From Candidatus Omnitrophota bacterium (GTDB lineage Bacteria > Omnitrophota > Gorgyraeia > Gygaellales > Profunditerraquicolaceae): a stretch of DNA of 64,000 nucleotides. Below the pieces are notes generated by a model that searched no databases, had not been told where the DNA came from, and saw only the letters and a list, made by a program, of their open reading frames with translations. The position numbers were made by a program, and so were the translations under genes. The stretch lies in contig JAUSED010000003.1 in NCBI GenBank assembly GCA_030650425.1, forward strand, positions 7,903 through 71,902, written 5' to 3'. Below, piece after piece: positions 1 to 64,000 of this stretch (the stretch's first letter is position 1; each line of letters starts with the position of its first letter).

Positions 1-35
1 CGACCAGCTTAGTCGAGGCAACCTCGGATTACAGC

Positions 36-1358
36 GTGAAGAGCGCCTTTGTTTATGATGAGAGTTCGGATAAGCTTTCGATCAGGTTATGGCTGGAGAA
101 ACGCGGGAAGCTGGTGCTTAACGATGATGTGAATAAATTAGGCGCGGCTACGGTGCAGATTTTTAACGATACTACCGGCGTATGGCTTACCGATATTACG
201 ATAACCGCGCCAACCGGAACGACTAATGGTGTCTATAATAAAGATTTGACGGGAGTTATCGCTACCGCCGGAGATATTGATTTAACTTCGGGTAAGACTT
301 ATTACTCCAAGGTGAAGATAAATTACGGCGGCACGGCCGGAGACGCGCGCACCTATGAAGGCGGCACCACCTTTAGCGTAACGGTTAATGAATCCTTAAA
401 GACTGTAACCAGCGCCATTCAGACAGTAACGACTAATATTGCCGGACAGACTGCCGAGATCAAGACTGTGGTTAAAGACGAGATCAAAAAGCAGGTTGAT
501 GAGGTGGTGGTGCCTAAGATTACGGATGTGAAGGCCGAGACAGCCAAGATCCTTACTGCCACCGCCGAAACCCTGCCGGGCAAGATTACCGAAGCCAAGG
601 ATCAGATGGTCACCAAGCTTACCGAGGTTCAGGATCAGGTAGTTACGGAGATTCAACCGTCGGTAAAGAGCGGCATCCTTAACCGCGAGAACTCGGTTAA
701 ACAAGGAGGGACAGTAGTCATCCGTTACCGCACGACTACCGGCTTGTCTCCAGCCTTAAATGTTTACAGCCCGAAGGGCGCTTTACTTCTGGGAAGCAAG
801 GCGATGAAAGAGGTTGGCGCAACCGGTGTCTATGAATATAGCGTGACTTTCGCCGCTAGCTGGGGCACAGGAGATTTCTCGGTGGTTTGCAGTGAGGCCA
901 GCCAAGGAACCGCGGATGCCTTGGTGATGAGCGTTATGCAAACGGATATCGACACTGTTTCCGGTAATGTCTCAGCGGTATTGGGGAACACCGGCGGCTT
1001 GAGCAACTTAAAGAACGTTACCAATAATATCAGCACGCAATTCAATGATATGGATCGCGTGTTGGCTAAGATCAGCAAGGATATTTCCGGAAAGCTCGGA
1101 GAGGCAAAGAGCGTGGTTAATGATTTGGCCAGTACCTTTAAACAGCTGGAAGAGATGAGCAAGCAGATTAAGGATATCGGCGGGACCACAGGAATCAACC
1201 TTGAGAAACTCTATGAGGTTTCCAAGGATAAGAGAGAAGACATAACCTATATTAAGAATAAGAGCGAAGAGCTGAAGGCCGCGATGGAGCTGAACCAGAA
1301 GATGATCGAAAACGTAGCCAAGAAACCGGTCGTCCAGAGCTGGTTCGAATTCAAATAA
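36..1358 (+). CDS. Hypothetical protein, probably 5'-truncated at the window edge. The N-terminal region is Gly/Thr-rich and beta-strand-like, followed by a long coiled-coil-like C-terminal half.
   Basis: Long ORF from the six-frame track. There is no in-frame stop between position 3 and 36, so the gene may begin upstream of the window. I recognise no motif. The stop lies 2 nt before REP array 1. Confidence 0.5.
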   Translation: MKSAFVYDESSDKLSIRLWLEKRGKLVLNDDVNKLGAATVQIFNDTTGVWLTDITITAPTGTTNGVYNKDLTGVIATAGDIDLTSGKTYYSKVKINYGGTAGDARTYEGGTTFSVTVNESLKTVTSAIQTVTTNIAGQTAEIKTVVKDEIKKQVDEVVVPKITDVKAETAKILTATAETLPGKITEAKDQMVTKLTEVQDQVVTEIQPSVKSGILNRENSVKQGGTVVIRYRTTTGLSPALNVYSPKGALLLGSKAMKEVGATGVYEYSVTFAASWGTGDFSVVCSEASQGTADALVMSVMQTDIDTVSGNVSAVLGNTGGLSNLKNVTNNISTQFNDMDRVLAKISKDISGKLGEAKSVVNDLASTFKQLEEMSKQIKDIGGTTGINLEKLYEVSKDKREDITYIKNKSEELKAAMELNQKMIENVAKKPVVQSWFEFK

Positions 1359-1360
1359 AC

Positions 1361-1465
1361 CGAAACTGTTTCCAATCCGTGAAGGAAACTGTTTCCAAGT
1401 CAATCGGGAAACTGTTTCCGCTTTAGGTCGGAAACAGTTTCCCGATTAGAATGGAAACAGTTTCT
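1361..1465. repeat. REP array 1: five units of the 13-nt palindrome GGAAAC-N-GTTTCC, starting at 1361, 1384, 1407, 1430 and 1453.
   Basis: Read directly: cgaaactgtttcc / ggaaactgtttcc x2 / ggaaacagtttcc / ggaaacagtttct, with an exact 23-nt period. Linkers are aatccgtgaa, aagtcaatcg, gctttaggtc and cgattagaat. Confidence 0.9.
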
Positions 1466-1514
1466 ATTCAATTAATTTATTGAATACTAAAATTTATCTG
1501 CTAAAATATAAACT

Positions 1515-2225
1515 ATGGATATGAAAATGCGGGTCACATTTTTAATCCTCTTTTTACTTTTGTTTTGTTCCTCAATAGCGCAAGCAGCGGGCACGATTAC
1601 TTTACGCCTGATGGCGGTAAACCCGGCGGATTCGGAACAGACGGTCCCGGTGAAAGTTTACCTGCCGATGGAAGTAAAGCCCGAAGATATTATTTATAAA
1701 GGTGACCTCGGAGTCGCTTACGACGCCCAGCAGGGAAATTATTATGTTTTCGGCGAATACCAGCTTCAGCCTAAAGAGACCCTTGAAAAAGAAATAGAGA
1801 TCAAGGATGTCTGGGTGATTGATTCGACCCAGATAGGCTTGACCCGGCAGGAAGCAAAAGAGACGCTTGAGCAATTCAAGAAGACAAATTATGTCGAGAG
1901 GGCTAACCTTCTCTACGCCGGGATAGATAAGAAACTCAAAGAAGTTGAAGAGATGCAGGATATGTCTTCGGCCAGCCCGAGTTACAAAATATCCAATTAC
2001 CGCAACGCCTTAAGTTTATTGAATTCAGCGAAAGCCGACCTGCTGGCGGCCAAGACCCTGCTCTCGGAAGTGGCGCCTAAAGGGCTTGCTGGGCTTACTT
2101 GGAAGATTATCCTGTTTATTATTATTTTTCTTGGCGTGCTTGGTTTTGGTTTCTTTTTTATCTGGCAGCGCCAGATGAAGATGGAAGCGGAGCAGCAAAA
2201 AGACCAGCAGCCGCCGCAGGAATAA
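1515..2225 (+). CDS. Hypothetical secreted or membrane-anchored protein with an N-terminal signal peptide and a C-terminal TM helix.
   Basis: Hydrophobic N-terminus MRVTFLILFLLLFCSSIAQA, and C-terminal WKIILFIIIFLGVLGFGFFFIW. The true start may be ATG 1521 or 1527. Confidence 0.55.
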   Translation: MDMKMRVTFLILFLLLFCSSIAQAAGTITLRLMAVNPADSEQTVPVKVYLPMEVKPEDIIYKGDLGVAYDAQQGNYYVFGEYQLQPKETLEKEIEIKDVWVIDSTQIGLTRQEAKETLEQFKKTNYVERANLLYAGIDKKLKEVEEMQDMSSASPSYKISNYRNALSLLNSAKADLLAAKTLLSEVAPKGLAGLTWKIILFIIIFLGVLGFGFFFIWQRQMKMEAEQQKDQQPPQE

Positions 2226-2232
2226 TTTAGAG

Positions 2233-2276
2233 AGGGACGGTTCTATGCTCAACGGTTTAAAATAATAGAACCGTCC
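2233..2276 (+). terminator. Stem-loop (agggacggttctat ... atagaaccgtcc) following the stop of the 1515..2225 gene.
   Basis: 12-bp inverted repeat with an 18-nt loop, followed by T-rich sequence (ttattgtt). Confidence 0.4.
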
Positions 2277-2284
2277 TTATTGTT

Positions 2285-3070
2285 ATGACAAAACTTAAAT
2301 TAATTTTTTCATTTTTATTTCTTAGCTTATTCATATTCGCTTCGGCCCGGGCGGAAGTGATCAGTTCCTTCTGGCGGACGGAAAAATCCCAGCACTTTAT
2401 CGTTTATTATCAGCAGGCCAATCCCACTTTTGTCAGCGAGCTGATCAATAAGGCCGAGGATTATTATAACGGCATAATGGAAGAGCTGGGTTACCGCAGG
2501 TTTGATTTTTGGAGCTGGGATAACCGCGCCAAAATTTACCTTTATGATAATGCCGACGATTTCCATAAGGAAACGCAGCGCGAGGGTTGGACCGGGGCAA
2601 TAGTTTCCGTCCCGAACAGGACCATTCAAAGTTACGTGGGCCAGAGCGGTTTTTTTGATTCCCTGCTTCCCCATGAAATGACCCATATCATCTTTCGGGA
2701 GTTCATCGGTAAGCAGATCGCGCTTCCTCTCTGGATTGATGAGGGCGTTGCCTGCTCTCAAGAGAAGAGCAGCCTCCTGGCGCGTATGCGCATAGCCACG
2801 GAGTTGGTTACCCAAGGCCAATACCTGACTCTTGATGAGCTTTCGAAAGTGAGCAAATTAGACGACAAAATAACTCCCCGCGTTTTTTATTCAGAGGCAG
2901 CCTCAATCATCGTTTTCCTGATCCAAAAAGAGGGCAAGACAGGGTTTCTGGATTTTAGCCGGGCCCTGCGCGACGGGACAGATTGGAAAAAAGCGCTATT
3001 GAAGACGTATAATTTCTCCAGCCTCCAAGAGATGGAAGAGAAGTGGAAGGAGATGCTATGCAAGATGTAA
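2285..3070 (+). CDS. Secreted zinc-metallopeptidase-like protein (HExxH gluzincin-type motif).
   Basis: Signal peptide, motif PHEMTHIIF with a downstream IDEG glutamate. Resembles the peptidase MA superfamily. Confidence 0.5.
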   Translation: MTKLKLIFSFLFLSLFIFASARAEVISSFWRTEKSQHFIVYYQQANPTFVSELINKAEDYYNGIMEELGYRRFDFWSWDNRAKIYLYDNADDFHKETQREGWTGAIVSVPNRTIQSYVGQSGFFDSLLPHEMTHIIFREFIGKQIALPLWIDEGVACSQEKSSLLARMRIATELVTQGQYLTLDELSKVSKLDDKITPRVFYSEAASIIVFLIQKEGKTGFLDFSRALRDGTDWKKALLKTYNFSSLQEMEEKWKEMLCKM

Positions 3071-3933
3071 ATATTCTGGTTTTTGAAGAAGATGCCCAAG
3101 CAGCAAAAACAATCGAGGCTGTTTTGAAATCGGCAGGTTACCATGTCTGGTTAGCCTCAAGCCCCGCTGAAGCGCTTACTTCATTGCGCTCCAATGTTTT
3201 TCCCGCGGCGATTGCCGAGGTGCATTCGGCTAAAATGAATGGCACCCATTTTACGCAAGAAGTGCATAAAATATCCGCGGGGACGAATGTCTTGGTGATC
3301 ACGCTCTATTCTTTTATTAATTCAGCCATTGAAGCAATGGAAGCCGGAGCCTATGCCTATATTACCAAACCCTTCAACAGTTCAGAGATCCGTATCGTGG
3401 TTGAGCGGGCGGTGGAGAGGTATTTCCTGCTTTCGACCAGCGATGAAAAGGACTATTTTGTGGATTTGGCCGTGCGCGACGGCCTGACCGGTCTTTTTAA
3501 CCGCCGTTATTTCAATGAGTTAATCAATATGGAAATTAACCGTTTAAAAAGAGCGCCGAGTTCACTATCCCTACTAATGCTTGACATCGATAATTTTAAA
3601 ATCTATAATGATACGCAAGGGCATCCGGCGGGCGATGAATTACTCAAGAAATGCGCCAAGGTCTTCAAGAATTCCGTGCGCGCGGTGGATATAATTTGCC
3701 GCTATGGAGGGGAAGAGTTTATTATTATGCTTCCTCAGACAGATAAACCGGGAGCGCAGATTATCGCCGAGCGCCTGCGTATGCAGGCAGAACTTTTCTT
3801 ACCGACGACGATCAGCGTGGGAATTGCCACGCTTCCGCAAGACGCGCAGAGTGTTGAGGACTTGATTCAAAAGGCGGATGATGCTCTTTATCAGGCTAAA
3901 AAAAGCGGAAAAAATAAGTGGTGTGCGGCATAA
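3058..3933 (+). CDS. Response-regulator receiver fused to a GGDEF (diguanylate cyclase) domain. The receiver appears atypical.
   Basis: GGDEF signature RYGGEEFIIMLP. The receiver has K (YITKPF) and T/S positions but EE in place of the acidic DD pair, and Glu (AIAEVH) where the phospho-Asp is expected. Start moved to ATG 3058, which has an upstream GGAGA RBS. Confidence 0.8.
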   Translation: MQDVNILVFEEDAQAAKTIEAVLKSAGYHVWLASSPAEALTSLRSNVFPAAIAEVHSAKMNGTHFTQEVHKISAGTNVLVITLYSFINSAIEAMEAGAYAYITKPFNSSEIRIVVERAVERYFLLSTSDEKDYFVDLAVRDGLTGLFNRRYFNELINMEINRLKRAPSSLSLLMLDIDNFKIYNDTQGHPAGDELLKKCAKVFKNSVRAVDIICRYGGEEFIIMLPQTDKPGAQIIAERLRMQAELFLPTTISVGIATLPQDAQSVEDLIQKADDALYQAKKSGKNKWCAA

Positions 3934-4158
3934 ATGCAGTTATCCATACTTGATCCTAAAAAAGCCATCTGGCAGGGGATGAGTAAAGAAGTTAAATTGC
4001 CGACTGCCGACGGAGAAATGTGCGTGCTTGATTTCCACCAGTCTTTCGTGGTCAGGTTAGCCAGAGGCAGTATAATTTTTTCGGAGACGCGTATACCAAT
4101 AAAGGACGGTATTGCTTTTATGCGCTCAAACAGTTTGACTGTTTTCGCGCAGACGTAA
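3934..4158 (+). CDS. atpC: F-type ATP synthase epsilon subunit, N-terminal beta-sandwich domain only.
   Basis: Pattern L.I..P...IW.G....V.LPT.DGE..VL..H.....L..G.I.F matches the epsilon N-domain. At 74 aa it lacks the C-terminal helical hairpin. Confidence 0.6.
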   Translation: MQLSILDPKKAIWQGMSKEVKLPTADGEMCVLDFHQSFVVRLARGSIIFSETRIPIKDGIAFMRSNSLTVFAQT

Positions 4159-4167
4159 AATTAATCT

Positions 4168-4380
4168 ATGTCCACATTCGCATTAGCGCTGGTGATGATT
4201 CTAAGTACCGCCGGGCCTGCCGCGGTGATTGCCTTTGTAGGATATTCTGCGGTTAAATCAATAGCGCGTAACCCCTCCGCTTCCTCAAAAATATTCATCG
4301 TTATGATTCTGGCTTTTATTTTTTCAGAAGCAATCGCGATTTTAGCGCTTCTGATTTTATATAATCTTTTCGCCAAATAG
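4168..4380 (+). CDS. atpE: ATP synthase c subunit (proteolipid).
   Basis: Two-helix hairpin with a conserved loop (VKSIARNPSAS) and a carboxylate in helix 2 (FIFSEAIAILAL). Confidence 0.75.
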   Translation: MSTFALALVMILSTAGPAAVIAFVGYSAVKSIARNPSASSKIFIVMILAFIFSEAIAILALLILYNLFAK

Positions 4381-4393
4381 GAGCTCGGGTCTT

Positions 4394-5107
4394 ATGCTCA
4401 TCCAGCTTTTAGTCATCCAAGTAGTCACATTCATCGGTATTATCTTCTTAATGCGCTTTCTTTTCTCCCGGCATCTTAAAGTTGCCCTAGAGAGGCTGAA
4501 TACTTTACACGAGGAGAATCTGGCTAAAGAGGAAGAGCTTAATGAAGAGCTTAAGCGCGCCAAGGAAGAAAGCCATGCGCAAATAGAGAAGGGCAAGGAA
4601 GAAGCGGAGCTTATTGTTGAAGAGGCCAAGAAAGACGCGTTGCGGCTGCGTTCAGCGCTTGAGGAAGAAGCTAAGGCGCAGGCAGATAAAATTGTGGCTG
4701 GCGGGAAGATTGACGCAGAGAAACTGAAGGAAAAGTGCTCGCAAGATATACAGGCTCAAAGCGTCGAACTGGCTTCAAGGATGATTTCCGAGCTGTTGAT
4801 TGAGGCGGACAAAATCGCCCTGCAGTATCAATTTACCAATGAAATAATCGAAGAGATTGCCCGCCTGCCGAAAGAGCAGTTTAATGTCCAATCCAAAGAT
4901 ATAAAAGTCACCTCGAGTTTCCCGCTTCTAGATAGGCAGAGGGAAGAGCTTAAGAAGGCCTTGACTGAAAAGCTGGGGAGCGCGCCTGAAATAAAAGAGC
5001 AAATAGATGCCCGGCTTATCGGCGGCCTGATCGTCGAAATAGGCGGTATGGTTATCGACGGAACGTTAAGAAATAAACTGCAAAGAATCATTCCTTATTT
5101 GAAATAA
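4394..5107 (+). CDS. ATP synthase b subunit fused to a delta/OSCP-like C-terminal segment.
   Basis: N-terminal TM helix, long charged coiled coil, and a C-terminus (ARLIGGLIVEIGGMVIDGTLRNKLQRI) matching the delta-subunit C-terminal motif. Confidence 0.6.
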   Translation: MLIQLLVIQVVTFIGIIFLMRFLFSRHLKVALERLNTLHEENLAKEEELNEELKRAKEESHAQIEKGKEEAELIVEEAKKDALRLRSALEEEAKAQADKIVAGGKIDAEKLKEKCSQDIQAQSVELASRMISELLIEADKIALQYQFTNEIIEEIARLPKEQFNVQSKDIKVTSSFPLLDRQREELKKALTEKLGSAPEIKEQIDARLIGGLIVEIGGMVIDGTLRNKLQRIIPYLK

Positions 5108-5137
5108 GAAGCAAAAGAGACATACCGCAATTGTAGT

Positions 5138-5242
5138 AGGGGACACTTTCCAACCTCTGCAGAAAGGGACACTTTCCGTCAGGGCCTAACTAGAACTTCA
5201 AAAGGAAAATGTCCCTTTCTGACGCAAAGGAAAGTGTCCCCT
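5138..5242. repeat. Family-2 palindromic element as a nested double copy. Layout is A(5138-5151) A(5165-5177) loop A'(5204-5216) A'(5229-5242), with A = GGGGACACTTTCC.
   Basis: Read directly. The same stems and loop (gtcagggcctaactagaacttcaaaa) recur at 34171-34225 and, with the loop inverted, at 59843-59898. Confidence 0.85.
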
Positions 5243-5254
5243 AGCATTGAGAAA

Positions 5255-6715
5255 ATGAAAATTAACGCATTAGACATCCGGGAAGTCGGCAGAATAGAAG
5301 AGCTTAAGCAGGGAATTGTCAAGATCAGCGGCCTGCCTAATTGTTCGTACGGAGAAGTGATTGAATTTGAGAACGGGCTAAAAGGGATGATCGTTGAATT
5401 TAACCCTGAATGCGCTTACGGTATTATTTTCGGTGATGAACACAAGGTTAAGGTTGGGGATGTGGTCTCCAGCCGCGGAGGCCTGCTCAATGTTCCGGTG
5501 GGAAGCGCCTTTGTCGGCAGGGTAGTCGATTCTCTGGCCCGGCCAATAGACGGAAAAGGGCATATTGAAGCGGCGGATACTTATTCGGTTTTTCGCGAGG
5601 CAGCCGGAGTAATGGAGAGGGAGCCGATCAGCGAAACCCTGCATACAGGGATAAAGATTATCGATATGCTGATCCCCTTGGGTAAGGGCCAGCGCGAACT
5701 TGTCGTCGGAGACCGCCAGATTGGCAAGACTTCTATCGGCCTCGATACGATCATCAATCAAAAAGGTAAAAATGTCATTTGCATATATTGCTGGATAGGA
5801 GGGAGCAGCGCCGCTTTTAATAAAATCATCCAAACCCTGCGCCAGCACGGAGCAATGGATTATTTTCTGGGCGTTTCGGCGCCGGCAGGCGCCTCCACCT
5901 CCGAACAATACATCTGCCCTTATACCGCCGCTGCCCTCGGCGAATATTTTATGTATAACGGCAAGGATGTTTTGATTATTTTTGACGATTTAACCAAACA
6001 TAGCTGGGTTTATCGTCAGATGTCTTTGCTCCTTGAGCGCGCCCCGGGAAGAGAGGCGTACCCCGGAGATATATTCTTTCTGCATTCGCAGCTAATGGAA
6101 CGCGCGGGCAGGTTAAAGAAAGAATTCGGCGGAGGGTCAATGACCTTTTTTCCTTTAGCCGAGACACTACAAGGCGATATTACCGGATACATTTGTTCCA
6201 ATATCGTCTCGATGACTGACGGCCAAATTTATTTAAACACCGGGCTTTTCCAAGAAGGCTTTAAACCGGCGATCGATCTGGAGTTATCCGTCTCGCGTAT
6301 CGGAAGCAAGGTGCAGTGTCCGGCAATCCGTCAATTAAGCGCGGGGCTGCGCTACGAATACGTGCGCTTCCGTTCGTTGCTCAGGCTTACCCGCTTAAGG
6401 ACTAAGCTTAGCCCGGAGGCAGCTGAACAGCTGCAAAGGGGCAAGGTCCTCTATGAGCTTTTAATTCAGGAGAATAGCGTCCCTCTTTCTCAGGCGGAAG
6501 AGATCGCTCTTTTTTACGCTTTTTACCAGAAGATACTGGAGGCTCTCAGCATAGAGCAGGTGAAATATTTTAAAATTAACTTTTTTAATTATTTGTCTAA
6601 TCATTACGGGGAATTAGTCAATGAGCTTAACACAAAAGGCGAACTGGGAGACGAGATTAAGGCGCAATTAGATAAAGCAATCAAGGATTTCTTCCGCAGC
6701 GCGAAGATAGGGTAG
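5255..6715 (+). CDS. atpA: F1 ATP synthase alpha subunit.
   Basis: Walker A GDRQIGKTSIGLDTI, ERAPGREAYPGDIFFLHSQLMERA, and C-terminal LRYEYVRFRSL-like region. The track start at GTG 5234 lies inside the repeat element; ATG 5255 is preferred. Confidence 0.9.
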   Translation: MKINALDIREVGRIEELKQGIVKISGLPNCSYGEVIEFENGLKGMIVEFNPECAYGIIFGDEHKVKVGDVVSSRGGLLNVPVGSAFVGRVVDSLARPIDGKGHIEAADTYSVFREAAGVMEREPISETLHTGIKIIDMLIPLGKGQRELVVGDRQIGKTSIGLDTIINQKGKNVICIYCWIGGSSAAFNKIIQTLRQHGAMDYFLGVSAPAGASTSEQYICPYTAAALGEYFMYNGKDVLIIFDDLTKHSWVYRQMSLLLERAPGREAYPGDIFFLHSQLMERAGRLKKEFGGGSMTFFPLAETLQGDITGYICSNIVSMTDGQIYLNTGLFQEGFKPAIDLELSVSRIGSKVQCPAIRQLSAGLRYEYVRFRSLLRLTRLRTKLSPEAAEQLQRGKVLYELLIQENSVPLSQAEEIALFYAFYQKILEALSIEQVKYFKINFFNYLSNHYGELVNELNTKGELGDEIKAQLDKAIKDFFRSAKIG

Positions 6716-6720
6716 AATAA

Positions 6721-7560
6721 ATGATCCCCATAGGCAAGTTAAAGACGAATATGCTGTTTAATAAAAACCTCGAGGATTTAATCGAGGTAATGAAACTGGC
6801 GGCGACTACGCAGTTTAACCAGTTTCGTTCGCGCCAAGAGCCTTCCGCGGATTTCATCCGTCAGCTCGACGAAGTGTTTGAGGTTTTATTTTCTTCAGGG
6901 ATCCCCAAAGATTTGCTTGTCTCTGAAGAATCCCTCCCGGCGCTCATCCTCTTGGTCTCCTCCGACGAAGGCTTCTTGGGGGAATTGAATTTTCTTTTGG
7001 TGAATAAACTTTTGGATATAAAAAGGCCGCAGGATACGGTTCTTTGTGTGGGTAATCAAGGCGCTAATTACCTGAAGGAAACTGAGATAAATTTTTCATT
7101 CCTTGATTCGCCGGGCGAAAAGATTGACAGCGAAAACCTGGGTAAAATATGTGATAGTATTTTCAAGCAATACCTGAAGCGCTCCGTCGGCAGGGTTTAT
7201 GTGATCTATTCGCGTTTTATCAATATCACCGCGCAGCAGATCGAACTGGAGAGCCTGCTTCCTTTAGAGAAGACATCTTCTTCCACTAAGCCTGTACGCG
7301 ATCTTTTGGTTGAGCCTTCCAGCCGCGCTGTAATTGAGGGATGGATTAAGCAATGGCTGAGTTTTCGGCTTTATCATATATTCTGGTCGAGTAAGTTGGC
7401 AGAATTTGCCGCGCGGATTATGCATCTTGAGGGAAGCGTACAGGAGTTAGGAAAAATAAACAGCCATTTGCGTATGGAGTATTTTAAGTATTTGCACGGG
7501 CTTTCCGATAAATCCATCCGCGAACTTACCGCGGCGCGCTTGTTGGAGAAGAATAAGTAA
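6721..7560 (+). CDS. atpG: F1 ATP synthase gamma subunit (divergent).
   Basis: Position between alpha and beta, N-terminal LEDLIEVMKLAATTQFNQFR helix, and size of about 279 aa. Confidence 0.6.
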   Translation: MIPIGKLKTNMLFNKNLEDLIEVMKLAATTQFNQFRSRQEPSADFIRQLDEVFEVLFSSGIPKDLLVSEESLPALILLVSSDEGFLGELNFLLVNKLLDIKRPQDTVLCVGNQGANYLKETEINFSFLDSPGEKIDSENLGKICDSIFKQYLKRSVGRVYVIYSRFINITAQQIELESLLPLEKTSSSTKPVRDLLVEPSSRAVIEGWIKQWLSFRLYHIFWSSKLAEFAARIMHLEGSVQELGKINSHLRMEYFKYLHGLSDKSIRELTAARLLEKNK

Positions 7561-10678
<3,118 letters not shown>

Positions 10679-10679
10679 T

Positions 10680-10784
10680 GGAAACTGTTTCCGGTCCAAA
10701 GCGGAAACAGTTTCCGTTTCAATCGGGAAACAGTTTCCCGATTAGCTTGGAAACAGTTTCCTTCACGAATTGGAAACAGTTTCC
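10680..10784. repeat. REP array 3: five units starting at 10680, 10703, 10726, 10749 and 10772. It begins 2 nt after the pilB/gspE stop.
   Basis: 23-nt phasing. Unit 3 plus its arms forms the 26-nt palindrome tcaatcGGGAAACAGTTTCCcgatta. Confidence 0.9.
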
Positions 10785-10811
10785 ACTATGCTATGGCGGG
10801 GAGAATAGATT

Positions 10812-12047
10812 ATGAAATTTTTATACAAGGCTAAAAAGAGCTTAAACGAGATTGCTGAAGGAATCATTGAGAAAGATAGTATTGAGCAGGCTATCGAGGA
10901 ACTGCAGGCAAAAGGCCTTACCCCGATTTCTATCGAACCGCAAAGCCCAATTGTTTCTCCCGGAGCCCCTAGCGCTAAAGTCGTCAAGAAGAACAACCTA
11001 AGGTTTACCTCCGGAAAATGGGGGCTAAAACAACTGAGCCTTTTTACCCAGAAGTTATACAACTTAATCAATACCCGCGTTGAGCTGCTTAACGCGCTGC
11101 GGCTCTTAGAAAAAAATTGCGAGAACCAGACGGAAAAAATCCTTCTCGGAGAGATCATTAAAAATATTAAGGATGGTATGTCTTTTTCCGAATGCCTGAA
11201 CTGCTATCCTAAATATTTCCCCGAGCTTTACGTGCATATAATACACACCGGAGAGTCAACGGGGAAATTAAAGGATGCCCTTCTTCAACTGTTGGATTAT
11301 CTGCGCCGGCTTGAAGATTTGAAGCTGAAAGTAAAACAGGCGCTGGCCTATCCTATATTTATGACCGTAGTCGGCATAGGCACGATAGGCGTAATGCTCA
11401 CCTTTGTTTTACCGCGGCTTGCCGGGATGTTTGACGATTTTCACGCCCAGCTTCCTATGCCCACGCTTATCCTGCTGAATACCGCGAATTTCATCAAGCA
11501 GTATTGGTTTTTTATAATTATATTTTTTGCCCTGTTGATTTCCGCGTTAAGATTCCGGCTTCAGGGAAAAGAAAGTTTATTCGGACGCCTGAAATACCAT
11601 ATTCCCATAGCCAAGGGGATTATTTATAAACAGTCGGTAGCAAATTTCTCAAGGAGTATATCGCTGCTGCTAAAAAGCGGAGTCACTTTAATGGCCGCGC
11701 TTGGCGACGCCGCGTTTGTGATTGGAAATCCGGTTTACATCCAGCAGTTGGGAGAGGTGCGCAAGGATATAGCCGGAGGCGTTACTTTCTCTGATTCGCT
11801 GGCTAAATTCAAGATCTTTCCGGATTTTTTTGTGCAGATGATCCGCGTAGGTGAAGAGGGAGGGAGGCTGGATCAGGTCCTTTCGGATATAGCGGAATCT
11901 TACGATAACGAGATTGAAGCTGACCTGAAGACGATCAGTTCCCTGATCGAGCCGGCGATCATCCTGATTTTAGGTTCGGTGATCGGCAGTATGGTTATTG
12001 CTATGCTTTTGCCTATCTTTAACATGAGCAGCCTGTTCGGAACTTAA
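10812..12047 (+). CDS. Type IV pilus / T2SS inner-membrane platform protein (PilC/GspF family).
   Basis: Duplicated GspF domain architecture with 3 TM segments, typical length of 411 aa, and position after the ATPase. Confidence 0.85.
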   Translation: MKFLYKAKKSLNEIAEGIIEKDSIEQAIEELQAKGLTPISIEPQSPIVSPGAPSAKVVKKNNLRFTSGKWGLKQLSLFTQKLYNLINTRVELLNALRLLEKNCENQTEKILLGEIIKNIKDGMSFSECLNCYPKYFPELYVHIIHTGESTGKLKDALLQLLDYLRRLEDLKLKVKQALAYPIFMTVVGIGTIGVMLTFVLPRLAGMFDDFHAQLPMPTLILLNTANFIKQYWFFIIIFFALLISALRFRLQGKESLFGRLKYHIPIAKGIIYKQSVANFSRSISLLLKSGVTLMAALGDAAFVIGNPVYIQQLGEVRKDIAGGVTFSDSLAKFKIFPDFFVQMIRVGEEGGRLDQVLSDIAESYDNEIEADLKTISSLIEPAIILILGSVIGSMVIAMLLPIFNMSSLFGT

Positions 12048-12053
12048 ATAATA

Positions 12054-13427
12054 ATGAAAACCAAGGTAATCATTGAATTATCAGAGCGTTGGCTTAAGGT
12101 CGCGGTTGGCCGTAGGCTAGCCGTAGAGGCGGTAACCAGCAGCGACCCGGCGAGCTTAGCCGGTTCCATCAGCGCGATCCTGAAACAGAACAGGTGCGGG
12201 AAGGATGTGGAAGTCCTTGTAGTCTTATCCCGCAACAAGATCACTGTCCGGCGCGTAGACCTGCCTTCGCAAGACCCCAAAGAAATAGAGCAGATGCTTG
12301 GGCTCTATCTTATCCGTCAGATTCCTTATCGCAAAGAAGAGGTTTTCTGGGCCTACCAGAATTTAGGCTTTGACGGAATAAGTAACAGCCACATACTGCT
12401 GGCTATCGCGTTAAAGAATATGTTCAAGGATATTGTTAATTCATTCCTCCCTCTGAATTTGCTCCCCGAATCTATTCTAATGAGTTCGCAAGGGTTGATC
12501 CACTATATAAACGACGCGGTCAAGGAAAAAAGTATTTTACAGGCGCCCTATTTAGTCCTGGATATAGATGCTAATTACAGTGAGTTGATCCTAGTGAGCA
12601 AGCAGAAATTAAATTCCAGCGTAGTCATCGCGCAAGGGGTAGAGCAGCTCAAGAATGATCAGGAAAAAGAGAGGTTTATCGTTGAGCTTAAACAAGCCTT
12701 GGTCGCCTTGAACAGCGAAGCTCCTGACGCCCGGGTTGAAAGATTATTCTTAAGCGGCGCCTCTGAAGAACACTTGGTTCTGGTCGAGGGAGCCTTGGCC
12801 AGAGATACCAGCATCAAAGCGCAGTATGTATCTAACAAGGATTATGATAATTTCGGTTCGGGCCGGCCTAAAGATGTTTCCATGTCAGCGGTGCTGGGAT
12901 TTGCCTCTCAGGTAGCTAAGGATGACATAAAGTTTATCCTTCCCGAGCTGCAGATAAAGAAAGAGATGCAAGCCAAGGCCCGGCAGCTGATGATTTTAGG
13001 GGTAAGCCTTGTCTATATATTGATCATGCTGGTAGCGATTGCCCTGGTAAGGCTGGCGCAGAAACAATCTTATGCCACTGACCTTAAGGCTAAAGTAAAG
13101 AGTTTGTCCAAGAATACGCAGGAGCTGGAGGATATCGTCAATAAACTCAAAGTAGCCAAACAGTATGTCGACCCCAAGGCCTCGGCGCTTACGGCGCTTT
13201 ATGAGCTTACCCGGCTTTGCCCCGAGGGTATAACGATTACCAACTTTAACTGGGAGTGGCAGAAGAGCTTTTCTTTTAGAGGCTACGCGCAGCAGATACC
13301 GGATATTTTGGCTTTTACCAATACCTTAGGTAATTCCGAATATTTTAAAGGCGCGCAAAACCGTTATACCCGCAGGCGGAATGTCAAAGATAAAGAAATA
13401 GTTGATTTTGAGATTGTGGTAAAATGA
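12054..13427 (+). CDS. PilM-like actin-fold protein fused to a PilN-like TM and periplasmic segment.
   Basis: N-terminal ~300 aa cytoplasmic domain, an internal TM helix LMILGVSLVYILIMLVAIALV, and a C-terminal periplasmic coiled coil. Confidence 0.55.
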   Translation: MKTKVIIELSERWLKVAVGRRLAVEAVTSSDPASLAGSISAILKQNRCGKDVEVLVVLSRNKITVRRVDLPSQDPKEIEQMLGLYLIRQIPYRKEEVFWAYQNLGFDGISNSHILLAIALKNMFKDIVNSFLPLNLLPESILMSSQGLIHYINDAVKEKSILQAPYLVLDIDANYSELILVSKQKLNSSVVIAQGVEQLKNDQEKERFIVELKQALVALNSEAPDARVERLFLSGASEEHLVLVEGALARDTSIKAQYVSNKDYDNFGSGRPKDVSMSAVLGFASQVAKDDIKFILPELQIKKEMQAKARQLMILGVSLVYILIMLVAIALVRLAQKQSYATDLKAKVKSLSKNTQELEDIVNKLKVAKQYVDPKASALTALYELTRLCPEGITITNFNWEWQKSFSFRGYAQQIPDILAFTNTLGNSEYFKGAQNRYTRRRNVKDKEIVDFEIVVK

Positions 13428-13954
13428 TAAAATTAAATAATAAAGAGAAGATATTAGCCGCAGCAGTAGGTTTAATCATGGCCCTTTTTATGCTTAAAAC
13501 CTTCGTCTTCGGGCCGATCTATGAAAAAATCTCCGGCTATGATCAGGAGATCGAGCAGTCGAAGATGGCCATCCGTAAATTTATGGCCTTTGAACATAAC
13601 CGGCCCGAGATACTTAAAGCGCAGAAAAAGATCGAAGGATATTCGAGCCTTAAGGGTTCTGACGAAGATAAAAGCGCGATGGTGATGAGCAAGGTTGAGG
13701 CGCTTGGCCGCAACGCTAAGCTGCAGATTTCAGATATGAGCCCGGCCGGTTCCGCCAAGATAAAGGGAGGAGCGACGATTTACCGGATACAGTTACGCGG
13801 AGAGGCCCAGATGAAAAATATTTTGGATTTTATGTCGGAGGTTGAAAATGCCAATACCCTCTTACAGATTGAGAAGATAACCTTGGCGATTAAAGATGAA
13901 TCGAGCAACGTGTTGAAGATGGAAGTGACTGTGCTGGGGGTGTCATTTTCATAA
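13424..13954 (+). CDS. PilO/GspM-like bitopic pilus assembly protein.
   Basis: N-terminal TM helix plus a periplasmic domain. Start overlaps the previous stop (ATGA). Call rests on context. Confidence 0.45.
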   Translation: MIKLNNKEKILAAAVGLIMALFMLKTFVFGPIYEKISGYDQEIEQSKMAIRKFMAFEHNRPEILKAQKKIEGYSSLKGSDEDKSAMVMSKVEALGRNAKLQISDMSPAGSAKIKGGATIYRIQLRGEAQMKNILDFMSEVENANTLLQIEKITLAIKDESSNVLKMEVTVLGVSFS

Positions 13955-13966
13955 CTAACCGCTAAC

Positions 13967-14041
13967 CGAAACTGTTTCCAATTTGTGAGGGAAACTGTTT
14001 CCATTCCAAAGCGGAAACTGTTTCCGAGTCAATCGGGAAAC
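13967..14041. repeat. REP array 4: three units at 13967, 13990 and 14013, plus a degenerate fourth at 14036.
   Basis: 23-nt phasing. Linkers are aatttgtgag, attccaaagc and gagtcaatcg. Confidence 0.85.
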
Positions 14042-14061
14042 GGGGCATAAGGAGGAGATCG

Positions 14062-14457
14062 ATGAAAAGAGGGTTTACCTTAATCGAATTGATGCTCGTC
14101 GTGATTATTATCGGCGTTCTGTCGGCAATGGTCGTGCCGCGGCTTGCCGGGCGCTCGGAGCAGGCGCGCGCGCAGGCGGCCAAGACAGATATTAATTCCA
14201 GCATTCCTTTAGCGCTTGACCTCTATGAAATGGATATGGGTAAGTATCCGGAGAGCCTTGATTATTTGAAGACCAGGCCGGCAGACGGGGACAGCTGGCG
14301 CGGCCCGTATTTGAAAAAAAAGCCGCTTGACCCTTGGGGAAAATCATATATTTACAAGGCTCCGGGTGAGCATAATCAGGATGGGTATGATCTTTCTTCC
14401 TCAGGCCCTGATGGCCAGCCGGCCACAGCGGATGATATTACGAACTGGAGCGAGTAG
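14062..14457 (+). CDS. Major pseudopilin (GspG/PulG-like) with a prepilin N-terminal methylation motif.
   Basis: N-terminus MKRGFTLIELMLVVIIIGVLSAMVVP, and a C-terminal WRGPYLKKKPLDPWGKSYIY typical of GspG. Confidence 0.85.
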   Translation: MKRGFTLIELMLVVIIIGVLSAMVVPRLAGRSEQARAQAAKTDINSSIPLALDLYEMDMGKYPESLDYLKTRPADGDSWRGPYLKKKPLDPWGKSYIYKAPGEHNQDGYDLSSSGPDGQPATADDITNWSE

Positions 14458-14458
14458 C

Positions 14459-14863
14459 TTGAAAGGTTTCACTTTGGTCGAGGTGATGATCAGCGTGGCT
14501 ATCCTCGGGATCGGCCTTTCGATCGTCGCTAATTCGTATTTGGTCTGCCTGCGGGGGATCAATGCCAGCCAGAATAATATTCAGGCGCAGCTTCTGGCAA
14601 AAGCAAAACTGGATGAGCTGGAAGCCTTAAGTATTACGCGCAACGGGCTTACCTCTTTTTCCGAGCAGAATGTTATGCGATCATCCGGCAGGGATTATAA
14701 TTACAACCTGAAGATTACAGAGATAGCCAGCCCTGAATATATCGCTAAGCACTTTCTGCAAGCCTGTTTGAGCTATAGCTGGCAGGAGCAGAATGCCTCT
14801 AAAAGCGTTGCCTTTTCCACCTATTTCCCCAAACATGAAGAAGAAAAGCCTAAAAGCATTTAG
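14459..14863 (+). CDS. Minor pseudopilin (GspH/I-like).
   Basis: Prepilin motif KGFTLVEVMISVAILGIGLS. A TTG start at 14459 is needed to include the cleavage motif; the track start 14327 lies inside the previous gene. Confidence 0.65.
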   Translation: MKGFTLVEVMISVAILGIGLSIVANSYLVCLRGINASQNNIQAQLLAKAKLDELEALSITRNGLTSFSEQNVMRSSGRDYNYNLKITEIASPEYIAKHFLQACLSYSWQEQNASKSVAFSTYFPKHEEEKPKSI

Positions 14864-15404
14864 CCTGGTAGAGCTGCTTATCGCCTTATCCATCTTCGCC
14901 GTGGTGAGTATCGCCATTTATTCCACTTTTAATTCGGGCTTTAAGGTATTACACAAAGTTAAAGACATTGACCTTGCCCAGCAAAGTTTTATCTTTAAAG
15001 TAGAGAGGCTTGCTAAAGAGTTAAGGCAGGCAACTCATTTACGTAAACTTTTGTTGACCGGCGCTAAAACAAGCGTAAGTTTTGGGGGGATTGTTGATGA
15101 TCAGCCCTCCCGCGTAACTTATTATTTCGATAAATCATCCCAGAATTTTATACGGCAAGCCGATCATCTGGCGGATATTATTACTGACGAGAAAAAGATT
15201 GACCCGGAGTTGAAATCCAAAGGGGCAGTTTTCTTAAAAAAGGTTAACGAAATTAAATTTGCGTACTTATACCGTGATTTGAAGAAAAACATTTACGCCT
15301 GGGCCGAGGAATGGAAAGAGGATTTTCTTCCCTTGGCAATACAGGTAACTATCTCTACCGATAAACAAAACTATGTTACGACCATCTTCTTGCCCACAGC
15401 CTAA
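14835..15404 (+). CDS. Minor pseudopilin (GspJ-like).
   Basis: N-terminus KAFSLVELLIALSIFAVVSIAIYS. ATG 14835 is preferred over the track start 14793. Confidence 0.6.
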   Translation: MKKKSLKAFSLVELLIALSIFAVVSIAIYSTFNSGFKVLHKVKDIDLAQQSFIFKVERLAKELRQATHLRKLLLTGAKTSVSFGGIVDDQPSRVTYYFDKSSQNFIRQADHLADIITDEKKIDPELKSKGAVFLKKVNEIKFAYLYRDLKKNIYAWAEEWKEDFLPLAIQVTISTDKQNYVTTIFLPTA

Positions 15405-16290
15405 TCAAGGAAGCATACTGATCATCTGTCTTTGGACAGTGGTGATGCTTGCCATTTTAGGTATGGGGCTCACCGGGCTGGTATTTCAGGAAATAAAATC
15501 ATCCGTCATTATTTCCCGGTTGTACGGTTCTCTGCCTACGGCGGAAGCAGCCTTAAAATCGGTCTTATACGAAAGAGTTGAGGACCTGACTCCAACATAC
15601 GATACAATGGAGGAGTTAACGAGGGAGAATAACGTTGCTCTTTGCGGCACCAACTCCTATAAATATTATTTTACAGACAAGAAAGTGAATAAAGATTCCG
15701 TGGAGATTATCGACGAGAGCGCGCTAATCAACCTTAATACCGCCTCGTTAGATGTACTAAAGAGGCTTCCGGGAATGGATGAAGATTTAGCGGACAAGCT
15801 GGCTAATTTGGGGTTAAGGCCCTACATCTCCATTAACGAAGTTCTATTGGCAGAGGGGATGACGGTTGATAAATTCCGGCTTTTTAAAGATATGGTAACT
15901 GTTTACGGTAACGGTAAAGTAAATATTAATACCGTGAGCAAGGCTGTATTGGTCTGTCTTGGTTTAGACGAGGAATTAGCCGATAAGATCCTGCGTTTTC
16001 GCAAAGAGCATAAAATCGATCCGCCGAAAGATGATCAAGGCAATCCTATTATTAAAGAAGATGAATACGGCTTTTCTAGTGTTGCTTCGATGATCGCTGA
16101 GATGAATAGTTCTCTGGGGTTAAGCCTGCGTCAGGAACAGGATCTTATATCCGCGCAGAGTTATCTCTCCGTAAAATCAGAATACCTCAGGCTAAACATA
16201 ATCCCTCAAATCAATCACAAAGACGGCACCCGTTATTCAGCGGTCGTTCAACCTTCGACAAAAAAAATTCTTTCTTGGAAAGAGTATTAG
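15373..16290 (+). CDS. GspK-like pseudopilin with an internal helix-hairpin-helix segment.
   Basis: N-terminal hydrophobic segment ILIICLWTVVMLAILGMGLTG, and an HhH-like LNTASLDVLKRLPGM...LADKLANLG as in GspK/ComEA. Confidence 0.55.
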   Translation: MLRPSSCPQPNQGSILIICLWTVVMLAILGMGLTGLVFQEIKSSVIISRLYGSLPTAEAALKSVLYERVEDLTPTYDTMEELTRENNVALCGTNSYKYYFTDKKVNKDSVEIIDESALINLNTASLDVLKRLPGMDEDLADKLANLGLRPYISINEVLLAEGMTVDKFRLFKDMVTVYGNGKVNINTVSKAVLVCLGLDEELADKILRFRKEHKIDPPKDDQGNPIIKEDEYGFSSVASMIAEMNSSLGLSLRQEQDLISAQSYLSVKSEYLRLNIIPQINHKDGTRYSAVVQPSTKKILSWKEY

Positions 16291-16294
16291 AGGT

Positions 16295-16717
16295 TTATTG
16301 CAGGCTTTCTTTATTGGCAATAGCTTTTTCTATTTCCGATAAAACCGTTTTCATATCGAAGGGTTTGATCAGATAACCTACCACCCCAAGCTTGTAAGCC
16401 CTCTTGATATCCACCAGATCGCTTAAACCGGACATAATGATTATAGGCGTAGCTTGCGATTCCGGGTCATTGTTTAATATGCGGCAGATTTCGAATCCGT
16501 CTAAATCAGGCATGAGCAGGTCGAGGAGGATCAGGTCGGGTTGGAAGTGCTTAATTGATTTGATAAGTTCTTTGGGGTCTTTGGAGCCCATGACTTCGTA
16601 ACCTTTGGAAGTCAAGAAATCACTGAGCATTGAGAGTACATCTTCTTGATTATCTGCAACAAAAATTTTCTTTTTGGGCATCAAATTTAGTATAACTATA
16701 TTTTTATTCTTAGTCAA
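16295..16717 (-). CDS. Single-domain CheY-like response regulator.
   Basis: Phospho-acceptor context LILLDLLMPDLDG, and lysine motif YLIKPF. Confidence 0.85.
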   Translation of the reverse strand: MTKNKNIVILNLMPKKKIFVADNQEDVLSMLSDFLTSKGYEVMGSKDPKELIKSIKHFQPDLILLDLLMPDLDGFEICRILNNDPESQATPIIIMSGLSDLVDIKRAYKLGVVGYLIKPFDMKTVLSEIEKAIANKESLQ

Positions 16718-16724
16718 TAAAAAT

Positions 16725-16760
16725 AAAGGGGACGGTTGGGACGGTTGTCCCCTTTATTTT
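16725..16760. terminator. Strong GC stem-loop aaaggggacggttgggacggttgtcccctttatttt, lying between divergent gene starts.
   Basis: 9-bp GGGGAC stem flanked by an A-run and a T-run, so it is symmetric. It sits upstream of both 16717(-) and 16780(+), which is odd for a terminator. Confidence 0.4.
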
Positions 16761-16779
16761 TGTATGATATAATTAAATT

Positions 16780-18399
16780 ATGATTGAACGATTACGAATT
16801 CCCATGCCACTGCGAAAATCGCCTAAAGTTACTGCTGGAGGCAATTTTCTTGATATTGAAGTTATTTGTTGGGTTATGCTCTTGCTAACTTTGTCAGTGG
16901 TGTTGATCGTGAGGCTGAGGCTGTTGGGGATTCCCCTTGAGCGGGATGAGGGAGAATACGCCTATCTCGGCCAGCTTTTATTGCAGGGCGTGCCTCCTTA
17001 TAAGCTCGCTTATAGTATGAAGCTTCCCGGCGCGTGCGCTGTTTACGCTTTGTTGATGGCGGTATTCGGGGAGACGATCAAGGGCATTCATTTAGGGTTC
17101 TTAATTATTAATTTCGCTTCAATTGCCTTAATATTTTTTATAGCTAAAAGATTATCCGGCACTCTAGCCGGAATTATTTCCGCAGCTGCTTACGCTGTTT
17201 TATCTGTTAGTCAATCAGTCCTCGGAGTCCAGGCGCATGCCACGCATTTAATAGTCTTGGCAGCCCTCTGCGGATCAATCTTACTTTTAAAAGCAGTTGA
17301 AAATGATCGAAAGAGTTTAATTTTCTTGAGCGGTTTATTTTTTGGGCTGGCCTTTCTGATGAAACAACAGGGAATATTTTTTATCCCCTTCGGCATCTTT
17401 TATCTTTCCTGGGCTTGCAAGAAACGATCTGTTTTAGCGGCTAATTTGATGGTTTATAGCTTGGGAGCGGCGTTACCTTTTGCACTAACCTGTTTAGTTC
17501 TTTTTTTTGCCGGCGTTTTCGATAAATTTTGGTTTTGGACGTTTCAATATGCATCCGGGTATTCTTCCGGCGCTCACGTTTATTTGGCGTTTCAAATTTT
17601 CAAAGCCCAATTGCTGGGGGCGATCAAACCATTTAAGCCGGTATGGTATATCGCGGCCGCGGGTTCTTTGTGCCTTTTTATCGACGCTAAAGTTAGAAAG
17701 AATATCTTTTTTGTCGCGGCTCTGTTGATTAGTTCTTTTCTGGCTCTCTGCCCGGGATTTATCTTCCGTGAGCATTATTTTGTGATGATATTGCCGGTAG
17801 TTTCTATATTATGCGGTATGTGCGTAAATTCGGCTGTTGAATTTATCAAGAATCGAAAATATCCGGCAGCTTTTCAATCCTTTCCGGTGATCATCTTTAC
17901 CGTTATTTTGGCGCTTTCTGTTTTTCAACAGAGGGATTACTTTTTTACAGCAACTCCGGAGAGGGTATCGCGGAAGGCTTACGCTGAAAATCCTTTTATC
18001 GAGTCCATCAGTATAGGAAATTACCTAAAAGCGCATTCATCTCCGGAGGATACGATCGCGGTATTGGGCTCAGAGCCCCAGATATATTTTTACGCGCGCA
18101 GGCGTTCGGCAACCGGCTATATTTATGCCTATCCTTTAATGGAAAACCAGCCTTATGCCTTAAAGATGCAGGAGGAGATGATTAGAGAAATCGAATTTCA
18201 AAAACCCCTCTACTTAGTTTTTGTCAAGGTTAACACTTCTTGGCTGCGGCACGGAGGTTCAGAAAATTTTATCTTCAGATGGGCCCAAAATTATATTACC
18301 GAGCATTACGATATTGCCGGGGCAACCTTTATTTCTAAGCAACCTTTTTCCTCTGTATTGGTCTATAAGCGAAAGGCGGAAACAGTTTCCAATTTGTGA
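16780..18399 (+). CDS. Polytopic membrane glycosyltransferase of the GT39/GT83 family (PMT/ArnT-like).
   Basis: About 12 TM helices in the N-terminal two-thirds and a soluble C-terminal domain. The last six codons and the stop (ETVSNL*) are supplied by REP array 5. Confidence 0.55.
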   Translation: MIERLRIPMPLRKSPKVTAGGNFLDIEVICWVMLLLTLSVVLIVRLRLLGIPLERDEGEYAYLGQLLLQGVPPYKLAYSMKLPGACAVYALLMAVFGETIKGIHLGFLIINFASIALIFFIAKRLSGTLAGIISAAAYAVLSVSQSVLGVQAHATHLIVLAALCGSILLLKAVENDRKSLIFLSGLFFGLAFLMKQQGIFFIPFGIFYLSWACKKRSVLAANLMVYSLGAALPFALTCLVLFFAGVFDKFWFWTFQYASGYSSGAHVYLAFQIFKAQLLGAIKPFKPVWYIAAAGSLCLFIDAKVRKNIFFVAALLISSFLALCPGFIFREHYFVMILPVVSILCGMCVNSAVEFIKNRKYPAAFQSFPVIIFTVILALSVFQQRDYFFTATPERVSRKAYAENPFIESISIGNYLKAHSSPEDTIAVLGSEPQIYFYARRRSATGYIYAYPLMENQPYALKMQEEMIREIEFQKPLYLVFVKVNTSWLRHGGSENFIFRWAQNYITEHYDIAGATFISKQPFSSVLVYKRKAETVSNL

Positions 18400-18459
18400 A
18401 GGAAACTGTTTCCATTCCGTGAAGGAAACTGTTTCCAGCCCAATTGGGAAACTGTCCCC
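18378..18459. repeat. REP array 5: three units at 18378, 18401 and 18424, plus a degenerate unit GGAAACTGTCCCC at 18447-18459 abutting the RAYT stop.
   Basis: 23-nt phasing. Linkers are aatttgtgaa, attccgtgaa and agcccaattg. Confidence 0.9.
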
Positions 18460-18941
18460 TAGAGCACGAGTTTATCTAGTAAAGCAAAATTATTTAAATA
18501 GGCTAGATTCCTTTCTGGATAACTGCTGAATTCATACTCTTTCATATTTTTGACTAAATTAGCCCGGATTGGATTCTGTTCTACATAAGCAATACAGTCT
18601 ATTAGGTATTGATCTCTAGCTATTACCTTTGCCTTGAATCTACCCTGCCACAAATGGCCTACCTTATTATATTTTTTGTTATAGTAAGCAGTGTATGATC
18701 GATGTAGGCCTTGCATAAAACTAGGAAGTTTACTCGGGTTTTTAGGCTCACCTATAATATGAATATGGTTTGGCATTAGGCAGTAACCGTACAGAAGCAG
18801 GGAGTGTTTTCTTTTGTAAAGCCTTAATTGGTGAAGATAAAATTCAAAATCTTCTTTACTTTTGAATATTAGTTGTTTTTGATTGCCTCTCGCATAGATA
18901 TGATAGCAGGCATTATTGATAAGTAATCGTGTTTTAGCCAT
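18459..18941 (-). CDS. REP-associated tyrosine transposase (RAYT, IS200/IS605-like Y1 HUH family).
   Basis: HUH motif CLMPNHIHII, catalytic Tyr region IAYVEQNPIRANLV, and GHLWQGRFK. At about 160 aa it is the typical size. Start set at ATG 18941, which has an AAGGAGG RBS 5 nt upstream on the minus strand. Confidence 0.8.
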   Translation of the reverse strand: MAKTRLLINNACYHIYARGNQKQLIFKSKEDFEFYLHQLRLYKRKHSLLLYGYCLMPNHIHIIGEPKNPSKLPSFMQGLHRSYTAYYNKKYNKVGHLWQGRFKAKVIARDQYLIDCIAYVEQNPIRANLVKNMKEYEFSSYPERNLAYLNNFALLDKLVL

Positions 18942-18954
18942 TTTTCCTCCTTTT

Positions 18955-19036
18955 AAGTCCACTTTCCCGATTGGCTCGGAAACAGTTTCCGCTTTGAGAT
19001 GGAAACAGTTTCCCGATTAGGATGGAAACTGTTTCC
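18955..19036. repeat. REP array 6: a degenerate unit at 18955 (gtccactttccc), then units at 18978, 19001 and 19024.
   Basis: 23-nt phasing. Linkers are cgattggctc, gctttgagat and cgattaggat. Confidence 0.9.
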
Positions 19037-19039
19037 ATA

Positions 19040-20566
19040 TTATAATCTCCTGTCTAGGCTTCTGTATTGCACTGCCTCTGAAATATGCTCAGCCAGAATA
19101 ACTTCCGACCCGGCTAGATCCGCGATAGTCCTGGAGATTTTAAGAATTTTATCAAATGCCCGGCCGGAAAATCCTAATTCCGTCATCGCTATTTTTAACA
19201 ATTCTTTTGCTTCATCTTCGAGGCCGCAATATTTTTTGATTAATTTGATGTTCATCCTTGCGTTATAAAAAATTCCGTCATTGGCAAAGCGCCTGTTTTG
19301 GATGGCGCGCGCTTTTTCTACCCTTGTTTTAATCACGGTTGAAGACTCGGCATCCTTTGTATCGACGAGCTCTTGATATTTTATGGAAGGCAGCTCGATA
19401 TGGATATCTATTCTGTCTAATAATGGCCCGGATATTTTACCCATATATCCGGCTATCTTATGCGGATTACAGCGGCAGGCGCGATAAGGGTCAGTGTAAT
19501 AGCCGCAGGGACAGGGATTCATCGCAGCGACTAAAACAAAAGAAGCAGGAAAGATAAGAGATTTGAATATGCGCGATACGCGTATGCAGCCGTCTTCCAA
19601 CGGTTGACGCAAGGCTTCAAGGCAGTCGCGCCGGAATTCCGGAAGTTCATCCAGAAAAAGCACGCCTTGATGCGCTAAGCTAATTTCTCCCGGAACAGGT
19701 ATGGAGCCGCCTCCGACCATAGCTATAGTGGAGATGGTGTGGTGAAGGGAGCGGAATGGCCGGGTGATCATAATTCCGTCTTTATTGAGCAGGGTTCCGG
19801 CCACCGAATGTATTTTACTTACTTCTAATGTCTCTTGCAGAGTCAGGTCTGGCATAATCGTGGGGATTCTTTTAGCGAGCATAGTTTTGCCGCTCCCCGG
19901 CGGCCCAATCATCAGGATGTTGTGGCCTCCAGCTACAGCTATCTCTAAAGCTCTTTTCGCCAGAAATTGCCCTTTGACTTCCGAGAAGTCCAGACCATAA
20001 CAATCCTTACTTTGGTATAGACTGAACAGATCTGGTTTAGAAGGCTTAAAGCCGGCGGGATTATTTAAGAACTCAACAGTTGCGCGCAGCGTTTTAAGCG
20101 CGAAGACAGAGACTCCGGGTACGATAGCCGCTTCCTTAGCGTTTTGCTCGGGGGTAATCAGCGAGCCAAAGCCGGATTTCAGGGTAGCCATCGCTATCGG
20201 GAGCATCCCCCGCACCGGCCTAAGCGTTCCGTCCAAAGAGAGTTCTCCCAAGACAAAATATCCGGATAACCCGCAGCTATTTATCTGCTCGGTTGCCGCC
20301 AGTATCCCTAAGGCAATCCCGAGGTCGAAACAAGCGCCTTCTTTTTTGATTCCTGACGGCGCAAGGCTGATGGTCACCCTTTCCGATGGCCAATTAAACC
20401 CAGAGTTTTTGATCGCTGACTTCACCCGTTCCTTGCTTTCTTTTACCGCGGAATCCGGCAGCCCGACTACATTTACTGCTGGCAGGCCTCTACAGACATC
20501 TACTTCGATCTCCACAGGGTATGCCTCTATGCCCTGTAATCCAAAACTTAATACTTTAGCTAGCAT
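19040..20566 (-). CDS. comM: Mg-chelatase-like AAA+ ATPase ComM/YifB.
   Basis: N-terminal LAKVLSFGLQGIEAYPVEIEVDV (Lon-like domain), Walker A GPPGSGKTMLAKR, and a C-terminal ChlI-type domain. Confidence 0.85.
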   Translation of the reverse strand: MLAKVLSFGLQGIEAYPVEIEVDVCRGLPAVNVVGLPDSAVKESKERVKSAIKNSGFNWPSERVTISLAPSGIKKEGACFDLGIALGILAATEQINSCGLSGYFVLGELSLDGTLRPVRGMLPIAMATLKSGFGSLITPEQNAKEAAIVPGVSVFALKTLRATVEFLNNPAGFKPSKPDLFSLYQSKDCYGLDFSEVKGQFLAKRALEIAVAGGHNILMIGPPGSGKTMLAKRIPTIMPDLTLQETLEVSKIHSVAGTLLNKDGIMITRPFRSLHHTISTIAMVGGGSIPVPGEISLAHQGVLFLDELPEFRRDCLEALRQPLEDGCIRVSRIFKSLIFPASFVLVAAMNPCPCGYYTDPYRACRCNPHKIAGYMGKISGPLLDRIDIHIELPSIKYQELVDTKDAESSTVIKTRVEKARAIQNRRFANDGIFYNARMNIKLIKKYCGLEDEAKELLKIAMTELGFSGRAFDKILKISRTIADLAGSEVILAEHISEAVQYRSLDRRL

Positions 20567-20641
20567 ATTTACCTCCTCTAAGCTAATAGACGTAAGAAGG
20601 ATGTAAATCTAACGAAAATAATTGGATAGTTTTGACAAAAA

Positions 20642-20672
20642 AGGTGACAGCCACAAAATACGTGACTGTCAC
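20642..20672. repeat. Family-3 palindromic element ggtgacagCcac-aaaatac-gtgactgtcacc, flanked by an A-run and a T-run.
   Basis: Same architecture as the 54756-54796 element inside comEC. It sits between divergent gene starts. Confidence 0.6.
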
Positions 20673-20695
20673 CTTTTTCCGGAGATGAGAAAAGG

Positions 20696-20723
20696 CTTGC
20701 AATTTAAGGGCCTGATTATATAA
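20696..20723 (+). promoter_or_regulatory. Sigma70-like promoter TTGCAA-16-TATAAT for the 20733 gene.
   Basis: The -10 hexamer ends 9 nt before the ATG, which implies a near-leaderless transcript. Confidence 0.4.
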
Positions 20724-20732
20724 TATGCCATT

Positions 20733-21269
20733 ATGAGCAAAAGAATGCTCCTCAATATCTTTATTTTGCTCTTAGCGAGTTGCTCTATTTTCTTCGCCTT
20801 AAGGCATTTTTTTGCCTTAAAAGAGAATATCCTATTTTTGAGGGATAAACTCGCTACACTGGAAGACCAGAAGCAAAAACTCTTGCAGGAGCTAGAGAAA
20901 GAAAAAAATACTCTCCAGCAGCCTAATGCCAAAAACGCCGAGCTAAGGGCTTATCTCAAAAGCGCTCAAAATAGATTGAATGAGTCTTTTGAAACCTTAA
21001 GCAAAGCAGAAGAGAAGATTGATAAGCTTGGAGCGCAATTTTCCATACTTAAGGCGGAAAATAGCGCGCTTTTAGAAGATCGAGAAAAACTTACTAAAGA
21101 GATTGAGGCGATCAGAATAAGGTTAAATTCCGCGGATGAGCTTAAGAGAGCGCTGCGGAAGCTTAAGAAAGAAGAGCCAATAGAGAGTAACCGCGGTTTC
21201 TTGATTAAGGGCGGCCAACCGACTTCAACCGCAAAGATTCAAATAGAAGTTATACCTACCCCAAGGTAA
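20733..21269 (+). CDS. Hypothetical membrane-anchored coiled-coil protein.
   Basis: N-terminal TM helix, then heptad-rich LEDQKQKLLQELEKEKNTLQQ-like sequence. Confidence 0.45.
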   Translation: MSKRMLLNIFILLLASCSIFFALRHFFALKENILFLRDKLATLEDQKQKLLQELEKEKNTLQQPNAKNAELRAYLKSAQNRLNESFETLSKAEEKIDKLGAQFSILKAENSALLEDREKLTKEIEAIRIRLNSADELKRALRKLKKEEPIESNRGFLIKGGQPTSTAKIQIEVIPTPR

Positions 21270-21274
21270 TCATA

Positions 21275-21721
21275 ATGAAAGAAATATTCCTAGAGTTATC
21301 CCAAAATAAGATTCTTCTTACTACTCTTTCGGCTTGGTTGATTACTCAAGCGCTGAAAGTCTTTATCGGCGTTGTGCAAAAGAGAAGGTTTGATTTTCGT
21401 TTATTCGTGGGAACGGGAGGGATGCCTTCCAGCCATGTCGCTGGCGCCTCATGTCTGGCTACTGCCGTAGGCCTGGAGTGTGGCTTCGACAGCGTTTATT
21501 TTGCCTTGGCTGCTTCATTTGCCATTGTCGTTATGTTTGATGCTCAAGGCGTGCGCCGGGCGACCGGGAGACAGGCGCGCATTCTCAATAAAATAACCGA
21601 TGATATTTATTGGCAGGGTAAAATTCACGAAGGCCGTTTACGCGAACTTGTCGGGCATACGCCGCTTGAGGTAATCGCGGGTTTATTTGTCGGCGTGCTC
21701 ATAGCAATGTTGGCGCATTAA
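21275..21721 (+). CDS. Divergent PAP2 / DUF212 family membrane protein.
   Basis: GGMPSSHVAGASCLATAVGLE and FDAQGVRR match the acid-phosphatase/vanadium-haloperoxidase-related DUF212 family. Confidence 0.6.
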   Translation: MKEIFLELSQNKILLTTLSAWLITQALKVFIGVVQKRRFDFRLFVGTGGMPSSHVAGASCLATAVGLECGFDSVYFALAASFAIVVMFDAQGVRRATGRQARILNKITDDIYWQGKIHEGRLRELVGHTPLEVIAGLFVGVLIAMLAH

Positions 21722-21757
21722 TCAATAAAGTGTCCGTTACGATTGAGGAGGAATGCA

Positions 21758-22573
21758 GTGAATAAAAAAATTTTGCTTACAGCAGGTATAATACTGATAA
21801 TTTTAATTTTAATCATATCCTTTAGCTTAAAGAAAGGAAAAACGTCTTTTGCGGAAGGGAAAACAGCGGTTTTAAACGCGCAATCTCTATTGAATCAGGC
21901 AAGGGACCTGCAGACCAAAGGCGATTTATTGGGACTGGCGGCTCTCTATCAAAAATTAGTAAGTGATTTCCCTAACTCCGCCGAGGTAATGAATTGGCAG
22001 AAGAAAATAGACGATATCAACATCAGGCTTTTATTTTCTCCGACGTTGACTCCGAAGAGCGCTATTTATGAGATCAAGCCGGGGGACACATTAAGCAGGA
22101 TTGCCAAGGCATTTAAGACTACTCCCGAGTTAATTAAAAAGAGTAACAATCTAAAGAGTGATATGATCAGTCCGGGAAAGAAACTCAAGGTTTGGAACGC
22201 GCCTTTTAGCATTCTCGTGGATAAATCCCAGAATATCCTGATCCTTAAAAGTAATGAGGAGATCGTTAAAACCTATATTGTATCAACAGGAAAAGATAAT
22301 ACTTCTCCCGTAGGAAATTTTAAGATTACCTCTAAATTGGTAAATCCTACCTGGTTTAAGACCGGCGCGGTTATCCCGGCAGGCAGCCCGGAAAATGTAT
22401 TGGGGACGCGCTGGCTGGGTATAGACAAGCCCAGTTACGGCATACACGGCACGACTGACCCCCAAGATTTGGGCAAGCAGGTTACTCAAGGTTGTGTGCG
22501 TATGGCTAATTCGGACGTCGAAGAACTATATACTATTGTCCCCATTGGAACAGAAGTAGTTATTGTCGATTAA
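21758..22573 (+). CDS. L,D-transpeptidase with a LysM domain.
   Basis: LysM (IKPGDTLSRIAKAF...), YkuD catalytic HG...C (YGIHGT ... TQGCVRMAN). Start moved to GTG 21758, which lies behind a GAGGAGG RBS. Confidence 0.8.
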   Translation: MNKKILLTAGIILIILILIISFSLKKGKTSFAEGKTAVLNAQSLLNQARDLQTKGDLLGLAALYQKLVSDFPNSAEVMNWQKKIDDINIRLLFSPTLTPKSAIYEIKPGDTLSRIAKAFKTTPELIKKSNNLKSDMISPGKKLKVWNAPFSILVDKSQNILILKSNEEIVKTYIVSTGKDNTSPVGNFKITSKLVNPTWFKTGAVIPAGSPENVLGTRWLGIDKPSYGIHGTTDPQDLGKQVTQGCVRMANSDVEELYTIVPIGTEVVIVD

Positions 22574-22590
22574 TATAAAGTAAAATAAAG

Positions 22591-22695
22591 GAAACAGTTT
22601 CCAATCTGTGAAGGAAACTGTTTCCGGCTCAATCGGGAAACAGTTTCCGCTTTGGGTCGGAAACAGTTTCCGCTTTGAGATGGAAACAGTTTCCA
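22591..22695. repeat. REP array 7: five units at 22591, 22614, 22637, 22660 and 22683, between ldt and accA.
   Basis: 23-nt phasing. Linkers are aatctgtgaa, ggctcaatcg, gctttgggtc and gctttgagat. Confidence 0.9.
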
Positions 22696-22711
22696 GTTTG
22701 GTTTATCAAAT

Positions 22712-23659
22712 ATGGCCGGATTAGAATTTGAAAAACCTATCGTTGAATTAGAGAAGAAAATCCAGGAATTAAGGCGTTTTATCTCGGATAAAAAAATAGA
22801 CCTTTCTTCAGAAGTCAAGCGCTTAGAGGATAAGCTCGAACATCTCAAGAAAGAGACCTACGCCAATCTTAGCGCCTGGCAGAGAGTCCAGCTTGCCCGC
22901 CATCCGCAAAGGCCCTACACCTTAGATTACATCAACCTGATTATGTCGGATTTTATCGAATTACACGGAGACAGGTTATTTAGCGACGACAAGGCCGTCG
23001 TCTGCGGTTTAGCTAAATTAGATCAGCAAAAAATAGCGGTAATCGGGCATCAAAAGGGAAGAGATACCAAGGAAAATCTGAAACGTAATTTTGGCTGCGC
23101 CCATCCAGAAGGATACCGCAAGGCGCTTCGGATTATGCAACTGGCCGAAGAATTTAATTTAGCGGTAGTGGTTTTCATCGATACGCCCGGGGCATACCCG
23201 GGAATAGGCGCGGAAGAGCGCGGCCAAGCGCAGGCCATCGCGCTTAATTTAAGGGAAATGGCTTCTATAGCCACGCCAATAATCTCTATAGTAATCGGAG
23301 AGGGAGGTTCAGGCGGCGCTTTAGGCGTAGGCGTGGCTGACCGCGTAGCCGTATTAGAGAATGCTTATTATTCGGTTATTTCTCCTGAAGGCTGCGCGGC
23401 AATCTTGTGGAAAGACGGAGCAAAGGCTCCTCAAGCAGCCGAGGTTTTAAAATTAACTGGAGATGATTTATTGGCTCTCAAGGTGATTGATGAAGTGATC
23501 CCTGAACCTTTAGGCGGCGCGCATCGGGACGCGCAGAAAACAGCCCAAGCTCTAAAAGAATACATAGTCAGGAACCTCAAGGAATTAAGAACCAACGATA
23601 AAGAAGAGCTGCTTAAGTTAAGGTATAAAAAATTCCGCGAGATGGGCTTGGTAGCATGA
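22712..23659 (+). CDS. accA: Acetyl-CoA carboxylase carboxyltransferase alpha subunit.
   Basis: Full-length AccA signature region FIDTPGAYPGIGAEERGQAQAIA. Confidence 0.9.
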   Translation: MAGLEFEKPIVELEKKIQELRRFISDKKIDLSSEVKRLEDKLEHLKKETYANLSAWQRVQLARHPQRPYTLDYINLIMSDFIELHGDRLFSDDKAVVCGLAKLDQQKIAVIGHQKGRDTKENLKRNFGCAHPEGYRKALRIMQLAEEFNLAVVVFIDTPGAYPGIGAEERGQAQAIALNLREMASIATPIISIVIGEGGSGGALGVGVADRVAVLENAYYSVISPEGCAAILWKDGAKAPQAAEVLKLTGDDLLALKVIDEVIPEPLGGAHRDAQKTAQALKEYIVRNLKELRTNDKEELLKLRYKKFREMGLVA

Positions 23660-24171
23660 TTGAGCAAGAATTATTATTATTAGGCTTGCTTAAAGAGGGC
23701 CCCAAGCACGGCTATGATATCAAAACCAAGATCAAACAGATCCTTTTTCTCTTTGCCGGCGTAGAATTAAAATCCATATATTATCCGTTACGCATATTAG
23801 AAAAAAGAGGCCTGGTAGCCAAACGGACGCTTAAACCGGGGAAGAGGCCTGAGCGCATGGTCTACGCTTTGACTGCTAAGGGGCAAGTCCGTTTTAACGA
23901 GCTTTTAAATAAAAGCCTGCTTAATCTTAGGAGGCCGCAGTTTAGCCTGGATTTGAGTTTGTATTTCCTGCATTATATGAAACCCAGCGTTGCCTCTCGC
24001 CGCTTACGCGCAAGATTACATATGTTGAATAAGGTATCGGGCGGTTTGGCGCAGATGGTTAAAACCTCTTCCAAGGCTAAAACCGCTTCCTTAAACCGCA
24101 TCTTGGAGCATAATTTTAGTCTGCTTAAAGCAGAGTCCCAGTTTATCTCGCAGTTAATTAAGGGAATGTAG
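23656..24171 (+). CDS. PadR-family transcriptional regulator.
   Basis: N-terminal winged helix LLGLLKEGPKHGYDIKTKI ... YYPLRILEKRGLV. Confidence 0.65.
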   Translation: MIEQELLLLGLLKEGPKHGYDIKTKIKQILFLFAGVELKSIYYPLRILEKRGLVAKRTLKPGKRPERMVYALTAKGQVRFNELLNKSLLNLRRPQFSLDLSLYFLHYMKPSVASRRLRARLHMLNKVSGGLAQMVKTSSKAKTASLNRILEHNFSLLKAESQFISQLIKGM

Positions 24172-24173
24172 AA

Positions 24174-24201
24174 GAAAAAGTGACTGTCACTTTTTCTTTT
24201 T
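24174..24201. terminator. Perfect palindrome GAAAAAGTGAC-A-GTCACTTTTTC followed by a T-run. Candidate bidirectional intrinsic terminator.
   Basis: 11-bp perfect stem read directly. It shares the GTGACNGTCAC core with the family-3 elements. Confidence 0.55.
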
Positions 24202-24203
24202 GC

Positions 24204-24232
24204 TTGACACCTCGAAATTTAAATAGTAAAAT
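24204..24232 (+). promoter_or_regulatory. Sigma70-like promoter TTGACA-17-TAAAAT.
   Basis: The -10 hexamer ends 6 nt before ATG 24239, so the transcript would be leaderless. Confidence 0.45.
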
Positions 24233-24238
24233 TTTACT

Positions 24239-24520
24239 ATGTCATTAAAGGAATATGCTATGGAATGGGAGAGCTCTACACAGGAAAAACTTAAAGCGAT
24301 GGTCGCCAAGATCCCTGTTTTTCACCGCCGTATTACTGAAGAGGTAGTGACTAAAGGCGCCGAAAAGAGCGCGCGGACAAGGAATTCCGCCAAAGTAGAA
24401 GAAATAGACGTGCTCACTGCTTTTTTTTCGGATGTCCCGGCCGCGTTTTACAGCATGATGGTCAGGCTCTTGGAGCAGAGCGGGTTTGATTACAAGAAAT
24501 ATGGATTTCCCAAGCGGTAG
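24239..24520 (+). CDS. Small hypothetical protein.
   Basis: 93-aa ORF. I recognise no motif. Confidence 0.4.
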   Translation: MSLKEYAMEWESSTQEKLKAMVAKIPVFHRRITEEVVTKGAEKSARTRNSAKVEEIDVLTAFFSDVPAAFYSMMVRLLEQSGFDYKKYGFPKR

Positions 24521-24529
24521 GTTTTTAAT

Positions 24530-25537
24530 ATGAAGATAGCGGTGATTGGCGCAGGAGCCATCGGGAGTTTAGTTGCCGGTTACTTAAAATTACAAGGCGA
24601 AGATATATACCTGGTTGGAAACCCTGAAGCGGTTAAGTCGGTTTCTGAAAACGGCTGTAAGATTTCCGGGTGCCGAGGCGATTTTAAGGTCGATATCAGC
24701 ATATTTGAGATGCTTGTTTCCAAGCCTGAGCTTGTGATCCTGGCGACTAAAACGCAGGATATCGAGAGCGCGTTAAAGAATAACCTTAGTCTGCTTAAAG
24801 ATACGATTATTTTGACCACGCAGAACGGAGTTCAGGCTGAAAGAATAGCAGCCGGGTTTCTTCCTCAAGACAATATACTTTCGAGCATCGTCATGTTCGG
24901 CGCCACTTATTTGGAAGCAGGTAAGGTTATTCATAATTTTGAGGGAAGCTGGATTTTAGGTAATTTATTTTCCGAAGCCCCTGACCCGCGGGTACTTTCG
25001 ATCAGTATGATTTTAGATAAGGCATTTTCTACGGTTGTAAGCGACGATATCGCGGGGATGAAATATTTAAAGGTATTCGTGAATGCCAATAATTGCATCC
25101 CGGCGATATTAGGGATGAGCATGCAAGAGGCTTTTAGTGACCCGCAAATAAGCAGGATAAGTGTTAACATTTGGAAAGAAGGTTTCCAGATCATCGCGAA
25201 GGCCGGAATTAAGCTTGTTTCTTTACCGGGCTTTCCGCTAGAAAACGTAACTCGGCTCATCTCTATTCCACCGGAAGAAGCAGCGAATATTTTCTCAGGG
25301 ATTATGGGTAAGTTAAGCCGCGACCCGCTCTATGGTTCAATATTGCAGAGTATAAAAAGGGGAAGGTCGTCGGAGATTGATTATATCAACGGAGAATTTG
25401 TCAGCTTAGCTGAAAAATGCCGTTTAAACGCGGGGTTAAATAAAAGATTGGTGGAAATGGTGCACGAAGTTGAGAAGACAAATAAATTTTTTACTAAAAC
25501 TGAACTTTTAAATGCCGTACAAGGATTAGTAAGTTGA
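24530..25537 (+). CDS. 2-dehydropantoate 2-reductase family (ApbA/PanE-like NAD(P)H oxidoreductase).
   Basis: N-terminal Rossmann motif MKIAVIGAGAIGSLVAGYL, and size and fold typical of ketopantoate reductases. Confidence 0.65.
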   Translation: MKIAVIGAGAIGSLVAGYLKLQGEDIYLVGNPEAVKSVSENGCKISGCRGDFKVDISIFEMLVSKPELVILATKTQDIESALKNNLSLLKDTIILTTQNGVQAERIAAGFLPQDNILSSIVMFGATYLEAGKVIHNFEGSWILGNLFSEAPDPRVLSISMILDKAFSTVVSDDIAGMKYLKVFVNANNCIPAILGMSMQEAFSDPQISRISVNIWKEGFQIIAKAGIKLVSLPGFPLENVTRLISIPPEEAANIFSGIMGKLSRDPLYGSILQSIKRGRSSEIDYINGEFVSLAEKCRLNAGLNKRLVEMVHEVEKTNKFFTKTELLNAVQGLVS

Positions 25538-25538
25538 A

Positions 25539-26135
25539 ATGGTTGGAATAAATTCACCTTTTCCAAGGCTAAAACTTACCGTGAATAACGTTTACGGCGA
25601 ATGTTACCACGGTTATCAGGCAGGCGATGAGATTCTCCTCGAAGATTTTACTCATCCACCCAAGCATTTTTGCTTGGGGTTAGCCCACGCGCTTTTTCCG
25701 GTGATCTACGCCTTGAGTTTCGGCGCTAAGTTTGGTTTTCGCGATAACCAACGTTCGCTTTTGGTGACTTGTCCTGACGGCGGAAAGTTAGAGTTCAAAG
25801 CGGAAATTTTGGATAAAGAGGGCAAGGTAGAAACTCTCCCTAAAGATGCAAATCATAAATTTAATCCCAAAAAGATGGTGATTGAAGTGGTACAAGCCAA
25901 AGGAAAATGCACCTTTGGCTATAAAGTCGGAGATCAATGGGAGACGCTCGGGTTAAAATGTATTCCCGGTTTTTGCGGGGCGGCATTTCATACCGCGTTC
26001 CCGGCGCTCTTTGCCTTAAATTTTGGCGCCAAGTTTTTCTTTATGCAGAACCCTAATTCTATTGATACGGTGGCTTGCCCTGACGGAGGGAATATCGTAT
26101 TTAAGGTAAGCAGGATCGAGGAAGATAAAAAATGA
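25539..26135 (+). CDS. Small protein with an internally duplicated Cys/His-containing domain.
   Basis: Two repeats of a ~90-aa module (...HFCLGLAHALFPVIYALSFGAKFGF...CPDGG / ...GFCGAAFHTAFPALFALNFGAKFFF...CPDGG). Translationally coupled to the downstream KS. Confidence 0.45.
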   Translation: MVGINSPFPRLKLTVNNVYGECYHGYQAGDEILLEDFTHPPKHFCLGLAHALFPVIYALSFGAKFGFRDNQRSLLVTCPDGGKLEFKAEILDKEGKVETLPKDANHKFNPKKMVIEVVQAKGKCTFGYKVGDQWETLGLKCIPGFCGAAFHTAFPALFALNFGAKFFFMQNPNSIDTVACPDGGNIVFKVSRIEEDKK

Positions 26136-27391
26136 ACAAACGTAGAGTAGTGATTACCGGAATAGGCGTGGTTTCGCCTAACGGCATCGGCAAAGAAAAA
26201 GTTTATCAGGCGATGTGCAATGGCGTCTCCGGAATAAGGCGGGTGGATGGTTTTGATGTCTCGGTATTTAACACTAAGATTGCCGCGGAAGTGCGCGATT
26301 TCGATCCGTTTAAACTTGGCCTTACCCACGAAGAGGCTGTACGCATGGATAGATATGTGCAATTTGGCGTGGTCGCCGGAAATATGGCTCTTTGCGACAG
26401 CGGTTTGGATCTGGCGAAAGTTGACCCTGAACGTATCGGCGTCTGTCTGGCTAATGCTATCTGCGGGACAAAATATATGGAAGAGGAGTTTGCCTTGGTA
26501 ACTTGCGACGGGAAGAACCCTATTGATCCGTCAAAGGTACGTCCTGACCTTTATGACGCGGCGATGTTTAATACCCCTTCTATTGAATTGTCGGCTAAAT
26601 ATCACCTTAAAGGAATATGCAATACGCTTTCTACCGGCTGCACAGCCGGCACTGATTCTTTGGGGTTCGGATTAGAGACGATTCAAGATGGAGAGCAGGA
26701 GATTATGATTTGCGGGGCGGCGGAAGCGCCGATTACGCCGATTACTTTCGGTGCCTTTGATGTAGTCAATGTTTTGTCGGTGCGCAATGATCATCCGCAG
26801 GCCTCAAGCCGTCCTTTCGATAATAAGCGCGATGGCTTTGTCCTAAGCGAAGGCGCGGGTATTTTAATTTTAGAAGAATTGAATCACGCCTTAAAACGGA
26901 ATGCCCGGATTTATTGCGAAGTTTTAGGATTTGGCACCAGTTGTAACGCCTTTCATATGACCGATCTTCCGGGCGATGGACAGGCGATGACTACTTGTAT
27001 TGTCTTGGCTCTCAAAGATTCCGGGATCAAGCCGCAGGAGATAGATTATATCAGCGCCCATGGCTCAAGCACGAAAATGAACGATATATTCGAGACCAAC
27101 GCCTACAAGGCGGTTTTCGGCGATTACGCCTATAAACTTCCGATCAGTTCGCTTAAGTCGATGATCGGGCATCCCTTGGCCGCATCCAACGCCGTGGAGA
27201 TGACCGTCTGCTCGATGATCTTCGAAAGAAACATCCTTCCGCCGACGATCAATCAGGATGAAAAGGACCCTTTGTGCGACCTGAATTATATTCCCAACCA
27301 AGCGATTAGCAAAAAAGTAGATACGATTATTAAAACCAGCTCCGGTTTTTCAGGGATTCATTCTTCGTTAGTTTTAAGGAGATATAAATGA
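26132..27391 (+). CDS. Beta-ketoacyl synthase (KS alpha, FabF-like) with an intact Cys-His-His triad.
   Basis: Active-site TGCTAG, with His in NAFHMT and His in KSMIGHPLAASNA. Confidence 0.9.
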   Translation: MNKRRVVITGIGVVSPNGIGKEKVYQAMCNGVSGIRRVDGFDVSVFNTKIAAEVRDFDPFKLGLTHEEAVRMDRYVQFGVVAGNMALCDSGLDLAKVDPERIGVCLANAICGTKYMEEEFALVTCDGKNPIDPSKVRPDLYDAAMFNTPSIELSAKYHLKGICNTLSTGCTAGTDSLGFGLETIQDGEQEIMICGAAEAPITPITFGAFDVVNVLSVRNDHPQASSRPFDNKRDGFVLSEGAGILILEELNHALKRNARIYCEVLGFGTSCNAFHMTDLPGDGQAMTTCIVLALKDSGIKPQEIDYISAHGSSTKMNDIFETNAYKAVFGDYAYKLPISSLKSMIGHPLAASNAVEMTVCSMIFERNILPPTINQDEKDPLCDLNYIPNQAISKKVDTIIKTSSGFSGIHSSLVLRRYK

Positions 27392-27398
27392 AAAACAG

Positions 27399-27475
27399 CG
27401 AAACTGTTTCCATCTCAATCGGGAAACAGTTTCCGAGCCAATCGGGAAACTGTTTCCGAGCCAATCGGGAAAGTG
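27399..27475. repeat. REP array 8: units at 27399, 27422 and 27445, plus a degenerate unit at 27468, between the KS alpha and KS beta genes.
   Basis: 23-nt phasing. Linkers are atctcaatcg, gagccaatcg and gagccaatcg. Confidence 0.9.
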
Positions 27476-27496
27476 GGCATAGGAGAGGGAGGCTGT

Positions 27497-28735
27497 GTGG
27501 ATAAAATAGCGATTACGGGTATAGGTATCGTCAGCCCTTCCGGGATAAATAAGCGGCAGTTCTGGGCGAATATCAAAGCCGGACGCTCTTTTATCAAAGA
27601 GATTACCCGTTTTGACGCCTCAAAATACCCGTCGCATATTGCCGGCCAAATCGACGAACTAAATAAATATAGCAATTTCTCTGAGCGCCTGCTTAAAAAA
27701 ATCGACGCCTTTTCGCATATGGCCTTGATTGCTTCAGAATTGGCCCTGCAGGACGCCGGGATCGATATCAAGAACGAAGACCCAAATTTAGTCGGAATAT
27801 TCTTAGGCAATGCTATCGGCGGATGGCTTTACGCGGAGACAGAACTGCGCGATTTATATATCGAAGGCCGCGAAGGCGTTTCTCCTTATATGGCTTCAGC
27901 CTGGTTTCCGGCGGCGCCGCAAGGGCAGGTTTCTATTTATTACGGGATTAAAGGATTCTCCAAGACGATTGTCGCGGATAGAGCCAGCTCTTTGATGGCC
28001 TTAGGTTACGGCCGGAAGGTTTTAAATAAGAATAAGTTGAATATGATTTTAGCCGGCGGGATGGAAGCGCCGGTGACCCCTTACGCGCTTTTATGCTGCT
28101 CTACTTACGGCGCGCTCTCCAAAAATAATGCCAAACCTCAGGAAGCCTACCGGCCATTTGACAAAAAACGCGACGGGTGCGTAATCGGAGAAGGCGCGGG
28201 TATCGTGGTGATGGAGAGTATCGCGCGGGCAAATAAAAGAGGGGTTAGGCCTTTGGCTTATATTTCCGGATACGCGGCAAGCTGCGACGGAGTTGACCGG
28301 ATCAACTGCGGCGCAGACGGGAAAGAATTAGCCAGGGCAATTAAATTAGCGCTATCCGATGCCCAAACCAATATCGACGAAATCGACTACATTAGCTTAG
28401 ACGGTTTGGCCTTAAATTTATGGGATGATGCTGAGTTGAATGCGCTAAAGAGTGTTTTTAGTCAGAGGGTTAAGGATATTCCAATAAGTTGCCCAAAATC
28501 TATGTTTGGAAATTTACTGGGCGCATCCGGCGCTGTAGATATGATTACGACAATCTTAGCGATGGAACATAGCCTGGTTCCGGTTACCTTAAATTTAGAC
28601 GAACCAAGTATAAAAGATTTTAATTATGTTACTAAAGAAGCTAAGGAATACAAAATCAATAAGGCTTTGGTGATTTCGCGCGGCAGGGGCGGGATCAATT
28701 CAGTGTTGGTAGTCGAGAGTAACACCCCGCGCTAA
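27497..28735 (+). CDS. KS beta / chain-length-factor-like partner: a ketosynthase fold lacking Cys and both His residues.
   Basis: Aligns to the upstream KS, but the active-site Cys aligns to R/D (VADRASS), His1 to Asp (ASCDGV) and His2 to Asn (MFGNLLGAS). GTG 27497 follows a GGAGAGGGAGG RBS. Confidence 0.75.
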   Translation: MDKIAITGIGIVSPSGINKRQFWANIKAGRSFIKEITRFDASKYPSHIAGQIDELNKYSNFSERLLKKIDAFSHMALIASELALQDAGIDIKNEDPNLVGIFLGNAIGGWLYAETELRDLYIEGREGVSPYMASAWFPAAPQGQVSIYYGIKGFSKTIVADRASSLMALGYGRKVLNKNKLNMILAGGMEAPVTPYALLCCSTYGALSKNNAKPQEAYRPFDKKRDGCVIGEGAGIVVMESIARANKRGVRPLAYISGYAASCDGVDRINCGADGKELARAIKLALSDAQTNIDEIDYISLDGLALNLWDDAELNALKSVFSQRVKDIPISCPKSMFGNLLGASGAVDMITTILAMEHSLVPVTLNLDEPSIKDFNYVTKEAKEYKINKALVISRGRGGINSVLVVESNTPR

Positions 28736-28823
28736 TAAGAGGTGCCCGGCGCAATAGGTATGCGCCGGCATGCGCTTGTGCGCAAATTGCGCGGGTGTGC
28801 CCTTGTGGGCTAGGAGAAATTTA

Positions 28824-30284
28824 ATGAAGATTTTATTTGTTATGCCAAAGGTGGGCAGTTGGGCAACGCACGGAAAGCATGTCGCGCCGAATCAATTATA
28901 CGCGCATTGGGCTAGCTATGTCAGGGAAAAAGGTTACGCGGATGTTTCGGTTATCGACGGCAAGGCGATGGAAATCCCCATGGACGAGATGGTCCAGATG
29001 GTCAAAGATAAAAATCCGGATGTCGTGGTTATGGGTGAGCAGCTGCATTCTTATGGTGGATACGGGGTTTTGCGCCATTTTAACGAAGCCTCCAGAAAAA
29101 TAAAAGCTGCGCTTCCTAAAACTAAGCTTATTTTCGGCGGGCTTTGGTATTCGGCGATGCCGACGCAGACCTTGGATGAGAATCCCGCGGTAGATTATAT
29201 AGTGATGGGAGAAGAAGAGTCGTTTTTTGATTTACTTGAGGCGATTGCCAAGAATAAGCCGATTAAAGATGTTGCCGGCGTAGCTTCGCGCGTGGATGGC
29301 AAAGCGGTTTTGGGTCCGCATAAGCCGCTATTACAAGATTTGGATTCTTTACCGCTTCCAGCCTATGATTTATTCCCAATGGATAGATATGTAGGCCATA
29401 CCCACTGGAAACCGTTTGTGGATATGGTTACTTCGCGCGGCTGTCCCTCAGCCTGCACTTTTTGTTATGAATGGGATCAGTATGATCCGCGCCACCCGTC
29501 GGATTTTCTTACTTGGCGGGCAAAATCTCCGGAGAGAGTGATTGAAGAATTGAACCTTTTACATAATAAATATGGGGTCAAGGTCGTAGTGATCCAAGAT
29601 GATAATTTCAATGTTGACCCGGCGAGGGTGCAAAAATTCTGTGAGCTAAAAAAAGCATCGAACAACCCGATTAAATGGGTCTCTTTAGGCAGGGCAGTGG
29701 ATTGGGTTAATTGTGAAAAGATCCTACCTTTAATGAAAGAGACAGGGCTATTCACCGGCGTCTTTGGGATCGAAGTAACTACCCCGGAGGAACTAAAAAA
29801 GATTGCCAAGGGGATTACCATTGAACAGATCAAAAAGACGATCGAAATCCTGCGTAAGAATGATATTGCCGTGGTGGCGGATATCATGATGGGTTTTGAT
29901 TATGATACCGAGGCGATTATCAAGCAAAGATACGAATTTACCGATATGGTTGACCCGGATATCCTTTGGATCGGCTATGTCACTCCCGCGCCGAACTCTC
30001 CGATGTGGAAGATGTCTTTAAAAAAGAATTGGATCGACCCTAAAAAAGTGGATTTTTCACAATGGGATTTCCTGCATCCGGTTATACCCACCGACCATTT
30101 GAGCATCGAAGAATTAGGCCGCCTTGGGTCTTGGTGTATGCGTGAATTCTTCTCCAAGCCCGGCAGGATTAACCGGATTATGGAGAGTGATTTCGATATT
30201 TTAGCTAAACTCTGTTTTCAGGATGTGATGGCCGGCGTCGGAAAATGGGAAGCAGGCGCGACTAAGGGGGAAGTGCACGTATAG
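28824..30284 (+). CDS. B12-binding-domain radical SAM enzyme (class B rSAM).
   Basis: N-terminal cobalamin-binding Rossmann-like domain, and radical SAM cluster motif RGCPSACTFC. ATG 28824 with an AGGAG RBS is preferred over track start 28770. Confidence 0.8.
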   Translation: MKILFVMPKVGSWATHGKHVAPNQLYAHWASYVREKGYADVSVIDGKAMEIPMDEMVQMVKDKNPDVVVMGEQLHSYGGYGVLRHFNEASRKIKAALPKTKLIFGGLWYSAMPTQTLDENPAVDYIVMGEEESFFDLLEAIAKNKPIKDVAGVASRVDGKAVLGPHKPLLQDLDSLPLPAYDLFPMDRYVGHTHWKPFVDMVTSRGCPSACTFCYEWDQYDPRHPSDFLTWRAKSPERVIEELNLLHNKYGVKVVVIQDDNFNVDPARVQKFCELKKASNNPIKWVSLGRAVDWVNCEKILPLMKETGLFTGVFGIEVTTPEELKKIAKGITIEQIKKTIEILRKNDIAVVADIMMGFDYDTEAIIKQRYEFTDMVDPDILWIGYVTPAPNSPMWKMSLKKNWIDPKKVDFSQWDFLHPVIPTDHLSIEELGRLGSWCMREFFSKPGRINRIMESDFDILAKLCFQDVMAGVGKWEAGATKGEVHV

Positions 30285-30299
30285 GTTAGCGGAGGGAAA

Positions 30300-30533
30300 A
30301 TGGATATAAAAATAAAAGTCAAAGAGATATTGAGTAATCTTCTAAAAGTAAAAATCGATGAATTAAAAGATAACTCTTCTCTAGAGGCAAGCATCGGAGT
30401 GGATTCTACCGAGATGGTCGAATCAGTGATTGCTTTGGAAAAGGCGTTCGGAGTAAAACTAAGTCCCAAAGAGATTACCAAGTCTTCGAGTATTGAAGAC
30501 ATTGAAAAAGTTATCCACTCAAAAATTGGCTAA
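30300..30533 (+). CDS. Acyl carrier protein.
   Basis: 77 aa with a phosphopantetheine-attachment Ser in GVDSTEMVESV. Confidence 0.8.
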   Translation: MDIKIKVKEILSNLLKVKIDELKDNSSLEASIGVDSTEMVESVIALEKAFGVKLSPKEITKSSSIEDIEKVIHSKIG

Positions 30534-31331
30534 ATGAAAATAATTGACCTAAGCCTTCCTATAGACGACAAGGCATTTGAGGTGCACAAGGTTGCTATTG
30601 AGCGGGTGACCCATCAAGCGGGTGTCGAGAAATTTAACCGCCTGATTATGGGTAAAACCCTGCTAGGTAAAATTAAATACCTTTTGGGCCAGCGTATTCT
30701 CAAAAAAGAAGATTTACCTGATGAAGAATTCCTTTCTTTGGAAATCGTGCACTCTCCGGTGCATATCGGCACCCACCTTGATTATTCTTTCCACTATGGC
30801 TCAACTTCTGAAGGCCGCCCGTCAAAGACAGCGGAAGAAATCCCGCTGGAATATTGTTATCAAGACGGAGTGAAACTCGAGCTTACCCATAAGCAGCCCA
30901 ATGAGAAGATTATCGCCGCGGATATCACAGCCGCGCTTACCAAGATTAATTATAAATTAAAACCCTTAGATATTGTTTTCCTGCATACCGGCGCGGATAA
31001 ACTTTACGGTTCTTCCAAGTATTTCTCGGATTATCCGGGCGTAGATACCTCGGCGATAGATTATCTATTGGACCGCGGGGTTAAAATCTTCGGCGTGGAT
31101 ACGATGGGCATAGACCGGCCGTATAGATTTATGCTGAAGGAATTTTTGGATAATAAAGACACGCAAGCTTTGTATCCGGCGCATTTTTACGGTAGGAAAA
31201 GAGAATTTATCCATATTGAGAGGCTGGCGAACCTGGAGAAACTTCCGGAAACCGGATTTAAGGTCATTTGTTTTCCGGTGAAAATTAAGAGGACCGGTGC
31301 TGCCTGGGCAAGGGTGGTTGCAATTATCTAA
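30534..31331 (+). CDS. Cyclase-family protein (PF04199-like; kynurenine formamidase / putative polyketide cyclase fold).
   Basis: Metal-binding motif SPVHIGTHLDYSFHYG. Confidence 0.6.
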   Translation: MKIIDLSLPIDDKAFEVHKVAIERVTHQAGVEKFNRLIMGKTLLGKIKYLLGQRILKKEDLPDEEFLSLEIVHSPVHIGTHLDYSFHYGSTSEGRPSKTAEEIPLEYCYQDGVKLELTHKQPNEKIIAADITAALTKINYKLKPLDIVFLHTGADKLYGSSKYFSDYPGVDTSAIDYLLDRGVKIFGVDTMGIDRPYRFMLKEFLDNKDTQALYPAHFYGRKREFIHIERLANLEKLPETGFKVICFPVKIKRTGAAWARVVAII

Positions 31332-31336
31332 AAAAT

Positions 31337-31367
31337 GAGGGACCGTTTCCTGAAAGGAAACGGTCCC
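31337..31367. terminator. Intra-cluster hairpin gagggaccgtttcc-tgaaa-ggaaacggtccctag.
   Basis: 13-bp stem with a 5-nt loop immediately after the cyclase stop. There is no T-run, so it is more likely an attenuator or processing structure than a terminator. Confidence 0.35.
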
Positions 31368-31386
31368 TAGATTCTAGGAGGCCATT

Positions 31387-31827
31387 ATGGGACATACCTG
31401 TAATTCAGTTATAATTAACGCGCCCTATGATTTAGTTTTTGATATTTCCAATGATATCCCCCGCTGGACGGAATTATTCGGGAGTGAATACAAAAAAGCA
31501 GAAGTGGTGAAGAAGGAAGCAAATAAAATTACCTTCCGCCTGACTGATGACGAAGGTAAGTCTTGGCAGTCATGGAGATTACTTTTTAAGCAGAATAATT
31601 TTACTTACGCCGAAAGAGAAGAGCCGAAATTCCCTTTTCAATACATGAAAATCATCTGGCTTTATACGCTTAAACCGGAAGGGGTGGAATTAACCTGGAT
31701 CCAGCATTTTGCAATGGATGCAAAAGCCAAATTCAACGATGAGCAGGTCGAAGGTTTTATTAATAAGCATTCTAAGGATAATCTTTTAATTTTTAAGCGG
31801 GTAATCGAGCAGGCAGCAGGTAAGTAA
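31387..31827 (+). CDS. SRPBCC / Bet v1-fold polyketide cyclase-dehydratase-like protein.
   Basis: At 146 aa the pattern is typical of polyketide_cyc2 aromatase/cyclases (INAPYDLVFDISNDIPRWTELF ...). Confidence 0.55.
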   Translation: MGHTCNSVIINAPYDLVFDISNDIPRWTELFGSEYKKAEVVKKEANKITFRLTDDEGKSWQSWRLLFKQNNFTYAEREEPKFPFQYMKIIWLYTLKPEGVELTWIQHFAMDAKAKFNDEQVEGFINKHSKDNLLIFKRVIEQAAGK

Positions 31828-31842
31828 TTCTAGGAGGTTAAG

Positions 31843-32619
31843 ATGAATGAGCAATTAAAAGGTAAGGTTGCGATTGTGACGGGCGCCAGCCGCGGCATAG
31901 GTAAAGCCTTGGCTTCTACAGCAGCAAGTTTAGGGATTAATCTGGCGATAGCCGCGCGTCAAGAAGGCCCATTAAAAGAAACAGCCGAGGAGATCGCCAA
32001 GAAATATAAAGTTACTGTTTTAGCTATCCCTTGCGATGTCACCAAACTCGAAGATTTAGAGAATCTGGTGAATAAAACCAAGGAGAAATTCGGTAGAATT
32101 GATATTTTAATTAATAATGCCGGGGTTTCCTCGCAATATCCGTTTCAGGAGCAGCCGATTGAGGATTTCGAACGGCTGGCCCACACAAATTATTTGGGTT
32201 ATGTGCGCCTGATCCGCTTAGTGATCAACGATATGATTAAAAATAAAAGCGGCGCGATTATCAACATGGTCTCCGGTTCAACCCTCTGCGACCCGCTTCC
32301 ACGGAATTTTATTGTTTATAGCTCGCTTAAAGTCGGCCTGCGCGCATTTTCCAAGGGGCTTTTTTGGGAATTACGCGACCACGGAATAAAGGTAACCTCT
32401 ATATTACCCGGAGTGACAGATACGGATTTGACCGGGAAATTAAAAGAAATTACCGCAGATACCTCGCGGCTAATGACCACCGAGGCGATTGAAAACGCGG
32501 TAAGGTTTGCTTTAACTGTGCCGCAGAATGTTTGCCCGTTAGAAATAGCAGTAATTAACCAGCAGACGCCTTGGACTGCTCCGGTTATTCCATTTAAGCA
32601 GCAGCATCCGGGCAAGTGA
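31843..32619 (+). CDS. Short-chain dehydrogenase/reductase (candidate ketoreductase).
   Basis: Cofactor motif TGASRGIGKALA, NNAG, and a catalytic YSSLK-type tetrad region. Confidence 0.85.
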   Translation: MNEQLKGKVAIVTGASRGIGKALASTAASLGINLAIAARQEGPLKETAEEIAKKYKVTVLAIPCDVTKLEDLENLVNKTKEKFGRIDILINNAGVSSQYPFQEQPIEDFERLAHTNYLGYVRLIRLVINDMIKNKSGAIINMVSGSTLCDPLPRNFIVYSSLKVGLRAFSKGLFWELRDHGIKVTSILPGVTDTDLTGKLKEITADTSRLMTTEAIENAVRFALTVPQNVCPLEIAVINQQTPWTAPVIPFKQQHPGK

Positions 32620-32659
32620 CAAAATATTAAATACAGGTAGAGCAAGAAAGGGGATAAAG

Positions 32660-33268
32660 ATGAAAAAAATATTTTTGGTAATAGCGTTATTCTTCGGCGC
32701 AATGGGGATAAGCTTTGCCGCAGCTGAAAATTTGTTAGTCGACGATTTTGAAATTAGCGTATCCAGCGGCCCGAACGGCACAGTTGATTTTGGCGCGGGG
32801 AATGGCTCTACTGTAAACGTTACCGCAGCTGCCGAAGTTAAAAATACCGGGAAGCAGGCCCTTAAGGTAGATTTTGACGCGGTTACCGGCGGCTATATGT
32901 ACGTTGCCCGGGGAGAAGGATTGGACGCTCATAATACCGGATGGTTGGTTAGTCCCGAGGATATCAAGTGGCATGATTATAAGGCATTTTCTTTCTACAT
33001 GTATGGCTCGGATTCCAAAGGTAAGGTAGCTTTTGATATTAAAGATAATGCTAATGAAGTTTGGCGTTTTATCGTTGAGGATAATTTTGAGGGCTGGAGG
33101 CAGATTATTTGTAATTTCGAGCAATTTACCGCCAGAGGAGATTGGCAGCCGCAAAACGCCGATAATAACGCTGTGCTTAATTTTCCGGTGAGGTCTTTTC
33201 AATTCGAACCGCTTCCTCCGTTAAAAGGGACCATTTATCTTGATACTGTGGAATTAGTTAAAAAATGA
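32660..33268 (+). CDS. Secreted hypothetical protein with a beta-sandwich-like sequence.
   Basis: Signal peptide MKKIFLVIALFFGAMGISFAAA. No recognised motif. Confidence 0.45.
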   Translation: MKKIFLVIALFFGAMGISFAAAENLLVDDFEISVSSGPNGTVDFGAGNGSTVNVTAAAEVKNTGKQALKVDFDAVTGGYMYVARGEGLDAHNTGWLVSPEDIKWHDYKAFSFYMYGSDSKGKVAFDIKDNANEVWRFIVEDNFEGWRQIICNFEQFTARGDWQPQNADNNAVLNFPVRSFQFEPLPPLKGTIYLDTVELVKK

Positions 33269-34197
33269 TCATTGACGCGCATAGCCATTGGCTGCCGGAA
33301 GAAATAATTTCCAATGCCCATTTTTTTTCCAAAAGCTGGGGTGAGATCGAGCATCAGCTTGAGGCAATGGATGAAGCAGGGATTGATCAAGCCGTTCTCT
33401 CATATCCTACTTCCGACGCCCATCTTAAGTTAGGGAGTATTTCACTGGTTGCCCGGATTTTTAATGATAATGTAGCCAAAATCCTCAAAAAATATCCGGA
33501 CAGATTTATTGGCGCGGCAGTCCTGCCAGTGGACAACGGGAAGGATATGCAAGAGGAGGCTAAGCGGGCTATAGAAAAACTAGGGTTTAAGGCCTTCTCT
33601 TTGGCGAGCAGCTACAATGCTGTATATCTGGACGATCAGATCTTCTTACCTATATATAAGCTGGCGCAGGATGAGCATATACCGATTTTTGTGCATTCTC
33701 AGATTGTTAAGCCCATTGGCATCGAGCGCGTAAACGACCCGCTGCTTACCCCGGTAATCGAATATGTTTTTGATATGACGGTGTGTATTGGTAAGCTGCT
33801 GATGTCGGATATTTTACGCGATTATAAAACGAAATTTATCTTTGCATCTTTTGGCGGGGTAATTCCGTTTATAGCGCATAGGTTTGACGCGACCTACCAG
33901 ATGCTGCGGGGGATTAATTTTGTCAAAGACCTGCAAGCAATGCCTACAGAATTATTGAAGTATATTTATGTGGATACCAGCGGAGATAAGACCAAGGCGA
34001 ATTTTCAGGCAGCCTTGGAGTTACTCGGGCCAAAACATATTCTCTGGGGAAGCGATTGGCCAGCCAAAAAAGATATCGCCGCAGGAATGCAGGCGGTTAA
34101 AAATTTAGATATATCTAACGAAGACAAGCATAATATTTTAGGCGGTAATTTAGAACAGTTCTTGAACAGTAGGGGACATTTTCCGTCAGGGCTCTAA
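33265..34197 (+). CDS. Amidohydrolase-2 family enzyme (ACMSD-type metal-dependent decarboxylase/hydrolase).
   Basis: N-terminal MIIDAHSHWLPEE and a TIM-barrel hydrolase pattern. The last ~8 codons and the stop are encoded within a family-2 repeat element. Confidence 0.65.
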   Translation: MIIDAHSHWLPEEIISNAHFFSKSWGEIEHQLEAMDEAGIDQAVLSYPTSDAHLKLGSISLVARIFNDNVAKILKKYPDRFIGAAVLPVDNGKDMQEEAKRAIEKLGFKAFSLASSYNAVYLDDQIFLPIYKLAQDEHIPIFVHSQIVKPIGIERVNDPLLTPVIEYVFDMTVCIGKLLMSDILRDYKTKFIFASFGGVIPFIAHRFDATYQMLRGINFVKDLQAMPTELLKYIYVDTSGDKTKANFQAALELLGPKHILWGSDWPAKKDIAAGMQAVKNLDISNEDKHNILGGNLEQFLNSRGHFPSGL

Positions 34198-34225
34198 GAG
34201 GAGCCTCAAAAGGAAAGTGTCCTCT
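34171..34225. repeat. Family-2 palindromic element copy B: AGGGGACATTTTCC - loop - GGAAAGTGTCCTCT.
   Basis: Diverged copy. The loop is gtcagggctctaagaggagcctcaaaa versus gtcagggcctaactagaacttcaaaa at 5178. Confidence 0.75.
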
Positions 34226-34261
34226 ACTGACTCAAACGGAAATTCATTAAGAGAAAACATT

Positions 34262-34636
34262 ATGACTAAATTTTTTAATTTGATTATCGGCGGGGCGGTG
34301 GGAACAATTGCCAGATATCTCTTGGCCGGTGTTGTGTATAGGTATATGGGGACGAGTTTTCCTTACGGGACGCTGATAGTAAATATTTCCGGATGTTTTA
34401 TCTTAGGGGTTTTGGCATCTTTGGCGGATAAGAAATTTATCCTCGGGCCTGACGCCCGAATTTTACTGATGATTGGTTTTTGCGGCGCGTTTACTACTTT
34501 TTCAACCTTGATCTTTGAGACGGATAATCTTGTCAGGAATGGCCAGGCAATGCGTGCTTTTACCAATATCTTTGTGAGCGTGATTTTAGGCTTTATTTTA
34601 TTTAGGGTTGGTTCTTTAATCGGCGAAATTATTTAA
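34262..34636 (+). CDS. crcB: Fluoride channel CrcB/Fluc.
   Basis: N-terminus NLIIGGAVGTIARYLLAG and four TM helices, about 124 aa. The track start GTG 34217 lies inside the repeat element; ATG 34262 is preferred. Confidence 0.8.
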   Translation: MTKFFNLIIGGAVGTIARYLLAGVVYRYMGTSFPYGTLIVNISGCFILGVLASLADKKFILGPDARILLMIGFCGAFTTFSTLIFETDNLVRNGQAMRAFTNIFVSVILGFILFRVGSLIGEII

Positions 34637-34649
34637 ATAGGGGGTAAAG

Positions 34650-34979
34650 ATGAAAATTCCTGCGGACGGTAAACTCTTAAGGATTTTTGTGGGCGAAGCG
34701 GATAAGTGGAATGGCAAGCCGCTTTATGAGGAAATTGTACTTTTGGCTAAAAAAGAAGGCTTAGCCGGCGCAACCGCGCTAAAAGGGTTTATGGGTTTTG
34801 GATGTAAGAGCCATATGCATACCGCCAACCTGCTTAGGCTCTCCGAAGACCTACCGATTATTATTGAAATCGTAGATAGCGAGGATAAAATTAACCGTTT
34901 TATACCGCAACTGGATAAAATGGTCAAAGAAGGTCTGATTACTCTGGAAAAGGCTAACGTAATTATGTATCGCGCGTAA
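34650..34979 (+). CDS. DUF190-family protein, commonly co-located with crcB.
   Basis: LRIFVGEADKWNGKPLYEEIV...GATALKGFMGFG is characteristic of DUF190. Confidence 0.65.
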   Translation: MKIPADGKLLRIFVGEADKWNGKPLYEEIVLLAKKEGLAGATALKGFMGFGCKSHMHTANLLRLSEDLPIIIEIVDSEDKINRFIPQLDKMVKEGLITLEKANVIMYRA

Positions 34980-34997
34980 AAATAAGGAGAAATAAAT

Positions 34998-35747
34998 ATG
35001 CAAATGATTAAAGATGTGCATTTGACAGGAAAAGATTTGACGGAGATGGTGCAGCTGAGGCCGCAGGATGTCGCTAAATATGCGATTGTCCCCGGGCCAA
35101 GGGATAGGCTGGATGTCTTAATCAAAAAGATAGAAAATCCGGTGCGTAATTTTTCATTCATGGAGTACACGATGTATACCGGGACCTACCAAGGAATAAA
35201 AGTAACCGCAATTAACGGCGGCAGGTTCTCAACGGATACCTCGATTACCACCGAAGTAATCTGTAACGCGAAAATTGAAAACATCATTCGTGTAGGCACC
35301 GCCGGCAGTTTGGATGAAAATATAAAAGTAGGGGATTTGTTCGTGGTGGATGAAGTAATTCGCGGAGACGGGGTTACGCCATATTACGTGGATAAGAATT
35401 TTAAGACCGTAGCGGATAAGCAAATCGCCGATACCCTCTATGGAATCGGTAAAGATATGGGCTTAAACATCCATCGGGGTAAGGCTTGGACTACGGACGC
35501 GCTTTTACGCGAGACCAGAGAAATTGTCGAAGCCAAGCGTAAAGAGGGGGCAAGGGCGGTTGATATGGTCTCTTCAACACTGTTGACCATTGCCCAGACT
35601 TATAATATTAAAGCCGGCTCAATTTTAGCGGTCAGTGATAATGTTATTACGGGCGAAATGGGCTTTATGAACCCCCTTTATTATATGGCGGAGTCAAATA
35701 TTTTGAAAATAGCTTTAGAGGCAGTGGTAAAATTAGAGGGAAAATGA
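34998..35747 (+). CDS. Nucleoside phosphorylase, PNP/UDP family 1 (candidate 5'-deoxyadenosine/MTA phosphorylase).
   Basis: The phosphorylase fold has RVGTAGSL at the phosphate site. Context with the isomerase and aldolase genes downstream supports the call. Confidence 0.6.
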   Translation: MQMIKDVHLTGKDLTEMVQLRPQDVAKYAIVPGPRDRLDVLIKKIENPVRNFSFMEYTMYTGTYQGIKVTAINGGRFSTDTSITTEVICNAKIENIIRVGTAGSLDENIKVGDLFVVDEVIRGDGVTPYYVDKNFKTVADKQIADTLYGIGKDMGLNIHRGKAWTTDALLRETREIVEAKRKEGARAVDMVSSTLLTIAQTYNIKAGSILAVSDNVITGEMGFMNPLYYMAESNILKIALEAVVKLEGK

Positions 35748-36670
35748 AATTTTCTCCGTTATTTTGGCCGATTCAGTTCAAGAATGGCGTAATTTATATC
35801 CTTGATGAAACTCTCCTTCCGCATAAGCTTGCCTATATAAAGGCCAGAAACTATCAGCAGGCCTGCCGCGCGATCAAAGAGATGAAGACCCGCGCCGTTG
35901 GGCAAGTGCTCTTAGTGATGTATATTTTCCTGCAGTTAATTAAGCAGAAAAAGCAGAAAGATTTAGCCAAAGTAACCAAAGCCATTAACGCCACCCGGCC
36001 AACCTTATCTTTTAAATTTTTAACCGACATGGTTTTAGGTTGGGCTAAAGGCAAGGCGCCTTTAGAAAAATGTATTTTAGGATTTTTGGAAGGATTAAGA
36101 TGCAGCCGTATTCAACAGGCGGAAGAAGCAGCTAAGTTAATTAAAAACGGTGATTGCATACTGACGCATTGCAATGTCAGCGGCCTTATGCCTTTGATTG
36201 GAGAAATTTGCCGTAAGCAGGGGAAGAAGGTAAGTTTCTTTACCACCGAGACCCGTCCGTATCTGCAGGGTTCACGTTTAACTGCTTGGGAATTGCAAAA
36301 CGCGGGATTTGAGGTAACGATCATCACCGATGGGATGGTCGCCGCGGTTATGTCGCAGGGTAAAGTGAACAGAGTCATTGTCGGAGCGGATCATTTGGCG
36401 CGAAACGGCGATATTGCCAATAAAGTCGGCACCTACGCCATCGCGGTATTAGCCAGGCATTTCAAGCTTCCTTTTTATGTTTTATGCCCGCCGGCATCGC
36501 AATTAAAGAGCGGCAAAGAGATAAAGATAGAAATCCGTCCGGATAAAGAAATGTTGGAGTATCAGGGATTGAGGCTTGCGCCCAAAGGCGTAAAAGGGTA
36601 TTATCCGGCATTTGATATTACGCCTAGTAAATTAATTACCAAACATATACCTTTGGAGATCAAAAGATGA
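35744..36670 (+). CDS. eIF-2B-like (e2b2) sugar-phosphate isomerase; MtnA-like 5-(methylthio/deoxy)ribose-1-phosphate isomerase.
   Basis: VIVGADHLARNGDIANKVGTYAIAVLARHFKLPFYVL is the hallmark of the MtnA / R15P isomerase family. Confidence 0.7.
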   Translation: MKFSPLFWPIQFKNGVIYILDETLLPHKLAYIKARNYQQACRAIKEMKTRAVGQVLLVMYIFLQLIKQKKQKDLAKVTKAINATRPTLSFKFLTDMVLGWAKGKAPLEKCILGFLEGLRCSRIQQAEEAAKLIKNGDCILTHCNVSGLMPLIGEICRKQGKKVSFFTTETRPYLQGSRLTAWELQNAGFEVTIITDGMVAAVMSQGKVNRVIVGADHLARNGDIANKVGTYAIAVLARHFKLPFYVLCPPASQLKSGKEIKIEIRPDKEMLEYQGLRLAPKGVKGYYPAFDITPSKLITKHIPLEIKR

Positions 36671-37668
36671 TTTTCTGCAAAGAAAAGTCGATAAAAAAAG
36701 AAATTATCAAGATCGGCGCGCGGCTCTATCAAACCGGCTTGGCTGTGGCTAAGTCCGGGAATATCAGCAGCCGGCTTGACGATAAGAATATACTGATTAC
36801 CGCGACCGGGACATCTTTGGGGAATTTAAAATATCAGGATATCGTAAAAGTAAATTCGAATTCCTTAAGCTCGTCTGGCGTAAGTAAGCCAAGTTCAGAA
36901 TTGCCCTTGCACGCGTTAATCCATAAAAACTTTAGCGCTAAAACCATTCTCCACGCTCACCCTCCCTTAATCAACGGATATTTTGCGGTTTATTCCGAGA
37001 TCAAAGCGCTTACCTTTGAAACCAAGCTTTATCTGGGGAATGTTCCGGTTGTGCCTCAGGAGACTCCGGCGGTAACTAATCCGGAAGCAGTGGTTGAGGC
37101 CTTAAAATCCAGCAATCTGGTAGTCTTAAAAAATCATGGGGTAATCGCTGTCACGGATCAATTTTCTGACGGATTGAATCTAATCGAAGCCTTAGAAGAG
37201 GCAGTGCGGAGCGCGGCAGTAGCGAGAATTTTTAATAAAACAGCTCTGGACGATTTGGACAAGGCGTTCAAACAGGACATTACCCAGAATGCCGCGTTCC
37301 CGATGTTTTCCAAGGAGCATATTCAGGCAATCGTAGAGCTGGTAAATAAAGATGAATTTATCGCTCAAAAGGGAAAAGAACTGGATTTAACGGTGCAGCT
37401 GGCTATAAAATTAGACGAAAGTGATCAGGCCTATAAATTTAATTTTGAGCAAGGCAAAATCATTCGTTTAGATTCTGATATTGACGCGCCGTTTGTGATT
37501 TCTGCTCCGGGGCAGGTCTGGGAACTGGTATTTTTGGGGAAATTAGATTCATTTGTCGCGGTCACACAAGGAAAGATGAAATTAAAGGGTGATCTGGGTA
37601 AACTTTCTCGTTGGTATGTGCCTTTTACCCGTTTATTTGAATTATTCAGGCAGGTGAGGATAAAATAG
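36667..37668 (+). CDS. Class II aldolase/adducin-family protein (Ald2/MtnB-like) fused to a C-terminal SCP2-like domain.
   Basis: N-terminus GARLYQTGLAVAKSGNISSRL, and metal-binding HAHPP. The C-terminal ~110 aa (GKMKLKGDLGKLSRW) resembles an SCP2 sterol-carrier fold. Confidence 0.55.
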   Translation: MIFCKEKSIKKEIIKIGARLYQTGLAVAKSGNISSRLDDKNILITATGTSLGNLKYQDIVKVNSNSLSSSGVSKPSSELPLHALIHKNFSAKTILHAHPPLINGYFAVYSEIKALTFETKLYLGNVPVVPQETPAVTNPEAVVEALKSSNLVVLKNHGVIAVTDQFSDGLNLIEALEEAVRSAAVARIFNKTALDDLDKAFKQDITQNAAFPMFSKEHIQAIVELVNKDEFIAQKGKELDLTVQLAIKLDESDQAYKFNFEQGKIIRLDSDIDAPFVISAPGQVWELVFLGKLDSFVAVTQGKMKLKGDLGKLSRWYVPFTRLFELFRQVRIK

Positions 37669-37678
37669 GAGGTAGGAA

Positions 37679-38476
37679 ATGGATTGGGGAATGAAGAATC
37701 GCCTTAGCAGATTAATTCAACCGGATGGCCGCTGTTTTTTTATGCCTATCGATCACGGTTATTTTCAGGGCCCGACCAGCTGCTTGGAAAAACCCGCGCA
37801 AACAATTAAACCTTTGCTTCCTTATTTTGACGCGCTTTTTGTTACCCGCGGAGTTTTACGTTCGGTAATCGATCCGGGTTTCAATAAGCCAATCATTTTA
37901 AGGGTTTCCGGAGGAACGAGTATGGTGGGAAAAGATTTAGCCAATGAAGAGATCACCACTTCCATCGAGGAAATTATCCGGCTTAACGCGGCCGCGGTAG
38001 GCGTATCTATTTTTGTCGGGAGCGACTACGAAAAACAGACCTTGCTTAATCTGGCAAAATTAGTTAATGAATGCGGAAATTATGGTATTCCGGTAATGGC
38101 CGTTACTGCCGTGGGTAAGGAACTCGAAAAGAGGGATGCCCGCTATCTGGGTTTGTGCTGCCGGATTGCCGCGGAATTAGGCGCGGCCGTAGTCAAAACC
38201 TACTGGTGCGAGAAAGATTTTGATAAGGTAGTCAAGGGCTGCCCTGTTCCGGTGGTGATTGCCGGCGGCCCAAAATGCGCGTCCGAGGTTGATGTATTTA
38301 AATTTGTCTATGACGGAATGCAGAAGGGGGCGATCGGGATAAATTTAGGAAGGAATGTCTGGCAGAGCCCTCATCCGGAAGCTGTTGCAGCGGCGCTGCG
38401 GGCGATTATCCACGAAAAAGCGGATGTAAAAAAGGCGGGGAAAATTTTCGACGAAATTAAAAATAAAAATAAGTAA
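37679..38476 (+). CDS. Class I aldolase of the DhnA/FbaB (archaeal-type) family.
   Basis: TIM-barrel DeoC/FbaB-like pattern (FFMPIDHGYFQGP ... AVVKTYW). Confidence 0.5.
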   Translation: MDWGMKNRLSRLIQPDGRCFFMPIDHGYFQGPTSCLEKPAQTIKPLLPYFDALFVTRGVLRSVIDPGFNKPIILRVSGGTSMVGKDLANEEITTSIEEIIRLNAAAVGVSIFVGSDYEKQTLLNLAKLVNECGNYGIPVMAVTAVGKELEKRDARYLGLCCRIAAELGAAVVKTYWCEKDFDKVVKGCPVPVVIAGGPKCASEVDVFKFVYDGMQKGAIGINLGRNVWQSPHPEAVAAALRAIIHEKADVKKAGKIFDEIKNKNK

Positions 38477-38489
38477 GGAGTTCAGGGGT

Positions 38490-39509
38490 ATGCGCGTAGC
38501 GATGTATTACAATAACAGGGATGTTAGGATCGAAGACCTGCCTGAGCCTAAGATCAGCGACACCGAGTTATTGGTTAAGGTAAAGGCAAGCGGAATCTGC
38601 GGGAGCGATGTTTTGGAATGGTACAGGGTAAAAAAAGCGCCGCTTGTCCTCGGCCATGAGATCGCCGGAGAAATTGCTAAAATAGGCAAAGATGTAAAAG
38701 GCTTTCAAATCGGTGACCGGGTTTTTGTTTCGCACCATGTGCCCTGCAACACCTGTTACTATTGCCTAAATGGGAATCATACTGTTTGCGAAACTTTGCA
38801 TACGACCAATTATTATCCCGGGGGGTTTGCGGAATATATCAGAGTTCCGTCAATTAATGTTGAGCGGGGAGTATTTTTACTGCCGGATGAAATATCTTTT
38901 GAAGAGGGGACTTTTGTCGAACCGCTCGCCTGCGTTTTGCGCGGGCAGAGGATGATCAACATTAAACCCGGGCAAAGCATACTTATTTTAGGAGGAGGCA
39001 TTTCCGGATTATTGCACCTTTTGGCTGCGCGCGCTCAGGGAGCCGGCCGGATCATCGTAACGGATATCAGCGAATACCGCCTGAAAATGGCTAAAAGCCT
39101 GGGGGCTGATAGTGTGATTAATGCCAAAGAGGATGTTACGGTAATGCTGCGTAAGGCTAACCATAACCGTCTTAGTGATCAGGTGATTATTTGTACCGGA
39201 GCAACTTCGGCATTTATGCAATCTTTGCAATGCGTTGAGCGGGCAGGGACTATTTTGTGTTTCGCCGCAACTTTGCCGGGAGTAACTTTACCGGTTCCGG
39301 TGAATGATTTCTGGCGCAATAGCGTCAAGATTATGCATTCTTACGGCGCTGCGCCCGTAGATATAACGCAGGCAATAGAATTGTTACGCGCCAAAGTTGT
39401 GGAGGTCAAGAAGTTAATCACCCACTCTTTAGAGCTAGCGGAAGCAGCTAAAGGCTTTCAGCTGGCGGCCGAAGCAAAAGAATGCGTTAAGGTAATCCTT
39501 AAGCCATGA
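38490..39509 (+). CDS. Zinc-dependent medium-chain alcohol dehydrogenase.
   Basis: Catalytic Zn ligands GICGSDV and GHEIAGEI, structural-Zn cysteines CNTCYYCLNGNHTVC, and Rossmann motif LGGGISG. Confidence 0.9.
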   Translation: MRVAMYYNNRDVRIEDLPEPKISDTELLVKVKASGICGSDVLEWYRVKKAPLVLGHEIAGEIAKIGKDVKGFQIGDRVFVSHHVPCNTCYYCLNGNHTVCETLHTTNYYPGGFAEYIRVPSINVERGVFLLPDEISFEEGTFVEPLACVLRGQRMINIKPGQSILILGGGISGLLHLLAARAQGAGRIIVTDISEYRLKMAKSLGADSVINAKEDVTVMLRKANHNRLSDQVIICTGATSAFMQSLQCVERAGTILCFAATLPGVTLPVPVNDFWRNSVKIMHSYGAAPVDITQAIELLRAKVVEVKKLITHSLELAEAAKGFQLAAEAKECVKVILKP

Positions 39510-40987
39510 GTACGGATCTATTTATCAACGGTGAATTTAAAGAGGCAAAAGAAAAGCAGAATATCATTAATCCCTCTACCGGGAAGGCGATTGCGCAGGC
39601 AGGGGTTGCTTCTTTAAAAGATGTAGATTCAGCGATTGCCGGCGCCAGGGCCGCCTTTGATCAAGGAGAGTGGCCGCGATTATCATTAGCCGAACGCAAG
39701 GATTTTATTTCCAAGATTAGCCAAGGTATTTTAGATAACGCCGGAGAGCTGGCGGAGTTAGAGAGCCTAAACACCGGTAAGCCGATTAAAGAAACAACTT
39801 TTATGGATATTCCCTCGGCCGCGAAAACCTTTGAGTATGCCGCTAATAACTTTGAAAGATTCTTGAGCAGCGAGGAGTTGAATGTTTCAGGCAAAGCAAA
39901 GGCAGTTTTAAGGCGCGAGCCCGTCGGGGTCGTAGTTTTAATTGTCCCCTGGAATTATCCGCTTTTAATCGCCTGCTGGAAATTGGCGTCAGCTTTAGCC
40001 GCGGGAAATACGGTAATCCTTAAGCCCTCCAGCCTTACCCCGTTAAGCGCGCTTAAATTAGCCGGCATCGCGCATACTGCCGGTATTCCCGCCGGAGTGG
40101 TGAATGTGATCAATGGAAGCGGAGATAAAATCGGCGCAGCGCTTTGCGCGGATAGAAGAATAGATATGCTTTCTTTTACCGGTAGTAATGAGGTGGGGAG
40201 GAAAATTCTTGAATACTCTTCGCAGAATATAAAGAAATCGATTATGGAGTTGGGCGGAAAAAGCGCCAGTTTAATTTTTAACGATGCTGATTTAGATACC
40301 GCGGTGAACAGCTCGCTAGTATCAATATTTCTAAATCAGGGCCAGATGTGCACAGCGATGTCGCGCATCTTTGTTCAAGACAGCCTATATGATAAATTTG
40401 TAGTTAGTTTTGTAGAAAAGGCCAGGACCATAAAACTCGGTCCCGCGGATAGCCACGAAACTCAGATGGGCCCACTAATTAGCGAAAATCAGCGTAAAAG
40501 AGTGATTGCCTTTGTCGAAAAGGCTAAGGCCGAAGGCGCGCAGGTTTTGTGCGGCGGAAAAATCCCGCAAGATCCCGCGCTCAAAAATGGGTTTTTCTTT
40601 GAACCTACGGTGATCATTGATGTTAAGCCGCAAATGACTATATCCAAAGAAGAGGTTTTCGGCCCTGTTGTTACGATTAGCAGGTTTTCTAATAGCGATG
40701 AGGCAGTGAAGTTAGCTAACGCAAGCGATTTTGGATTAGCAGCCTGTATTTGGAGTAAAGATATAAATTTTGCTGAAAGAGTAGCCTGCCAGCTTAATAG
40801 CGGAACAGTCTGGATTAATACTTATGGCATGTTTTATAATCAGCTTCCTTACGGTGGATTCAAGCAGAGTGGTTTTGGTAAAGAATTAGGGAGGGAGGGG
40901 TTTCTCGAATATACCCGTCTTAAAAATATAATCATCGATCAGTCAGCCGATAGCAGGCCATTGGTCAATTACTGGTACGGTTTCTAA
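39506..40987 (+). CDS. NAD(P)-dependent aldehyde dehydrogenase.
   Basis: Catalytic Cys in LNQGQMCTAMSR, and Glu in IMELGGKSA. Confidence 0.9.
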   Translation: MSTDLFINGEFKEAKEKQNIINPSTGKAIAQAGVASLKDVDSAIAGARAAFDQGEWPRLSLAERKDFISKISQGILDNAGELAELESLNTGKPIKETTFMDIPSAAKTFEYAANNFERFLSSEELNVSGKAKAVLRREPVGVVVLIVPWNYPLLIACWKLASALAAGNTVILKPSSLTPLSALKLAGIAHTAGIPAGVVNVINGSGDKIGAALCADRRIDMLSFTGSNEVGRKILEYSSQNIKKSIMELGGKSASLIFNDADLDTAVNSSLVSIFLNQGQMCTAMSRIFVQDSLYDKFVVSFVEKARTIKLGPADSHETQMGPLISENQRKRVIAFVEKAKAEGAQVLCGGKIPQDPALKNGFFFEPTVIIDVKPQMTISKEEVFGPVVTISRFSNSDEAVKLANASDFGLAACIWSKDINFAERVACQLNSGTVWINTYGMFYNQLPYGGFKQSGFGKELGREGFLEYTRLKNIIIDQSADSRPLVNYWYGF

Positions 40988-40991
40988 AATA

Positions 40992-41711
40992 ATGAGGAAA
41001 TACATTTTATCTGTCTGGTTTTGGATAGGCAGCGCAATATTGACGATAATTTTATTTTTTGTCGTGCTGCTTCTTGCGGTCATTCTCCTTCCTTTTGATA
41101 AAAAAAGAAAAGTTGCTCACGCGCAATGTTTCTGGTGGTCGGATTGCGTAATCAAACTGAATCCCTATTGGAGATTGCGTGTTGAGGGCTTAGAGAATAT
41201 CGATCATCACAAGACATATGTGGTGATTGCCAATCATCAGAGTATGGCCGATATAGCTGTGCTTTATCAGACGCGCATGCAATTTAAGTGGGTCTCCAAA
41301 AAAAGCCTTTTCAATGTTCCTTTTATCGGGTGGTGCCTTACGCTCACTAAGCATATCAAGTTGGAGCGGGGAGAATTTTCCAGTATTAAAAAAGTATACC
41401 GCGAGGCGGCGGAATGGCTGAGAAAGGATATATCGGTATTATTTTTTCCGGAGGGGACACGCAGCGATACCGGCCAGATGAATGTCTTTCAAAACGGCGC
41501 CTTTAAGTTAGCGATAAAAGAAAAGAGGCCTATACTTCCTATCCGCATCCAGGGAACGCGCGAGGCCATTCCTAAAGGCAGCTGGGTTTTTAACGCGAAA
41601 GTTTTGGTGACCATTACTGTCCTCCCTGCTGTTGAAACAGGTTCATTAAATCCGGCTGATTTTGCCAGCCTTAGGGATACGGTTTTTAAGAGAATTAGTG
41701 GTATAATATAG
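40992..41711 (+). CDS. plsC: 1-acyl-sn-glycerol-3-phosphate acyltransferase (lysophospholipid acyltransferase).
   Basis: N-terminal TM segment, acyltransferase motifs HQSMADI (HxxxxD) and FPEGTRS. Confidence 0.85.
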   Translation: MRKYILSVWFWIGSAILTIILFFVVLLLAVILLPFDKKRKVAHAQCFWWSDCVIKLNPYWRLRVEGLENIDHHKTYVVIANHQSMADIAVLYQTRMQFKWVSKKSLFNVPFIGWCLTLTKHIKLERGEFSSIKKVYREAAEWLRKDISVLFFPEGTRSDTGQMNVFQNGAFKLAIKEKRPILPIRIQGTREAIPKGSWVFNAKVLVTITVLPAVETGSLNPADFASLRDTVFKRISGII

Positions 41712-41724
41712 AAAAGGGGCCAGA

Positions 41725-42567
41725 ATGGATACTTATATACTTTTATTCCAGTGCAGGGACCAAAGAGGGATTGTAGCCAAGATTTCTGATTTTATTTTCA
41801 AACATGGCGGGAACATTGTTACCGCTGATCAATACTCCACTGATTTCCAGAAAGGTTATTTCTTTATCAGGCTGGAATTTGTAGTAGGCACTAAACCCGG
41901 GATAAAAGCCGGCCTGGAAAGAGGTTTAGGCCTGATTGCCAAGGGCTTTAGCGCCAAGTTTTCGCTTCATGATAAAAATAAACCCCTGCGCATGGGGGTA
42001 TTGGTTTCCAAGCCCAGCCATTGCCTGGCCGAAATATTGTATTTATGGCAGGAGAAAGAACTGCGTTTGGAAATACCTTTTGTAATCAGTAATTTCGCGG
42101 GGCACGCTGAACTCGTCAAGCAATACAAGATCCCTTTTTATTTTATTCCGGCGGAAAGCAAGGACAGGAAAGAAGCTGAGTTATTGAAGTTAGTCTCAGA
42201 GAAAACCGACTTTCTGGTTTTAGCCCGTTATATGCTCCTGCTTTCCCGAAAATTCCTTGGCGCTTACGGTAAAGAGATCCTCAATATCCATCACGGATTC
42301 CTGCCTTCGTTTAAAGGGCGCAATCCTTATCGGCAGGCGCTTTCCAGCGGAGTGAAGATAATCGGAGCAACCAGCCATTTTGTGACTGAGAGACTTGACG
42401 AAGGCCCGATGATCGCCCAGGAGGTAGAGAGTATTTCGCATAAAGATAGCTTAGCTGACCTGACGCGCAAAGGGAAGAATTTGGAAAAGAAGGCCCTAAT
42501 TGACGCGATTTGCGCCTACGTGGATTACCGCGTGATTAAATTCGATAATAAAACCATAGTTTTTTAG
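41725..42567 (+). CDS. purU: Formyltetrahydrofolate deformylase (ACT domain plus formyltransferase).
   Basis: ACT domain ILLFQCRDQRGIVAKISDFI, formyltransferase motifs LNIHHGFLPSFKG and SHFVTERLDEGP. Confidence 0.85.
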   Translation: MDTYILLFQCRDQRGIVAKISDFIFKHGGNIVTADQYSTDFQKGYFFIRLEFVVGTKPGIKAGLERGLGLIAKGFSAKFSLHDKNKPLRMGVLVSKPSHCLAEILYLWQEKELRLEIPFVISNFAGHAELVKQYKIPFYFIPAESKDRKEAELLKLVSEKTDFLVLARYMLLLSRKFLGAYGKEILNIHHGFLPSFKGRNPYRQALSSGVKIIGATSHFVTERLDEGPMIAQEVESISHKDSLADLTRKGKNLEKKALIDAICAYVDYRVIKFDNKTIVF

Positions 42568-42584
42568 CTAGAGGGATTAACCCG

Positions 42585-43664
42585 ATGAGGAAAATTAATA
42601 AGATTCTATTGTGGATAATTGCCGTTTTTTTTACCCTTTTTATTATTGCCAATATCGCGGTTTCCTTATTTGCCAAACAAATTATAGTTAGGCAAATCGA
42701 AGAGAACCTTAAAGTTCCCGTAACCCTCGGCAGCATAAACGTCGGCCTGCCTCTTTCCATAAAACTAAGTAAACTTAGCGTCGGGGATTTATTTAAAGCC
42801 GATGAAGTTTCTGTTTCTCCTAACATCCTTGGATTTTTCGCGGGTAAGCTTGTGCTTAGTTCGGTGGACTTAGTTAATCCGTTGGTCAATCTTGAACGGT
42901 CAGCCGACGGAAGGCTCAACCTACCCAAATTAGATAATAATAAAGGAAAGCCACCCGCGATTTATCTGACTAGCCTGAGCGTAAGAAACGGAAAGCTTAT
43001 TTTTATCGATAGAAAGATAGATCCTTCCGGTTATAAAATTATTCTGGCAAATTTAAACAGCCACATTTCTAAAGTCATGCTTCCTCCGGCTTCGCTTAAG
43101 GTTAATTTTAAGCTGTCGGCGGATTTGTTGGCTCCAGATAGCCGGAAATTGGGAAGTACAGCGTTATCCGGCTGGCTGGATTTCGGGCCTAAGGATATGG
43201 ATGGGAACCTCATCATCAAAGACTTGGACCTGACTTATTTTTCTCCATACTACGGGAATTTTATCTCCGATAAGAAACTCCTTTCAGCCAAGCTCAATAT
43301 CAATACTAACCTTAAGGCCGAAAATAATAACCTAAAAATCTTGACTGATTTCAGGCTCTCTAATTTAACATATAGCCAAGAGGCACCTGTTGAAGGAACG
43401 CTGCCGGAGATAAATTTCGCGAAGAATGCCTTGGAGTTTTTTACCGATTCCAAAGGTAACCTGAATCTGGAATTTGAGATTAATACCCGATTGGACCATC
43501 CCAATGTCACTGTCGAGCAGCTTAAGAAGGTGATCTTAAAGGCGGCCAGCAAAAATCTCTCTAACCAATCTCCGGAAGAGCTGATGAAGAAAGTTAATGC
43601 TAATATCGACCAATTCAAGGCGATAGGCAAGACTTTGAAGAATATATTTAAAGGGAAAGAGTAA
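42585..43664 (+). CDS. Hypothetical membrane-anchored protein (AsmA/DUF748-like?).
   Basis: N-terminal TM helix followed by a soluble beta-rich region. The family call is weak. Confidence 0.4.
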   Translation: MRKINKILLWIIAVFFTLFIIANIAVSLFAKQIIVRQIEENLKVPVTLGSINVGLPLSIKLSKLSVGDLFKADEVSVSPNILGFFAGKLVLSSVDLVNPLVNLERSADGRLNLPKLDNNKGKPPAIYLTSLSVRNGKLIFIDRKIDPSGYKIILANLNSHISKVMLPPASLKVNFKLSADLLAPDSRKLGSTALSGWLDFGPKDMDGNLIIKDLDLTYFSPYYGNFISDKKLLSAKLNINTNLKAENNNLKILTDFRLSNLTYSQEAPVEGTLPEINFAKNALEFFTDSKGNLNLEFEINTRLDHPNVTVEQLKKVILKAASKNLSNQSPEELMKKVNANIDQFKAIGKTLKNIFKGKE

Positions 43665-44320
43665 TGCCAGCGAATAAATCTAAAAGCCTGCAAGATATCG
43701 AAGAAAAAATGGGATCTCTGGACGTAAATTCTTTACGTTATCATGTGCTGGAGAGCGCCAGGAATTTTAAAACCTCCTGGATTGAATTAGGACGCTCGCT
43801 TTATTCCGTCTGGAAAGATAAGATGTATAAGGAATGGGGTTTTGGGACGTTTGACGCCTACACCGCCAAAGAAATCGGGATCAAGAAGCCCACGGCGATG
43901 AAGCTACTGCGCTCATATTATTTTCTGGAAAAAGAAGAACCGGCATATTTGAAGGATGGTTATACTGAATCAGCTGATACGGCCAAGCTTCCCAGCTACG
44001 AAGCCGTGGATTTATTGCGCAAGGCAAAAGATAAGAAAACTCTGGATTCCCAAGATTATTCAAAATTGAAAAAGGAAATTTTTGAGGATGGTAAGGATGT
44101 GCAAACTGTAAAGCGGGATTTGACTTCTCTAGTCAGGCAGAGAGAAGAACTTGAACCTGAAGAGGCGTATAAAAAAAGACGGACAGCCATCTTAAGGAGA
44201 TTTATCGGCAGCCTTAAGGCCTTAAAGCAGGAGGCAGAAGTATCCAAATTGCTTCCGGCCCAGCTGATCAACGAAGCGCAGGAATTGATCCGCAAGATAG
44301 AGGAGCAAATTAAATTGTGA
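43664..44320 (+). CDS. Hypothetical protein.
   Basis: 218-aa ORF with no recognised motif. Its stop lies 1 nt before REP array 9. Confidence 0.45.
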   Translation: MPANKSKSLQDIEEKMGSLDVNSLRYHVLESARNFKTSWIELGRSLYSVWKDKMYKEWGFGTFDAYTAKEIGIKKPTAMKLLRSYYFLEKEEPAYLKDGYTESADTAKLPSYEAVDLLRKAKDKKTLDSQDYSKLKKEIFEDGKDVQTVKRDLTSLVRQREELEPEEAYKKRRTAILRRFIGSLKALKQEAEVSKLLPAQLINEAQELIRKIEEQIKL

Positions 44321-44321
44321 G

Positions 44322-44380
44322 GGAAACTGTTTCCAACTTGTGAAGGAAACTGTTTCCGGATCAATCGGGAAACAGTTTCC
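44322..44380. repeat. REP array 9: three units at 44322, 44345 and 44368.
   Basis: 23-nt phasing. Linkers are aacttgtgaa and ggatcaatcg. This is the last family-1 array in the window. Confidence 0.9.
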
Positions 44381-44387
44381 ATAGTAT

Positions 44388-45896
44388 ATGATGAATATAA
44401 TTGAAATATTAGATAAGCGGGCAAAGGATGCTCCGGATAAGCCGGCAGTAATTTTTAGAGATAAGGTTATTTCATTTGCTGACTTAGCGGATAAATCTTT
44501 ACGCCTAGAATCCGCGTTTAAAGAATTAGGCATAAATAAAGGCGACAAAATAGCCATCTATTTACCGAGTTGGCCGGAGTACATTTTTAGTTATTTGGCT
44601 ATCTGGCGTATCGGCGCGACAGCCGTACCTTTGGATTTTATGCTTACCGAAGATGAGTTAGTTTCCTGCCTTGCGCATTCCGAAGCCAAGATTTTAATTG
44701 CCAAGCCTAAGGCCAATCTTTCTTTAGCCGCGCTCAAACAAAGATGCCCGGGGCTAAAAGAAATCATTACCTGTCAGGATAAGGAAGAGGGATTTCTATT
44801 TTTTGATGAATGCCTGGAAAAATCCGGCGCAAGCGCTGTCAAAGCGGATACACAGGACAAAGATTACGCGATTATCTTCTATACCTCGGGGACAACCGGT
44901 AAGCCCAAGGGAGTGTTGATCAATTATTTGCAACTAAGCGCGCCGCCCAAGTCGATGGAATTTTTTGTGAACGCGGATTTAAGCGATAGAGACACTACTT
45001 TATGCGCTTTACCCTTCTCGCATTTGGGGGGCTTGATTTATATCCAAAATACAATAGTTTTTGGCTTAAAGTTAGTCTTAATGGAACGTTTTATTCCGTT
45101 AGAGTTCTTAAAGAATACCCAGCATCATAAGGTAAACTTTTTTTGGCTTGTTCCATCGATGTATTATGCCCTGCTGCAGCTAAAAGAATTTGAAACCTTT
45201 GACTTGGAGAGTCTGCGCTGGATAGTTACCTTTGGCGCCTCTAATTCTCCGGATGCCTTGCGCAGATTCCAACAATATTGTCCTAAAGCCAGCCTGTTGA
45301 ACGGCTGGGGCCTGACGGAGACCAACGCGCCGACAGTGGTTTCGGGGATGGGTTCCCAAAAAATCGAAAGCGTAGGCAGGCCTGCGCCATGGGTAGAGGT
45401 AAAGATTTTTAATGAAGAAGATAAAGAGGTTAGCATCGGGCTGGTAGGTGAGATCGTGGTTAAAGGTTGGGTAGTAACCGACGGGTATTATAAAGATGAT
45501 GCCTTGACCAATGAAACTTTAAGAAATGGATGGTTTCACACCGGAGATTTGGGAAAATTCGATACCGAAGGCGACCTTTATATCGTCGGCAGGAAGAAAG
45601 AGATGATTAAAGTCGGAGGAGAGATTGTTTTTGAGCCGGAGGTAGAATCGGTGATCTACCGGCATCCTGATATCGCTGAAGCCGCGGTGGTCGGGGTGGT
45701 AGATAAATTAAGGGGAGAGGTTCCTAAGGCTTGGGTGGTTTTAAAAGAAGGAAAGAATTTAAACGAAGAAGAACTGCGTTATTTCTTGCGGCAGCACTTG
45801 GCGCATTTTAAGATTCCGCATTATTTTGAATTTACCAATTCTCTTCCCAAAAATCGTACCGGAAAGATCGATAAAGAAAAATTAAGATGCTTGTAG
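44388..45896 (+). CDS. AMP-dependent synthetase/ligase (acyl-CoA synthetase family).
   Basis: AMP-binding motif IFYTSGTTGKPKGV, GWGLTETN, and a C-terminal GEIVFEPEVE...PKNRTGKIDK. Confidence 0.9.
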   Translation: MMNIIEILDKRAKDAPDKPAVIFRDKVISFADLADKSLRLESAFKELGINKGDKIAIYLPSWPEYIFSYLAIWRIGATAVPLDFMLTEDELVSCLAHSEAKILIAKPKANLSLAALKQRCPGLKEIITCQDKEEGFLFFDECLEKSGASAVKADTQDKDYAIIFYTSGTTGKPKGVLINYLQLSAPPKSMEFFVNADLSDRDTTLCALPFSHLGGLIYIQNTIVFGLKLVLMERFIPLEFLKNTQHHKVNFFWLVPSMYYALLQLKEFETFDLESLRWIVTFGASNSPDALRRFQQYCPKASLLNGWGLTETNAPTVVSGMGSQKIESVGRPAPWVEVKIFNEEDKEVSIGLVGEIVVKGWVVTDGYYKDDALTNETLRNGWFHTGDLGKFDTEGDLYIVGRKKEMIKVGGEIVFEPEVESVIYRHPDIAEAAVVGVVDKLRGEVPKAWVVLKEGKNLNEEELRYFLRQHLAHFKIPHYFEFTNSLPKNRTGKIDKEKLRCL

Positions 45897-45901
45897 GGGT
45901 T

Positions 45902-46933
45902 ATGCAAGATATTAAAGAACTAACCCTTAAAGAACTGGAAGAAACGCTCAAGTCCTTTGGCGCTAACGCCTATAATGCCCGGCAGATATTTTCCTGGATT
46001 TATAAGAAAGGCGTAAGCGAGTTCGCTCAGATGAGCGATTTGAGCCAAAGTTTAAGGGATAGCCTAAGTAAAAGTTTCTACATTTCCGGTTTAGCAATAG
46101 TCAAGAAGCTTAAATCCAGCGACGGAACTCAGAAATTACTTTTTAAGTTAAAAGACGCAAGTCTGATTGAAGCTGTGATCATTCCCGCTAAAGGCAGAAT
46201 TACGGGTTGTCTTTCGACGCAAGTCGGTTGTAAATTTGCCTGTCGGTTTTGCGCCAGCGGGATAAGCGGATTCAAACGCAATCTGACTTCTTCGGAGATA
46301 ATTGAAGAGGTTTTGTACCTAAAGAGAGAATCTTTGCCTGAAAGACTGACGCACCTGGTATTTATGGGCACAGGAGAGCCGTTGGATAATTACAATGAAA
46401 TAATCAGGGCAATAAGAATCATTAATTCTCCGGACGGATGTAATATCGGAGCGCGCAGGATTACCATATCCACCAGCGGAATTATCCCGGGTATTCAAAA
46501 ACTAGCAGGGGAAGGTTTACAGATAGAGCTATCTGTTTCTTTACACGCGGCTGGTGAGAAATTAAGAACCGAGATTATGCCCATTAATGAGAAATATCCG
46601 CTTAAGGAATTAATCGCAGCCTGTAAGGAGTATGTTGCCAAGACCAATCGCCAGATTACCTTTGAATATATTTTGATTAAAGGCCTGAATGCAGGTTTAA
46701 AAAATGCGCAGGAATTGAGTAAGTTATTAAGCGGCTGGAAGCTTGCTAAGGTGAATCTTATCCCGTCTAATCTTATCAGTGAGCTTAAAGCAGCGCCTCC
46801 GGAGAAAAAAGATATTCTTGCGTTTAGGGATTATTTAATTAAGCACAAAGTAAATGTTACTTTGCGCAAAGAGCGCGGAGAAGATATTAACGCGGCCTGT
46901 GGACAACTGAGGTTAACTTATGCTAAGGAATAG
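45902..46933 (+). CDS. rlmN: 23S rRNA m2A2503 / tRNA m2A37 methyltransferase, radical SAM.
   Basis: Radical SAM cluster CKFACRFCASG, LVFMGTGEPLDN, and a C-terminal GEDINAACGQL. Confidence 0.85.
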   Translation: MQDIKELTLKELEETLKSFGANAYNARQIFSWIYKKGVSEFAQMSDLSQSLRDSLSKSFYISGLAIVKKLKSSDGTQKLLFKLKDASLIEAVIIPAKGRITGCLSTQVGCKFACRFCASGISGFKRNLTSSEIIEEVLYLKRESLPERLTHLVFMGTGEPLDNYNEIIRAIRIINSPDGCNIGARRITISTSGIIPGIQKLAGEGLQIELSVSLHAAGEKLRTEIMPINEKYPLKELIAACKEYVAKTNRQITFEYILIKGLNAGLKNAQELSKLLSGWKLAKVNLIPSNLISELKAAPPEKKDILAFRDYLIKHKVNVTLRKERGEDINAACGQLRLTYAKE

Positions 46934-47552
46934 CCAAAAGATAATTTTATTAGCCGTCATCCTGACTTTATTGGGGTTTTGCGCTTTTGTCTTGTCTAGC
47001 TGCGTAAAAAAAGAGATTAAGAATACTAATTCCAGCGGCAAGAATATTATTTGTTTCGGCGACAGCATTACCTTTGGCTACGGAGTGAACCCGGGGCAGG
47101 ATTATCCAACTCACTTGGCAAAAATGGTGAATAGGCCGGTGATTAATGCCGGAGTTGACGGAGATACTTCTATCGAAGGCTCAAAAAGGATTAAAAGAGA
47201 CGTCTTAGATAAGCAGCCGTATCTAGTGCTGATTGAATTTACCGGGAATGACTTTTTAAAGAAGGTCCCGCTTTACACCACGATCGATAATCTAAAAGAA
47301 ATGATCCGGCAGATCCAAGGAGCAGGGGCAATCACTGCTATCGTTGATGTAAGCGCCGGATTATTCTTACTCGACTACCGAATACAACTTTCTAAGCTGG
47401 CCCGGGAAACCGAATCAATTTTTATCCCCGCCACCTTAAGCGGAATTATTACCAATCCGAGCATGAAAAGCGATTTTATGCATCCTAATGCCGGCGGCTA
47501 CGTGATCGTCGCCCAAAGGGTATGCCGCGGGATCGAGGATTATATAAAATGA
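46920..47552 (+). CDS. SGNH/GDSL-family hydrolase (lipoprotein).
   Basis: Block I IICFGDSITFGYG and block III-like TGNDF. N-terminal signal/lipobox LSSC. Confidence 0.75.
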   Translation: MLRNSQKIILLAVILTLLGFCAFVLSSCVKKEIKNTNSSGKNIICFGDSITFGYGVNPGQDYPTHLAKMVNRPVINAGVDGDTSIEGSKRIKRDVLDKQPYLVLIEFTGNDFLKKVPLYTTIDNLKEMIRQIQGAGAITAIVDVSAGLFLLDYRIQLSKLARETESIFIPATLSGIITNPSMKSDFMHPNAGGYVIVAQRVCRGIEDYIK

Positions 47553-47628
47553 ATAAGTTTTAATATTCGTTGTTTCCAAAGCCCGTCCATAACCATAAAA
47601 GACCAAGTTTATTCCCAACTTTACGCAT

Positions 47629-48255
47629 ATGAAAAAAGAAGATTATCTTGAAGAGTTATATAAGATTCAATGCCGCAATAACCGCGTTGCCAGGGTTACT
47701 GAATTGGCGCATGCGCTCAAAGTTTCCGATTCAAGCGTTTCTGAAATGATCAGAAGGCTCCAGAAGGAAAAATTGGTCACTTTCGAGCGTTTCGGAGGAA
47801 TCAGCCTTACTGCCGCGGGAATTAAGGAAGCCAGGAAAGTAATTAGAAAACATCAGCTCTTAGAAGTTTTTTTCAGCAAGGTGCTAAAAATAAAAACACA
47901 TTCCCATGAAGAAGCCCACCTCATGGAACACGTCCTCTCAGACGCGGCAACTGATAAGCTTGACAGTGTGCTTAAAAAACCCAAACTTTGCCCGGACGGT
48001 AATCCTATCCCGGAGAAGAATAGCGAAGTAGTAAGTCTAATTCAGCTCTCTGTAAAAAGTAAAGCAGAGGTTATCTTTGTAGCTAGCAAAAACAAGGCCT
48101 GCCTTGAACGCCTGAATTCACTCGGGCTTGTTCCCCAGGCAAAAGTCAGGGTAGTGCGTAAATTAAGCAGAGGGCCATTGATTTTGAATGTAAAAGGAAG
48201 CGAGATTGCCTTAGGGCCTGATGTTTGCGCGAGCATATTTGTGGAGAAAAAATGA
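47629..48255 (+). CDS. DtxR/MntR-family metal-dependent repressor with a C-terminal FeoA-like SH3 domain.
   Basis: DtxR HTH ARVTELAHALKVSDSSVSEMIRRL, metal-site H/E-rich helix HSHEEAHLMEH, and a C-terminal FeoA-like ~70 aa. Confidence 0.7.
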   Translation: MKKEDYLEELYKIQCRNNRVARVTELAHALKVSDSSVSEMIRRLQKEKLVTFERFGGISLTAAGIKEARKVIRKHQLLEVFFSKVLKIKTHSHEEAHLMEHVLSDAATDKLDSVLKKPKLCPDGNPIPEKNSEVVSLIQLSVKSKAEVIFVASKNKACLERLNSLGLVPQAKVRVVRKLSRGPLILNVKGSEIALGPDVCASIFVEKK

Positions 48256-50207
48256 GCTGTAATCCAAAGGCTTGTGGGGCAGATATCGCGCTTGTCGGAA
48301 ATCCAAATACAGGCAAGAGCTGCCTTTTTAATCAGCTTACTACCGCTGATGCGATAGTATCCAATTATCCGGGGACAACTGTGGAGATCCTCGAGGGCAA
48401 AACCGCAATTGATAATAAGGTTATGCATGTAGCTGACCTTCCGGGCATATATAATCTTGGTTCATCAAGCGATGATGAAAGAGCCGCCACTGATTATATC
48501 ATCGAGAAAAAGCCCGGGGTGATAGTAAATGTGGTGGATGCCGCGCTTTTAGAGCGCAATCTTTACCTGACCCTGCAATTGCTGGAGTTAGAGGTTCCCA
48601 TGGTTATAGCTTTAAATTTTTATGAAGAGTTAGAAGATAATGGCATTAGCATAGATTATAACAATCTAAGCGCCTTGCTGGGTGTGCCTGTTGTACCTAT
48701 TGACGCGTTGCGGGGAGCAGGTATAGATATACTGGTCAAAACAATAGACACGATTATGCAAGATAGTTACAAATTCGATTATTATCATCTTAAATATGAT
48801 GACCATATAGAAAAGGCGATTGATAAAATTACCGAGATTATTGAAGAGGAGAATATCCCAAAACGCACAGCGTCAATTAACCTGATTGAGGAAGACGATG
48901 TTGAATGGGGGAAAGCCGGGCATAAAGAAGAGGTGCGCAAGATTATAGATGAGCTTAGCAAAGAGCACGCCCTGAATACCGAAATTGCGCGGGAGCGCCA
49001 TGGCCAGGCGGCATTACTGGCCCAGAAAGTAATGATCCAGGGGAAGCCGAAAAAGCATTTTAAGGATTTTCTTGACAGATTTACGACCGAGCCCCTGACA
49101 GGCGGCATTTCACTTGTTTTTATCATGGGCCTTAGTTTCTTCTCCCTGTTTACAATTGGCAATTATCTTAGTGACTTAATGGGAAAATGGTTTGATCTGC
49201 TTATTGCTAATCCGCTGAATCCTTTGATCAAGGCAATTCCCAGCACAGCTTTACAAACAGTTCTGACTTGGGGCCTACAGGGTATAAACGCGGGGCTGCA
49301 GATAGCCTTGCCGTATATCTTTATATTTTATCTAGTACTGGGCGCATTGGAGGATACAGGATATCTGCCCCGCATGGCTTATCTTTTGGACAGGTTAATG
49401 CATAAGATGCACTTACATGGCAATGCCATCATACCGATGATGCTTGGATTTGGCTGCAGTGTTCCGGCGGTACTCGCAACGCGTATTTTGCCTAATAAGA
49501 AAGACAGGATATTGACATCTATTTTGATTTGTATGATTCCGTGTTCCGCGCGAACCGCTGTTATCTTTGGGGCAGTAGGGAAATTTATCGGCGCGGGTTA
49601 CGCGCTTTTGATTTTTGGGATTGTCTTATCGCTGATATTCGCAGTTGGTTATATCCTGGGCAGATTCCTTCCCGGAGAATCAACCGGGCTGATAATGGAA
49701 ATGTCGGAATATAGGCTGCCTCAGCTTAAGAATGTCTGGAAAAAAACATGGATGAGGGTAAAGGATTTTATTTGGGTCGCGTTCCCCTTGATTATCATAG
49801 GCTCTGTTGTCTTGGGCTTACTTAAGGTTTACGGGGTTCTCGAGATCATTACAAAACCTTTTGCTCCGATTATTAGCGGTTGGCTGATGCTTCCTGCTAT
49901 CGCGGGTATTACGCTAGTTTACGGAATCCTGAGAAAAGAGATGGCCTTGGAATTATTGTTTGTGCTTGGCGGAAGCTCAAGGCTGCTGAATTTTATGACT
50001 CCGTTACAGATATTTATATTTACTTTGGTTGTTGCCTTGTATTTTCCTTGTGTGGGGACCCTGGCAGTTTTAAAGCATGAGTTTGGCTGGAAGAAGAGCC
50101 TGGCGATATCGTTGTTTACGATTGCCCTGGCTGTCGCAATAGGCGGGTTCGTTGGGAGGTTATTTCTTATAATGGGAGTTCCCAATCATGGGAATCAATT
50201 AATTTAA
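48252..50207 (+). CDS. feoB: Ferrous iron transporter FeoB (G-domain plus polytopic membrane domain).
   Basis: G1 GNPNTGKS, G3 DLPG and G4 NFYE. Start ATG 48252 overlaps the previous stop (ATGA). Confidence 0.9.
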   Translation: MSCNPKACGADIALVGNPNTGKSCLFNQLTTADAIVSNYPGTTVEILEGKTAIDNKVMHVADLPGIYNLGSSSDDERAATDYIIEKKPGVIVNVVDAALLERNLYLTLQLLELEVPMVIALNFYEELEDNGISIDYNNLSALLGVPVVPIDALRGAGIDILVKTIDTIMQDSYKFDYYHLKYDDHIEKAIDKITEIIEEENIPKRTASINLIEEDDVEWGKAGHKEEVRKIIDELSKEHALNTEIARERHGQAALLAQKVMIQGKPKKHFKDFLDRFTTEPLTGGISLVFIMGLSFFSLFTIGNYLSDLMGKWFDLLIANPLNPLIKAIPSTALQTVLTWGLQGINAGLQIALPYIFIFYLVLGALEDTGYLPRMAYLLDRLMHKMHLHGNAIIPMMLGFGCSVPAVLATRILPNKKDRILTSILICMIPCSARTAVIFGAVGKFIGAGYALLIFGIVLSLIFAVGYILGRFLPGESTGLIMEMSEYRLPQLKNVWKKTWMRVKDFIWVAFPLIIIGSVVLGLLKVYGVLEIITKPFAPIISGWLMLPAIAGITLVYGILRKEMALELLFVLGGSSRLLNFMTPLQIFIFTLVVALYFPCVGTLAVLKHEFGWKKSLAISLFTIALAVAIGGFVGRLFLIMGVPNHGNQLI

Positions 50208-50290
50208 TGCCGAAGGAGGGAGTTGAACCCACATGGGCTTGCGCCCAACAGCTTTTGAGGCTGCCGCGTATGCCATTTCGCCACTTCGGC
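50208..50290 (-). tRNA. tRNA-Leu (anticodon CAA), class II with a long variable arm.
   Basis: Reverse complement is GCCGAAGTGGCGAAATGGCATACGCGGCAGCCTCAAAAGCTGTTGGGCGCAAGCCCATGTGGGTTCAACTCCCTCCTTCGGCA. The 7-bp acceptor stem and anticodon loop CUCAAAA read directly; the 5' half is near-identical to E. coli tRNA-Leu. Confidence 0.9.
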
Positions 50291-50358
50291 AGATAATTTT
50301 ACATTGACGTTAGTTATTTTATATTCTAAAATAGCAAAGGTCAATAGATATAATTTGA

Positions 50359-50434
50359 GGGGCTGTAGCTCAGCTGGGAGAGCACTTGCATGGCATGCAA
50401 GGGGTCAGGAGTTCAATCCTCCTCAGCTCCACCA
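50359..50434 (+). tRNA. tRNA-Ala (anticodon GGC), CCA encoded.
   Basis: GGGGCTGTAGCTCAGCTGGGAGAGC...anticodon loop AUGGCAU...TTCAATCC...CAGCTCCACCA. The G3:U70 Ala identity pair is present. Confidence 0.9.
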
Positions 50435-50463
50435 AATTTTTCTGACAAAGAAAAATTTGGTGG
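50430..50463 (+). terminator. Hairpin caccaaatttttc-tgacaaa-gaaaaatttggtg immediately after tRNA-Ala.
   Basis: 13-bp A/T-rich stem overlapping the tRNA 3' CCA. Confidence 0.4.
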
Positions 50464-50530
50464 CACTAAAGCGAGCGTAAAAAATCGCGGCAAGCGGTTT
50501 AGCGAGCGTAGTGCCTTCGGTAAATTCTCC

Positions 50531-50561
50531 ATAAAGGGACGGATAATATCCGTCCCTTTAT
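50531..50561 (+). terminator. Hairpin ataaagggacggat-aat-atccgtccctttat.
   Basis: 14-bp perfect stem. It belongs to the GGGAC(G/C)G-stem hairpin class that recurs at 2233, 16725, 31337 and 53881. Confidence 0.5.
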
Positions 50562-50587
50562 GGTAGAACAGTTTTAGAGAAGAGTTA

Positions 50588-50616
50588 TTGACGCTCAACT
50601 TGCGCAGAGGTATAAT
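50588..50616 (+). promoter_or_regulatory. Consensus-like sigma70 promoter TTGACG-17-TATAAT for nfo.
   Basis: The -10 hexamer ends 9 nt before ATG 50626, implying a leaderless or near-leaderless mRNA. Confidence 0.55.
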
Positions 50617-50625
50617 TTAAGCACG

Positions 50626-51471
50626 ATGATTCTAGGTGTGCATGTTTCCGGAGCAGGGAAGATTTATCAGACGCTGGATATCGCGCATCAGCTGAAGTGT
50701 CAGACGATGCAAATCTTCGCTCGCAACCCTCAGCAATGGCGCGCCGGCCCCTTGGACCCTAAAGATATTGCGGAATTTAAGCTCAGGCGCAAGAAATTTA
50801 AGATTGACCCGGTCTTTATCCATATTTCTTATTTGATTAATCTGGCTTCGCCTAATCCCCGGCTTTACCAAGGTTCAATTCGGGCTTATGTTGAGGATAT
50901 GCAGGACGCGGAAGCATTAAAAGCCGATTATATCGTTACGCATATGGGCAGCCATAAGGAAACTTCCGAAGAAGCCGGCATAAAAAGGTTAATCGCTGCT
51001 TTAAATAAAATCCTGGATGAAACCAAAGGTTCGAAAGTAGGGATATTATTGGAGAATACCTCAGGCAGCGGTTCGTGGCTGGGGTATAAGTTTGAGCATC
51101 AGCAAAAAATCATCGCCGGGATAAAAGAAAAGTCGCGCGTGGGCCTCTGTTTAGATACGGCGCATGCTTATCTAGCCGGTTATGACCTGGCCACTAAAGA
51201 AGGATTAGCTAAGATGTTGGATGAGATTGATACGCAAGTTGGCTTAAAATTAGTTAAATTGATTCATTTGAATGACGCCTACGGCGCGTTAGCTTCACAT
51301 TATGACCGGCATGACCATATTGGCAAAGGAAGTATAGGCTTAGCCGGAATGAAAAGGATTATTACGCACCCGAAGTTAAAGAATATCCCGATGATTTTAG
51401 AGACGCCCAAAGATGACGAAACCAGTGATCTGTTGAACCTAGCGTTAGTGCGAAAATTAAGCAAAAATTAG
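50626..51471 (+). CDS. nfo: Endonuclease IV (AP endonuclease family 2).
   Basis: TIM-barrel Nfo pattern: HVSYLINLASP, VTHMGS, LENTSG, and HLNDAYG. Confidence 0.85.
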   Translation: MILGVHVSGAGKIYQTLDIAHQLKCQTMQIFARNPQQWRAGPLDPKDIAEFKLRRKKFKIDPVFIHISYLINLASPNPRLYQGSIRAYVEDMQDAEALKADYIVTHMGSHKETSEEAGIKRLIAALNKILDETKGSKVGILLENTSGSGSWLGYKFEHQQKIIAGIKEKSRVGLCLDTAHAYLAGYDLATKEGLAKMLDEIDTQVGLKLVKLIHLNDAYGALASHYDRHDHIGKGSIGLAGMKRIITHPKLKNIPMILETPKDDETSDLLNLALVRKLSKN

Positions 51472-51477
51472 GAAACT

Positions 51478-53877
51478 ATGTTTTACGACTTTAAAAAAAT
51501 AGAAGAAAAGTGGCAGAAAAAGTGGCAGAAGGATAAAACCTTTCGCGCGCAAATAGCTCCCGCGCAGAAAAAATATTACCTGCTGGAGATGTTTCCTTAT
51601 CCATCGGGTAAAATCCATATGGGCCATGTGCGTAATTATACCATTGGGGATGTGGCAGCGCGTTTTAAGATGCTGGAGGGATATAATGTGCTGCATCCGA
51701 TGGGTTTTGACGCCTTTGGCCAGCCCGCCGAGAATGCCGCGATCAAAAATAAGACTAAGCCGGATGCCTGGACGCATAAATGTATCCGTGAAATGGAAGA
51801 CGAACTCAAAAAAATGGGCTTTGCTTATGATTGGGAGAGGGAAGTTTCCACTTGCGACAATTCTTACTATCGATGGAACCAATGGATCTTTCTGAAGATG
51901 TTTGAGCGAGGCCTGGCCTATAAAAAGGCTTCCAATGTGAATTGGTGTCCCGGCTGTCAGACGACTTTAGCCAATGAAGAGGTGATTGAAGGCGGCTGTT
52001 GGCGTTGCTCAGCCAAAGTAGAGCAAAAAGATCTAGAGCAATGGTATCTAAAAATTACCGAATATAGGGAGAGGCTTTTAGAAGACTTGCAGCAATTAGA
52101 AGATTGGCCTGAGCGCGTCTTAAGTATGCAGGCAAATTGGATCGGCAAAAGCCAAGGCGTGGAGATTTATTTTAAATTAAAAGGCCAAGATAAAGTGGTT
52201 CCGGTTTTTACTACCCGCGCGGATACGATTTTCGGCGCAACCTACATTGTTTTGGCTCCGGAACATCCTTTGGTTAAAGAATTAATTAAAGGTAAGGCGC
52301 AGGAAAATGAGGCCTTAAAGTTTATCGATAAGGTGGCTAAAGAAAGTAAAGTTGTGCGCGCCTCCTCGGATGTGAAGAAGGAGGGTGTTTTTACTGGAAG
52401 TTTAGCGGTTAATCCGGTGAATAATGAAGAGGTGCCGGTTTGGATCGCGGATTATGTTTTAATGGAATATGGAACCGGCGCGATTATGGCTGTGCCGACG
52501 CATGACCAGCGGGATTTCTTGTTCGCTAAAGAACATAAACTACCGATGAGAATAGTAATACAGAGGACAGAAGACAGAGGACAGAAGACAGAGGATTTAA
52601 CTGAAGCATATGAAGGGGATGGCATTCAGGTTAATTCCGGAGAATTTAACGACTTGCCTAACTCCGAAGCCAAAATTAGAATTGCCGAATGGATGGAGAC
52701 AAAAGGAATCGGTAAAATCCAGACGCATTGGCGTCTGCGCGACTGGCTGATTTCGCGGCAACGTTATTGGGGAACGCCCATTCCGATTATTTATTGTCCC
52801 AAATGCGGCGTTGTTCCTGTCCCTTACCAAAATCTGCCAGTGGAATTACCCAAAGACGCGCCCTTTACCGGAGAAGGAGGCAGTCCATTAGGTAAAGTAA
52901 AAAAATTTGTGCAAGTAAAGTGCCCGAAATGTAAGGCTTTAGCCCGCCGGGAAACCGACACCATGGCGACTTTTTTTGACTCGTCATGGTATTTCTTAAG
53001 ATTTTGTTCGCCCAAATTTAAGGATGGTCCATTTGGAGAGAAAGAAGCCGCATATTGGATGCCGGTTGACCAATACATCGGCGGGATTGAGCATGCCATC
53101 CTGCATCTTTTGTATGCACGTTTCTTTACTAAGTTCTTTAAAGATCTGGGGTTGATTGATTTTAATGAGCCTTTTAAGCGCCTGCTTACGCAAGGAATGG
53201 TTTTAAAAGATGGCGAGGTGATGTCTAAATCCAAGGGAAATATCGTTGACCCGGATACGATGATCAAAAAATACGGCGCCGATACTTTACGCTTATTTAT
53301 TTTATTTGCCGCGCCTCCGGAAACAGAATTAGAATGGGATGACCGGGGATTGGAAGGGGCGCATAAATTCCTCAACCGCGTCTGGCGCATTCAGGATAAT
53401 CTCAAGGATAAAGCTGACCCCGCGCTGCTGCGTATCTTGCATAAAACCATTAAAAAAGTAAGCGAAGACTTCCGGGAATTTAAATTTAATACGGCTATTG
53501 CCAGTCTTATGGAGTTGACTAACGCGGTTTATCAGTTGGGAGCGGATAAAGAGGTTTTTTCCAAGCTGATTATTATGCTTAGCCCGATTACCCCGCATTT
53601 TAGCGAAGAACTCTGGAAGATCTTGGGGAATAAAGATAGCGTGTTAAAAGCCGGCTGGCCGGAATACGATTCCAAAATACTTATCGAAGAGAATATTACT
53701 ATCGTCCTACAGGTTAATGGCAAGGTTCGTTCGAAAATCGAGGTAGCCGCGAATATCGCGGAAAGTAAGCTCAAAGAAATGGTTTTAGCTGATAAAAAAC
53801 TCTCCCCCTGGATTCAGGGTAAGCCCGTCAAAAATTTCATCCTCGTTCCAAATAAGCTTGTTAATATCGTAGTCTAG
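51478..53877 (+). CDS. leuS: Leucyl-tRNA synthetase.
   Basis: HIGH motif [21 protein letters not shown] motif [10 protein letters not shown]1 editing domain, and about 799 aa. Confidence 0.95.
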
Positions 53878-53880
53878 GAT

Positions 53881-53946
53881 AAATAGGGACAGCGCCAATT
53901 TTTTCAGTAAAAATATACGCAGAAAAAATGGGCGCTGTCCCTATTT
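53881..53946 (+). terminator. Long imperfect hairpin after leuS (aaatagggacagcgccaattttttc ... gaaaaaatgggcgctgtccctattt).
   Basis: About 25-bp interrupted stem, followed by T-rich sequence. Confidence 0.55.
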
Positions 53947-54016
53947 ATCTCTATTTATCTATTTATTTCAGTTAGATTCTGCCTCTCTCTGCGTCTATTA
54001 GGGTAGGAGGTGGGGA

Positions 54017-54346
54017 ATGCTTAATTTTACGCAGGAAGAGAGGAAGGTAATTTTGTTTCTGGTAATGCTGGCGTTCTTAGGGGCGGGGGTAAATTTTGCA
54101 GTTAAGCGGTTTGGCGGCGGGAAAAGCACTTTTTGTTTTGCTGATGATCTGGGGAAGGTGAATTTAAACAGCGCGGATAAAAGGCTGCTGATGAAAGTAT
54201 CTGGAATAGGGGAAAAGTTGGCTCAGCGTATCATCGATTATCGCGATAAAAGCCGCGGATTTAACGCCCTAGATGAGCTCAAGGAGATAGAGGGGATGAA
54301 CGACTCCAAATTTGCCAAATTAAAAGACTATCTAATGGTCAAATGA
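54017..54346 (+). CDS. comEA: ComEA-like competence protein with a helix-hairpin-helix DNA-binding domain.
   Basis: N-terminal TM helix. HhH motifs VNLNSADKRLLMKVSGIGEKLAQRII... Confidence 0.75.
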   Translation: MLNFTQEERKVILFLVMLAFLGAGVNFAVKRFGGGKSTFCFADDLGKVNLNSADKRLLMKVSGIGEKLAQRIIDYRDKSRGFNALDELKEIEGMNDSKFAKLKDYLMVK

Positions 54347-55761
54347 GCTGGCTGACTTTATATTTTTGCGCGGGGATAATTTTTGCGCATTTTTTTAAAG
54401 TTTATTTTTGGCCGCTTTATTCTCTCGGATTGGCCTTACTTGTTATCTGCACCATTTTTATCAAAAAAGATTTAATCTTCAAGAGATTCTCCTCTTGTTT
54501 AATTTTTATCTGCGGAGCAGTGTTGTTAACCAATACTTATATCCTGTCTAAAACTCATATCTCTAAATTTGTCTCCTATAAGAACGATACAGTTTTTACG
54601 GTTAAGGGATTTGTGAACAGCCAGCCGCAGTTAAAAGATAACCAGGTTTCATTTCTCTTGGCCGTGCAAGAATTGGAATTTAACCGCGCTCATTATAAAT
54701 CTTGCGGAGAGATTCTGGTTCATCTAAAAGAAATCAAAGAAGGGGAAGAAGGTCCCGAAGGTGACAGTCACGAAATGCGTGACTGTCACCTTCGGTACGG
54801 CGAGGCCTTAATCTTAAGAGGGACTATGCATAAGCCGTTTAAGTTATATAGTGACAGGATAGCTGCGATTATGCGGGTGAATATGCCCGGTTGCGTCATA
54901 AGATTAAATAGAAATTGTGGAAACCCCGTGCTTAGATTTGCCTATTTCCTTAAAGGAAAGATAGAGGAGGTAATTTATCAGAGGCTTTCTAAATTAGCCG
55001 CGGGCATCGCGAACGCCATGATTTTAGGAGAAGAGAGGGGTATCCCGGTTGCAGTTTATGACGCGATGGCCAAAAGCGGGACTGTGCATATCTTGGTGGT
55101 CAGCGGTTTTAATGTCGGAATAGTTGCCTTTATCATTATCTTGTTGTTTAAGGTCTTACGGGTTCCCCGCAAGCTTAGATATCTTCTAGCCATCCCTTGC
55201 CTAATAATATACTGCTTAGCTACAGGCGCTCAGGCTCCGGTGGCGCGCGCGACGATTATGGCGATATTTTTTCTCACGGGATTCCTTCTTAAAAGGGAGC
55301 CGGATATACGTAATTCTTTTTCTTTAGCCGCCCTCTTCATTCTTTTAATTAACCCGAGAGAAGTATTTTCCATCAGTTTCCAGCTTTCTTTTGCCAGCGT
55401 CGCGGCGATCATTTTTCTTGATCCTAAACTCAACGCGTTTTTTAAAACCGAATGCATAAAGCTGAAACTTTTAAGATTGATCACGGAAGGCGCCCTGGTA
55501 TCTCTATCTGCCTGGGTAGCTACTTTAGGGTTGATCGCTTATAATTTCAGGTTTCTCTCTCCGGTTACCGTATTAGCCAATATTTTTATTGTTCCTCTAG
55601 CCACTTTGATTACGCTCTCCGGATTTAGCTTGGTTATTATCTCCATAATTTTTCCTGTTTGGGCGGGATTCTTTGCTCGCGCCATCGAGTTCTTAGTGGT
55701 CGTACTTTTAAGCGTCAATAACCAGCTGGTTCAGTTCCCCTTGGCTTACCTACATTGGTAG
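54343..55761 (+). CDS. comEC: ComEC/Rec2-like DNA internalization channel, short form lacking the C-terminal metallo-beta-lactamase domain.
   Basis: N-terminal DUF4131-like OB region plus a multi-TM competence domain. The ORF ends before any MBL motif, 60 nt before the bamD-like gene. It contains a 41-nt perfect hairpin at 54756-54796. Confidence 0.65.
   Translation: MSWLTLYFCAGIIFAHFFKVYFWPLYSLGLALLVICTIFIKKDLIFKRFSSCLIFICGAVLLTNTYILSKTHISKFVSYKNDTVFTVKGFVNSQPQLKDNQVSFLLAVQELEFNRAHYKSCGEILVHLKEIKEGEEGPEGDSHEMRDCHLRYGEALILRGTMHKPFKLYSDRIAAIMRVNMPGCVIRLNRNCGNPVLRFAYFLKGKIEEVIYQRLSKLAAGIANAMILGEERGIPVAVYDAMAKSGTVHILVVSGFNVGIVAFIIILLFKVLRVPRKLRYLLAIPCLIIYCLATGAQAPVARATIMAIFFLTGFLLKREPDIRNSFSLAALFILLINPREVFSISFQLSFASVAAIIFLDPKLNAFFKTECIKLKLLRLITEGALVSLSAWVATLGLIAYNFRFLSPVTVLANIFIVPLATLITLSGFSLVIISIIFPVWAGFFARAIEFLVVVLLSVNNQLVQFPLAYLHW
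54756..54796. repeat. Intragenic family-3 palindromic element CCGAAGGTGACAGTCAC-gaaatgc-GTGACTGTCACCTTCGG, a perfect 17-bp stem.
   Basis: Read directly, inside the comEC coding sequence (encodes ..PEGDSHEMRDCHLRY..). The homologous copy is at 20642-20672. Confidence 0.85.
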
Positions 55762-55821
55762 ATAAAATGGGTTCTTAATCTGTTTGACAAAGCAGTTTTC
55801 GTGTGATAAAGTTGTAATATT

Positions 55822-56763
55822 ATGCGACGGATAATCTTAAGTCTCTGTGTTATTTTTGCCCTAGCGGTTAACCCGGCCTATTCCTTCTGGATCTGGACGC
55901 CGAAAACCGGCAAATGGGTTAACCCTAAGAATCTCCCTAAAGATAATCCCAAGGCCCAGTTTGATTATGCCAAAGGCTTTTATGATGAAAAGAAATATGA
56001 TGAGGCTATCCGTGAATTCAGGAAGCTCCTTAAGGCTTACCCCAAAGCCTTTGAGGCTTCGGAATCCCAATATTATTTAGGGGTAATTGAGGAAGAAAGA
56101 GGGAATCTTTATGAGGCCTATCTGGCCTATCAGAAGGTGGTGGATAAATACCCCTTTTCCGAGCGGATTAAAGAAATCATTGAAAAAGAATACCATATTG
56201 CCGAGCAATTCATCGCGGGCTATAAACGTAAAGCGCTGGGGGTAACCTTACCGGTTGAGGATCCTTCTATAGAAATACTCACCAAAGTGGTAGAGAATTC
56301 GACTTATGGGCCGCTGGCGTCCAAGGCAGAGTATAAATTAGGTTTAGTTTTAAAGGGCCTGCAACGTTATTATGAGGCCGAGGATGCCTTTAATAAGGTA
56401 ATCTCCAATTATCCGGATAGCGAATGGGTTGAACCATCCAAATTTCAGATCGCCTCTTGCCGCGCCGCGGTATCGCGCGGCCCGGATTATGATCAAGGGG
56501 CGATGCAGGAGGCTAAGCAAAAATTCGAAGAATTTGTCAGAGAGCATCCAGACGCTGTATTATCTAAAGACGCCCAGCAGAATATCAGTAAGTTAAAAGA
56601 AAAAGAAGCCGCCTCCAGCTACAATATCGCGGTATTTTATGAAAAACAAAAGGCTTATAAGGCTGCTAAGATTTATTATGAAAACGTGATTAATAATTAC
56701 TCCGGGTCTGTCTGGGCGGCTAAGGCCTTGGAGAGCCTGCAATTAATGGAGAAGAAAAAATGA
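55822..56763 (+). CDS. TPR-repeat periplasmic protein, BamD/YbgF-like.
   Basis: Signal peptide followed by multiple TPR-like repeats. Lies in a neighbourhood of envelope-biogenesis genes. Confidence 0.45.
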   Translation: MRRIILSLCVIFALAVNPAYSFWIWTPKTGKWVNPKNLPKDNPKAQFDYAKGFYDEKKYDEAIREFRKLLKAYPKAFEASESQYYLGVIEEERGNLYEAYLAYQKVVDKYPFSERIKEIIEKEYHIAEQFIAGYKRKALGVTLPVEDPSIEILTKVVENSTYGPLASKAEYKLGLVLKGLQRYYEAEDAFNKVISNYPDSEWVEPSKFQIASCRAAVSRGPDYDQGAMQEAKQKFEEFVREHPDAVLSKDAQQNISKLKEKEAASSYNIAVFYEKQKAYKAAKIYYENVINNYSGSVWAAKALESLQLMEKKK

Positions 56764-57323
56764 AGAAAAGAATAAGCCGGATTTTTCTGTTTTCTGTCCT
56801 CTGTTTTCTGTCCTCCGCGCTAGCCGGTTGCGGCTATACTACCCGTTCCATGGTCGGAAGTAAATACAGGACCATCTACATAACACCTTTCGTAAATAAA
56901 ATAAATATTACTACTCAGACTGACGCGGCCAATAAATACAGATTGTACAGGCCGATGATCGAGACCGATATTACCAGATCCGTAAATAACCGCTACCTCT
57001 TTGATGGAAATTTAAGGCCGCTAAAAGAAGAGTCGGCGGATGTTATTTTAAAGGGCGAGGTGTTAGATTTCCGCCGTGATCCTTTACGTTACGATGCTAA
57101 CGGCAATGTCACCGAATACCGTATTAATCTAGTGGTCAATATCAGCCTCTGGGAGAGGGCAGAGAATAAATTAATCTGGCAGGAGAATAGTTTTACCGGA
57201 GATACCACCTATTTTACCTCGTCTTCCGGAAACCCTCAGGCAAAGAGCGAAGATACGGCGGTAACTGACGCCCTGACTGACCTTAGCCGCCGGATTGTCG
57301 AGCGGACAGTTGAACAATGGTAA
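56760..57323 (+). CDS. lptE: LptE-like LPS-assembly lipoprotein.
   Basis: Lipobox LAGC followed by GYTTRS (compare LptE CGWHLRG). About 185 aa. Conserved leuS...lptE-holA neighbourhood. Confidence 0.55.
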   Translation: MKKRISRIFLFSVLCFLSSALAGCGYTTRSMVGSKYRTIYITPFVNKINITTQTDAANKYRLYRPMIETDITRSVNNRYLFDGNLRPLKEESADVILKGEVLDFRRDPLRYDANGNVTEYRINLVVNISLWERAENKLIWQENSFTGDTTYFTSSSGNPQAKSEDTAVTDALTDLSRRIVERTVEQW

Positions 57324-57324
57324 G

Positions 57325-57996
57325 ATGATTTATTTATTTGTCGGCCAGGACTCTACCCTTAAAGATTCTCCTCTGAGCGTCAAAGATACCCAGCTAAAAC
57401 AGATCAAAGAAGTATTCCTTCCTAAAAAAGTAGAGCAGTTTAATTATGATTGCCTTTACGCGGAAACGCTGAAGCTTACAGACTTGCAGGAAAGACTGCT
57501 CTGTCTCCCGGTGAACTCGCCTAAAAGAATGATTGTGGTAAGGAACGTTCAGGAATTAGCCGCGGATATAGAGGCCTTTATTTTAGAGTGGGCAAAATCA
57601 GGGGAGCGTTCAATCCTTCTGCTTTTAGATATAGAAGACGCGGGGAAAAAAGATGATTTTCTGAAGAAGATCCATCAATACGCTAAAGTATTTCGTTTTA
57701 AAGAAACAACCAGCCTGAATACCTTTAATCTTACCCGTTCGATAGAAGAGCGAAGGCCGGATCACGCGCTGAGGATATTGGATCAGCTTTTAAAAGACGG
57801 GGAGAGGCCGGAGAGGATCATGGGTGGATTAAGGTATGCCTTGGAGAAAAGCCGGTTAAACCCACTGGAAATAAAGCGCAGGCTTAGGCTGTTGATCGAT
57901 AGCGATATCGAAATTAAAACAGGGAGGGTTAAACCTGTTTTGGCCTTGGAAAAATTAATTGTGCGGTTATGCGCCCTTGTTCAACCGTTTCATTAA
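57325..57996 (+). CDS. holA: DNA polymerase III delta subunit (short).
   Basis: N-terminus MIYLFVGQDSTL ... KRMIVVRNVQEL typical of HolA, with synteny after lptE. ATG 57325 follows the lptE stop. Confidence 0.55.
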   Translation: MIYLFVGQDSTLKDSPLSVKDTQLKQIKEVFLPKKVEQFNYDCLYAETLKLTDLQERLLCLPVNSPKRMIVVRNVQELAADIEAFILEWAKSGERSILLLLDIEDAGKKDDFLKKIHQYAKVFRFKETTSLNTFNLTRSIEERRPDHALRILDQLLKDGERPERIMGGLRYALEKSRLNPLEIKRRLRLLIDSDIEIKTGRVKPVLALEKLIVRLCALVQPFH

Positions 57997-58230
57997 GCGG
58001 GATTTCCTGCGGTTAGCTGTGGCGGGGTGGATGGTTCTTTTTTTAGCCGCTTTATCCAATTGTGAAAATACCTGAACCAGTATTTTTTTAGCCTCGGTAA
58101 TATTCTTTGCCGTAAGCAGGCCTTGAAACTGTTTGACCGTCTTCTTAAGCTGTTGTTTGATTTTCAGGTTTTGCAGGTGTTTTTTCTTATCCTGCCGCGT
58201 TTTTTTAACCGATGTTCTACGTCTTGGCAT
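57967..58230 (-). CDS. rpsT: Ribosomal protein S20.
   Basis: Basic 87-aa protein MPRRRTSVKKTRQDKKKHLQNL...ANRRKSRLMKRLN. An AAGGAG RBS lies upstream on the minus strand. Confidence 0.7.
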   Translation of the reverse strand: MPRRRTSVKKTRQDKKKHLQNLKIKQQLKKTVKQFQGLLTAKNITEAKKILVQVFSQLDKAAKKRTIHPATANRRKSRLMKRLNKGA

Positions 58231-58272
58231 ATTAGTTTCTCCTTTTAAATAAATTAGCATAATTCATTATTT

Positions 58273-59835
58273 ATGTCAACAGCCAAATATCCGCATCACT
58301 CTAACCGTAGAGTAGCTAAATCCGCCAGCGTCATCGGCCTGGCCACGCTTATCTCTCGCCTATTAGGATTCTTGCGGGATATTGTGATTGCCCGGCTTTT
58401 CGGGGTCTATGTCTACGCGCAGGCATTTGTGATTGCCTTCAGGATACCCAATCTCTTCCGGGACCTAGTCGGAGAAGGAGCGACCAACGCCGCCTTTGTT
58501 CCGGTATTCAGCGAATACGCTGAGCGCCATAGCCAAGAGGAATTTTGGGAGCTGGCTAATGTTGTGCTTAACCTGCTCTTGATCATACTGATGGCCATTA
58601 CCATTCTGGGCATAATATTTTCTCCAGTGATTGTGCGCTTAATCGCTCCCGGGTTTAGCGCTTCTCCGGAGAAATTAGCCGCGACCATCAAACTTAACCG
58701 GATTATTTTTCCTTACATCTTGCTAATAAGTTTAAGCGCCTATTCTATGGGCCTGCTGAATTCTCTCAAAGATTTCACTGTCTCTGCTTTTGCTCCCTGC
58801 CTTTTGAATATCTCCATTATTATCTTTGCCATGCTTTTTGGAGAAGGGATTAAGGGTTTGGCTTTAGGCGTTTTAACCGGCGGCGTTCTGCAACTAGCCG
58901 TGCAGATACCGGTGTTGTATAAAAAGGGTTTCCGCCTCAAAAGACCTAAAACCCTGAATCATCCGGCTGCTCAAACTATCGGCAAGTTAATGCTGCCGCG
59001 GCTTTTAAGCTCCTGTATTTATCAGCTGAATAATTTTGTCGATTCGATTTTCGGCTCATTGGCTTGGATCGTCGGAGAGGGAGGGGTGGCAGTTTTATAT
59101 TTTTCGTACAGGCTGATTCAATTTCCTTTGGGAGTTTTTAGCAACGCGTTATCTCAGGCAATCCTGCCGGCTTTTTCTACGCACGCCTTGGAAGAATCGC
59201 CTGATAAGTTGAAACATGCCCTATCCTGGGGCTTACGCGCGGTATTCTTTGTGATGCTCCCTGCCTCCGCGGGCTTTATGGTTTTAGCTAAACCATTGAT
59301 CTGGACGCTCTTTGGAGGAGGCCGCTTCGACAGCTACGCCAGTAATCTTACCGCCAGCGCTTTATTCTATTATAGCTTGGGATTATCCGCTTACGGCGGA
59401 ACCAAAATATTACAATCATGTTTTTTTAGCCTTAAAGATACAGTCACGCCTACTAAAACTGCCGCCTTATCTTTGATCTTAAATATTATCTTTATCATTA
59501 TTTTTATCTACCCTTTAAAGATTGCCGGGATTGCCTTGGCTACATCCTTATCCGGGATAATTACCTTTTTGGTTTTATTTTCTATTCTTAAAAAAAAGAT
59601 AGGGGATTTTGGAGTGGGCCAGATTGGCGCTTCTTTTCTGCGCGTCCTGCTGGCGAGCCTTGCTATGGGGGTCGTTTGTTATTTTACATCCCAGTTGCGT
59701 ATTAATCGATTCCTGAATTTAAGCGTTAGCGTTCTGGCGGGCCTATCTTCTTATGTAATTTTTTGTTTTATATTTAAGGTTAGCGAAATGCGCCAGCTCT
59801 GGAGCTGGGTGGTGCATAAAGAAAGAATAGGATAA
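58273..59835 (+). CDS. murJ: Lipid II flippase MurJ (MviN).
   Basis: N-terminus SVIGLATLISRLLGFLRDIVIARLFG, and 14 TM helices. Confidence 0.9.
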   Translation: MSTAKYPHHSNRRVAKSASVIGLATLISRLLGFLRDIVIARLFGVYVYAQAFVIAFRIPNLFRDLVGEGATNAAFVPVFSEYAERHSQEEFWELANVVLNLLLIILMAITILGIIFSPVIVRLIAPGFSASPEKLAATIKLNRIIFPYILLISLSAYSMGLLNSLKDFTVSAFAPCLLNISIIIFAMLFGEGIKGLALGVLTGGVLQLAVQIPVLYKKGFRLKRPKTLNHPAAQTIGKLMLPRLLSSCIYQLNNFVDSIFGSLAWIVGEGGVAVLYFSYRLIQFPLGVFSNALSQAILPAFSTHALEESPDKLKHALSWGLRAVFFVMLPASAGFMVLAKPLIWTLFGGGRFDSYASNLTASALFYYSLGLSAYGGTKILQSCFFSLKDTVTPTKTAALSLILNIIFIIIFIYPLKIAGIALATSLSGIITFLVLFSILKKKIGDFGVGQIGASFLRVLLASLAMGVVCYFTSQLRINRFLNLSVSVLAGLSSYVIFCFIFKVSEMRQLWSWVVHKERIG

Positions 59836-59842
59836 TTAAGCA

Positions 59843-59898
59843 GTAGGGGACACTTTCCTTTTGAAGTTCTAGTTAGAACCCTGACGGAAAGTGTCCCC
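59843..59898. repeat. Family-2 palindromic element copy C: AGGGGACACTTTCC - loop - GGAAAGTGTCCCCT, with the loop inverted relative to the 5165-5216 copy.
   Basis: The loop ttttgaagttctagttagaaccctgac is the reverse complement of the loop at 5178-5203, allowing 2 mismatches. Confidence 0.85.
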
Positions 59899-59909
59899 TT
59901 ACCCGAAAG

Positions 59910-61145
59910 ATGATGCCTAATTTAAGAGAGATTATCGCGCGGGCGCCGGATACCTCCGGCGTATATTTGATGAAGGATAAGGCTGGCCGGGTGATTTACG
60001 TAGGCAAAGCCAAGTCTTTAAAAAAGCGGTTATTAAATTATCTGGGAAGAAACCTGGATACTAAAACCGTGATCTTAATCTCGAATGTGGCTGATATTGA
60101 ATATCGGCTTGCTCCAACCGAAAGCCTCGCCTTATTATTGGAAGCAAGCCTGATACATAAATATGATCCGAAATACAACGTTTCTTTACGCGATGATAAG
60201 AGCTTCCCGCTAGTCAAGATCACTAATGAAGAATTTCCGGCGATTTGTATTACGCGTAAGAGGGAGGATGATGGAGCCCGCTATTTCGGCCCTTACACCA
60301 GCGCGTCGCTTTTGAGAGAGGCATTAAAGATTATCCGTAAGCGTTTTCCTTACCGTTCTTGTAAACAGATGCCGCGCGAGGCTTGCCTGTATTACCGCAT
60401 CGGCCTGTCTCCCGCGCCTTGTGTCGGTAAAATAAATAAGCGGGAATATGCTAGAACCATAAAAAATATTTCTTTGATTTTAGAAGGTAAGACCGACGCG
60501 CTGATGAAGAAATTACTGACTGAAATGAAATTACGGGCTAAAAAGCACGATTTTGAAGAGGCGGCTAAAATCCGGGATCAGCTAAATGCCTTAAGCGCCA
60601 TAGCCGAAAATTACGCAGGCGCGCCTAATCAAGGCGATTTAGAAGACTTAAAGAATCTTTTACAGCTGAAGAAGCTTCCTGAAAGGATAGAGGCCTTTGA
60701 TATTTCCAATATTTCCGGTAAAGAGGCTACCGGTTCCATGGTAAGTTTCTATCGAGGTTTGCCGGATAAGAATAATTATCGCAGGTTTCGGATTAAAACG
60801 GTTAAGGCTATCGATGATTACGGGATGCTGGCGGAAGTAGTCCAGAGGCGTTATCTCCGGCTGATGAAAGAGAAACTTCCCTTGCCGGACTTAATTATTA
60901 TTGACGGAGGAAGGGCGCATTTGGCGACTGCCGCCAGAGTGCTGGCCGGACTCGGCTTAAACATTCCTTTAACGAGTATCGCCAAAGAAGAGGAGTATAT
61001 CTATTTGGGTGGAACTTTAAAACCGATAAAATTATCATTCGATACCCCGGCTCTGAATTTAATCCGGCGTATCCGCGACGAAGCGCACAGGTTTGCATTG
61101 GCCTATCATCATATATTGAGAAGAAAAAAGTTAATAGGAAGATAA
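59910..61145 (+). CDS. UvrC-family excinuclease homolog (GIY-YIG plus endonuclease V-like domain), shorter than canonical UvrC.
   Basis: GIY-YIG motif GVYLMKDKAGRVIYVGKAKSLKKRLLNY, and a UvrC-like region IEAFDISNISGKEATGSMVSF. At 411 aa it is well short of about 600. Confidence 0.65.
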   Translation: MMPNLREIIARAPDTSGVYLMKDKAGRVIYVGKAKSLKKRLLNYLGRNLDTKTVILISNVADIEYRLAPTESLALLLEASLIHKYDPKYNVSLRDDKSFPLVKITNEEFPAICITRKREDDGARYFGPYTSASLLREALKIIRKRFPYRSCKQMPREACLYYRIGLSPAPCVGKINKREYARTIKNISLILEGKTDALMKKLLTEMKLRAKKHDFEEAAKIRDQLNALSAIAENYAGAPNQGDLEDLKNLLQLKKLPERIEAFDISNISGKEATGSMVSFYRGLPDKNNYRRFRIKTVKAIDDYGMLAEVVQRRYLRLMKEKLPLPDLIIIDGGRAHLATAARVLAGLGLNIPLTSIAKEEEYIYLGGTLKPIKLSFDTPALNLIRRIRDEAHRFALAYHHILRRKKLIGR

Positions 61146-61423
61146 TGAAACCTTTTACTAAAAAAGTTTACCAGGCAGTTTTAAGCATACCGCTGGGCGA
61201 GGTGCGCAGCTATAAATGGGTAGCTCACCAAGCCGGTAATAGGAAAGCTTACCGGGCCGTAGGAACGATTTTAAATAAGAACCCTTTTCCTATAATGATT
61301 CCTTGTCATCGGGTGATAAAGAGTAATAATATCTTAGGCGGATATATCTTCGGCCAGAAGAGGAAAAAAGAAATCCTGGATTTAGAAAGGGAACTCAAGC
61401 AATGTCTAACGAACAAAGAATAA
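61145..61423 (+). CDS. Methylated-DNA-protein-cysteine methyltransferase DNA-binding domain protein (MGMT/Ogt family).
   Basis: Active-site motif IPCHRVI. Start overlaps the uvrC-like stop (ATGA). Confidence 0.8.
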   Translation: MKPFTKKVYQAVLSIPLGEVRSYKWVAHQAGNRKAYRAVGTILNKNPFPIMIPCHRVIKSNNILGGYIFGQKRKKEILDLERELKQCLTNKE

Positions 61424-62349
61424 GAGGGGCCTTATTCTATTTGAGCGTGGCGGTATTTCTTACCGGATTACCGCTTATTTTGTCCTTTGCTTTAGGTTAC
61501 AAGTTTAACCCGCGTACCTTTAAATTCACCAAGACCGGTATTATCAGTTTAAAGACCCAGCCTCAAGGCGCGGATGTTTATCTGGATGGAAAATTATTAA
61601 ATGATAAAACCCCGGTGACGATCAATGAGCTTCTTCCCGGCCCATACAGCCTTAAGATAGAGTTAAAAAGGCATTATCCCTGGGTTGCCCAGGTTAACGT
61701 CGAACCGCGTAAGGTGGCGCGCTTTGAGAGGATCATACTCTTTCCTGACCGGCCGAATATCAAGCAGCTGAATCAGGATAAGGTATCTTCTTTTTGGGTA
61801 GATAAGGAGGGTGGGAGGGTTTATTATTTTAATCAGGAAGAAAACATCCTTTATAAATCTAATCTGGAAGGGGAAAAGTTCGAAGAGATTGGCAGCATCC
61901 CGCAGGGATTCTCTTCATTGCCCAAGGAACTAAAAATATCCCACGATAGGCAACAGATGCTCATTTTTAGCGCTCATCAGATTTGCGCGCTAACCCTGAA
62001 GGGCCAGGGGGATTTAGCTTATCTTAAGGCCCCGGTTATCTTGAAGTTTCCAAATAAGCAGGTCAATAATGTGTTTTGGCATTCGGATAGTTACCATCTT
62101 ATTTTGGTTACTGATAAGGATGTGGAAGTCCTGGAAAGCGACGAAAATTCCAAGCCGGTAATTCTGGTAAGTTTAAACAGTAAGAATCCCGGTATTTTTT
62201 ACGATACGGATAAGGACGCGCTTTATTTTATGGATTCCCAGAGAGGCGAGGATGGTATTTTGTACAATAATACCTATAAACTCGAATTAAGCAACAAAGA
62301 AAATCTTTTGGATGATCTAATCAAGTTGAGACAAAATGCGCAAGATTAA
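61402..62349 (+). CDS. PEGA-domain membrane-anchored protein.
   Basis: N-terminal TM helix. PEGA-like motif QGADVYLDGKLLNDKTPVTINELLPGPYSLKIE. Confidence 0.55.
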   Translation: MSNEQRIRGALFYLSVAVFLTGLPLILSFALGYKFNPRTFKFTKTGIISLKTQPQGADVYLDGKLLNDKTPVTINELLPGPYSLKIELKRHYPWVAQVNVEPRKVARFERIILFPDRPNIKQLNQDKVSSFWVDKEGGRVYYFNQEENILYKSNLEGEKFEEIGSIPQGFSSLPKELKISHDRQQMLIFSAHQICALTLKGQGDLAYLKAPVILKFPNKQVNNVFWHSDSYHLILVTDKDVEVLESDENSKPVILVSLNSKNPGIFYDTDKDALYFMDSQRGEDGILYNNTYKLELSNKENLLDDLIKLRQNAQD

Positions 62350-63829
62350 AAAAATAAAAAGAGTTTTAGAGATCATCCCGGGAGCTTTATCTTGGGGGAT
62401 GATCATCGGGTTAATCTTGTTGGCTGTATTTCACCCTATTTCCTGCGCTATTATAATTATCGTATTTGATTTTTATTGGATCATCAGGACAGTCTATCTT
62501 ACCACCTTGTTGGTTATGGCGCACCAACAGCTCTACCGGCAAAAGGATATCAATTGGCTGGTTAAATGCCGCAGAATTGGCAAACAATCCGGATTGGAAA
62601 AACTAAAGCACCTGGTCATCTTTCCGGTATATAAAGAGGGCTTGGATATTTTACGGCCCTCTTTAAAAGCTATCCAGGAATGTAACTATTCAAAAGATAA
62701 AATGATTGTAGTCGTAGCCTTTGAGGAGCGCAACCCCGCTTCCCGAGAGAACGCCCAAAAGCTGGAATCCGAATTTAAGGATAAATTTTTCCGCTATCTC
62801 TCCACTTTCCATCCCGATGGCATTAGCGGAGAGGCCCGCACCAAAGGCGCTAACGCTACCTGGGCAGCCAAAAGAGCGAAAGAATTATTAACATCCGAAG
62901 GGATTAACGATGAAGAGGTGATTGTTTCTTGTTTTGACGCGGATACCTGCGTGGCTAAGGAGTATTTCAGCTGCCTGAGTTATCATTTTCTGACTTCGCC
63001 GAATCCTCATCAGGCCAGCTACCAACCGATTCCGGTCTATAATAATAATATCTGGCAGGCGCCTTCGTTCGCGCGCCTGGTTGAAATAAGCTCCTCTTTC
63101 TGCCAGATGATTGAAAGCATGCGCTTGGAGAAATTCGTTACCTTCTCCAGCCACAGTATGAGCTTCAAGACTTTAGTCGCTATAGATTATTGGCCCGTGG
63201 ATATGGTCTCGGATGATTCAGTGATTTACTGGAAAGCGTACCTGTTTTATCAAGGCGATTACCGGGTGGTGCCTTTATATATCACGGTTTCTATGGACGT
63301 CGCTTATTCCAGTAATTTCTTTAAGACCATCCAAATGCAATATAAGCAGAAGAGAAGGTGGGCCTGGGGAGTAGAGAATTTTCCGTTTTTAGTCAGCGCT
63401 TTTTTGGGCGAAGCGCGGATTCCTTTAACTAAAAAAATACGCCGGTCTTTCCATCTTTTGGAAAGCCACGTAACTTGGGCGGTTTGGGCGATTATACTGG
63501 TTTTTATCGGGCCCCTGCCGATCATCGCCGGCGGAACCTTTTTTAATCAAATGTCCATTGGTTATAACCTGCCTAAGATAACCGGTTTGCTTTTTAATTT
63601 TACTTTTGGGGCCAGCCTTGCCTGGATCGTCTTAAGCCGCATCATTTTGCCTCCCCGGCCAAAAGGGGTCAGCTGGCTAAAAAACATAACCATGATCGTC
63701 GAATGGATGATGGTTCCTTTTATCATACTCATACTCGGGTCTTTGCCTGCTTTGGATGCCCAGACGCACCTGTTATTGGGAAAATACATGGAATTTAATC
63801 CTACTCAAAAAAACAAGAGAGTGGTATAA
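62336..63829 (+). CDS. Membrane-embedded family-2 glycosyltransferase (processive synthase-like).
   Basis: N-terminal TM helices, GT-A features (DAD-like FDADTC, QxxRW-like KQKRRWAWG), and C-terminal TM helices. Confidence 0.65.
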   Translation: MRKIKKIKRVLEIIPGALSWGMIIGLILLAVFHPISCAIIIIVFDFYWIIRTVYLTTLLVMAHQQLYRQKDINWLVKCRRIGKQSGLEKLKHLVIFPVYKEGLDILRPSLKAIQECNYSKDKMIVVVAFEERNPASRENAQKLESEFKDKFFRYLSTFHPDGISGEARTKGANATWAAKRAKELLTSEGINDEEVIVSCFDADTCVAKEYFSCLSYHFLTSPNPHQASYQPIPVYNNNIWQAPSFARLVEISSSFCQMIESMRLEKFVTFSSHSMSFKTLVAIDYWPVDMVSDDSVIYWKAYLFYQGDYRVVPLYITVSMDVAYSSNFFKTIQMQYKQKRRWAWGVENFPFLVSAFLGEARIPLTKKIRRSFHLLESHVTWAVWAIILVFIGPLPIIAGGTFFNQMSIGYNLPKITGLLFNFTFGASLAWIVLSRIILPPRPKGVSWLKNITMIVEWMMVPFIILILGSLPALDAQTHLLLGKYMEFNPTQKNKRVV

Positions 63830-63880
63830 TTATTATAAATAAAGATAGCGCAGGGTATAAGCAGCAGGGTGGAGGGTAAA

Positions 63881-64000
63881 ATGAGCATTAAGCAATTAAT
63901 GCGGGAGATGAGCATCTGTAATGCCTCGGATTTGTTCTATCGCGCCGGAGGAAAAGCGCGTTTAAGAATTGACGGAAAACTGGCGCCGGCGGGTGAAAAA
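63881..64000 (+). CDS. pilT: Twitching-motility ATPase PilT, 5' fragment running off the window.
   Basis: N-terminus MSIKQLMREMSICNASDLFYRAGGKARLRIDG matches the PilT N-terminus (...ASDLHL.AG.PP..R.DG). Confidence 0.6.
   Translation, partial: MSIKQLMREMSICNASDLFYRAGGKARLRIDGKLAPAGEK

Follow-up and report, generated by a model that had tools for sequence, protein, structure and literature searches.

Nine arrays of a short palindrome and one transposase-like gene lie in the 64-kb window, by which we mean the whole stretch of DNA that was analysed. Two of the arrays flank the gene. In the list below, F and R stand for linkers in the forward and the reverse-complement orientation.

1361-1465, plus strand: array 1, five 13-nt cores, linkers F F R R, core centres T T T A A
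7563-7667, plus strand: array 2, in the atpG/atpD gap, five cores, F F R R
10680-10784, plus strand: array 3, in the gap between a T2SS/T4P ATPase gene (pilB-like) and a T2SSF gene (pilC-like), five cores, F F R R
13967-14048, plus strand: array 4, three forward cores and the terminal unit GGAAACGGGGCAT at 14036-14048
18378-18459, plus strand: array 5, three cores and the terminal unit GGAAACTGTCCCC at 18447-18459, 3′ flank of the RAYT gene
18459-18941, minus strand: likely RAYT (TnpA-REP) gene, 160 aa (MAKTRLL...), HUH motif H59-I-H61, predicted catalytic Tyr119
18955-19036, minus strand: array 6, in the comM/RAYT gap, three forward cores and the terminal unit GGAAAGTGGACTT (minus-strand reading), 5′ flank of the RAYT gene
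22590-22694, plus strand: array 7, in the gap between a YkuD L,D-transpeptidase gene and accA, five cores, F F R R
27399-27480, plus strand: array 8, between two fabF-like genes, three forward cores and the terminal unit GGAAAGTGGGCAT at 27468-27480
44312-44380, plus strand: array 9, a c-type linker followed by three cores (F F)

Phased arrays between genes

The unit period is exactly 23 nt in all nine arrays. We counted 39 in-phase 13-mers, made up of 36 cores and three degenerate terminal units at 14036, 27468 and 18955, which agrees with the roughly 38 units of the preliminary description; eight of its array starts stand as given and the remaining one, placed at 22591, is at 22590. Exact copies of GGAAACWGTTTCC number 30 in the window and 0 in 100 shuffles. 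When up to two mismatches are allowed, 39 matches are found window-wide, 36 of them inside the nine arrays, for an expectation of 0-1.4. The rest of the window beyond 44380 contains no core, as had been reported for its last part.

The arrays are indeed intergenic, with 32 of 35 cores outside ORFs (crude ORF calls) in a window that is 94% coding, and they begin 1-16 nt after the upstream stop codon, a wider range than the 1-2 nt previously said to be frequent. The stop codon of ORF 16780-18399 falls within the first linker of array 5, and the RAYT gene ends at the terminal unit of the same array, its TAG stop codon adjoining and overlapping that unit. Likewise, the c-type linker of array 9, whose inverted-repeat arms begin at 44312, gives ORF 43664-44320 its TGA stop, and the AMP-binding gene starts 7 nt after the end of that array. 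Array 4 is followed by AAGGAGG and then by the start of a pseudopilin gene; on the minus strand at array 6 the order is terminal unit, AAAAGGAGG and RAYT start codon. More generally, a Shine-Dalgarno sequence is found directly 3′ of the terminal-unit arrays. An identical database protein (P0121) confirms 7675 as the start of atpD. The neighbours of the arrays are functionally unrelated genes, and several arrays are located inside operons (atp, type IV pilus, fab).

An oriented 23-nt unit and a second hairpin family

The repeat unit is a single oriented 23-mer with the consensus AAYYCAATCG followed by the core. It consists of 6 nt (RRNYYR), a 4-nt tail (ATCG, AAGC, TGAA or TTCG) and the palindrome GGAAAC-T-GTTTCC, so that the 10-nt linkers, conserved over their full length, are part of the unit and not spacers. 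Linkers had been described as a small set of reused classes, and 76 of 78, from the window and 41 other loci, fit either the forward classes (...YR followed by one of the four tails) or their reverse complements. Both core orientations are present as well, and the centre base tracks the linker, with T accompanying forward and A accompanying reverse linkers. The proposal that the cores are longer palindromes of three subtypes does not hold in general: only four pivot cores are flanked on two sides, and only the one at 10726, in array 3, has matching flanks, which makes it the sole symmetric extended palindrome among the arrays.

Two array plans were observed. In one, forward units give way to reverse units; in the other, a run of forward units ends in a terminal unit, GGAAAGTGKSC.., which always faces the RAYT gene. 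Orientation switches at most once per array and the units are otherwise head-to-tail; the edge cores of array 1 deviate from the consensus (first CGAAAC.., last ..GTTTCT). Classical BIMEs consist of a REP and an inverted REP that alternate with defined linkers between them, often in tandem. This candidate was rejected, as the arrays read F F R R or F F F plus terminal unit and do not alternate. Of the REP/BIME-type family suggested earlier, the REP part is retained, with a RAYT in the window and inverted flanks, and the BIME part is not.

Folded as single-stranded DNA, the arrays reach -17 to -38 kcal/mol (z -3 to -10.8), with array 1 at -38.1 kcal/mol (z -10.8). On its own, a 13-nt palindrome closes only 5 bp around a 3-nt loop, and a stable 13-bp stem requires the pairing of a T-centre core with a neighbouring A-centre core. 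The question raised in the preliminary description, whether adjacent units pair, is thereby answered in the affirmative. No T-tract was found at the arrays, and they are therefore not intrinsic terminators; no Rfam family matched them.

The terminal unit is also an arm of a second hairpin family with a GTAG-like 5′ tag:

5132-5250, no strand: nested double hairpin, arms (GTAG)GGGGACACTTTCC and GGAAAGTGTCCCC(TAG)
34165-34229, plus strand: hairpin of GTAG-GGGACATTTTCC, a 27-nt spacer and GGAAAGTGTCCT-CTAC
59839-59899, minus strand: GTAG-GGGACACTTTCC ... GGAAAGTGTCCCC, in the orientation opposite to the 34165 copy

The element at 5132-5250 folds as single-stranded DNA with -30 kcal/mol (z -6.4), and the one at 59839-59899 is 86% complementary to the 34171 copy. 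In the window the 5′ tag of this terminal-unit family (GGGGACACTTTCC) reads GTAG three times, CTAG twice, and TAAG and GAAA once each, while in other genomes it is TTAG, ATAG, CTAG or GAAG, that is, GTAG-like but degenerate. The layout of a REPIN, in which two inverted REPs and a spacer form one hairpin, is found at 5132, 34165 and 59839; it fits the F F R R arrays loosely and is absent from the one-armed arrays.

The likely RAYT gene, its flanks and the junctions in relatives

The protein encoded at 18459-18941 matches Pfam PF01797 (Y1_Tnp, E 4.6e-11) and, at a borderline score of 80.3 bits against a cutoff of 80, the NCBIfam equivalog NF047646 (REP_Tyr_transpos). Its only PDB sequence match is 4ER8_A, whose H-M-H and Y115 align to the HUH motif and the tyrosine. 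A Foldseek search with the AF2 model also places 4er8_A first (E 4.5e-8, TM 0.67), above the IS608, ISDra2 and IS200 transposases. H59, H61 and Y119 are invariant across 30 homologues. Sequence and model together indicate that the product is likely a Y1/HUH REP-associated tyrosine transposase (RAYT), nearer to TnpA-REP than to the TnpA of IS200/IS605, with predicted cleavage and binding activities. There is one RAYT copy in the 64-kb window, most homologue clusters are on a single contig, and no transposase-like gene other than this Y1-type one was found.

The arrays at 18378 and 18955 that flank the gene are mutually inverted. Inverted arrays with RAYT-facing terminal units also occur in other Omnitrophota genomes, at loci L026, L037, L003, L042, L043, L048 and L050, and the order comM-array-RAYT recurs in L026, L037, L043, L048 and L050 and, in degenerate form, in L044. 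The synteny of comM and RAYT is kept in seven genomes, with proteins 66-81% identical; the RAYT neighbours differ in L042, where another gene lies upstream, and in L046, so the locus is not perfectly static. At L002, L014 and L021 we observed a forward block, a terminal unit, a short spacer, a second terminal unit and a reverse block.

Among 70 metagenomic RAYT loci, 52 carry an exact, inverted match of 12 nt or more between their two flanks, compared with 0 of 70 in the shuffled control. At 65% identity or more, the GGAAACWGTTTCC core stands on both flanks in 8 of 11 loci; below 65%, where other cores are found, it does so in 1 of 59. The core thus changes with the RAYT clade. Furthermore, a scan for the repeat family returned 41 stretches, spread over many contigs from 12 or more Omnitrophota MAGs (species-level genomes), and none in the viral contigs scanned. 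With its presence on many contigs of many genomes, the family is therefore not a local duplication, and its description as a dispersed family holds.

Several of the array-bearing junctions are empty in relatives, four orthologous ones in L052, L053 and L054 and one in L043, L044 and L048, with gaps of 0-11 nt; arrays of 105-135 nt stand in the window where three syntenic relatives have 0-11 nt. Array 1 is absent from the orthologous junction of L052 and L054. The atpG-atpD gap measures 114 nt in the window and 2, 0 and 3 nt in L052, L053 and L054, which have AtpD proteins 87-91% identical; the gap of array 3 measures 133 nt against 3 nt each in L052 and L053, that of array 4 107 nt against 11 nt in L052, and that of array 7 138 nt against 2, 4 and 5 nt in L043, L044 and L048. 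No target duplication was seen at the filled and empty junctions compared, and synteny blocks break exactly at the arrays. Core number varies too: array 5 has three cores in the window and two in the 87%-identical relative L042. L052, which has no RAYT beside comM, has 0 cores in 21 kb. MITEs of DDE transposons carry terminal inverted repeats and a target-site duplication; this origin was rejected on the absence of target duplication at these junctions and on the Y1 type of the sole transposase-like gene found.

Interpretation as a probable REPtron

We consider it very probable that the arrays are REP (repetitive extragenic palindrome) elements, small parasitic repeats in the DNA of an uncultivated Omnitrophota bacterium, and that the minus-strand gene at 18459-18941 is their cognate RAYT (TnpA-REP), the two together forming a REPtron in which, most likely, the domesticated RAYT spreads the repeats. 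The palindrome is short, many-copy and mostly intergenic, the tnpA-REP gene is directly flanked by inverted REPs, and the repeat co-varies with RAYT across the 70 metagenomic loci, with no RAYT beside comM and no core in 21 kb in L052. Several points count against this reading, including the head-to-tail arrangement, the NCBIfam score close to its cutoff and the changed gene upstream of the RAYT in L042. The 13-nt core falls short of the usual REP length of about 20-50 nt (PMC8266576), and the four nucleotides beside the core in the abundant 23-nt units are always one of the four tails and never the GTAG typical of most REPs, xTAG being confined to the terminal-unit family.

Host cis-regulatory arrays, kept for their function as operators of dimeric proteins or as intercistronic RNA hairpins for mRNA stability or processing, would explain why strong hairpins sit exactly between genes of the atp, type IV pilus and fab operons, spaced by 23 bp, or about two helical turns, with a Shine-Dalgarno sequence after the terminal-unit arrays. 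Such a role is improbable as their origin, given that relatives with such similar AtpD lack arrays at the same junctions, that the flanking genes are functionally unrelated, that array orientation relative to them is mixed in other genomes (crude gene calls), and that neither a T-tract nor an Rfam match was found. The arrays may nevertheless have a secondary, co-opted effect on transcripts.

Exact periods, self-complementary cores and unit numbers that vary between relatives are all expected of micro-satellite-like tandem repeats that originate and spread by replication slippage and recombination alone, with the adjacent Y1 gene being incidental. Slippage is, however, unable to seed one 23-nt unit at nine separate junctions empty in relatives, and the inverted flanks at RAYT loci and the shift of the core with RAYT clade also speak against it, which leaves this reading very unlikely.

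We give still less credence to an autonomous IS200/IS605-type IS composed of the Y1 gene and its flanking arrays, with the other arrays as solo ends or MITE-like deletion derivatives. The Y1_Tnp fold agrees with it, and the two-block arrays of L002, L014 and L021 resemble internal gene deletions. IS608, ISDra2 and their kin have in common with the window the Y1 HUH fold, predicted recognition of single-stranded DNA hairpins and insertion without target duplication, which the filled and empty junctions resemble. IS200/IS605 elements are autonomous, multi-copy and often associated with tnpB, and their ends are not known to be inverted repeats. The window RAYT is single-copy in 64 kb, syntenic after comM across species and flanked by inverted repeats, and its best matches are 4ER8 and the RAYT family model. 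The REPtron explanation would also accommodate descent from an IS-like element. Finally, a miniature CRISPR-like system, already dismissed in the preliminary description, has a negligible probability: the likeness of regularly spaced palindromic repeats is superficial, and CRISPRs have repeats of 24-48 bp, unique spacers of similar size and usually cas genes, whereas here 13-nt repeats alternate with conserved 10-nt ‘spacers’ reused in both orientations, at nine loci in 44 kb that all lie between housekeeping genes (among the ORFs annotated).

For the REPtron reading, the closest known system is the E. coli REP/BIME family with TnpA-REP (REPtron Ec, RAYT group 2; PDB 4ER8; PMC8266576), in which, as in the 64 kb here, a Y1/HUH transposase gene is present once and lies between inverted copies of a short extragenic palindrome dispersed through the genome. 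The E. coli protein is the best match in sequence and structure and shares the HUH motif and catalytic tyrosine, at a protein identity of only about 16%. Regular multi-unit clusters occur in both, and repeat sub-classes coexist in both (Y, Z1 and Z2 in E. coli; ATCG, AAGC and TGAA tails here). The E. coli REP, in contrast, is about 35 nt long, GTAG-tagged and has a bulged stem, where the window has a 23-nt unit with a 13-nt perfect palindrome, and E. coli BIMEs alternate where the units here run head-to-tail and change direction no more than once in an array.

Short, perfectly palindromic REPs are also found in the group 3 REPtrons and REPINs of Pseudomonas, Stenotrophomonas and Marinomonas (PMC8266576, PMC3116915). 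Their inverted doublets fold into one long hairpin, as do the F/R blocks and the second family (5.1, 34.2 and 59.8 kb) here, and their RAYT is vertically inherited, as the RAYT here may be too. Unlike a REPIN, which is two inverted REPs and a spacer, the arms here are phased runs of 2-3 units, and many window arrays have a single arm, in which forward units are followed by a terminal unit. GTAG-1 of Thauera sp. MZ1T and other clustered GTAG families have, as here, very short 5-bp stems in mostly tandem clusters, but they keep the GTAG tag that the abundant units lack, and neither strict 23-nt phasing nor a terminal unit is described for them (PMC3733652). The same source records GTAG-tagged REP families in the PVC superphylum and REP families with 5-bp stems, and shows that head-to-tail arrangement is rare among described REP families.

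By analogy with E. coli TnpA-REP and IS200/IS605 TnpA (PMC8266576), the RAYT would bind the repeats folded as single-stranded DNA hairpins, cut at a fixed spot beside the hairpin through Tyr119 and an HUH-bound metal, and rejoin the ends, so that units would be copied or moved to new single-stranded sites without target duplication. Units would be gained or lost in whole 23-nt steps because every unit would be cut and joined at the same place, perhaps at the conserved YCA immediately 5′ of the tail; slippage between self-complementary cores could have the same effect on phase. In a compact genome, only insertions exactly between genes would survive, which would be why the arrays fill the intergenic gaps. 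Transcribed within operons, the array hairpins may alter how stable the mRNA is or how translation is coupled. The type of element is known; its form here, in the candidate phylum Omnitrophota, is unusually regular, with phased head-to-tail units.

The repeat is an oriented 23-nt unit in phased arrays

The 13-nt palindrome GGAAACWGTTTCC is present in 30 exact copies in the window, with 0 matches in 100 dinucleotide-preserving shuffles. Allowing at most two mismatches we found 39 matches, 36 of them inside nine arrays, and three further degenerate units (14036, 27468 and 18955) are in phase. Tandem Repeats Finder reports period 23 for all arrays, 32 of 35 cores fall outside the ORFs in a window that is 94% coding by crude ORF calls, and the arrays start within 1-16 nt of the upstream stop codon. 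Taken together, the counts, phase and intergenic position indicate that the phased arrays of the preliminary description are real and far from chance. Also as described there, the last 20 kb are free of arrays, with no such core past 44380; in a 7.5-kb contig that overlaps the window by 4,153 identical nt, the 3.3 kb beyond the window edge hold no core.

Next we examined the linkers. In the window and 41 other loci, 76 of 78 belong to a forward class or its reverse complement, in line with the small set of reused classes noted from the sequence. Forward linkers end in ATCG, AAGC, TGAA/TGAG or TTCG immediately 5′ of the next core, and the centre base of the core tracks orientation (T forward, A reverse). 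All 10 of 10 positions are constrained in the pooled oriented linkers (consensus A-A-Y-Y-C-A-A-T-C-G); the repeat is therefore one oriented 23-mer repeated head to tail, and the 10-nt linkers are not spacers. This conservation bears out the earlier rejection of a CRISPR-like reading. The proposal that each core belongs to one of three longer palindrome subtypes has to be abandoned, because flanks on both sides are found only at pivot cores and match only at 10726.

The arrays differ in how the units are arranged, several of them opening with CGAAACTGTTTCC. Four are closed by a distinct in-phase last unit (the terminal unit), of sequence GGAAACGGGGCAT, GGAAAGTGGGCAT, GGAAACTGTCCCC or GGAAAGTGGACTT.

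Repeat arrays, hairpins and RNA genes of the window
1361, 7563, 10680 and 22590: arrays with a forward and then a reverse block
13967, 27399, 18378 and 18955 (18955 read on the minus strand): arrays with a forward block closed by a terminal unit
44312-44380: array 9, forward linkers only, without terminal unit
5132-5250: second-family hairpin, nested double
34165-34229: second-family hairpin
59839-59899: second-family hairpin
50208-50290, minus strand, and 50359-50431, plus strand: two divergent tRNA genes, the only Rfam matches

Folded as single-stranded DNA, the forward/reverse arrays reach -30 to -38 kcal/mol (z -6.6 to -10.8). A T-centre core pairs over 13 bp with the adjacent A-centre core, the linker forming the loop; a lone core can form a 5-bp stem only.

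Repeats occupy about one quarter of the non-coding DNA of the window (~3.7 kb), with ~810 nt in the nine arrays and ~245 nt in the second family. The host operons of the arrays encode ATP synthase, the type IV pilus and fatty-acid synthesis. An array often opens with (A)AC-CGAAAC directly behind a TAA or TAG, a pattern that for nine arrays fits either a target preference or selection against insertions into genes. The TGA stops of ORFs 16780-18399 and 43664-44320 sit within a repeat linker, and one ORF list called atpD too long, running into array 2.

We considered other explanations for the arrays. A link between array orientation and transcription looked true in the window, where the three arrays whose terminal unit adjoins a downstream gene start run in the direction of their genes (the inverted one in the minus-strand operon too), but it fails in other genomes, for which gene calls are crude. 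The arrays are not called as intrinsic terminators and have no T-tract, they match no known RNA family in Rfam at gathering thresholds, and their two-unit pattern is unmatched in 2.9 million viral contigs, which speaks against a phage origin.

The window holds further repeats. A 35-nt palindrome with a perfect stem, AAGGTGACAG.CAC..AAT.CGTGACTGTCACCTT, whose sequence is not related to that of the REP cores, is present in two 91% identical copies, one (20641-20675) in the divergent intergenic region between comM and 20733 with A and T runs on its flanks, the other (54758-54792) within ORF 54343-55761. Tandem repeats of 7/14 nt inside ORFs, ACAGAGG/ACAGAAG x4.7 at 52560-52595 and TTTTCTG/TCTGTCC x4 at 56783-56815, have units that are roughly mutual reverse complements.

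The repeat core changes along with its transposase

Arrays 18378 and 18955 enclose a gene for a REP-associated Y1/HUH tyrosine transposase (RAYT) at 18459-18941 on the minus strand, encoding 160 aa from an ATG behind AAAGGAGG. The protein matches Pfam Y1_Tnp and scores 80.3 bits against the NCBIfam equivalog “REP-associated tyrosine transposase” (cutoff 80). By sequence it matches a single PDB entry, 4ER8 (E. coli TnpA-REP in complex with a REP hairpin), with H59-I-H61 aligned to the H-M-H motif and Y119 to residue Y115 of chain A; all three catalytic-motif positions (H59, H61 and Y119) are kept in all 30 homologues. For an AlphaFold2 model (pLDDT 74) the top structural match is likewise 4er8_A (E 4.5e-8, TM 0.67), with the IS608, ISDra2 and IS200 transposases ranking below it. 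The two flanking arrays are inverted, with both terminal units facing the gene, and the TAG stop codon of the RAYT doubles as the tag of the adjoining terminal unit. This is the REPtron layout, a RAYT between inverted REPs, described in PMC8266576. At three other loci (L002 7617-7800, L014 5671-5807 and L021 1021-1184), arrays consisting of a forward block, a terminal unit, 20-40 nt, a second terminal unit and a reverse block look like a REPtron with the RAYT gene deleted.

The Omnitrophota are an uncultivated phylum of ultra-small bacteria. Among species-representative genomes we found the two-unit pattern in 41 stretches, 38 of which are labelled Candidatus Omnitrophota. The same arrays occur in three stretches labelled Planctomycetales or Planctomycetia (L013 CAYJRN010000019.1, L031 CAZUQR010000004.1 and L041 CAZUQR010000001.1); either these MAG labels are wrong or the family extends to a neighbouring PVC lineage. 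The RAYT has 431 homologues at E < 1e-10, and among the 120 matches listed all those with an organism label are Omnitrophota and most of the homologue clusters are on one contig. The gene directly follows comM (Mg-chelatase-like) in the window and in six other genomes (L026, L037, L043, L044, L048 and L050), and at these loci arrays of the same core flank it on both sides, in degenerate form in L044.

Scanning metagenomes with the RAYT alignment, we obtained 79 loci, 70 having enough flank. At 52 of these 70, an exact word of 12 nt or more in the upstream flank recurs inverted in the downstream flank; when a flank is shuffled, this is so at 0 of 70. The GGAAACWGTTTCC core is on both flanks at 8 of 11 loci with at least 65% RAYT identity, compared to 1 of 59 below 65%; more distant RAYTs have other cores (CAGACACTTTCC, TAGGGACGGTTCT, GTAGGGGACGTCC and others), often still beside CAATCG/CGATTG. 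This demonstrates that the repeat core changes along with the RAYT clade.

The arrays and their RAYT qualify as a REPtron on three counts: the repeat is palindromic and extragenic, the RAYT is flanked and of the expected type, and repeat and enzyme co-vary. The original REP/BIME assignment was essentially right; in the strict sense the arrays are no BIMEs, since the units do not alternate. Classical REPs have a GTAG tag and a palindrome of 20-50 nt; the abundant unit, whose palindrome is 13 nt, shows neither. Head-to-tail REP dimers are reported to be rare, and GTAG repeats with short stems clustered in tandem are already known (PMC3733652). In the literature, we found neither the 13-mer nor the terminal unit described in any relevant context, nor a link between Omnitrophota and intergenic repeats.

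A GTAG-like tag is present in a second family of ~60-nt hairpins, which have arms GTAG-GGGACACTTTCC and GGAAAGTGTCCCC-TAC around a conserved 27-nt spacer, the 5′ tag being GTAG or closely similar. These arms and the terminal unit of the 23-nt arrays are the same sequence, and one hairpin copy falls in the array-free last 20 kb. In the window and other genomes, the terminal unit is preceded by GTAG, CTAG, TTAG, ATAG or TAAG. By inspection, two G-to-A changes lead from the terminal unit GGGGACAGTTTCC to the abundant core GGAAACAGTTTCC, replacing two G.T pairs by A-T pairs, and a terminal-type unit also adjoins a RAYT with 59% identity and without the abundant core (L046). From these comparisons we infer that the tagged terminal unit is probably the older REP and the phased 23-nt unit its derivative. 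A terminal-type unit, GGGGACACTTTCC, also forms head-to-tail runs of 26-nt period, with four copies at L017 1530-1620 (JAQTUD010000026.1) and two in the window (5140/5166), so phased tandem growth is not confined to the 23-nt unit.

Arrays are insertions that vary in unit number

Three syntenic relatives (L052, L053 and L054) have the same gene order and an AtpD 87-91% identical to that of the window, and contain no core in 21.4, 6.3 and 20.9 kb, respectively.

Gap lengths at array-bearing junctions of the window and in relatives
atpG-atpD: window 114 nt; L052 2 nt; L053 0 nt; L054 3 nt
pilB-pilC: window 133 nt; L052 3 nt; L053 3 nt; L054 91 nt (unrelated sequence)
ORF 13424-13954 / pseudopilin: window 107 nt; L052 11 nt; L053 not covered; L054 63 nt
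YkuD-accA: window 138 nt; L043, L044 and L048 2, 4 and 5 nt

The array positions are the exact break points of blastn synteny blocks. No target-site duplication is visible between filled and empty junctions, and HUH Y1 enzymes are expected to insert without one. The comM neighbourhood of L052 has no RAYT, and 3′ of the RAYT there are two cores in L042, whose enzyme is 87% identical, compared to three in the window. Collectively, these results show that the arrays are insertions without duplication that vary in unit number.

Other differences from the relatives were observed. In L042 (1-454), the closest relative, a divergently transcribed ORF, instead of comM, lies upstream of the RAYT array, indicating that a rearrangement took place at the array. 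An 86-aa GIY-YIG ORF between atpA and atpG of L052 (8783-9043), not in the window, may have entered the ATP synthase operon as a homing-endonuclease-like insertion. At array 3 (window 10785-10811, L052 13011-13013) the ancestral pilB-internal Shine-Dalgarno GGAG just 5′ of the stop has decayed to AGAG, and a new GGGGAG is found 3′ of the array and 5′ of the pilC start. Likewise, an AGGAGG-like sequence comes immediately 3′ of arrays 4 and 8, in which the terminal unit is last.

The arrays account for gaps in operons that are otherwise gap-free. They can mislead CRISPR callers and gene-start callers, and are likely breakpoints in MAG assemblies.

A possible mode of spread

The mechanism of REP dissemination is stated to be unresolved, and REP-RAYT work has so far been almost all on Proteobacteria (PMC8266576). 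By analogy with E. coli TnpA-REP and IS200/IS605 (PMC8266576), the RAYT would recognise repeats folded in single-stranded DNA, cut via Tyr119 at a fixed site beside the folded repeat, and rejoin the ends. The candidate cut site is the conserved YCA 5′ of the tail, comparable to the CT and CA sites of known RAYTs. As every unit would have the same cut site, units would be gained or lost in 23-nt steps, which slippage among the self-complementary cores would reinforce. That surviving insertions fill gene junctions exactly would be due to the compactness of the genome, and the arrays may affect transcripts.

We put forward, as a tentative and rather doubtful hypothesis, that this REP lineage changed its mode of spread. 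Classical REPINs spread as inverted doublets; here, complete 23-nt modules (cut site, tail and perfect 13-nt palindrome) would be added by the RAYT one at a time beside existing units and at new junctions, giving CRISPR-like phased arrays, with a core derived from the ancestral terminal unit, which has the GTAG-like tag. If single-unit addition is true, the ladder of identical units would be a direct read-out of the TnpA-REP cut/join site. The REPtron layout is now shown family-wide in Omnitrophota and, in one clade, the repeat has turned into a strictly phased head-to-tail unit. This form is worth bringing to the notice of RAYT researchers.

Follow-up and report, generated by a model that had tools for sequence, protein, structure and literature searches.

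Family 2 hairpins in an Omnitrophota genome are probably REP-type repeats sharing a module with a single-copy RAYT gene and its flanking arrays

The window analysed here, a 64,000-nt stretch of contig JAUSED010000003.1 from a Candidatus Omnitrophota bacterium, carries a dispersed hairpin family (family 2) that we consider likely to be a REP-type repeat, belonging to one system with the family 1 arrays and with the single-copy gene for a REP-associated tyrosine transposase (RAYT). The RAYT is encoded in the window, and its ends have sequence in common with the family 2 arms. We infer that this RAYT, and not another enzyme, mobilises family 2.

Family 2 hairpins in the window

The arm GGGGACACTTTCC/GGAAAGTGTCCCC has nine matches with at most two mismatches on the two strands of the window, against 1.01 expected, a count reached in none of 100 shuffles. 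The nine comprise the eight arms of copies A, B and C and a unit adjacent to the RAYT gene (18447-18459). At each of the three sites the sequence matches the intergenic hairpin that an earlier note had described there (Table 1). The 26-nt loop given for the family holds for copy A, whereas the loops of copies B and C measure 27 nt; that of copy C is indeed the reverse complement of the copy A loop, save one substitution and one 1-nt indel. The arms of copy A are separated by 13 nt on the left and 12 nt on the right. The palindrome is longer than the 13-mer, with TA at each outer end of copy A and CAGTA/TACTG in copy B. The left arm of copy B introduces a T.G wobble, its loop (34185-34211) has an inner 7-bp stem, and copies B and C differ by one compensatory C-G to U-A change in this inner loop stem.

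Table 1. Coordinates of the repeats, the RAYT gene and its neighbour in the window
Feature	Position	Strand	Description
Copy A, family 2	5137..5243	+	Full-length four-arm form; spacer atpF/H-atpA
Copy A outer arms	5139-5151 and 5229-5241
Copy A inner arms	5165-5177 (left) and 5204-5216 (right)		AGGGACACTTTCC (left); GGAAAATGTCCCT (right)
Copy A loop	5178-5203	+	Forward; GTCAGGGCCTAACTAGAACTTCAAAA
Family 1 array, 3' side of RAYT	18378..18436	.	Three GGAAACWGTTTCC units, 23-nt period
RAYT 3'-proximal unit	18447..18461	-	TAGGGGACAGTTTCC on RAYT strand; TAG is the RAYT stop codon
RAYT gene	18459..18941	-	REP-associated tyrosine transposase, 160 aa; Pfam Y1_Tnp, E = 4e-11
RAYT 5'-proximal unit	18957..18968	-	GGGAAAGTGGAC on RAYT strand
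Family 1 array, 5' side of RAYT	18978..19036	.	Three units, 23-nt period, inverted relative to the 3' array
ComM	19040-20566
Copy B, family 2	34167..34229	+	Diverged single hairpin
Copy B arms	34172-34184 (left) and 34212-34224 (right)		GGGGACATTTTCC (left); GGAAAGTGTCCTC (right); 1 mismatch each
Copy C, family 2	59841..59900	-	Single hairpin; exact arms 59846-59858 and 59886-59898
Copy C loop	59859-59885	-	Reverse orientation; forward loop GTCAGGGTTCTAACTAGAACTTCAAAA on the - strand

All three copies are predicted to fold much better than shuffled sequence, both as RNA (z -5.4 to -7.8) and as DNA (z -4.7 to -7.1); copy A reaches -56.7 kcal/mol as RNA (z -7.7), with z -6.8 as DNA. As G+C-rich stems just past a stop codon they resemble intrinsic (Rho-independent) terminators, a reading that we rejected: the three copies lack a following T-run, a terminator scan calls none, the loop is far over the typical 3-8 nt, and copies lie within operons and between divergent genes. 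The hairpins match no Rfam family.

Three family 2 copies are visible in the source genome, which we count against the main reading, and a further 3.3 kb covered beyond the window contain no copy. An independent Logan assembly contig begins within the left arm of copy C. A possible relative, the intergenic mini-hairpin AGGGACCGTTTCCT-gaa-AGGAAACGGTCCCT (31338..31368), has a 14-bp perfect stem and an arm intermediate between families 1 and 2, making it a candidate member.

Neighbouring genes and insertion

As previously claimed, each copy is flanked by co-directional genes, all on the + strand and, except for AtpA, identified with Pfam: an ATP synthase b/delta fusion and AtpA for copy A, an amidohydrolase and CrcB for copy B, and MurJ and UvrC for copy C, which starts 10 nt past the murJ stop and ends 11 nt ahead of the uvrC ATG. 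Copy A lies between the atpF/H stop (5107) and the atpA ATG (5255), a spacer of 147 nt in the window compared with 14-21 nt in relatives L170 and L169 (AtpA 87-88% identical), where the copy is missing. The proposal that copy B supplies the stop codon of its upstream gene was borne out: the amidohydrolase ORF (33265-34197) crosses the left arm and terminates at a TAA in the loop (34195-34197), the last 8-9 codons and the TAA being encoded by the element, and crcB starts after it, at 34262. The resulting ...SRGHFPSGL tail is found in the window protein only (1 of 120 homologs), the remaining 119 having no element-encoded tail; other homologs are 300-308 aa long and end in ...NLEQILAN/L. As judged from these sequence comparisons, copies A and B are lineage-specific insertions, and copy B has overwritten the amidohydrolase stop codon.

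The RAYT gene and its flanking units

The RAYT scores 80.5 bits against NCBIfam REP_Tyr_transpos (cut-off 80) and matches TnpAREP (PDB 4er8) with E = 0.004. Its HUH motif reads HIH, and Tyr119 aligns to the catalytic Tyr115 of E. coli TnpAREP. No second Y1 transposase copy was found by tblastn of the window, and neither a RAYT homolog nor a second Y1 gene in ~200 kb of family-2-bearing loci. The lack of a RAYT homolog in these loci counts against the main reading. Across the phylum, RAYT orthologs always lie directly downstream of a ComM-like Mg-chelatase gene.

The 3'-proximal unit is a hybrid in which a family 2 foot, TAGGGGACA, is joined to a family 1 head, GTTTCC. Exact TAGGGGACA words number five in the window, four at family 2 feet and one at the RAYT stop codon, where 15 of 16 positions match the family 2 foot. 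The 5'-proximal unit, its inverted partner, has GGAAAGTG in common with the family 2 right arm. Both half-sites had been placed one substitution from the arm; this is correct for GGAAACTGTCCCC, but in GGAAAGTGGAC (the reverse complement of 18957-18967) two of the 11 nt are substituted. In L163, the closest relative (RAYT 87% identical), the stop TAG directly abuts GGGACACTTTCC, which yields 16 nt of exact identity to a family 2 foot, and the 3'-proximal position holds TAGGGGACACTTTCC, an exact family 2 arm. The pair GGGAAAGTGG... / ...CCACTTTCCC brackets the orthologs in L158, L164, L173 and others, and together with family 1 units this pair encloses orthologs of as little as 66% identity. Two observations weigh against the main reading: the RAYT-side arms point their foot at the gene, the reverse of the arm orientation in a family 2 hairpin, and around six RAYT orthologs the 20-kb neighbourhoods yielded family 1 units and no family 2 hairpin.

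The suspected kinship of families 1 and 2 is supported by the hybrid unit at the RAYT stop, by the 3 mismatches in 13 positions that separate the family 2 arm from the family 1 unit, and by locus L003 of MAG STB_56, where two family 2 arms enclose a family 1 unit in 23-nt register. The further suggestion of the earlier note, that the same RAYT services both families, is plausible and strengthened by the exact foot in L163, yet unproven: 16-mers of the 3'-side array are the most abundant in the window, and by the flanking-16-mer criterion the main repeat of the RAYT is family 1, with 5-6 copies of each 16-mer, family 2 words occurring only twice. This preponderance of family 1 words would also suit a family 2 of REP or TIR type serviced by a different Y1 transposase outside the window, with shared ancestry of the 13-nt module accounting for the RAYT link. 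In L170, indeed, a 235-aa protein is a second Y1 transposase and is accompanied by a hairpin family of its own (AAATAGGGACAGCGACC...GGTCGCTGTCCCTATTT), whose foot (TAGGGACAG) resembles that of family 2; this third family has one copy in the window (53878-53949) and no matching transposase there, and genomes with several RAYT loci, each specific to its repeat, are known (PMC3733652). Such an arrangement is nevertheless rather unlikely, given that the stop codon of the 160-aa RAYT carries a foot match both in L163 and in the window, and that neither the window nor any family-2-bearing locus yielded a second Y1 gene.

Family 2 in other genomes

A stems-only pattern scan across 185,579 species genomes identified 37 further family 2 loci in 13 MAGs, nine of them labelled Omnitrophota, whereas by our estimate ~0.03 matches are expected in random sequence of the scan size. 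Family 2 is a dispersed repeat family, beyond chance. MAG STB_56 contains ~19 exact copies in both orientations, mainly four-arm with asymmetric spacers, and because this layout is the commonest there, copy A is regarded as the canonical long form. The 13-nt arm is identical between genomes, while loops are lineage-specific and conserved only within a genome or lineage. The view that the unit is more than a generic terminator is supported by the lack of a T-tail and of an Rfam match and by the recurrence of the arms in the 13 other genomes, though not by the loop, as first argued: the part conserved between genomes is the arm. By context, 26 of 44 elements lie between co-directional, 5 between divergent and 1 between convergent genes, and 3 are in-frame inside ORFs.

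Outside copies A and B, a TA adjoins ~40-60% of outer arms. With the TA at both ends of these two copies, and a MITE-like size and layout, this is the pattern that would be seen if the elements were MITEs of a DDE transposon (IS630/mariner-type or Correia-like), the 13-15 bp arms serving as terminal inverted repeats and TA as target-site duplication. We consider this very unlikely: the TA flank is far from universal and, since TA is self-complementary, can equally well be an extension of the palindrome; a non-exhaustive search saw no DDE transposase with such ends in the window or fetched loci; a Y1 transposase gene has a family 2 arm at its end; and tandem arm-plus-spacer arrays, as at L018, are typical of REP/BIME clusters and not of MITEs.

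Strict conservation of the 13-mer across genomes alongside variable loops, together with regular unit spacing at 26 nt as well as 23 nt, could instead reflect binding by a nucleoid or regulatory protein of the host, with the hairpin incidental to paired operator half-sites. The known binding of IHF and gyrase to E. coli REP/BIMEs (PMC3479197) counts in its favor. It is scarcely probable at all, leaving unexplained the insertion polymorphism, the in-frame intragenic copies, the strand polarity and the association with RAYT ends, and no candidate protein was identified.

Fixed polarity of the elements

Pairing at arm position 8 is C-G in 18 cases, T.G in 14, C.A in 8 and T-A in none. Among wobble-oriented elements the first base of the loop is G in 19/22 and the last is A in 18/22, across unrelated loops. 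The family 2 repeat has a conserved polarity, as expected of a single-strand substrate. For E. coli REPs, a stem imperfection and a 5' GTAG are required for RAYT binding and cleavage (PMC3479197); within the window 4 of 6 feet carry a 5' GTAG, but elsewhere only 5 of 34 do, which counts against the main reading. That arms are identical between genomes, lack covariation and never carry T-A in place of T.G points to sequence-specific recognition.

With STB_56 set aside, the wobble-tolerant strand runs in the sense direction of the neighbouring genes in 11 of 12 cases, a bias that fits RNA-level selection and replication-strand bias equally well. It would favor elements acting primarily as intercistronic hairpins in mRNA stability, processing or translational coupling, under transcript selection and with spread secondary, as would their very stable RNA folds, their location 10-35 nt from stop or start codons within operons, the G.U-compatible changes on one strand, the compensatory change between copies B and C and the suggestion that G-T pairing in REPs indicates RNA function (PMC3733652). 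Conversely, the structured strand is antisense to the flanking genes in copy C and in 6 of 8 co-directional STB_56 copies, five copies lie between divergent genes, the arms show the identity without covariation described above, and neither the ~19-fold multiplication nor the arm at the RAYT stop is explained. We accordingly give a primarily RNA-level function little probability; as a secondary role it is compatible with the REP-type explanation.

Proposed mechanism and relation to known systems

In the REP-type explanation, the building block is the 13-nt module common to both families, self-palindromic and repeated at a 23-nt period in family 1. In family 2 a non-palindromic module (GGGGACAYTTTCC) and its complement are arranged as two or four copies around a 25-27 nt loop, giving elements of ~53 nt or ~102 nt. 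On the model of E. coli TnpAREP and the IS200/IS605 transposases, the mechanism may be a single-strand one: an element would fold into a hairpin on transiently single-stranded DNA, the HUH/Tyr enzyme would read the foot of the stem, the imperfection in the stem and a neighbouring tag of the G-W-A-G type, and one strand would be cut and rejoined, so that the element is copied or moved.

The closest known systems are REP/BIME with RAYT (E. coli TnpAREP; REPtrons) and the REPINs of Pseudomonas (PMC3479197, PMC3733652, PMC5581495). Like these, family 2 consists of short imperfect extragenic palindromes in both orientations, present as singletons, doublets and clusters with occasional in-frame intragenic copies, its stem is imperfect with a purine-rich tag at the foot, and a single-copy, vertically inherited HUH/Tyr transposase gene is bracketed by repeats. 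Most GTAG REPs, in contrast, have stems of 6-9 bp and loops of 2-4 nt, compared with 13-18 bp and a 25-27 nt loop with its own small stem in family 2, and the GTAG tag of family 2 is inconsistent outside the window. REP pairs comprise two self-palindromic REPs, whereas the long form of family 2 has four arms, two direct and two inverted. REPs are usually species- or genus-specific, but the 13-nt arm is kept across many genomes of the phylum, and the repeat dominating the RAYT flanks is family 1 rather than family 2.

A second parallel is provided by the TIR repeats of TIRtrons/TIRYT (Di Nocera et al. 2013, PMC3733652), in which RAYT-like genes are flanked by inverted repeats other than classical GTAG REPs. 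The motif GGGGWSAS, found in some of these repeats, agrees, in a comparison by motif alone, with the start of the family 2 arm (GGGGACAC) and of the RAYT-proximal unit (GGGGACAG). TIR repeats likewise form moderately abundant families, are grouped in dimers or clusters and may extend over the 3' end of the gene; by contrast, the window enzyme is short (160 aa) and scores as a REP_Tyr_transpos equivalog. IS200/IS605 elements and their transposase-less derivatives (PATEs) share the Y1 HUH fold (Pfam Y1_Tnp) and subterminal hairpins at both ends, and family 1 clusters resemble the pair of RAYT flanks brought together with the gene left out, as at the centre of the L169 array (GGGAAAGTGGG-ATAGTA-CCCATTGTCCC). 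However, IS200/IS605 elements are multi-copy and mobile, whereas the RAYT gene is single-copy and syntenic beside comM, and family 2 elements are much shorter than any IS and have no coding capacity.

Family 2 is best regarded as adding to a type of bacterial repeat that is already known, and not as a new kind of element. The mRNA hairpins predicted for its copies (-31 to -57 kcal/mol) would be very stable structures between co-transcribed genes, and the inserted elements therefore probably influence the stability, processing or translation of the transcripts of neighbouring genes.

Family 2 hairpins in the window

The arm of family 2, the hairpin repeat under study (GGAAAGTGTCCCC; 13 nt, paired across a loop of 25-27 nt), matched the two strands of the window nine times when up to two mismatches were allowed, compared with an average of 1.0 match, and never nine, in shuffled sequences. 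Eight of the nine are arms of three elements, copies A, B and C, which make up four hairpin pairs; the ninth is a unit adjacent to the gene for a REP-associated tyrosine transposase (RAYT). All coordinates are collected in the table. At each of the three sites the sequence agrees with the description in an earlier note on this DNA, whose names for the flanking genes were likewise correct (atpF/H-atpA for copy A, amidohydrolase-crcB for copy B, and murJ-uvrC for copy C). All three copies fold far better than shuffled sequence, as RNA and as DNA alike. The earlier reading of these hairpins was essentially right and the finding is real, subject to corrections of detail: the loops of copies B and C measure 27 nt rather than 26, and GGAAAGTGGAC, said to be one substitution from the arm, differs from it by two. 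The loops of copies A and C are reverse complements, as had been claimed, save for one substitution and one indel. Loops B and C are 78% identical; their six differences include one compensatory C-G to T-A change in a 7-bp inner stem, two exchanges between Watson-Crick and wobble pairs, and two more in the apical tetraloop. No family 2 copy was found in 3.3 kb of added sequence to the right of the window.

Coordinates of the features in the window and at loci from other genomes
Sequence	Feature	Coordinates	Strand	Remarks
Window	Family 2, copy A	5137-5243		nested, four arms
Window	Family 2, copy B	34167-34229		one hairpin
Window	Family 2, copy C	59841-59900		one hairpin; loop reversed
Window	Family 1 cluster	1361-1465		
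Window	Family 1 cluster	7563-7667		
Window	Family 1 cluster	10680-10784		
Window	Family 1 cluster	13967-14025		
Window	Family 1 cluster	18378-18436		
Window	Family 1 cluster	18978-19036		
Window	Family 1 cluster	22590-22694		
Window	Family 1 cluster	27399-27457		
Window	Family 1 cluster	44322-44380		
Window	RAYT gene	18459-18941	-	160 aa; Pfam Y1_Tnp 4e-11; NCBIfam REP_Tyr_transpos 80.5 bits, cut-off 80; 4er8 TnpAREP E = 0.004
Window	ComM-like gene	19040-20566		
Window	Third hairpin family	53878-53949		occurs once
Window	Further intergenic hairpin	2235-2276		ortholog in L170
Window	Further intergenic hairpin	16719-16761		
Window	Further intergenic hairpin	20638-20678		
Window	Further intergenic hairpin	31338-31368		
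Window	Further intergenic hairpin	50529-50563		
Window	Further intergenic hairpin	54755-54795		
Window	atpA-atpG spacer	6716-6720		5 nt
L005 (Syntrophus bin)	Family 2, in frame within gene	200-242		
L013 (Peptococcaceae bin)	Family 2, in frame within gene	1353-1395		
L033 (Omnitrophota MAG)	Family 2, in frame within gene	3164-3216		
L170	Third hairpin family	4670, 6954, 7803, 9194, 15706, 17022, 18466		at least seven intergenic regions of 21 kb
L170	Y1 transposase gene	7095-7802		235 aa
L170	GIY-YIG gene	11462-11856		96 aa; between atpA and atpG
L171 (Logan contig)	Contig start, within copy C	1-62		equals window 59848-59909

Conserved arms and variable loops in other genomes

A scan of one genome per species (185,579 species) for the two arms only, with any loop of 15-45 nt, returned 37 loci in 13 MAGs, nine of them labelled Omnitrophota, against a random expectation of about 0.03 matches by our own calculation, which assumes equal base frequencies. 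The MAG STB_56 alone carries about 19 exact copies in both orientations. With two mismatches allowed per arm, its copies are mostly four-arm elements of about 102 nt, in which the left and right spacers are conserved yet lack complementarity to each other. Since most STB_56 copies have four arms, copy A, earlier described as a nested double copy, represents the canonical long form and is no accident; insertion of a short element into the loop of another was rejected as its origin, because the spacers of copy A do not look like two halves of one loop.

The arms are the same in all of these genomes, and the loops vary by lineage: those of the window and of STB_56 have GT(C)AG...TCTAACTAGA in common, and the remaining lineages have unrelated loops, several with inner palindromes of their own. 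A metagenome scan with the 16-mer ACAYTTTCCGTCAGGG, which joins the left arm to the opening bases of the loop, returned at least 120 loci, those listed all being chance matches that lack a right arm. When the arms were relaxed to three mismatches, family 1 units matched as well, and the covariation count at that setting was not used. Loci from MAGs labelled Planctomycetales or Planctomycetia (L004, L006 and L008) also carry exact family 2 arms, there with short loops rich in A; this may reflect binning or labelling, or a real presence in another PVC lineage.

Strand polarity and the foot of the stem

Because the arms are mutual complements, the loop had been considered the only mark of orientation. 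Two further marks exist, namely the pairing at arm position 8 and the bases at the loop ends. Position 8 pairs as C-G in 18 cases, T.G in 14, C.A in 8 and T-A in none. When elements are oriented to read T.G, G opens the loop in 19 of 22 and A closes it in 18 of 22, and these G...A ends hold over at least 10 unrelated loop types. Together the two marks define one strand with tolerable G.T and G/A oppositions and another with C.A and T/C. From sequence, such asymmetry is to be expected of a substrate that is recognised in single-stranded form. In E. coli REPs, binding and cleavage of single-stranded DNA by the RAYT require a stem mismatch and a 5' GTAG (PMC3479197), and the family 2 marks parallel these two features. 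The conserved polarity is the one observation here that speaks for the predicted binding and cleavage of the single-stranded repeat by a RAYT. At the foot, the outer end of the stem, the window has GTA|G in 4 of 6 cases and other genomes in only 5 of 34. The consensus of the foot flank is G-W-A|GGGG, and several lineages have GTAG at the opening of the loop instead, as its first four bases.

Action at the level of DNA or RNA

An intrinsic terminator was rejected for family 2. The hairpins are followed by TAGCATTG, TACTGACT and TTACCCGA, which contain no T-run, the loops are 26-27 nt long and no terminator was called at any copy, bearing out the view that the unit is more than a generic terminator stem. 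An Rfam 15 search of the window returned only two tRNAs at gathering score, and the hairpins matched no family; at E up to 1 they gave miRNA-precursor matches far below threshold, as generic long hairpins do. The conserved, non-covarying sequence of the arm argues for its recognition by a protein.

Relative to co-directional flanking genes, the structured strand is sense in two cases and antisense in one in the window, sense in two and antisense in six in STB_56, and sense in 11 and antisense in one in the other genomes (p = 0.006 for this subset, whose loci are partly non-independent). Over all elements the counts are 15 and 8 (p = 0.21). On these counts, a replication-strand effect and transcript-level selection are equally conceivable sources of the bias. 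The + strand is probably the lagging-strand template, because GC skew is positive over the whole window. As RNA, with folding energies of -31 to -57 kcal/mol, the hairpins are positioned 10-35 nt away from stop and start codons within operons. A role of retained copies at the RNA level is possible, and is compatible with an origin at the DNA level.

Gene context and evidence of insertion

Among 44 elements, 26 lie between co-directional genes, five between divergent and one between convergent genes, and three lie inside ORFs; the remaining nine are at contig ends and cannot be classified. Intergenic elements thus make up 32 of the 35 classifiable ones, and the gaps to adjacent genes are frequently below 30 nt. 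Copy A lies in an atpFH-atpA spacer of 147 nt; two relatives with the same gene order otherwise, and with AtpA proteins 87-88% identical, have spacers of 21 and 14 nt. The closest AtpA homolog (92% identical) has a 60-nt spacer. Filled and empty spacers are too diverged to be aligned for insertion ends or a target duplication. In one relative, L170, a 96-aa GIY-YIG gene with short flanking palindromes is inserted in the neighbouring atpA-atpG spacer, which is only 5 nt in the window.

Copy B had been credited with supplying the stop codon of the upstream amidohydrolase gene. Among 120 homologs, 119 are 281-308 aa long (mostly 300-305), the closest of them (89% identical) terminating in ...NLEQILAN or ...ILAL. 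The window protein alone has 310 aa and the C-terminus ...EQFLNSRGHFPSGL, a sequence translated from the left arm of copy B and the first part of its loop. Since this tail is encoded by the element and is missing from the other 119, copy B evidently hit the native stop codon and provided a new one.

Three in-frame copies lie within genes. L005 and L013 share the same insertion in a GDP-mannose 4,6-dehydratase gene, encoding ...GTTGTFSGSPKGSESVPG..., and may represent a separate lineage. The L033 copy lies in a 702-aa ORF and encodes ...SRGHFPSEAPKAPSQESVP...; its arm frame again yields SRGHFPS, and the right arm reads E-S-V-P both there and in the dehydratase insertion. Assemblers break at repeats, and the left arm of copy C is where the contig L171, from an independent assembly of run SRR13727527, begins; family 2 thus seems to interrupt short-read assemblies of the source organism.

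The RAYT gene and its synteny with comM

The RAYT has an HIH motif, and its Tyr119 aligns with Tyr115 of TnpAREP. No second Y1 transposase was found in the window. Orthologs of 66-87% identity were examined at eleven loci from other Omnitrophota assemblies and, wherever the upstream gene is readable, it is a ComM-like Mg-chelatase/AAA+ gene that directly precedes the RAYT in the same orientation (L158, L159, L161, L164, L167 and L173 among them). On the side away from comM the genes are variable. RAYTs are single-copy, vertically inherited genes (PMC5581495), and the single copy in the window, together with the comM synteny, follows that pattern. The adjacency may reflect one ancient insertion only, or may reflect a functional link with the handling of single-stranded DNA.

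RAYT ends link family 1 and family 2

Family 1 forms nine clusters in the window. In each, the perfect 13-nt palindrome GGAAACWGTTTCC occurs three to five times, strictly every 23 nt, and the 10-nt spacers between units belong to a small set of recurrent types (...GTGAA, ...CAATCG, ...CAAAGC and their complements). The clusters at 13967 and 27399 close with a half unit, CGGGAAACGGGGCATA or CGGGAAAGTGGGCATA, that resembles the unit at the RAYT start. Between the window and a relative, L169, clusters at orthologous sites vary in their number of units. Family 1 units bracket the RAYT at every ortholog locus examined, and at most loci the innermost units are variants, GGGAAAGTGG... upstream and ...CCACTTTCCC downstream.

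Several of these ends resemble family 2. Types distinguished for the RAYT 3'-proximal unit include TAGGGGACAC and CCCACTTTCCC. In the window the downstream variant is a hybrid, TAGGGGACAGTTTCC, whose TAG is the RAYT stop codon; in L163, the closest RAYT relative (87% identical), it is TAGGGGACACTTTCC, an exact family 2 arm including the TA foot, and is identical to copy A over 16 nt. Exact TAGGGGACA occurs five times in the window, always at a family 2 foot or at the RAYT stop-codon site. In one STB_56 element, two family 2 arms enclose a family 1 unit with 10-nt spacers, the register of family 1, and one of these spacers, AATCCAATCG, is of a type also found in the window arrays. The centre of one L169 cluster reads GGGAAAGTGGG-ATAGTA-CCCATTGTCCC, which is the two RAYT-proximal units without the gene. 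Taken together, the shared RAYT-end sequences, the mixed STB_56 element and the L169 cluster indicate that families 1 and 2 are two architectures of one 13-nt module, and that both are tied to the ends of this RAYT. A relationship between the families had been suggested earlier, and the in-register mixed element and the hybrid unit at the RAYT stop support it.

These observations make it probable that family 2 is a repeat of the RAYT system. That the RAYT in the window is the enzyme responsible is somewhat less probable, and a second enzyme encoded outside the window is a live alternative. By the criterion of Bertels et al. (2017, PMC5581495), the commonest 16-mers in the extragenic DNA beside a RAYT should have many copies throughout the genome. 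Counted within the 64-kb window, the flank 16-mers are the most abundant (5-6 copies) and belong to family 1; those of family 2 are found there just twice. None of the RAYTs examined is flanked by a complete family 2 hairpin, and the arms beside the RAYT have their foot inward, as opposed to outward in the hairpin. Family 2 is lacking from the 20-kb neighbourhoods of RAYT orthologs, and neither the RAYT nor the 235-aa Y1 protein of L170 gave a tblastn match in any of the family-2-bearing loci. That L170 protein is itself a second Y1 transposase; the hairpin family that belongs to it has a foot, TAGGGACAG, similar to that of family 2. On balance, we lean slightly toward the RAYT in the window as the enzyme that serves family 2.

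Other hairpins nearby

The L170 hairpin family has the form AAATAGGGACAGCG(A)CC...GG(T)CGCTGTCCCTATTT. It brackets the L170 transposase gene, part of whose C-terminus is encoded by the repeat, and a half copy is present in the atpFH-atpA spacer of L169. The further intergenic hairpins of the window have feet like (A)GGG(G)AC or AGGTGACAG. Two of them, at 20638 and 54755, share the form AAGGTGACAG.CAC...GTGACTGTCACCTT with 91% identity, and the hairpins at 16719 and 20638 resemble bidirectional terminators in having A-runs and T-runs.

Comparison with known repeat systems

Family 2 consists of repeated extragenic palindromes in both orientations, and the RAYT gene has the HUH motif, the catalytic Tyr and single-copy vertical inheritance, as in REP/REPIN-RAYT systems. 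Repeats flank the RAYT as arrays on both sides for family 1 and as a single arm for family 2. The closest described counterparts of family 2 are GTAG-type REPs with their RAYTs and the GGGGWSAS repeats of RAYT-like genes. According to Di Nocera et al. (PMC3733652), inverted repeats beside some RAYT-like genes carry GGGGWSAS and form moderately abundant families, as dimers or clusters. The arm GGGGACAC and the RAYT 3' unit GGGGACAG fit this motif of the TIRtron/TIRYT TIR repeats, the motif alone being compared. The same paper describes stems as long as 12-13 bp, complex loops that are self-complementary and reach 27 bp, G-T pairing within stems, and intragenic copies; such long stems, complex loops, G-T pairs and intragenic copies are all present in family 2. 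Differences from described REP and TIR repeats are of degree: the four-arm long form, the two architectures of one module, the conservation of the arm over many genomes of the phylum, and the host phylum itself.

As regards DDE-type MITEs, TA is present at many element ends, though not all, where it is indistinguishable from an extension of the palindrome, and empty sites are too diverged to align. Integron attC sites were rejected, as the arms lack RYYYAAC / GTTRRRY core sites and the flanking housekeeping genes are in conserved synteny. CRISPR repeats were also considered and rejected for the hairpins.

Implications for Omnitrophota

To our knowledge, REP/RAYT systems have been studied almost exclusively in Proteobacteria, and our literature search found no paper naming Omnitrophota together with repetitive extragenic palindromes. 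A far-reaching reading, which we consider improbable, would have much of Candidatus Omnitrophota share an ancient, domesticated RAYT system that recognises the 13-nt module. A single comM-side enzyme would then serve both the 23-nt-period palindromic arrays and the 53/102-nt non-palindromic hairpins, the arm being frozen over deep divergence while the loops turn over, and the hairpin copies would be retained by the host. If this were true, the strand polarity and the sense bias in low-copy genomes would mean that the host keeps copies as intercistronic RNA hairpins, and the RAYT would seed regulatory hairpins in operons, possibly coupled to the handling of single-stranded DNA by ComM.

As a repeat of the RAYT system, family 2 would provide a clean REP/RAYT example in an uncultivated phylum, with a transposase that is syntenic phylum-wide and a recognition module conserved between genomes. 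It would join two differently built repeat families through a common module, with elements that landed within operons and on a stop codon. The repeats appear to break short-read assemblies and they lengthen or change gene ends, so that masking them is advisable for annotators. The elements would also form a comparative data set on which parts of a REP are read by its RAYT.

What the first reader, a model, noticed from the sequence alone, without database searches (positions are those of the whole stretch)
18378..19036. The RAYT-type tyrosine transposase is bracketed by two REP arrays and by inverted terminal half-sites, linking the repeats to a dedicated enzyme
The 160-aa minus-strand ORF has the Y1 HUH transposase hallmarks (HUH in NHIHII, Tyr in IAYVEQNPIRANLV, GHLWQGRFK). 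RAYTs are known to sit between inverted REPs and to be the proposed agents of REP dissemination. Here array 5 abuts the gene stop and array 6 abuts its start region. The innermost units on each side are degenerate and form an imperfect inverted pair: cccaattgGGAAACTGTCCCC at 18439-18459, and the reverse complement of 18955-18975, gccaatcgGGAAAGTGGAC. This gives a causal hypothesis for the nine arrays: a single-copy domesticated or active RAYT mobilising two related hairpin families.
Basis: partly seen in the sequence, partly recalled or inferred. Interest (0 to 1): 0.8.

Follow-up and report, generated by a model that had tools for sequence, protein, structure and literature searches.

The report
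RAYT transposase flanked by REP arrays
A single, well-conserved REP-associated tyrosine transposase gene in an uncultivated Omnitrophota bacterium sits between inverted arrays of the short palindromic repeat that also fills many gaps between genes nearby; this is an ordinary kind of system, in a phylum and with a 23-base modular layout not described before as far as I could find.

Summary
ORF 18459-18941(-) encodes a 160-aa Y1 HUH enzyme. It matches Pfam Y1_Tnp and the NCBIfam REP-associated tyrosine transposase model (80.5 bits, only just above the cut-off of 80). A confident AlphaFold model fits E. coli TnpA-REP (4ER8) best. The gene is bracketed by inverted arrays of the 13-bp palindrome GGAAACWGTTTCC at a strict 23-bp period, and each array ends in a degenerate terminal unit next to the gene. 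The same palindrome forms seven more arrays in the window: 35 copies against 0.06 expected by chance.

Homologues across Omnitrophota carry flanking inverted repeats (55 of 68 loci against 2 of 340 controls). Their arms differ from locus to locus. The 23-bp period and an oriented loop motif (YAATCG/YAAAGC) are kept. Nine relatives keep comM upstream. dN/dS is about 0.05. Relatives have empty sites where the window has arrays, and the reverse.

This is a vertically inherited RAYT/REPtron with dispersed cognate REPs, not an IS200/IS605 insertion sequence. Copy number in the whole genome and catalytic activity remain untested. The A-centred and T-centred forms of the palindrome are one unit in two orientations. 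A separate GTAG-footed hairpin family (three sites) matches the RAYT-proximal terminal unit. Verdict: a new member of a known kind with an unusual modular layout. Interest is moderate.

The parts
18459..18941 (-). RAYT / TnpA-REP-type Y1 HUH enzyme, 160 aa (HUH = H59-I-H61; catalytic Tyr = Y119 in YVEQNP); stop TAG at 18459-18461
   Evidence: Pfam Y1_Tnp at E=4.6e-11. NCBIfam REP_Tyr_transpos at 80.5 bits against a cut-off of 80. 4ER8 is the best PDB hit by sequence and by fold, with TM 0.75 for a model of pLDDT 90.7. dN/dS is about 0.05 against the 87%-identical relative.
18946..18950 (-). Shine-Dalgarno GGAGG, 4 nt upstream of ATG 18941
   Evidence: Read directly from the sequence. The same spacing is seen in L090 and L002.
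18957..18967 (-). 5' terminal (gene-proximal) unit GGAAAGTGGAC, preceded by the loop motif CAATCG
   Evidence: Conserved as CAATCG-GGAAAS(K)GGG in L001-L005 and L090.
18968..19036 (.). Array 6: three perfect 13-bp palindromes (18978, 19001, 19024) with 10-nt linkers CGATTGGCTC, GCTTTGAGAT and CGATTAGGAT. It fills the comM-RAYT intergenic space.
18447..18459 (-). 3' terminal unit. On the RAYT strand it reads (C)TAG-GGGACAGTTTCC and overlaps the stop codon by one base. It contains GGGGACAG, which matches the GGGGWSAS motif.
   Evidence: L090 has TAG-GGGACACTTTCC, identical to the arm of the second repeat family.
18378..18446 (.). Array 5: three perfect palindromes (18378, 18401, 18424) with linkers AATTTGTGAA, ATTCCGTGAA and AGCCCAATTG. 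The TGA stop of the convergent PMT_2 glycosyltransferase (16780-18399) lies in the first linker.
1361..1465 (.). Dispersed array 1, 105 bp: 5 palindromes and 4 linkers (2 forward, then 2 reverse)
   Evidence: ssDNA fold of -36.8 kcal/mol, z=-10.4.
7563..7667 (.). Dispersed array 2, 105 bp, between atpG and atpD. An orthologous array is present in L082.
10680..10784 (.). Dispersed array 3, 105 bp, between the T2SS gspE-like and gspF-like genes
13967..14048 (+). Array 4: three forward units plus the terminal unit GGAAACGGGGC. It is a solo copy of the RAYT 5' flank architecture, directly upstream of a pseudopilin gene.
   Evidence: (I9: 82% complementary to 18953-19035)
22590..22694 (.). Dispersed array 7, 105 bp, between ykuD and accA. 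The site is empty in L002, L003 and L092.
27399..27480 (+). Array 8: three forward units plus the terminal unit GGAAAGTGGGC, between two ketoacyl-synthase genes. The site is empty in L087.
   Evidence: (I5: 81% complementary to 18945-19035)
44312..44380 (.). Array 9: a leading linker plus three palindromes. The TGA stop of ORF 43664-44320 lies in the leading linker.
5136..5243 (.). Second repeat family (F2), a nested copy: GTAG-GGGACACTTTCC ... GGAAAGTGTCCCC-TAG
34167..34229 (.). F2 hairpin CAGTAG-GGGACATTTTCC, 27-nt loop, GGAAAGTGTCC-TCTACTG (GTAG/CTAC 'double foot')
   Evidence: ssDNA fold of -18 kcal/mol, z=-5.3.
59841..59899 (.). F2 hairpin, in inverted orientation relative to 34171-34229
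   Evidence: (I24: 86% complementary)

Best explanation
This is a REPtron. A vertically inherited, functional RAYT (a class-2 TnpA-REP-type Y1 HUH endonuclease) sits between inverted copies of its cognate REP modules. RAYT-less copies of those modules are scattered through intergenic sites of the same chromosome.

**Shown**
- What the enzyme is.
- The inverted modular flanks.
- The dispersed copies.
- The same flank architecture in homologous loci, with arms that differ from locus to locus.
- Gain and loss of arrays between relatives.

**Inferred mechanism**
- On transiently single-stranded DNA, two neighbouring 13-nt palindromes pair across the 10-nt linker. This gives a 13-bp stem with a 10-nt loop.
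- Strand and orientation are marked by the loop motif (CAATCG, CAAAGC or GTGAA) and by a central T.T (top strand) or A.A (bottom strand) mismatch.
- The enzyme binds this hairpin. It cleaves with Tyr119 and the HUH-bound metal, then rejoins the DNA, as shown in vitro for E. coli TnpA-REP. Modules are excised and inserted in this way.
- Slippage and recombination add or remove 23-bp units.

Because the arrays sit inside operons, they are transcribed and fold strongly as RNA. A secondary host-level effect on mRNA is therefore plausible but untested.
For: **Enzyme**
- Pfam, NCBIfam and PDB sequence matches.
- The model (pLDDT 90.7) is closest to 4ER8: TM 0.75, E=9.7e-9, against about 0.54 for IS608 and ISDra2 TnpA.
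- The HUH histidines, the Tyr and WQ are invariant in 90 homologues.
- The NHIH / WQ / YVEQNP motifs fit class 2 (Y---NP) of PMC6006769.

**Repeats**
- 35 palindromes in 9 arrays against 0.06 expected.
- Every 16-mer with three or more copies in the window lies in these arrays, and the most frequent ones are in the RAYT flanks.
- Arrays 4 and 8 copy the RAYT 5' flank, terminal unit included.

**Family level**
- Inverted repeats flank homologues in 55 of 68 loci, against 2 of 340 control positions.
- The arm sequences differ between loci.
- Flank autocorrelation peaks at 23 bp: 0.314 against 0.252.
- The loop motif is enriched and points toward the gene: 0.57 and 0.75 per flank, against about 0.15.
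- Two paralogues in one genome carry different repeats.
- Solo or doublet copies of the flank repeat occur elsewhere in many loci.

**Inheritance**
- comM lies upstream in L001-5, L016-17, L091 and L092. RAYT identity falls in step with ComM identity.
- dN 0.066 and dS 1.42 against L090.

**Mobility**
- The ykuD-accA and kas-kas junctions are empty in relatives.
- L087 has an array where the window has none.

**Structure**
- ssDNA folds have z of -8 to -10 and use P-linker-P stems.
- The centre base tracks linker orientation, p=4e-5.
Against: - No biochemical data exist for this clade.
- The family-1 palindrome lacks the 5' GT[AG]G foot of canonical REPs.
- The cleavage and target site could not be read from the array ends.
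- Copy number in the whole genome is unknown, because the source contig beyond the window could not be fetched.
- The NCBIfam score passes its cut-off by only 0.5 bit.
- Perfect tandem periodicity and adjacent identical linkers (array 2, array 8, L090) could come from slippage alone.
- The orthologous array in L082 kept perfect palindromes while the adjoining coding DNA diverged by 22%. Host selection on the repeats would explain that as well as continued RAYT activity does.
Confidence: 0.8

Rival explanations
1. The gene is an active, self-mobilising IS200/IS605-type insertion sequence. The flanking repeats are simply its own ends.
For: It belongs to Pfam Y1_Tnp, named 'Transposase IS200 like'. 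The gene is tightly bracketed by inverted repeats.
Against: - One copy in 64 kb, and the identical protein is listed on only one contig.
- comM is conserved upstream across relatives with RAYT identity of 57-81%.
- There is no tnpB. The neighbours are comM and PMT_2.
- The Tyr motif is Y---NP, not Y---Q.
- The fold is closer to TnpA-REP than to IS608 or ISDra2 TnpA.
- The dispersed copies lack the gene.
- Strong purifying selection alongside saturated dS indicates a long residence.
Confidence: 0.03
2. The arrays are host elements: protein-binding operator or nucleoid-site arrays on duplex DNA, or RNA stabiliser or attenuator structures inside operons. They spread and are kept without the RAYT, and the RAYT locus is just one more place where they accumulate.
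For: - Perfect 13-bp dyads at a 23-bp period (about two helical turns) look like sites for a dimeric duplex-DNA binder.
- The arrays sit between co-transcribed genes: atpG/atpD, gspE/gspF, kas/kas, ykuD/accA.
- They fold as RNA at -52 to -62 kcal/mol, z about -8.
- The palindromes stayed perfect in an orthologous array although the adjoining coding DNA is only 78% identical.
Against: - Across 68 homologous loci the repeats that flank the gene differ in sequence from locus to locus. They keep their period, loop motif and orientation relative to the gene. Chance accumulation does not explain that.
- Paralogues in one genome have different flanks.
- Arrays 4 and 8 carry the gene-proximal terminal unit.
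- A host role and RAYT-driven spread do not exclude each other.
Confidence: 0.08
3. The RAYT is domesticated for another single-strand-DNA task and no longer moves the repeats. Present-day variation in the arrays comes only from replication slippage, recombination and gene conversion among relic copies.
For: - Adjacent identical linkers in array 2 (CTCACAAGTT twice), array 8 (GAGCCAATCG twice) and L090.
- Strict tandem periodicity.
- Vertical inheritance and strong purifying selection.
- PMC5581495 argues that RAYTs behave like housekeeping genes.
Against: - New arrays appear at previously empty operon junctions. That needs insertion, not only slippage.
- Four arrays have the same 105-bp length and the same two-forward, two-reverse grammar, which suggests a defined mobile unit.
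Confidence: 0.09

Closest known systems
E. coli TnpA-REP (RAYT) REPtron and BIME clusters (PDB 4ER8; PMC3479197, PMC8266576)
   Same: - Y1 HUH enzyme of similar size (160 against 165 aa); best match by sequence and by fold.
- Single gene flanked by inverted REPs.
- REPs dispersed in intergenic sites, often inside operons and in clusters with typed linkers.
- Recognition expected on folded single-stranded DNA, using unpaired features.
   Different: - Only about 17% identity.
- The family-1 unit is a perfect 13-bp palindrome with no GTAG foot.
- Hairpins share arms, so arrays have a strict 23-bp period.
- The candidate recognition features are a 10-nt loop motif and a central T.T mismatch, not a bulge plus GTAG.
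- Several E. coli GTAG-contacting positions are not conserved in the alignment.
Pseudomonas REPIN-RAYT systems (PMC3116915, PMC5581495)
   Same: - Single-copy, vertically inherited RAYT.
- The most abundant short oligomers of the region lie in its flanks.
- The non-autonomous derivatives are dyad-symmetric (here the 105-bp arrays with two forward and two reverse units).
   Different: A REPIN is two REPs separated by a spacer. Here an array is a chain of 3 to 5 identical palindromes with three linker classes. Abundance is known only for 64 kb.
TnpA-Y1 subclass 2.4 with 'double-foot' REPs (Quentin et al. 2018, PMC6006769)
   Same: - Key motifs NH[IFV]H, WQ and Y---NP.
- The second family in the window has a 5' GTAG, a 3' CTAC and G-C pairs at the stem base, as described for subclass 2.4.
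   Different: - The Tyr motif is YVEQNP rather than YIxNNP.
- Length is 160 aa against a median of 194.
- No REP is inserted in the gene.
- Subclass membership was not tested against reference sequences.
TIRYT / TIRtrons (Di Nocera et al. 2013, PMC3733652)
   Same: The gene is flanked by terminal inverted repeats that carry GGGGWSAS (here GGGGACAG at the 3' terminal unit). Moderately abundant solo, dimeric or grouped TIR copies occur.
   Different: Most TIRYTs fall in subclass 2.1, with a median length of about 238 aa and a C-terminal HTH-like domain. This protein has the core only.
IS200/IS605 TnpA (IS608, ISDra2)
   Same: HUH/Tyr fold and the presumed chemistry of single-strand hairpin recognition.
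   Different: It is not multicopy, has no tnpB, and has inverted flanks instead of distinct subterminal left-end and right-end hairpins. It has a Y---NP motif and lower structural similarity (TM about 0.54).

Membership tests
RAYT / TnpA-REP (class 2 TnpA-Y1) | Y1 HUH fold with an HUH motif and a single catalytic Tyr | tested here: met
   PF01797 at E=4.6e-11. H59, H61 and Y119 are invariant in 90 homologues. The model has pLDDT 90.7, and its best PDB match is 4ER8 at TM 0.75.
RAYT / TnpA-REP (class 2 TnpA-Y1) | Class-2 signature Y---NP, as opposed to Y---Q in IS200 (PMC6006769) | tested here: met
   The motif is YVEQNP, and N123 and P124 are invariant.
RAYT / TnpA-REP (class 2 TnpA-Y1) | Scores above the curated NCBIfam equivalog cut-off (NF047646) | tested here: met
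   80.5 bits against a cut-off of 80, so a marginal pass.
RAYT / TnpA-REP (class 2 TnpA-Y1) | Gene flanked by palindromic repeats in inverted orientation (REPtron) | tested here: met
   In homologues, 55 of 68 loci against 2 of 340 controls.
RAYT / TnpA-REP (class 2 TnpA-Y1) | Flanking sequence over-represented elsewhere in the genome, in intergenic space | tested here: met
   There are 7 further arrays in 64 kb. All 16-mers with three or more copies lie in arrays. This was tested on the window only.
RAYT / TnpA-REP (class 2 TnpA-Y1) | Single or low copy per genome, with no near-identical duplicates | tested here: inconclusive
   One copy in the window. The identical protein is listed on one contig. 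Related genomes have at most two divergent paralogues among the loci fetched. The rest of the source genome could not be read.
RAYT / TnpA-REP (class 2 TnpA-Y1) | Predominantly vertical inheritance, with a conserved neighbourhood | tested here: met
   comM lies immediately upstream on the same strand in 9 relatives, and its identity tracks RAYT identity. L090, the closest relative, has a different upstream neighbour.
RAYT / TnpA-REP (class 2 TnpA-Y1) | 5' GT[AG]G tetranucleotide at the foot of the REP hairpin | tested here: inconclusive
   The motif is absent from the family-1 palindrome arrays. It is present in the second family (GTAG-GGGACACTTTCC). The RAYT 3' terminal unit has CTAG.
RAYT / TnpA-REP (class 2 TnpA-Y1) | Strand-specific cleavage and rejoining of single-stranded cognate REP | not testable with these tools
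   This needs purified protein and oligonucleotide assays.
IS200/IS605 insertion sequence | Multiple near-identical copies; distinct subterminal hairpins; often tnpB; Y---Q motif | tested here: not met
TIRYT (subclass 2.1) | TIRs carrying GGGGWSAS | tested here: met
   GGGGACAG is present in the 3' terminal unit.
TIRYT (subclass 2.1) | Long protein (about 238 aa) with a C-terminal HTH-like domain | tested here: not met
   The protein is 160 aa, and Y1_Tnp is the only Pfam match.

The most novel reading that the evidence does not exclude
The mobile unit may be a single 23-nt module (half-palindrome, 10-nt loop, half-palindrome, centre base). The RAYT would insert it at the dyad centre of an existing palindrome. 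Each insertion would then recreate its own target, and arrays would grow one module at a time. That would make it the smallest self-targeting transposable unit known. It would explain the strict period, the module replacement seen between the window and L090 at the RAYT flank, and the three interchangeable loop classes.
Probability: 0.15. Interest if true: 0.65.

Novelty: new member of a known kind. Interest (0 to 1): 0.4.

Why it matters
RAYT/REP systems have been characterised mainly in Proteobacteria and Cyanobacteria, and how REPs spread is still unresolved. This locus shows a conserved RAYT clade across the uncultivated phylum Omnitrophota. Two full-text searches found no paper that links RAYT or REP elements to that phylum.

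Its repeats are unusually simple: a perfect 13-bp stem, a 10-nt loop with a conserved oriented motif, and one central mismatch that marks the strand. That gives a compact, easily synthesised substrate for testing what a TnpA-REP recognises and where it cuts.

There is also a practical point. These arrays sit inside core operons, and many homologues lie on very short contigs. That pattern would fit assemblies breaking at the repeats, but I did not test it.

Tried and rejected
1. Counting remote 11-mer matches to the RAYT flanks did not separate homologous loci from controls (142 against 181 clusters). Single chance hits dominate, so only extended clusters (25 bp or more) were informative.
2. 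A target-site idea (insertion 3' of AAAC, read from the outer ends of arrays) had only 3 of 42 ends in its favour, so I dropped it.
3. The first structure model, built from a 24-sequence alignment, was poor (pLDDT 61.5) and gave only weak fold matches. A 90-sequence alignment fixed this.
4. The source contig outside the window could not be fetched by exact-protein look-up. Genome-wide copy numbers are therefore unknown.
5. Rfam finds no known RNA family at the arrays, only two tRNAs elsewhere.
6. The promoter and terminator scan finds no sigma-70-like promoter on the RAYT strand and no intrinsic terminator. Co-transcription with comM is therefore likely but unproven.
7. A CGTC-tagged REP reading: the outer units of some relatives contain CGTC (for example AGACGTTT). 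The window's units do not, so I did not pursue it.
8. CRISPR-like or iteron-like readings of the 23-bp arrays were considered. They were set aside because the 'spacers' fall into three conserved, oriented classes, and because the arrays track the HUH gene across homologous loci.
Full report
**Observation.** ORF 18459-18962(-) is open. The real start is ATG 18941, which gives 160 aa: it is preceded by GGAGG at 18946-18950(-), and every homologue begins M-x-K-T-R. On the plus strand, 18378-18446 holds three perfect copies of the 13-bp palindrome GGAAACWGTTTCC at exactly 23-bp spacing. A degenerate unit, GGAAACTGTCCCC (18447-18459), follows, and its last base belongs to the TAG stop. On the other side, GTCCACTTTCC (18957-18967) is followed by three perfect copies up to 19036. 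The two gene-proximal units, together with their neighbouring CAATYG motifs, form the imperfect inverted pair that was reported. With one mismatch allowed, the palindrome occurs 35 times in nine arrays, against 0.06 expected from dinucleotide-preserving shuffles.

**The protein.**
- It matches Pfam Y1_Tnp at E=4.6e-11.
- It matches the NCBIfam equivalog 'REP-associated tyrosine transposase', but only just: 80.5 bits against a cut-off of 80.
- Its only PDB sequence match is E. coli TnpA-REP, 4ER8.
- A first AlphaFold model from 24 sequences was poor. A model from 90 homologues reached pLDDT 90.7. Its best fold match is 4ER8 (TM 0.75, E=9.7e-9), ahead of IS608, ISDra2 and IS200 TnpA at TM about 0.5-0.55.
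- H59, H61 (the HUH motif), Y119, W98, Q99, N123 and P124 are invariant in 90 homologues.
- In the scheme of Quentin et al. 2018 (PMC6006769), the motifs NHIH / WQ / YVEQNP place it in class 2 (Y---NP), which holds the TnpA-REP proteins. They do not place it with IS200 (Y---Q).
- Against the 87%-identical relative L090, dN is 0.066 and dS is 1.42, so the gene is under strong purifying selection.

**Source and inheritance.** The identical protein is annotated in a Candidatus Omnitrophota MAG on a 359-kb contig. It is listed on one contig only. The word-indexed protein search returned 433 homologues at E<=1e-5, and the named ones are nearly all from Omnitrophota. The genome collection gave 574 matching stretches. 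The window holds a single copy. comM, a Mg-chelatase-like gene, lies immediately upstream on the same strand in the window and in L001-L005, L016, L017, L091 and L092. RAYT identity (81 to 57%) falls in step with ComM identity (66 to 50%). That is the pattern of vertical descent. L090, the closest relative, has a different upstream neighbour but the same downstream one. There is no tnpB. The neighbours are comM and a convergent PMT_2 glycosyltransferase, whose stop codon lies inside the first linker of array 5.

**Anatomy of the repeats.**
- The 10-bp linkers are not random. They fall into three oriented classes..GTGAA..CAATCG and ..CAAAGC, and their reverse complements.
- GGAAACAGTTTCC and GGAAACTGTTTCC are reverse complements. 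The centre base therefore reports orientation, and it tracks linker orientation (Fisher p=4e-5).
- Every array reads as forward units followed by reverse units.
- Four arrays (1361-1465, 7563-7667, 10680-10784 and 22590-22694) are each exactly 105 bp: five palindromes with two forward and two reverse linkers. That is a MITE- or REPIN-like dyad.
- Arrays 13967-14048 and 27399-27480 are three forward units plus a terminal unit (GGAAACGGGGC and GGAAAGTGGGC). They are solo copies of the RAYT 5' flank, 81-82% complementary to 18945-19035.
- As single-stranded DNA, neighbouring palindromes pair across the linker into 13-bp stems with 10-nt loops. The 105-nt arrays fold at about -30 to -37 kcal/mol, z of -8 to -10.
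- In forward units both arms carry T at the centre. The stem therefore has a T.T mismatch on one strand and an A.A mismatch on the other. This is a strand-specific irregularity of the kind TnpA-REP and IS608 TnpA are known to read (PMC8266576).

**A second repeat family.** GTAG-GGGACACTTTCC, a loop of about 27 nt, then GGAAAGTGTCCCC-(C)TAC occurs at 5136-5243 (a nested copy), 34167-34229 and 59841-59899. It has the GTAG/CTAC 'double foot' and G-C stem base described for subclass 2.4 REPs. Its arm differs at one position from the RAYT 3' terminal unit (CTAG-GGGACAGTTTCC). It is identical to that unit in L090 (TAG-GGGACACTTTCC). The REPtron therefore contains family-1 modules on the outside and family-2-like arms next to the gene. 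This links both families to the enzyme. A second paralogue elsewhere in the genome could still be the true partner of family 2.

**Family-level evidence for the enzyme-repeat link.**
- In 68 homologous loci with both flanks available, the 5' flank aligns to the reverse complement of the 3' flank with a score of 30 or more in 55. Only 2 of 340 control positions reach that score.
- The arm sequences differ between loci: GGAAACWGTTTCC in the closest relatives, GGACACTGTCC in L016 and L017, GGGACGGTTCT...AAAGTGTCCC in L043-L068, and a non-palindromic CACACCTGTCCC in direct 23-bp tandem in L063.
- Two features persist across these loci. One is a 23-bp period: flank autocorrelation is 0.314 at lag 23 against 0.252 in controls, with the closest relatives excluded. 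The other is the loop motif YAATCG/YAAAGC pointing toward the gene: 0.57 and 0.75 per flank, against about 0.15.
- Genomes with two paralogues have different flanks for each.
- In many loci the flank repeat recurs elsewhere as solo copies or inverted doublets.

**Evidence for gain and loss.**
- The ykuD-accA junction carries array 7 in the window. The two genes are 2-6 bp apart in L002, L003 and L092.
- The junction between the two ketoacyl-synthase genes carries array 8 in the window and nothing in L087.
- L087 has a five-unit array after the orthologue of 31387-31827, where the window has 15 bp.
- The atpG-atpD array is shared with L082. Its unit content differs, yet its palindromes are still perfect although the adjoining atpD is only 78% identical. 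So the repeats are either continually renewed or under selection.
- At the RAYT flank itself, the window and L090 differ by replacement of a whole module and by one extra unit.

**Context.** The arrays fill the gaps between co-directional genes of core operons: atpG/atpD, gspE/gspF, upstream of a pseudopilin gene, kas/kas and ykuD/accA. They must therefore be transcribed. As RNA, the 105-nt arrays fold at -52 to -62 kcal/mol, z about -8. A host-level effect on mRNA, as known for E. coli REPs, is plausible but untested. Rfam finds no known family there. No sigma-70-like promoter on the RAYT strand and no terminator was detected, so co-transcription with comM is likely.

**Comparison with what is known and verdict.** The system works like a REPtron/REPIN-RAYT system. 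It meets every defining feature that could be tested, with two exceptions. Genome-wide copy number could not be tested. The GT[AG]G foot is absent from family 1 and present in family 2. It is not an IS200/IS605 insertion sequence. It shares the GGGGWSAS terminal motif of the TIRYTs (PMC3733652) but lacks their long C-terminal domain. Two full-text searches found no paper connecting RAYT or REP elements with Omnitrophota. I file it as a new member of a known kind. Its distinctive trait is that REP hairpins share palindromic arms, which gives strictly 23-bp modular arrays. The mechanism (hairpin recognition on single-stranded DNA, then Tyr119/HUH cleavage and rejoining) is inferred by homology. 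The cleavage site and target could not be deduced.

Noticed in passing
window 20641-20675, 54758-54792, 24175-24195: A third palindromic intergenic repeat, AAGGTGACAGYCAC-N6-GTGACTGTCACCTT. There are two full copies and one half copy. It is unrelated in sequence to the arrays, and its function is unknown.
   Followed up: no
window 18397-18399 and 44318-44320: The stop codons of the PMT_2 glycosyltransferase and of ORF 43664-44320 lie inside array linkers of the ..TTGTGA class. The last few codons of both genes are therefore repeat-derived.
   Followed up: partly
window 7667-7677 and 44380-44390: atpD and an AMP-binding enzyme gene start 7 nt after the last palindrome, with no recognisable Shine-Dalgarno sequence. 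Arrays 4 and 8 and the RAYT flank instead end in a terminal unit followed by AGGAG within 2-4 nt.
   Followed up: no
L007-L010, L013, L027, L040, L051, L055, L059, L065: about 30-80 bp upstream of the RAYT homologue: A conserved promoter-like block, TTGTTAGAAAtt...ACGTCTATTAT...AGGAGGTGAT..ATG, precedes many of the more distant paralogues. It is absent from the comM-linked group that includes the window.
   Followed up: no
L074 5183-5494 and flanks: A truncated RAYT homologue (103 aa) flanked by a perfect 120-bp inverted repeat in a single-cell genome. This may be an assembly fold-back or a recent rearrangement.
   Followed up: no
L063 7446-7552 and RAYT flanks: In this relative the 23-bp modules have a non-palindromic core (CACACCTGTCCC). 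They form direct tandem arrays of five units. So the period is conserved even where the core has no dyad symmetry.
   Followed up: partly
window 9065-16290: A type II secretion / type IV pilus-like gene cluster (GspE, GspF, a pseudopilin with an N-methylation motif, and a T2SSK-like gene) carries two of the arrays.
   Followed up: partly
window 50208-50290(-) and 50359-50431(+): Two divergently oriented tRNA genes. These are the only Rfam matches in the window.
   Followed up: no
one search hit table: Many close homologues sit on contigs of only 0.5-2.5 kb. That would fit assemblies breaking at the flanking repeat arrays, but it was not tested.
   Followed up: no
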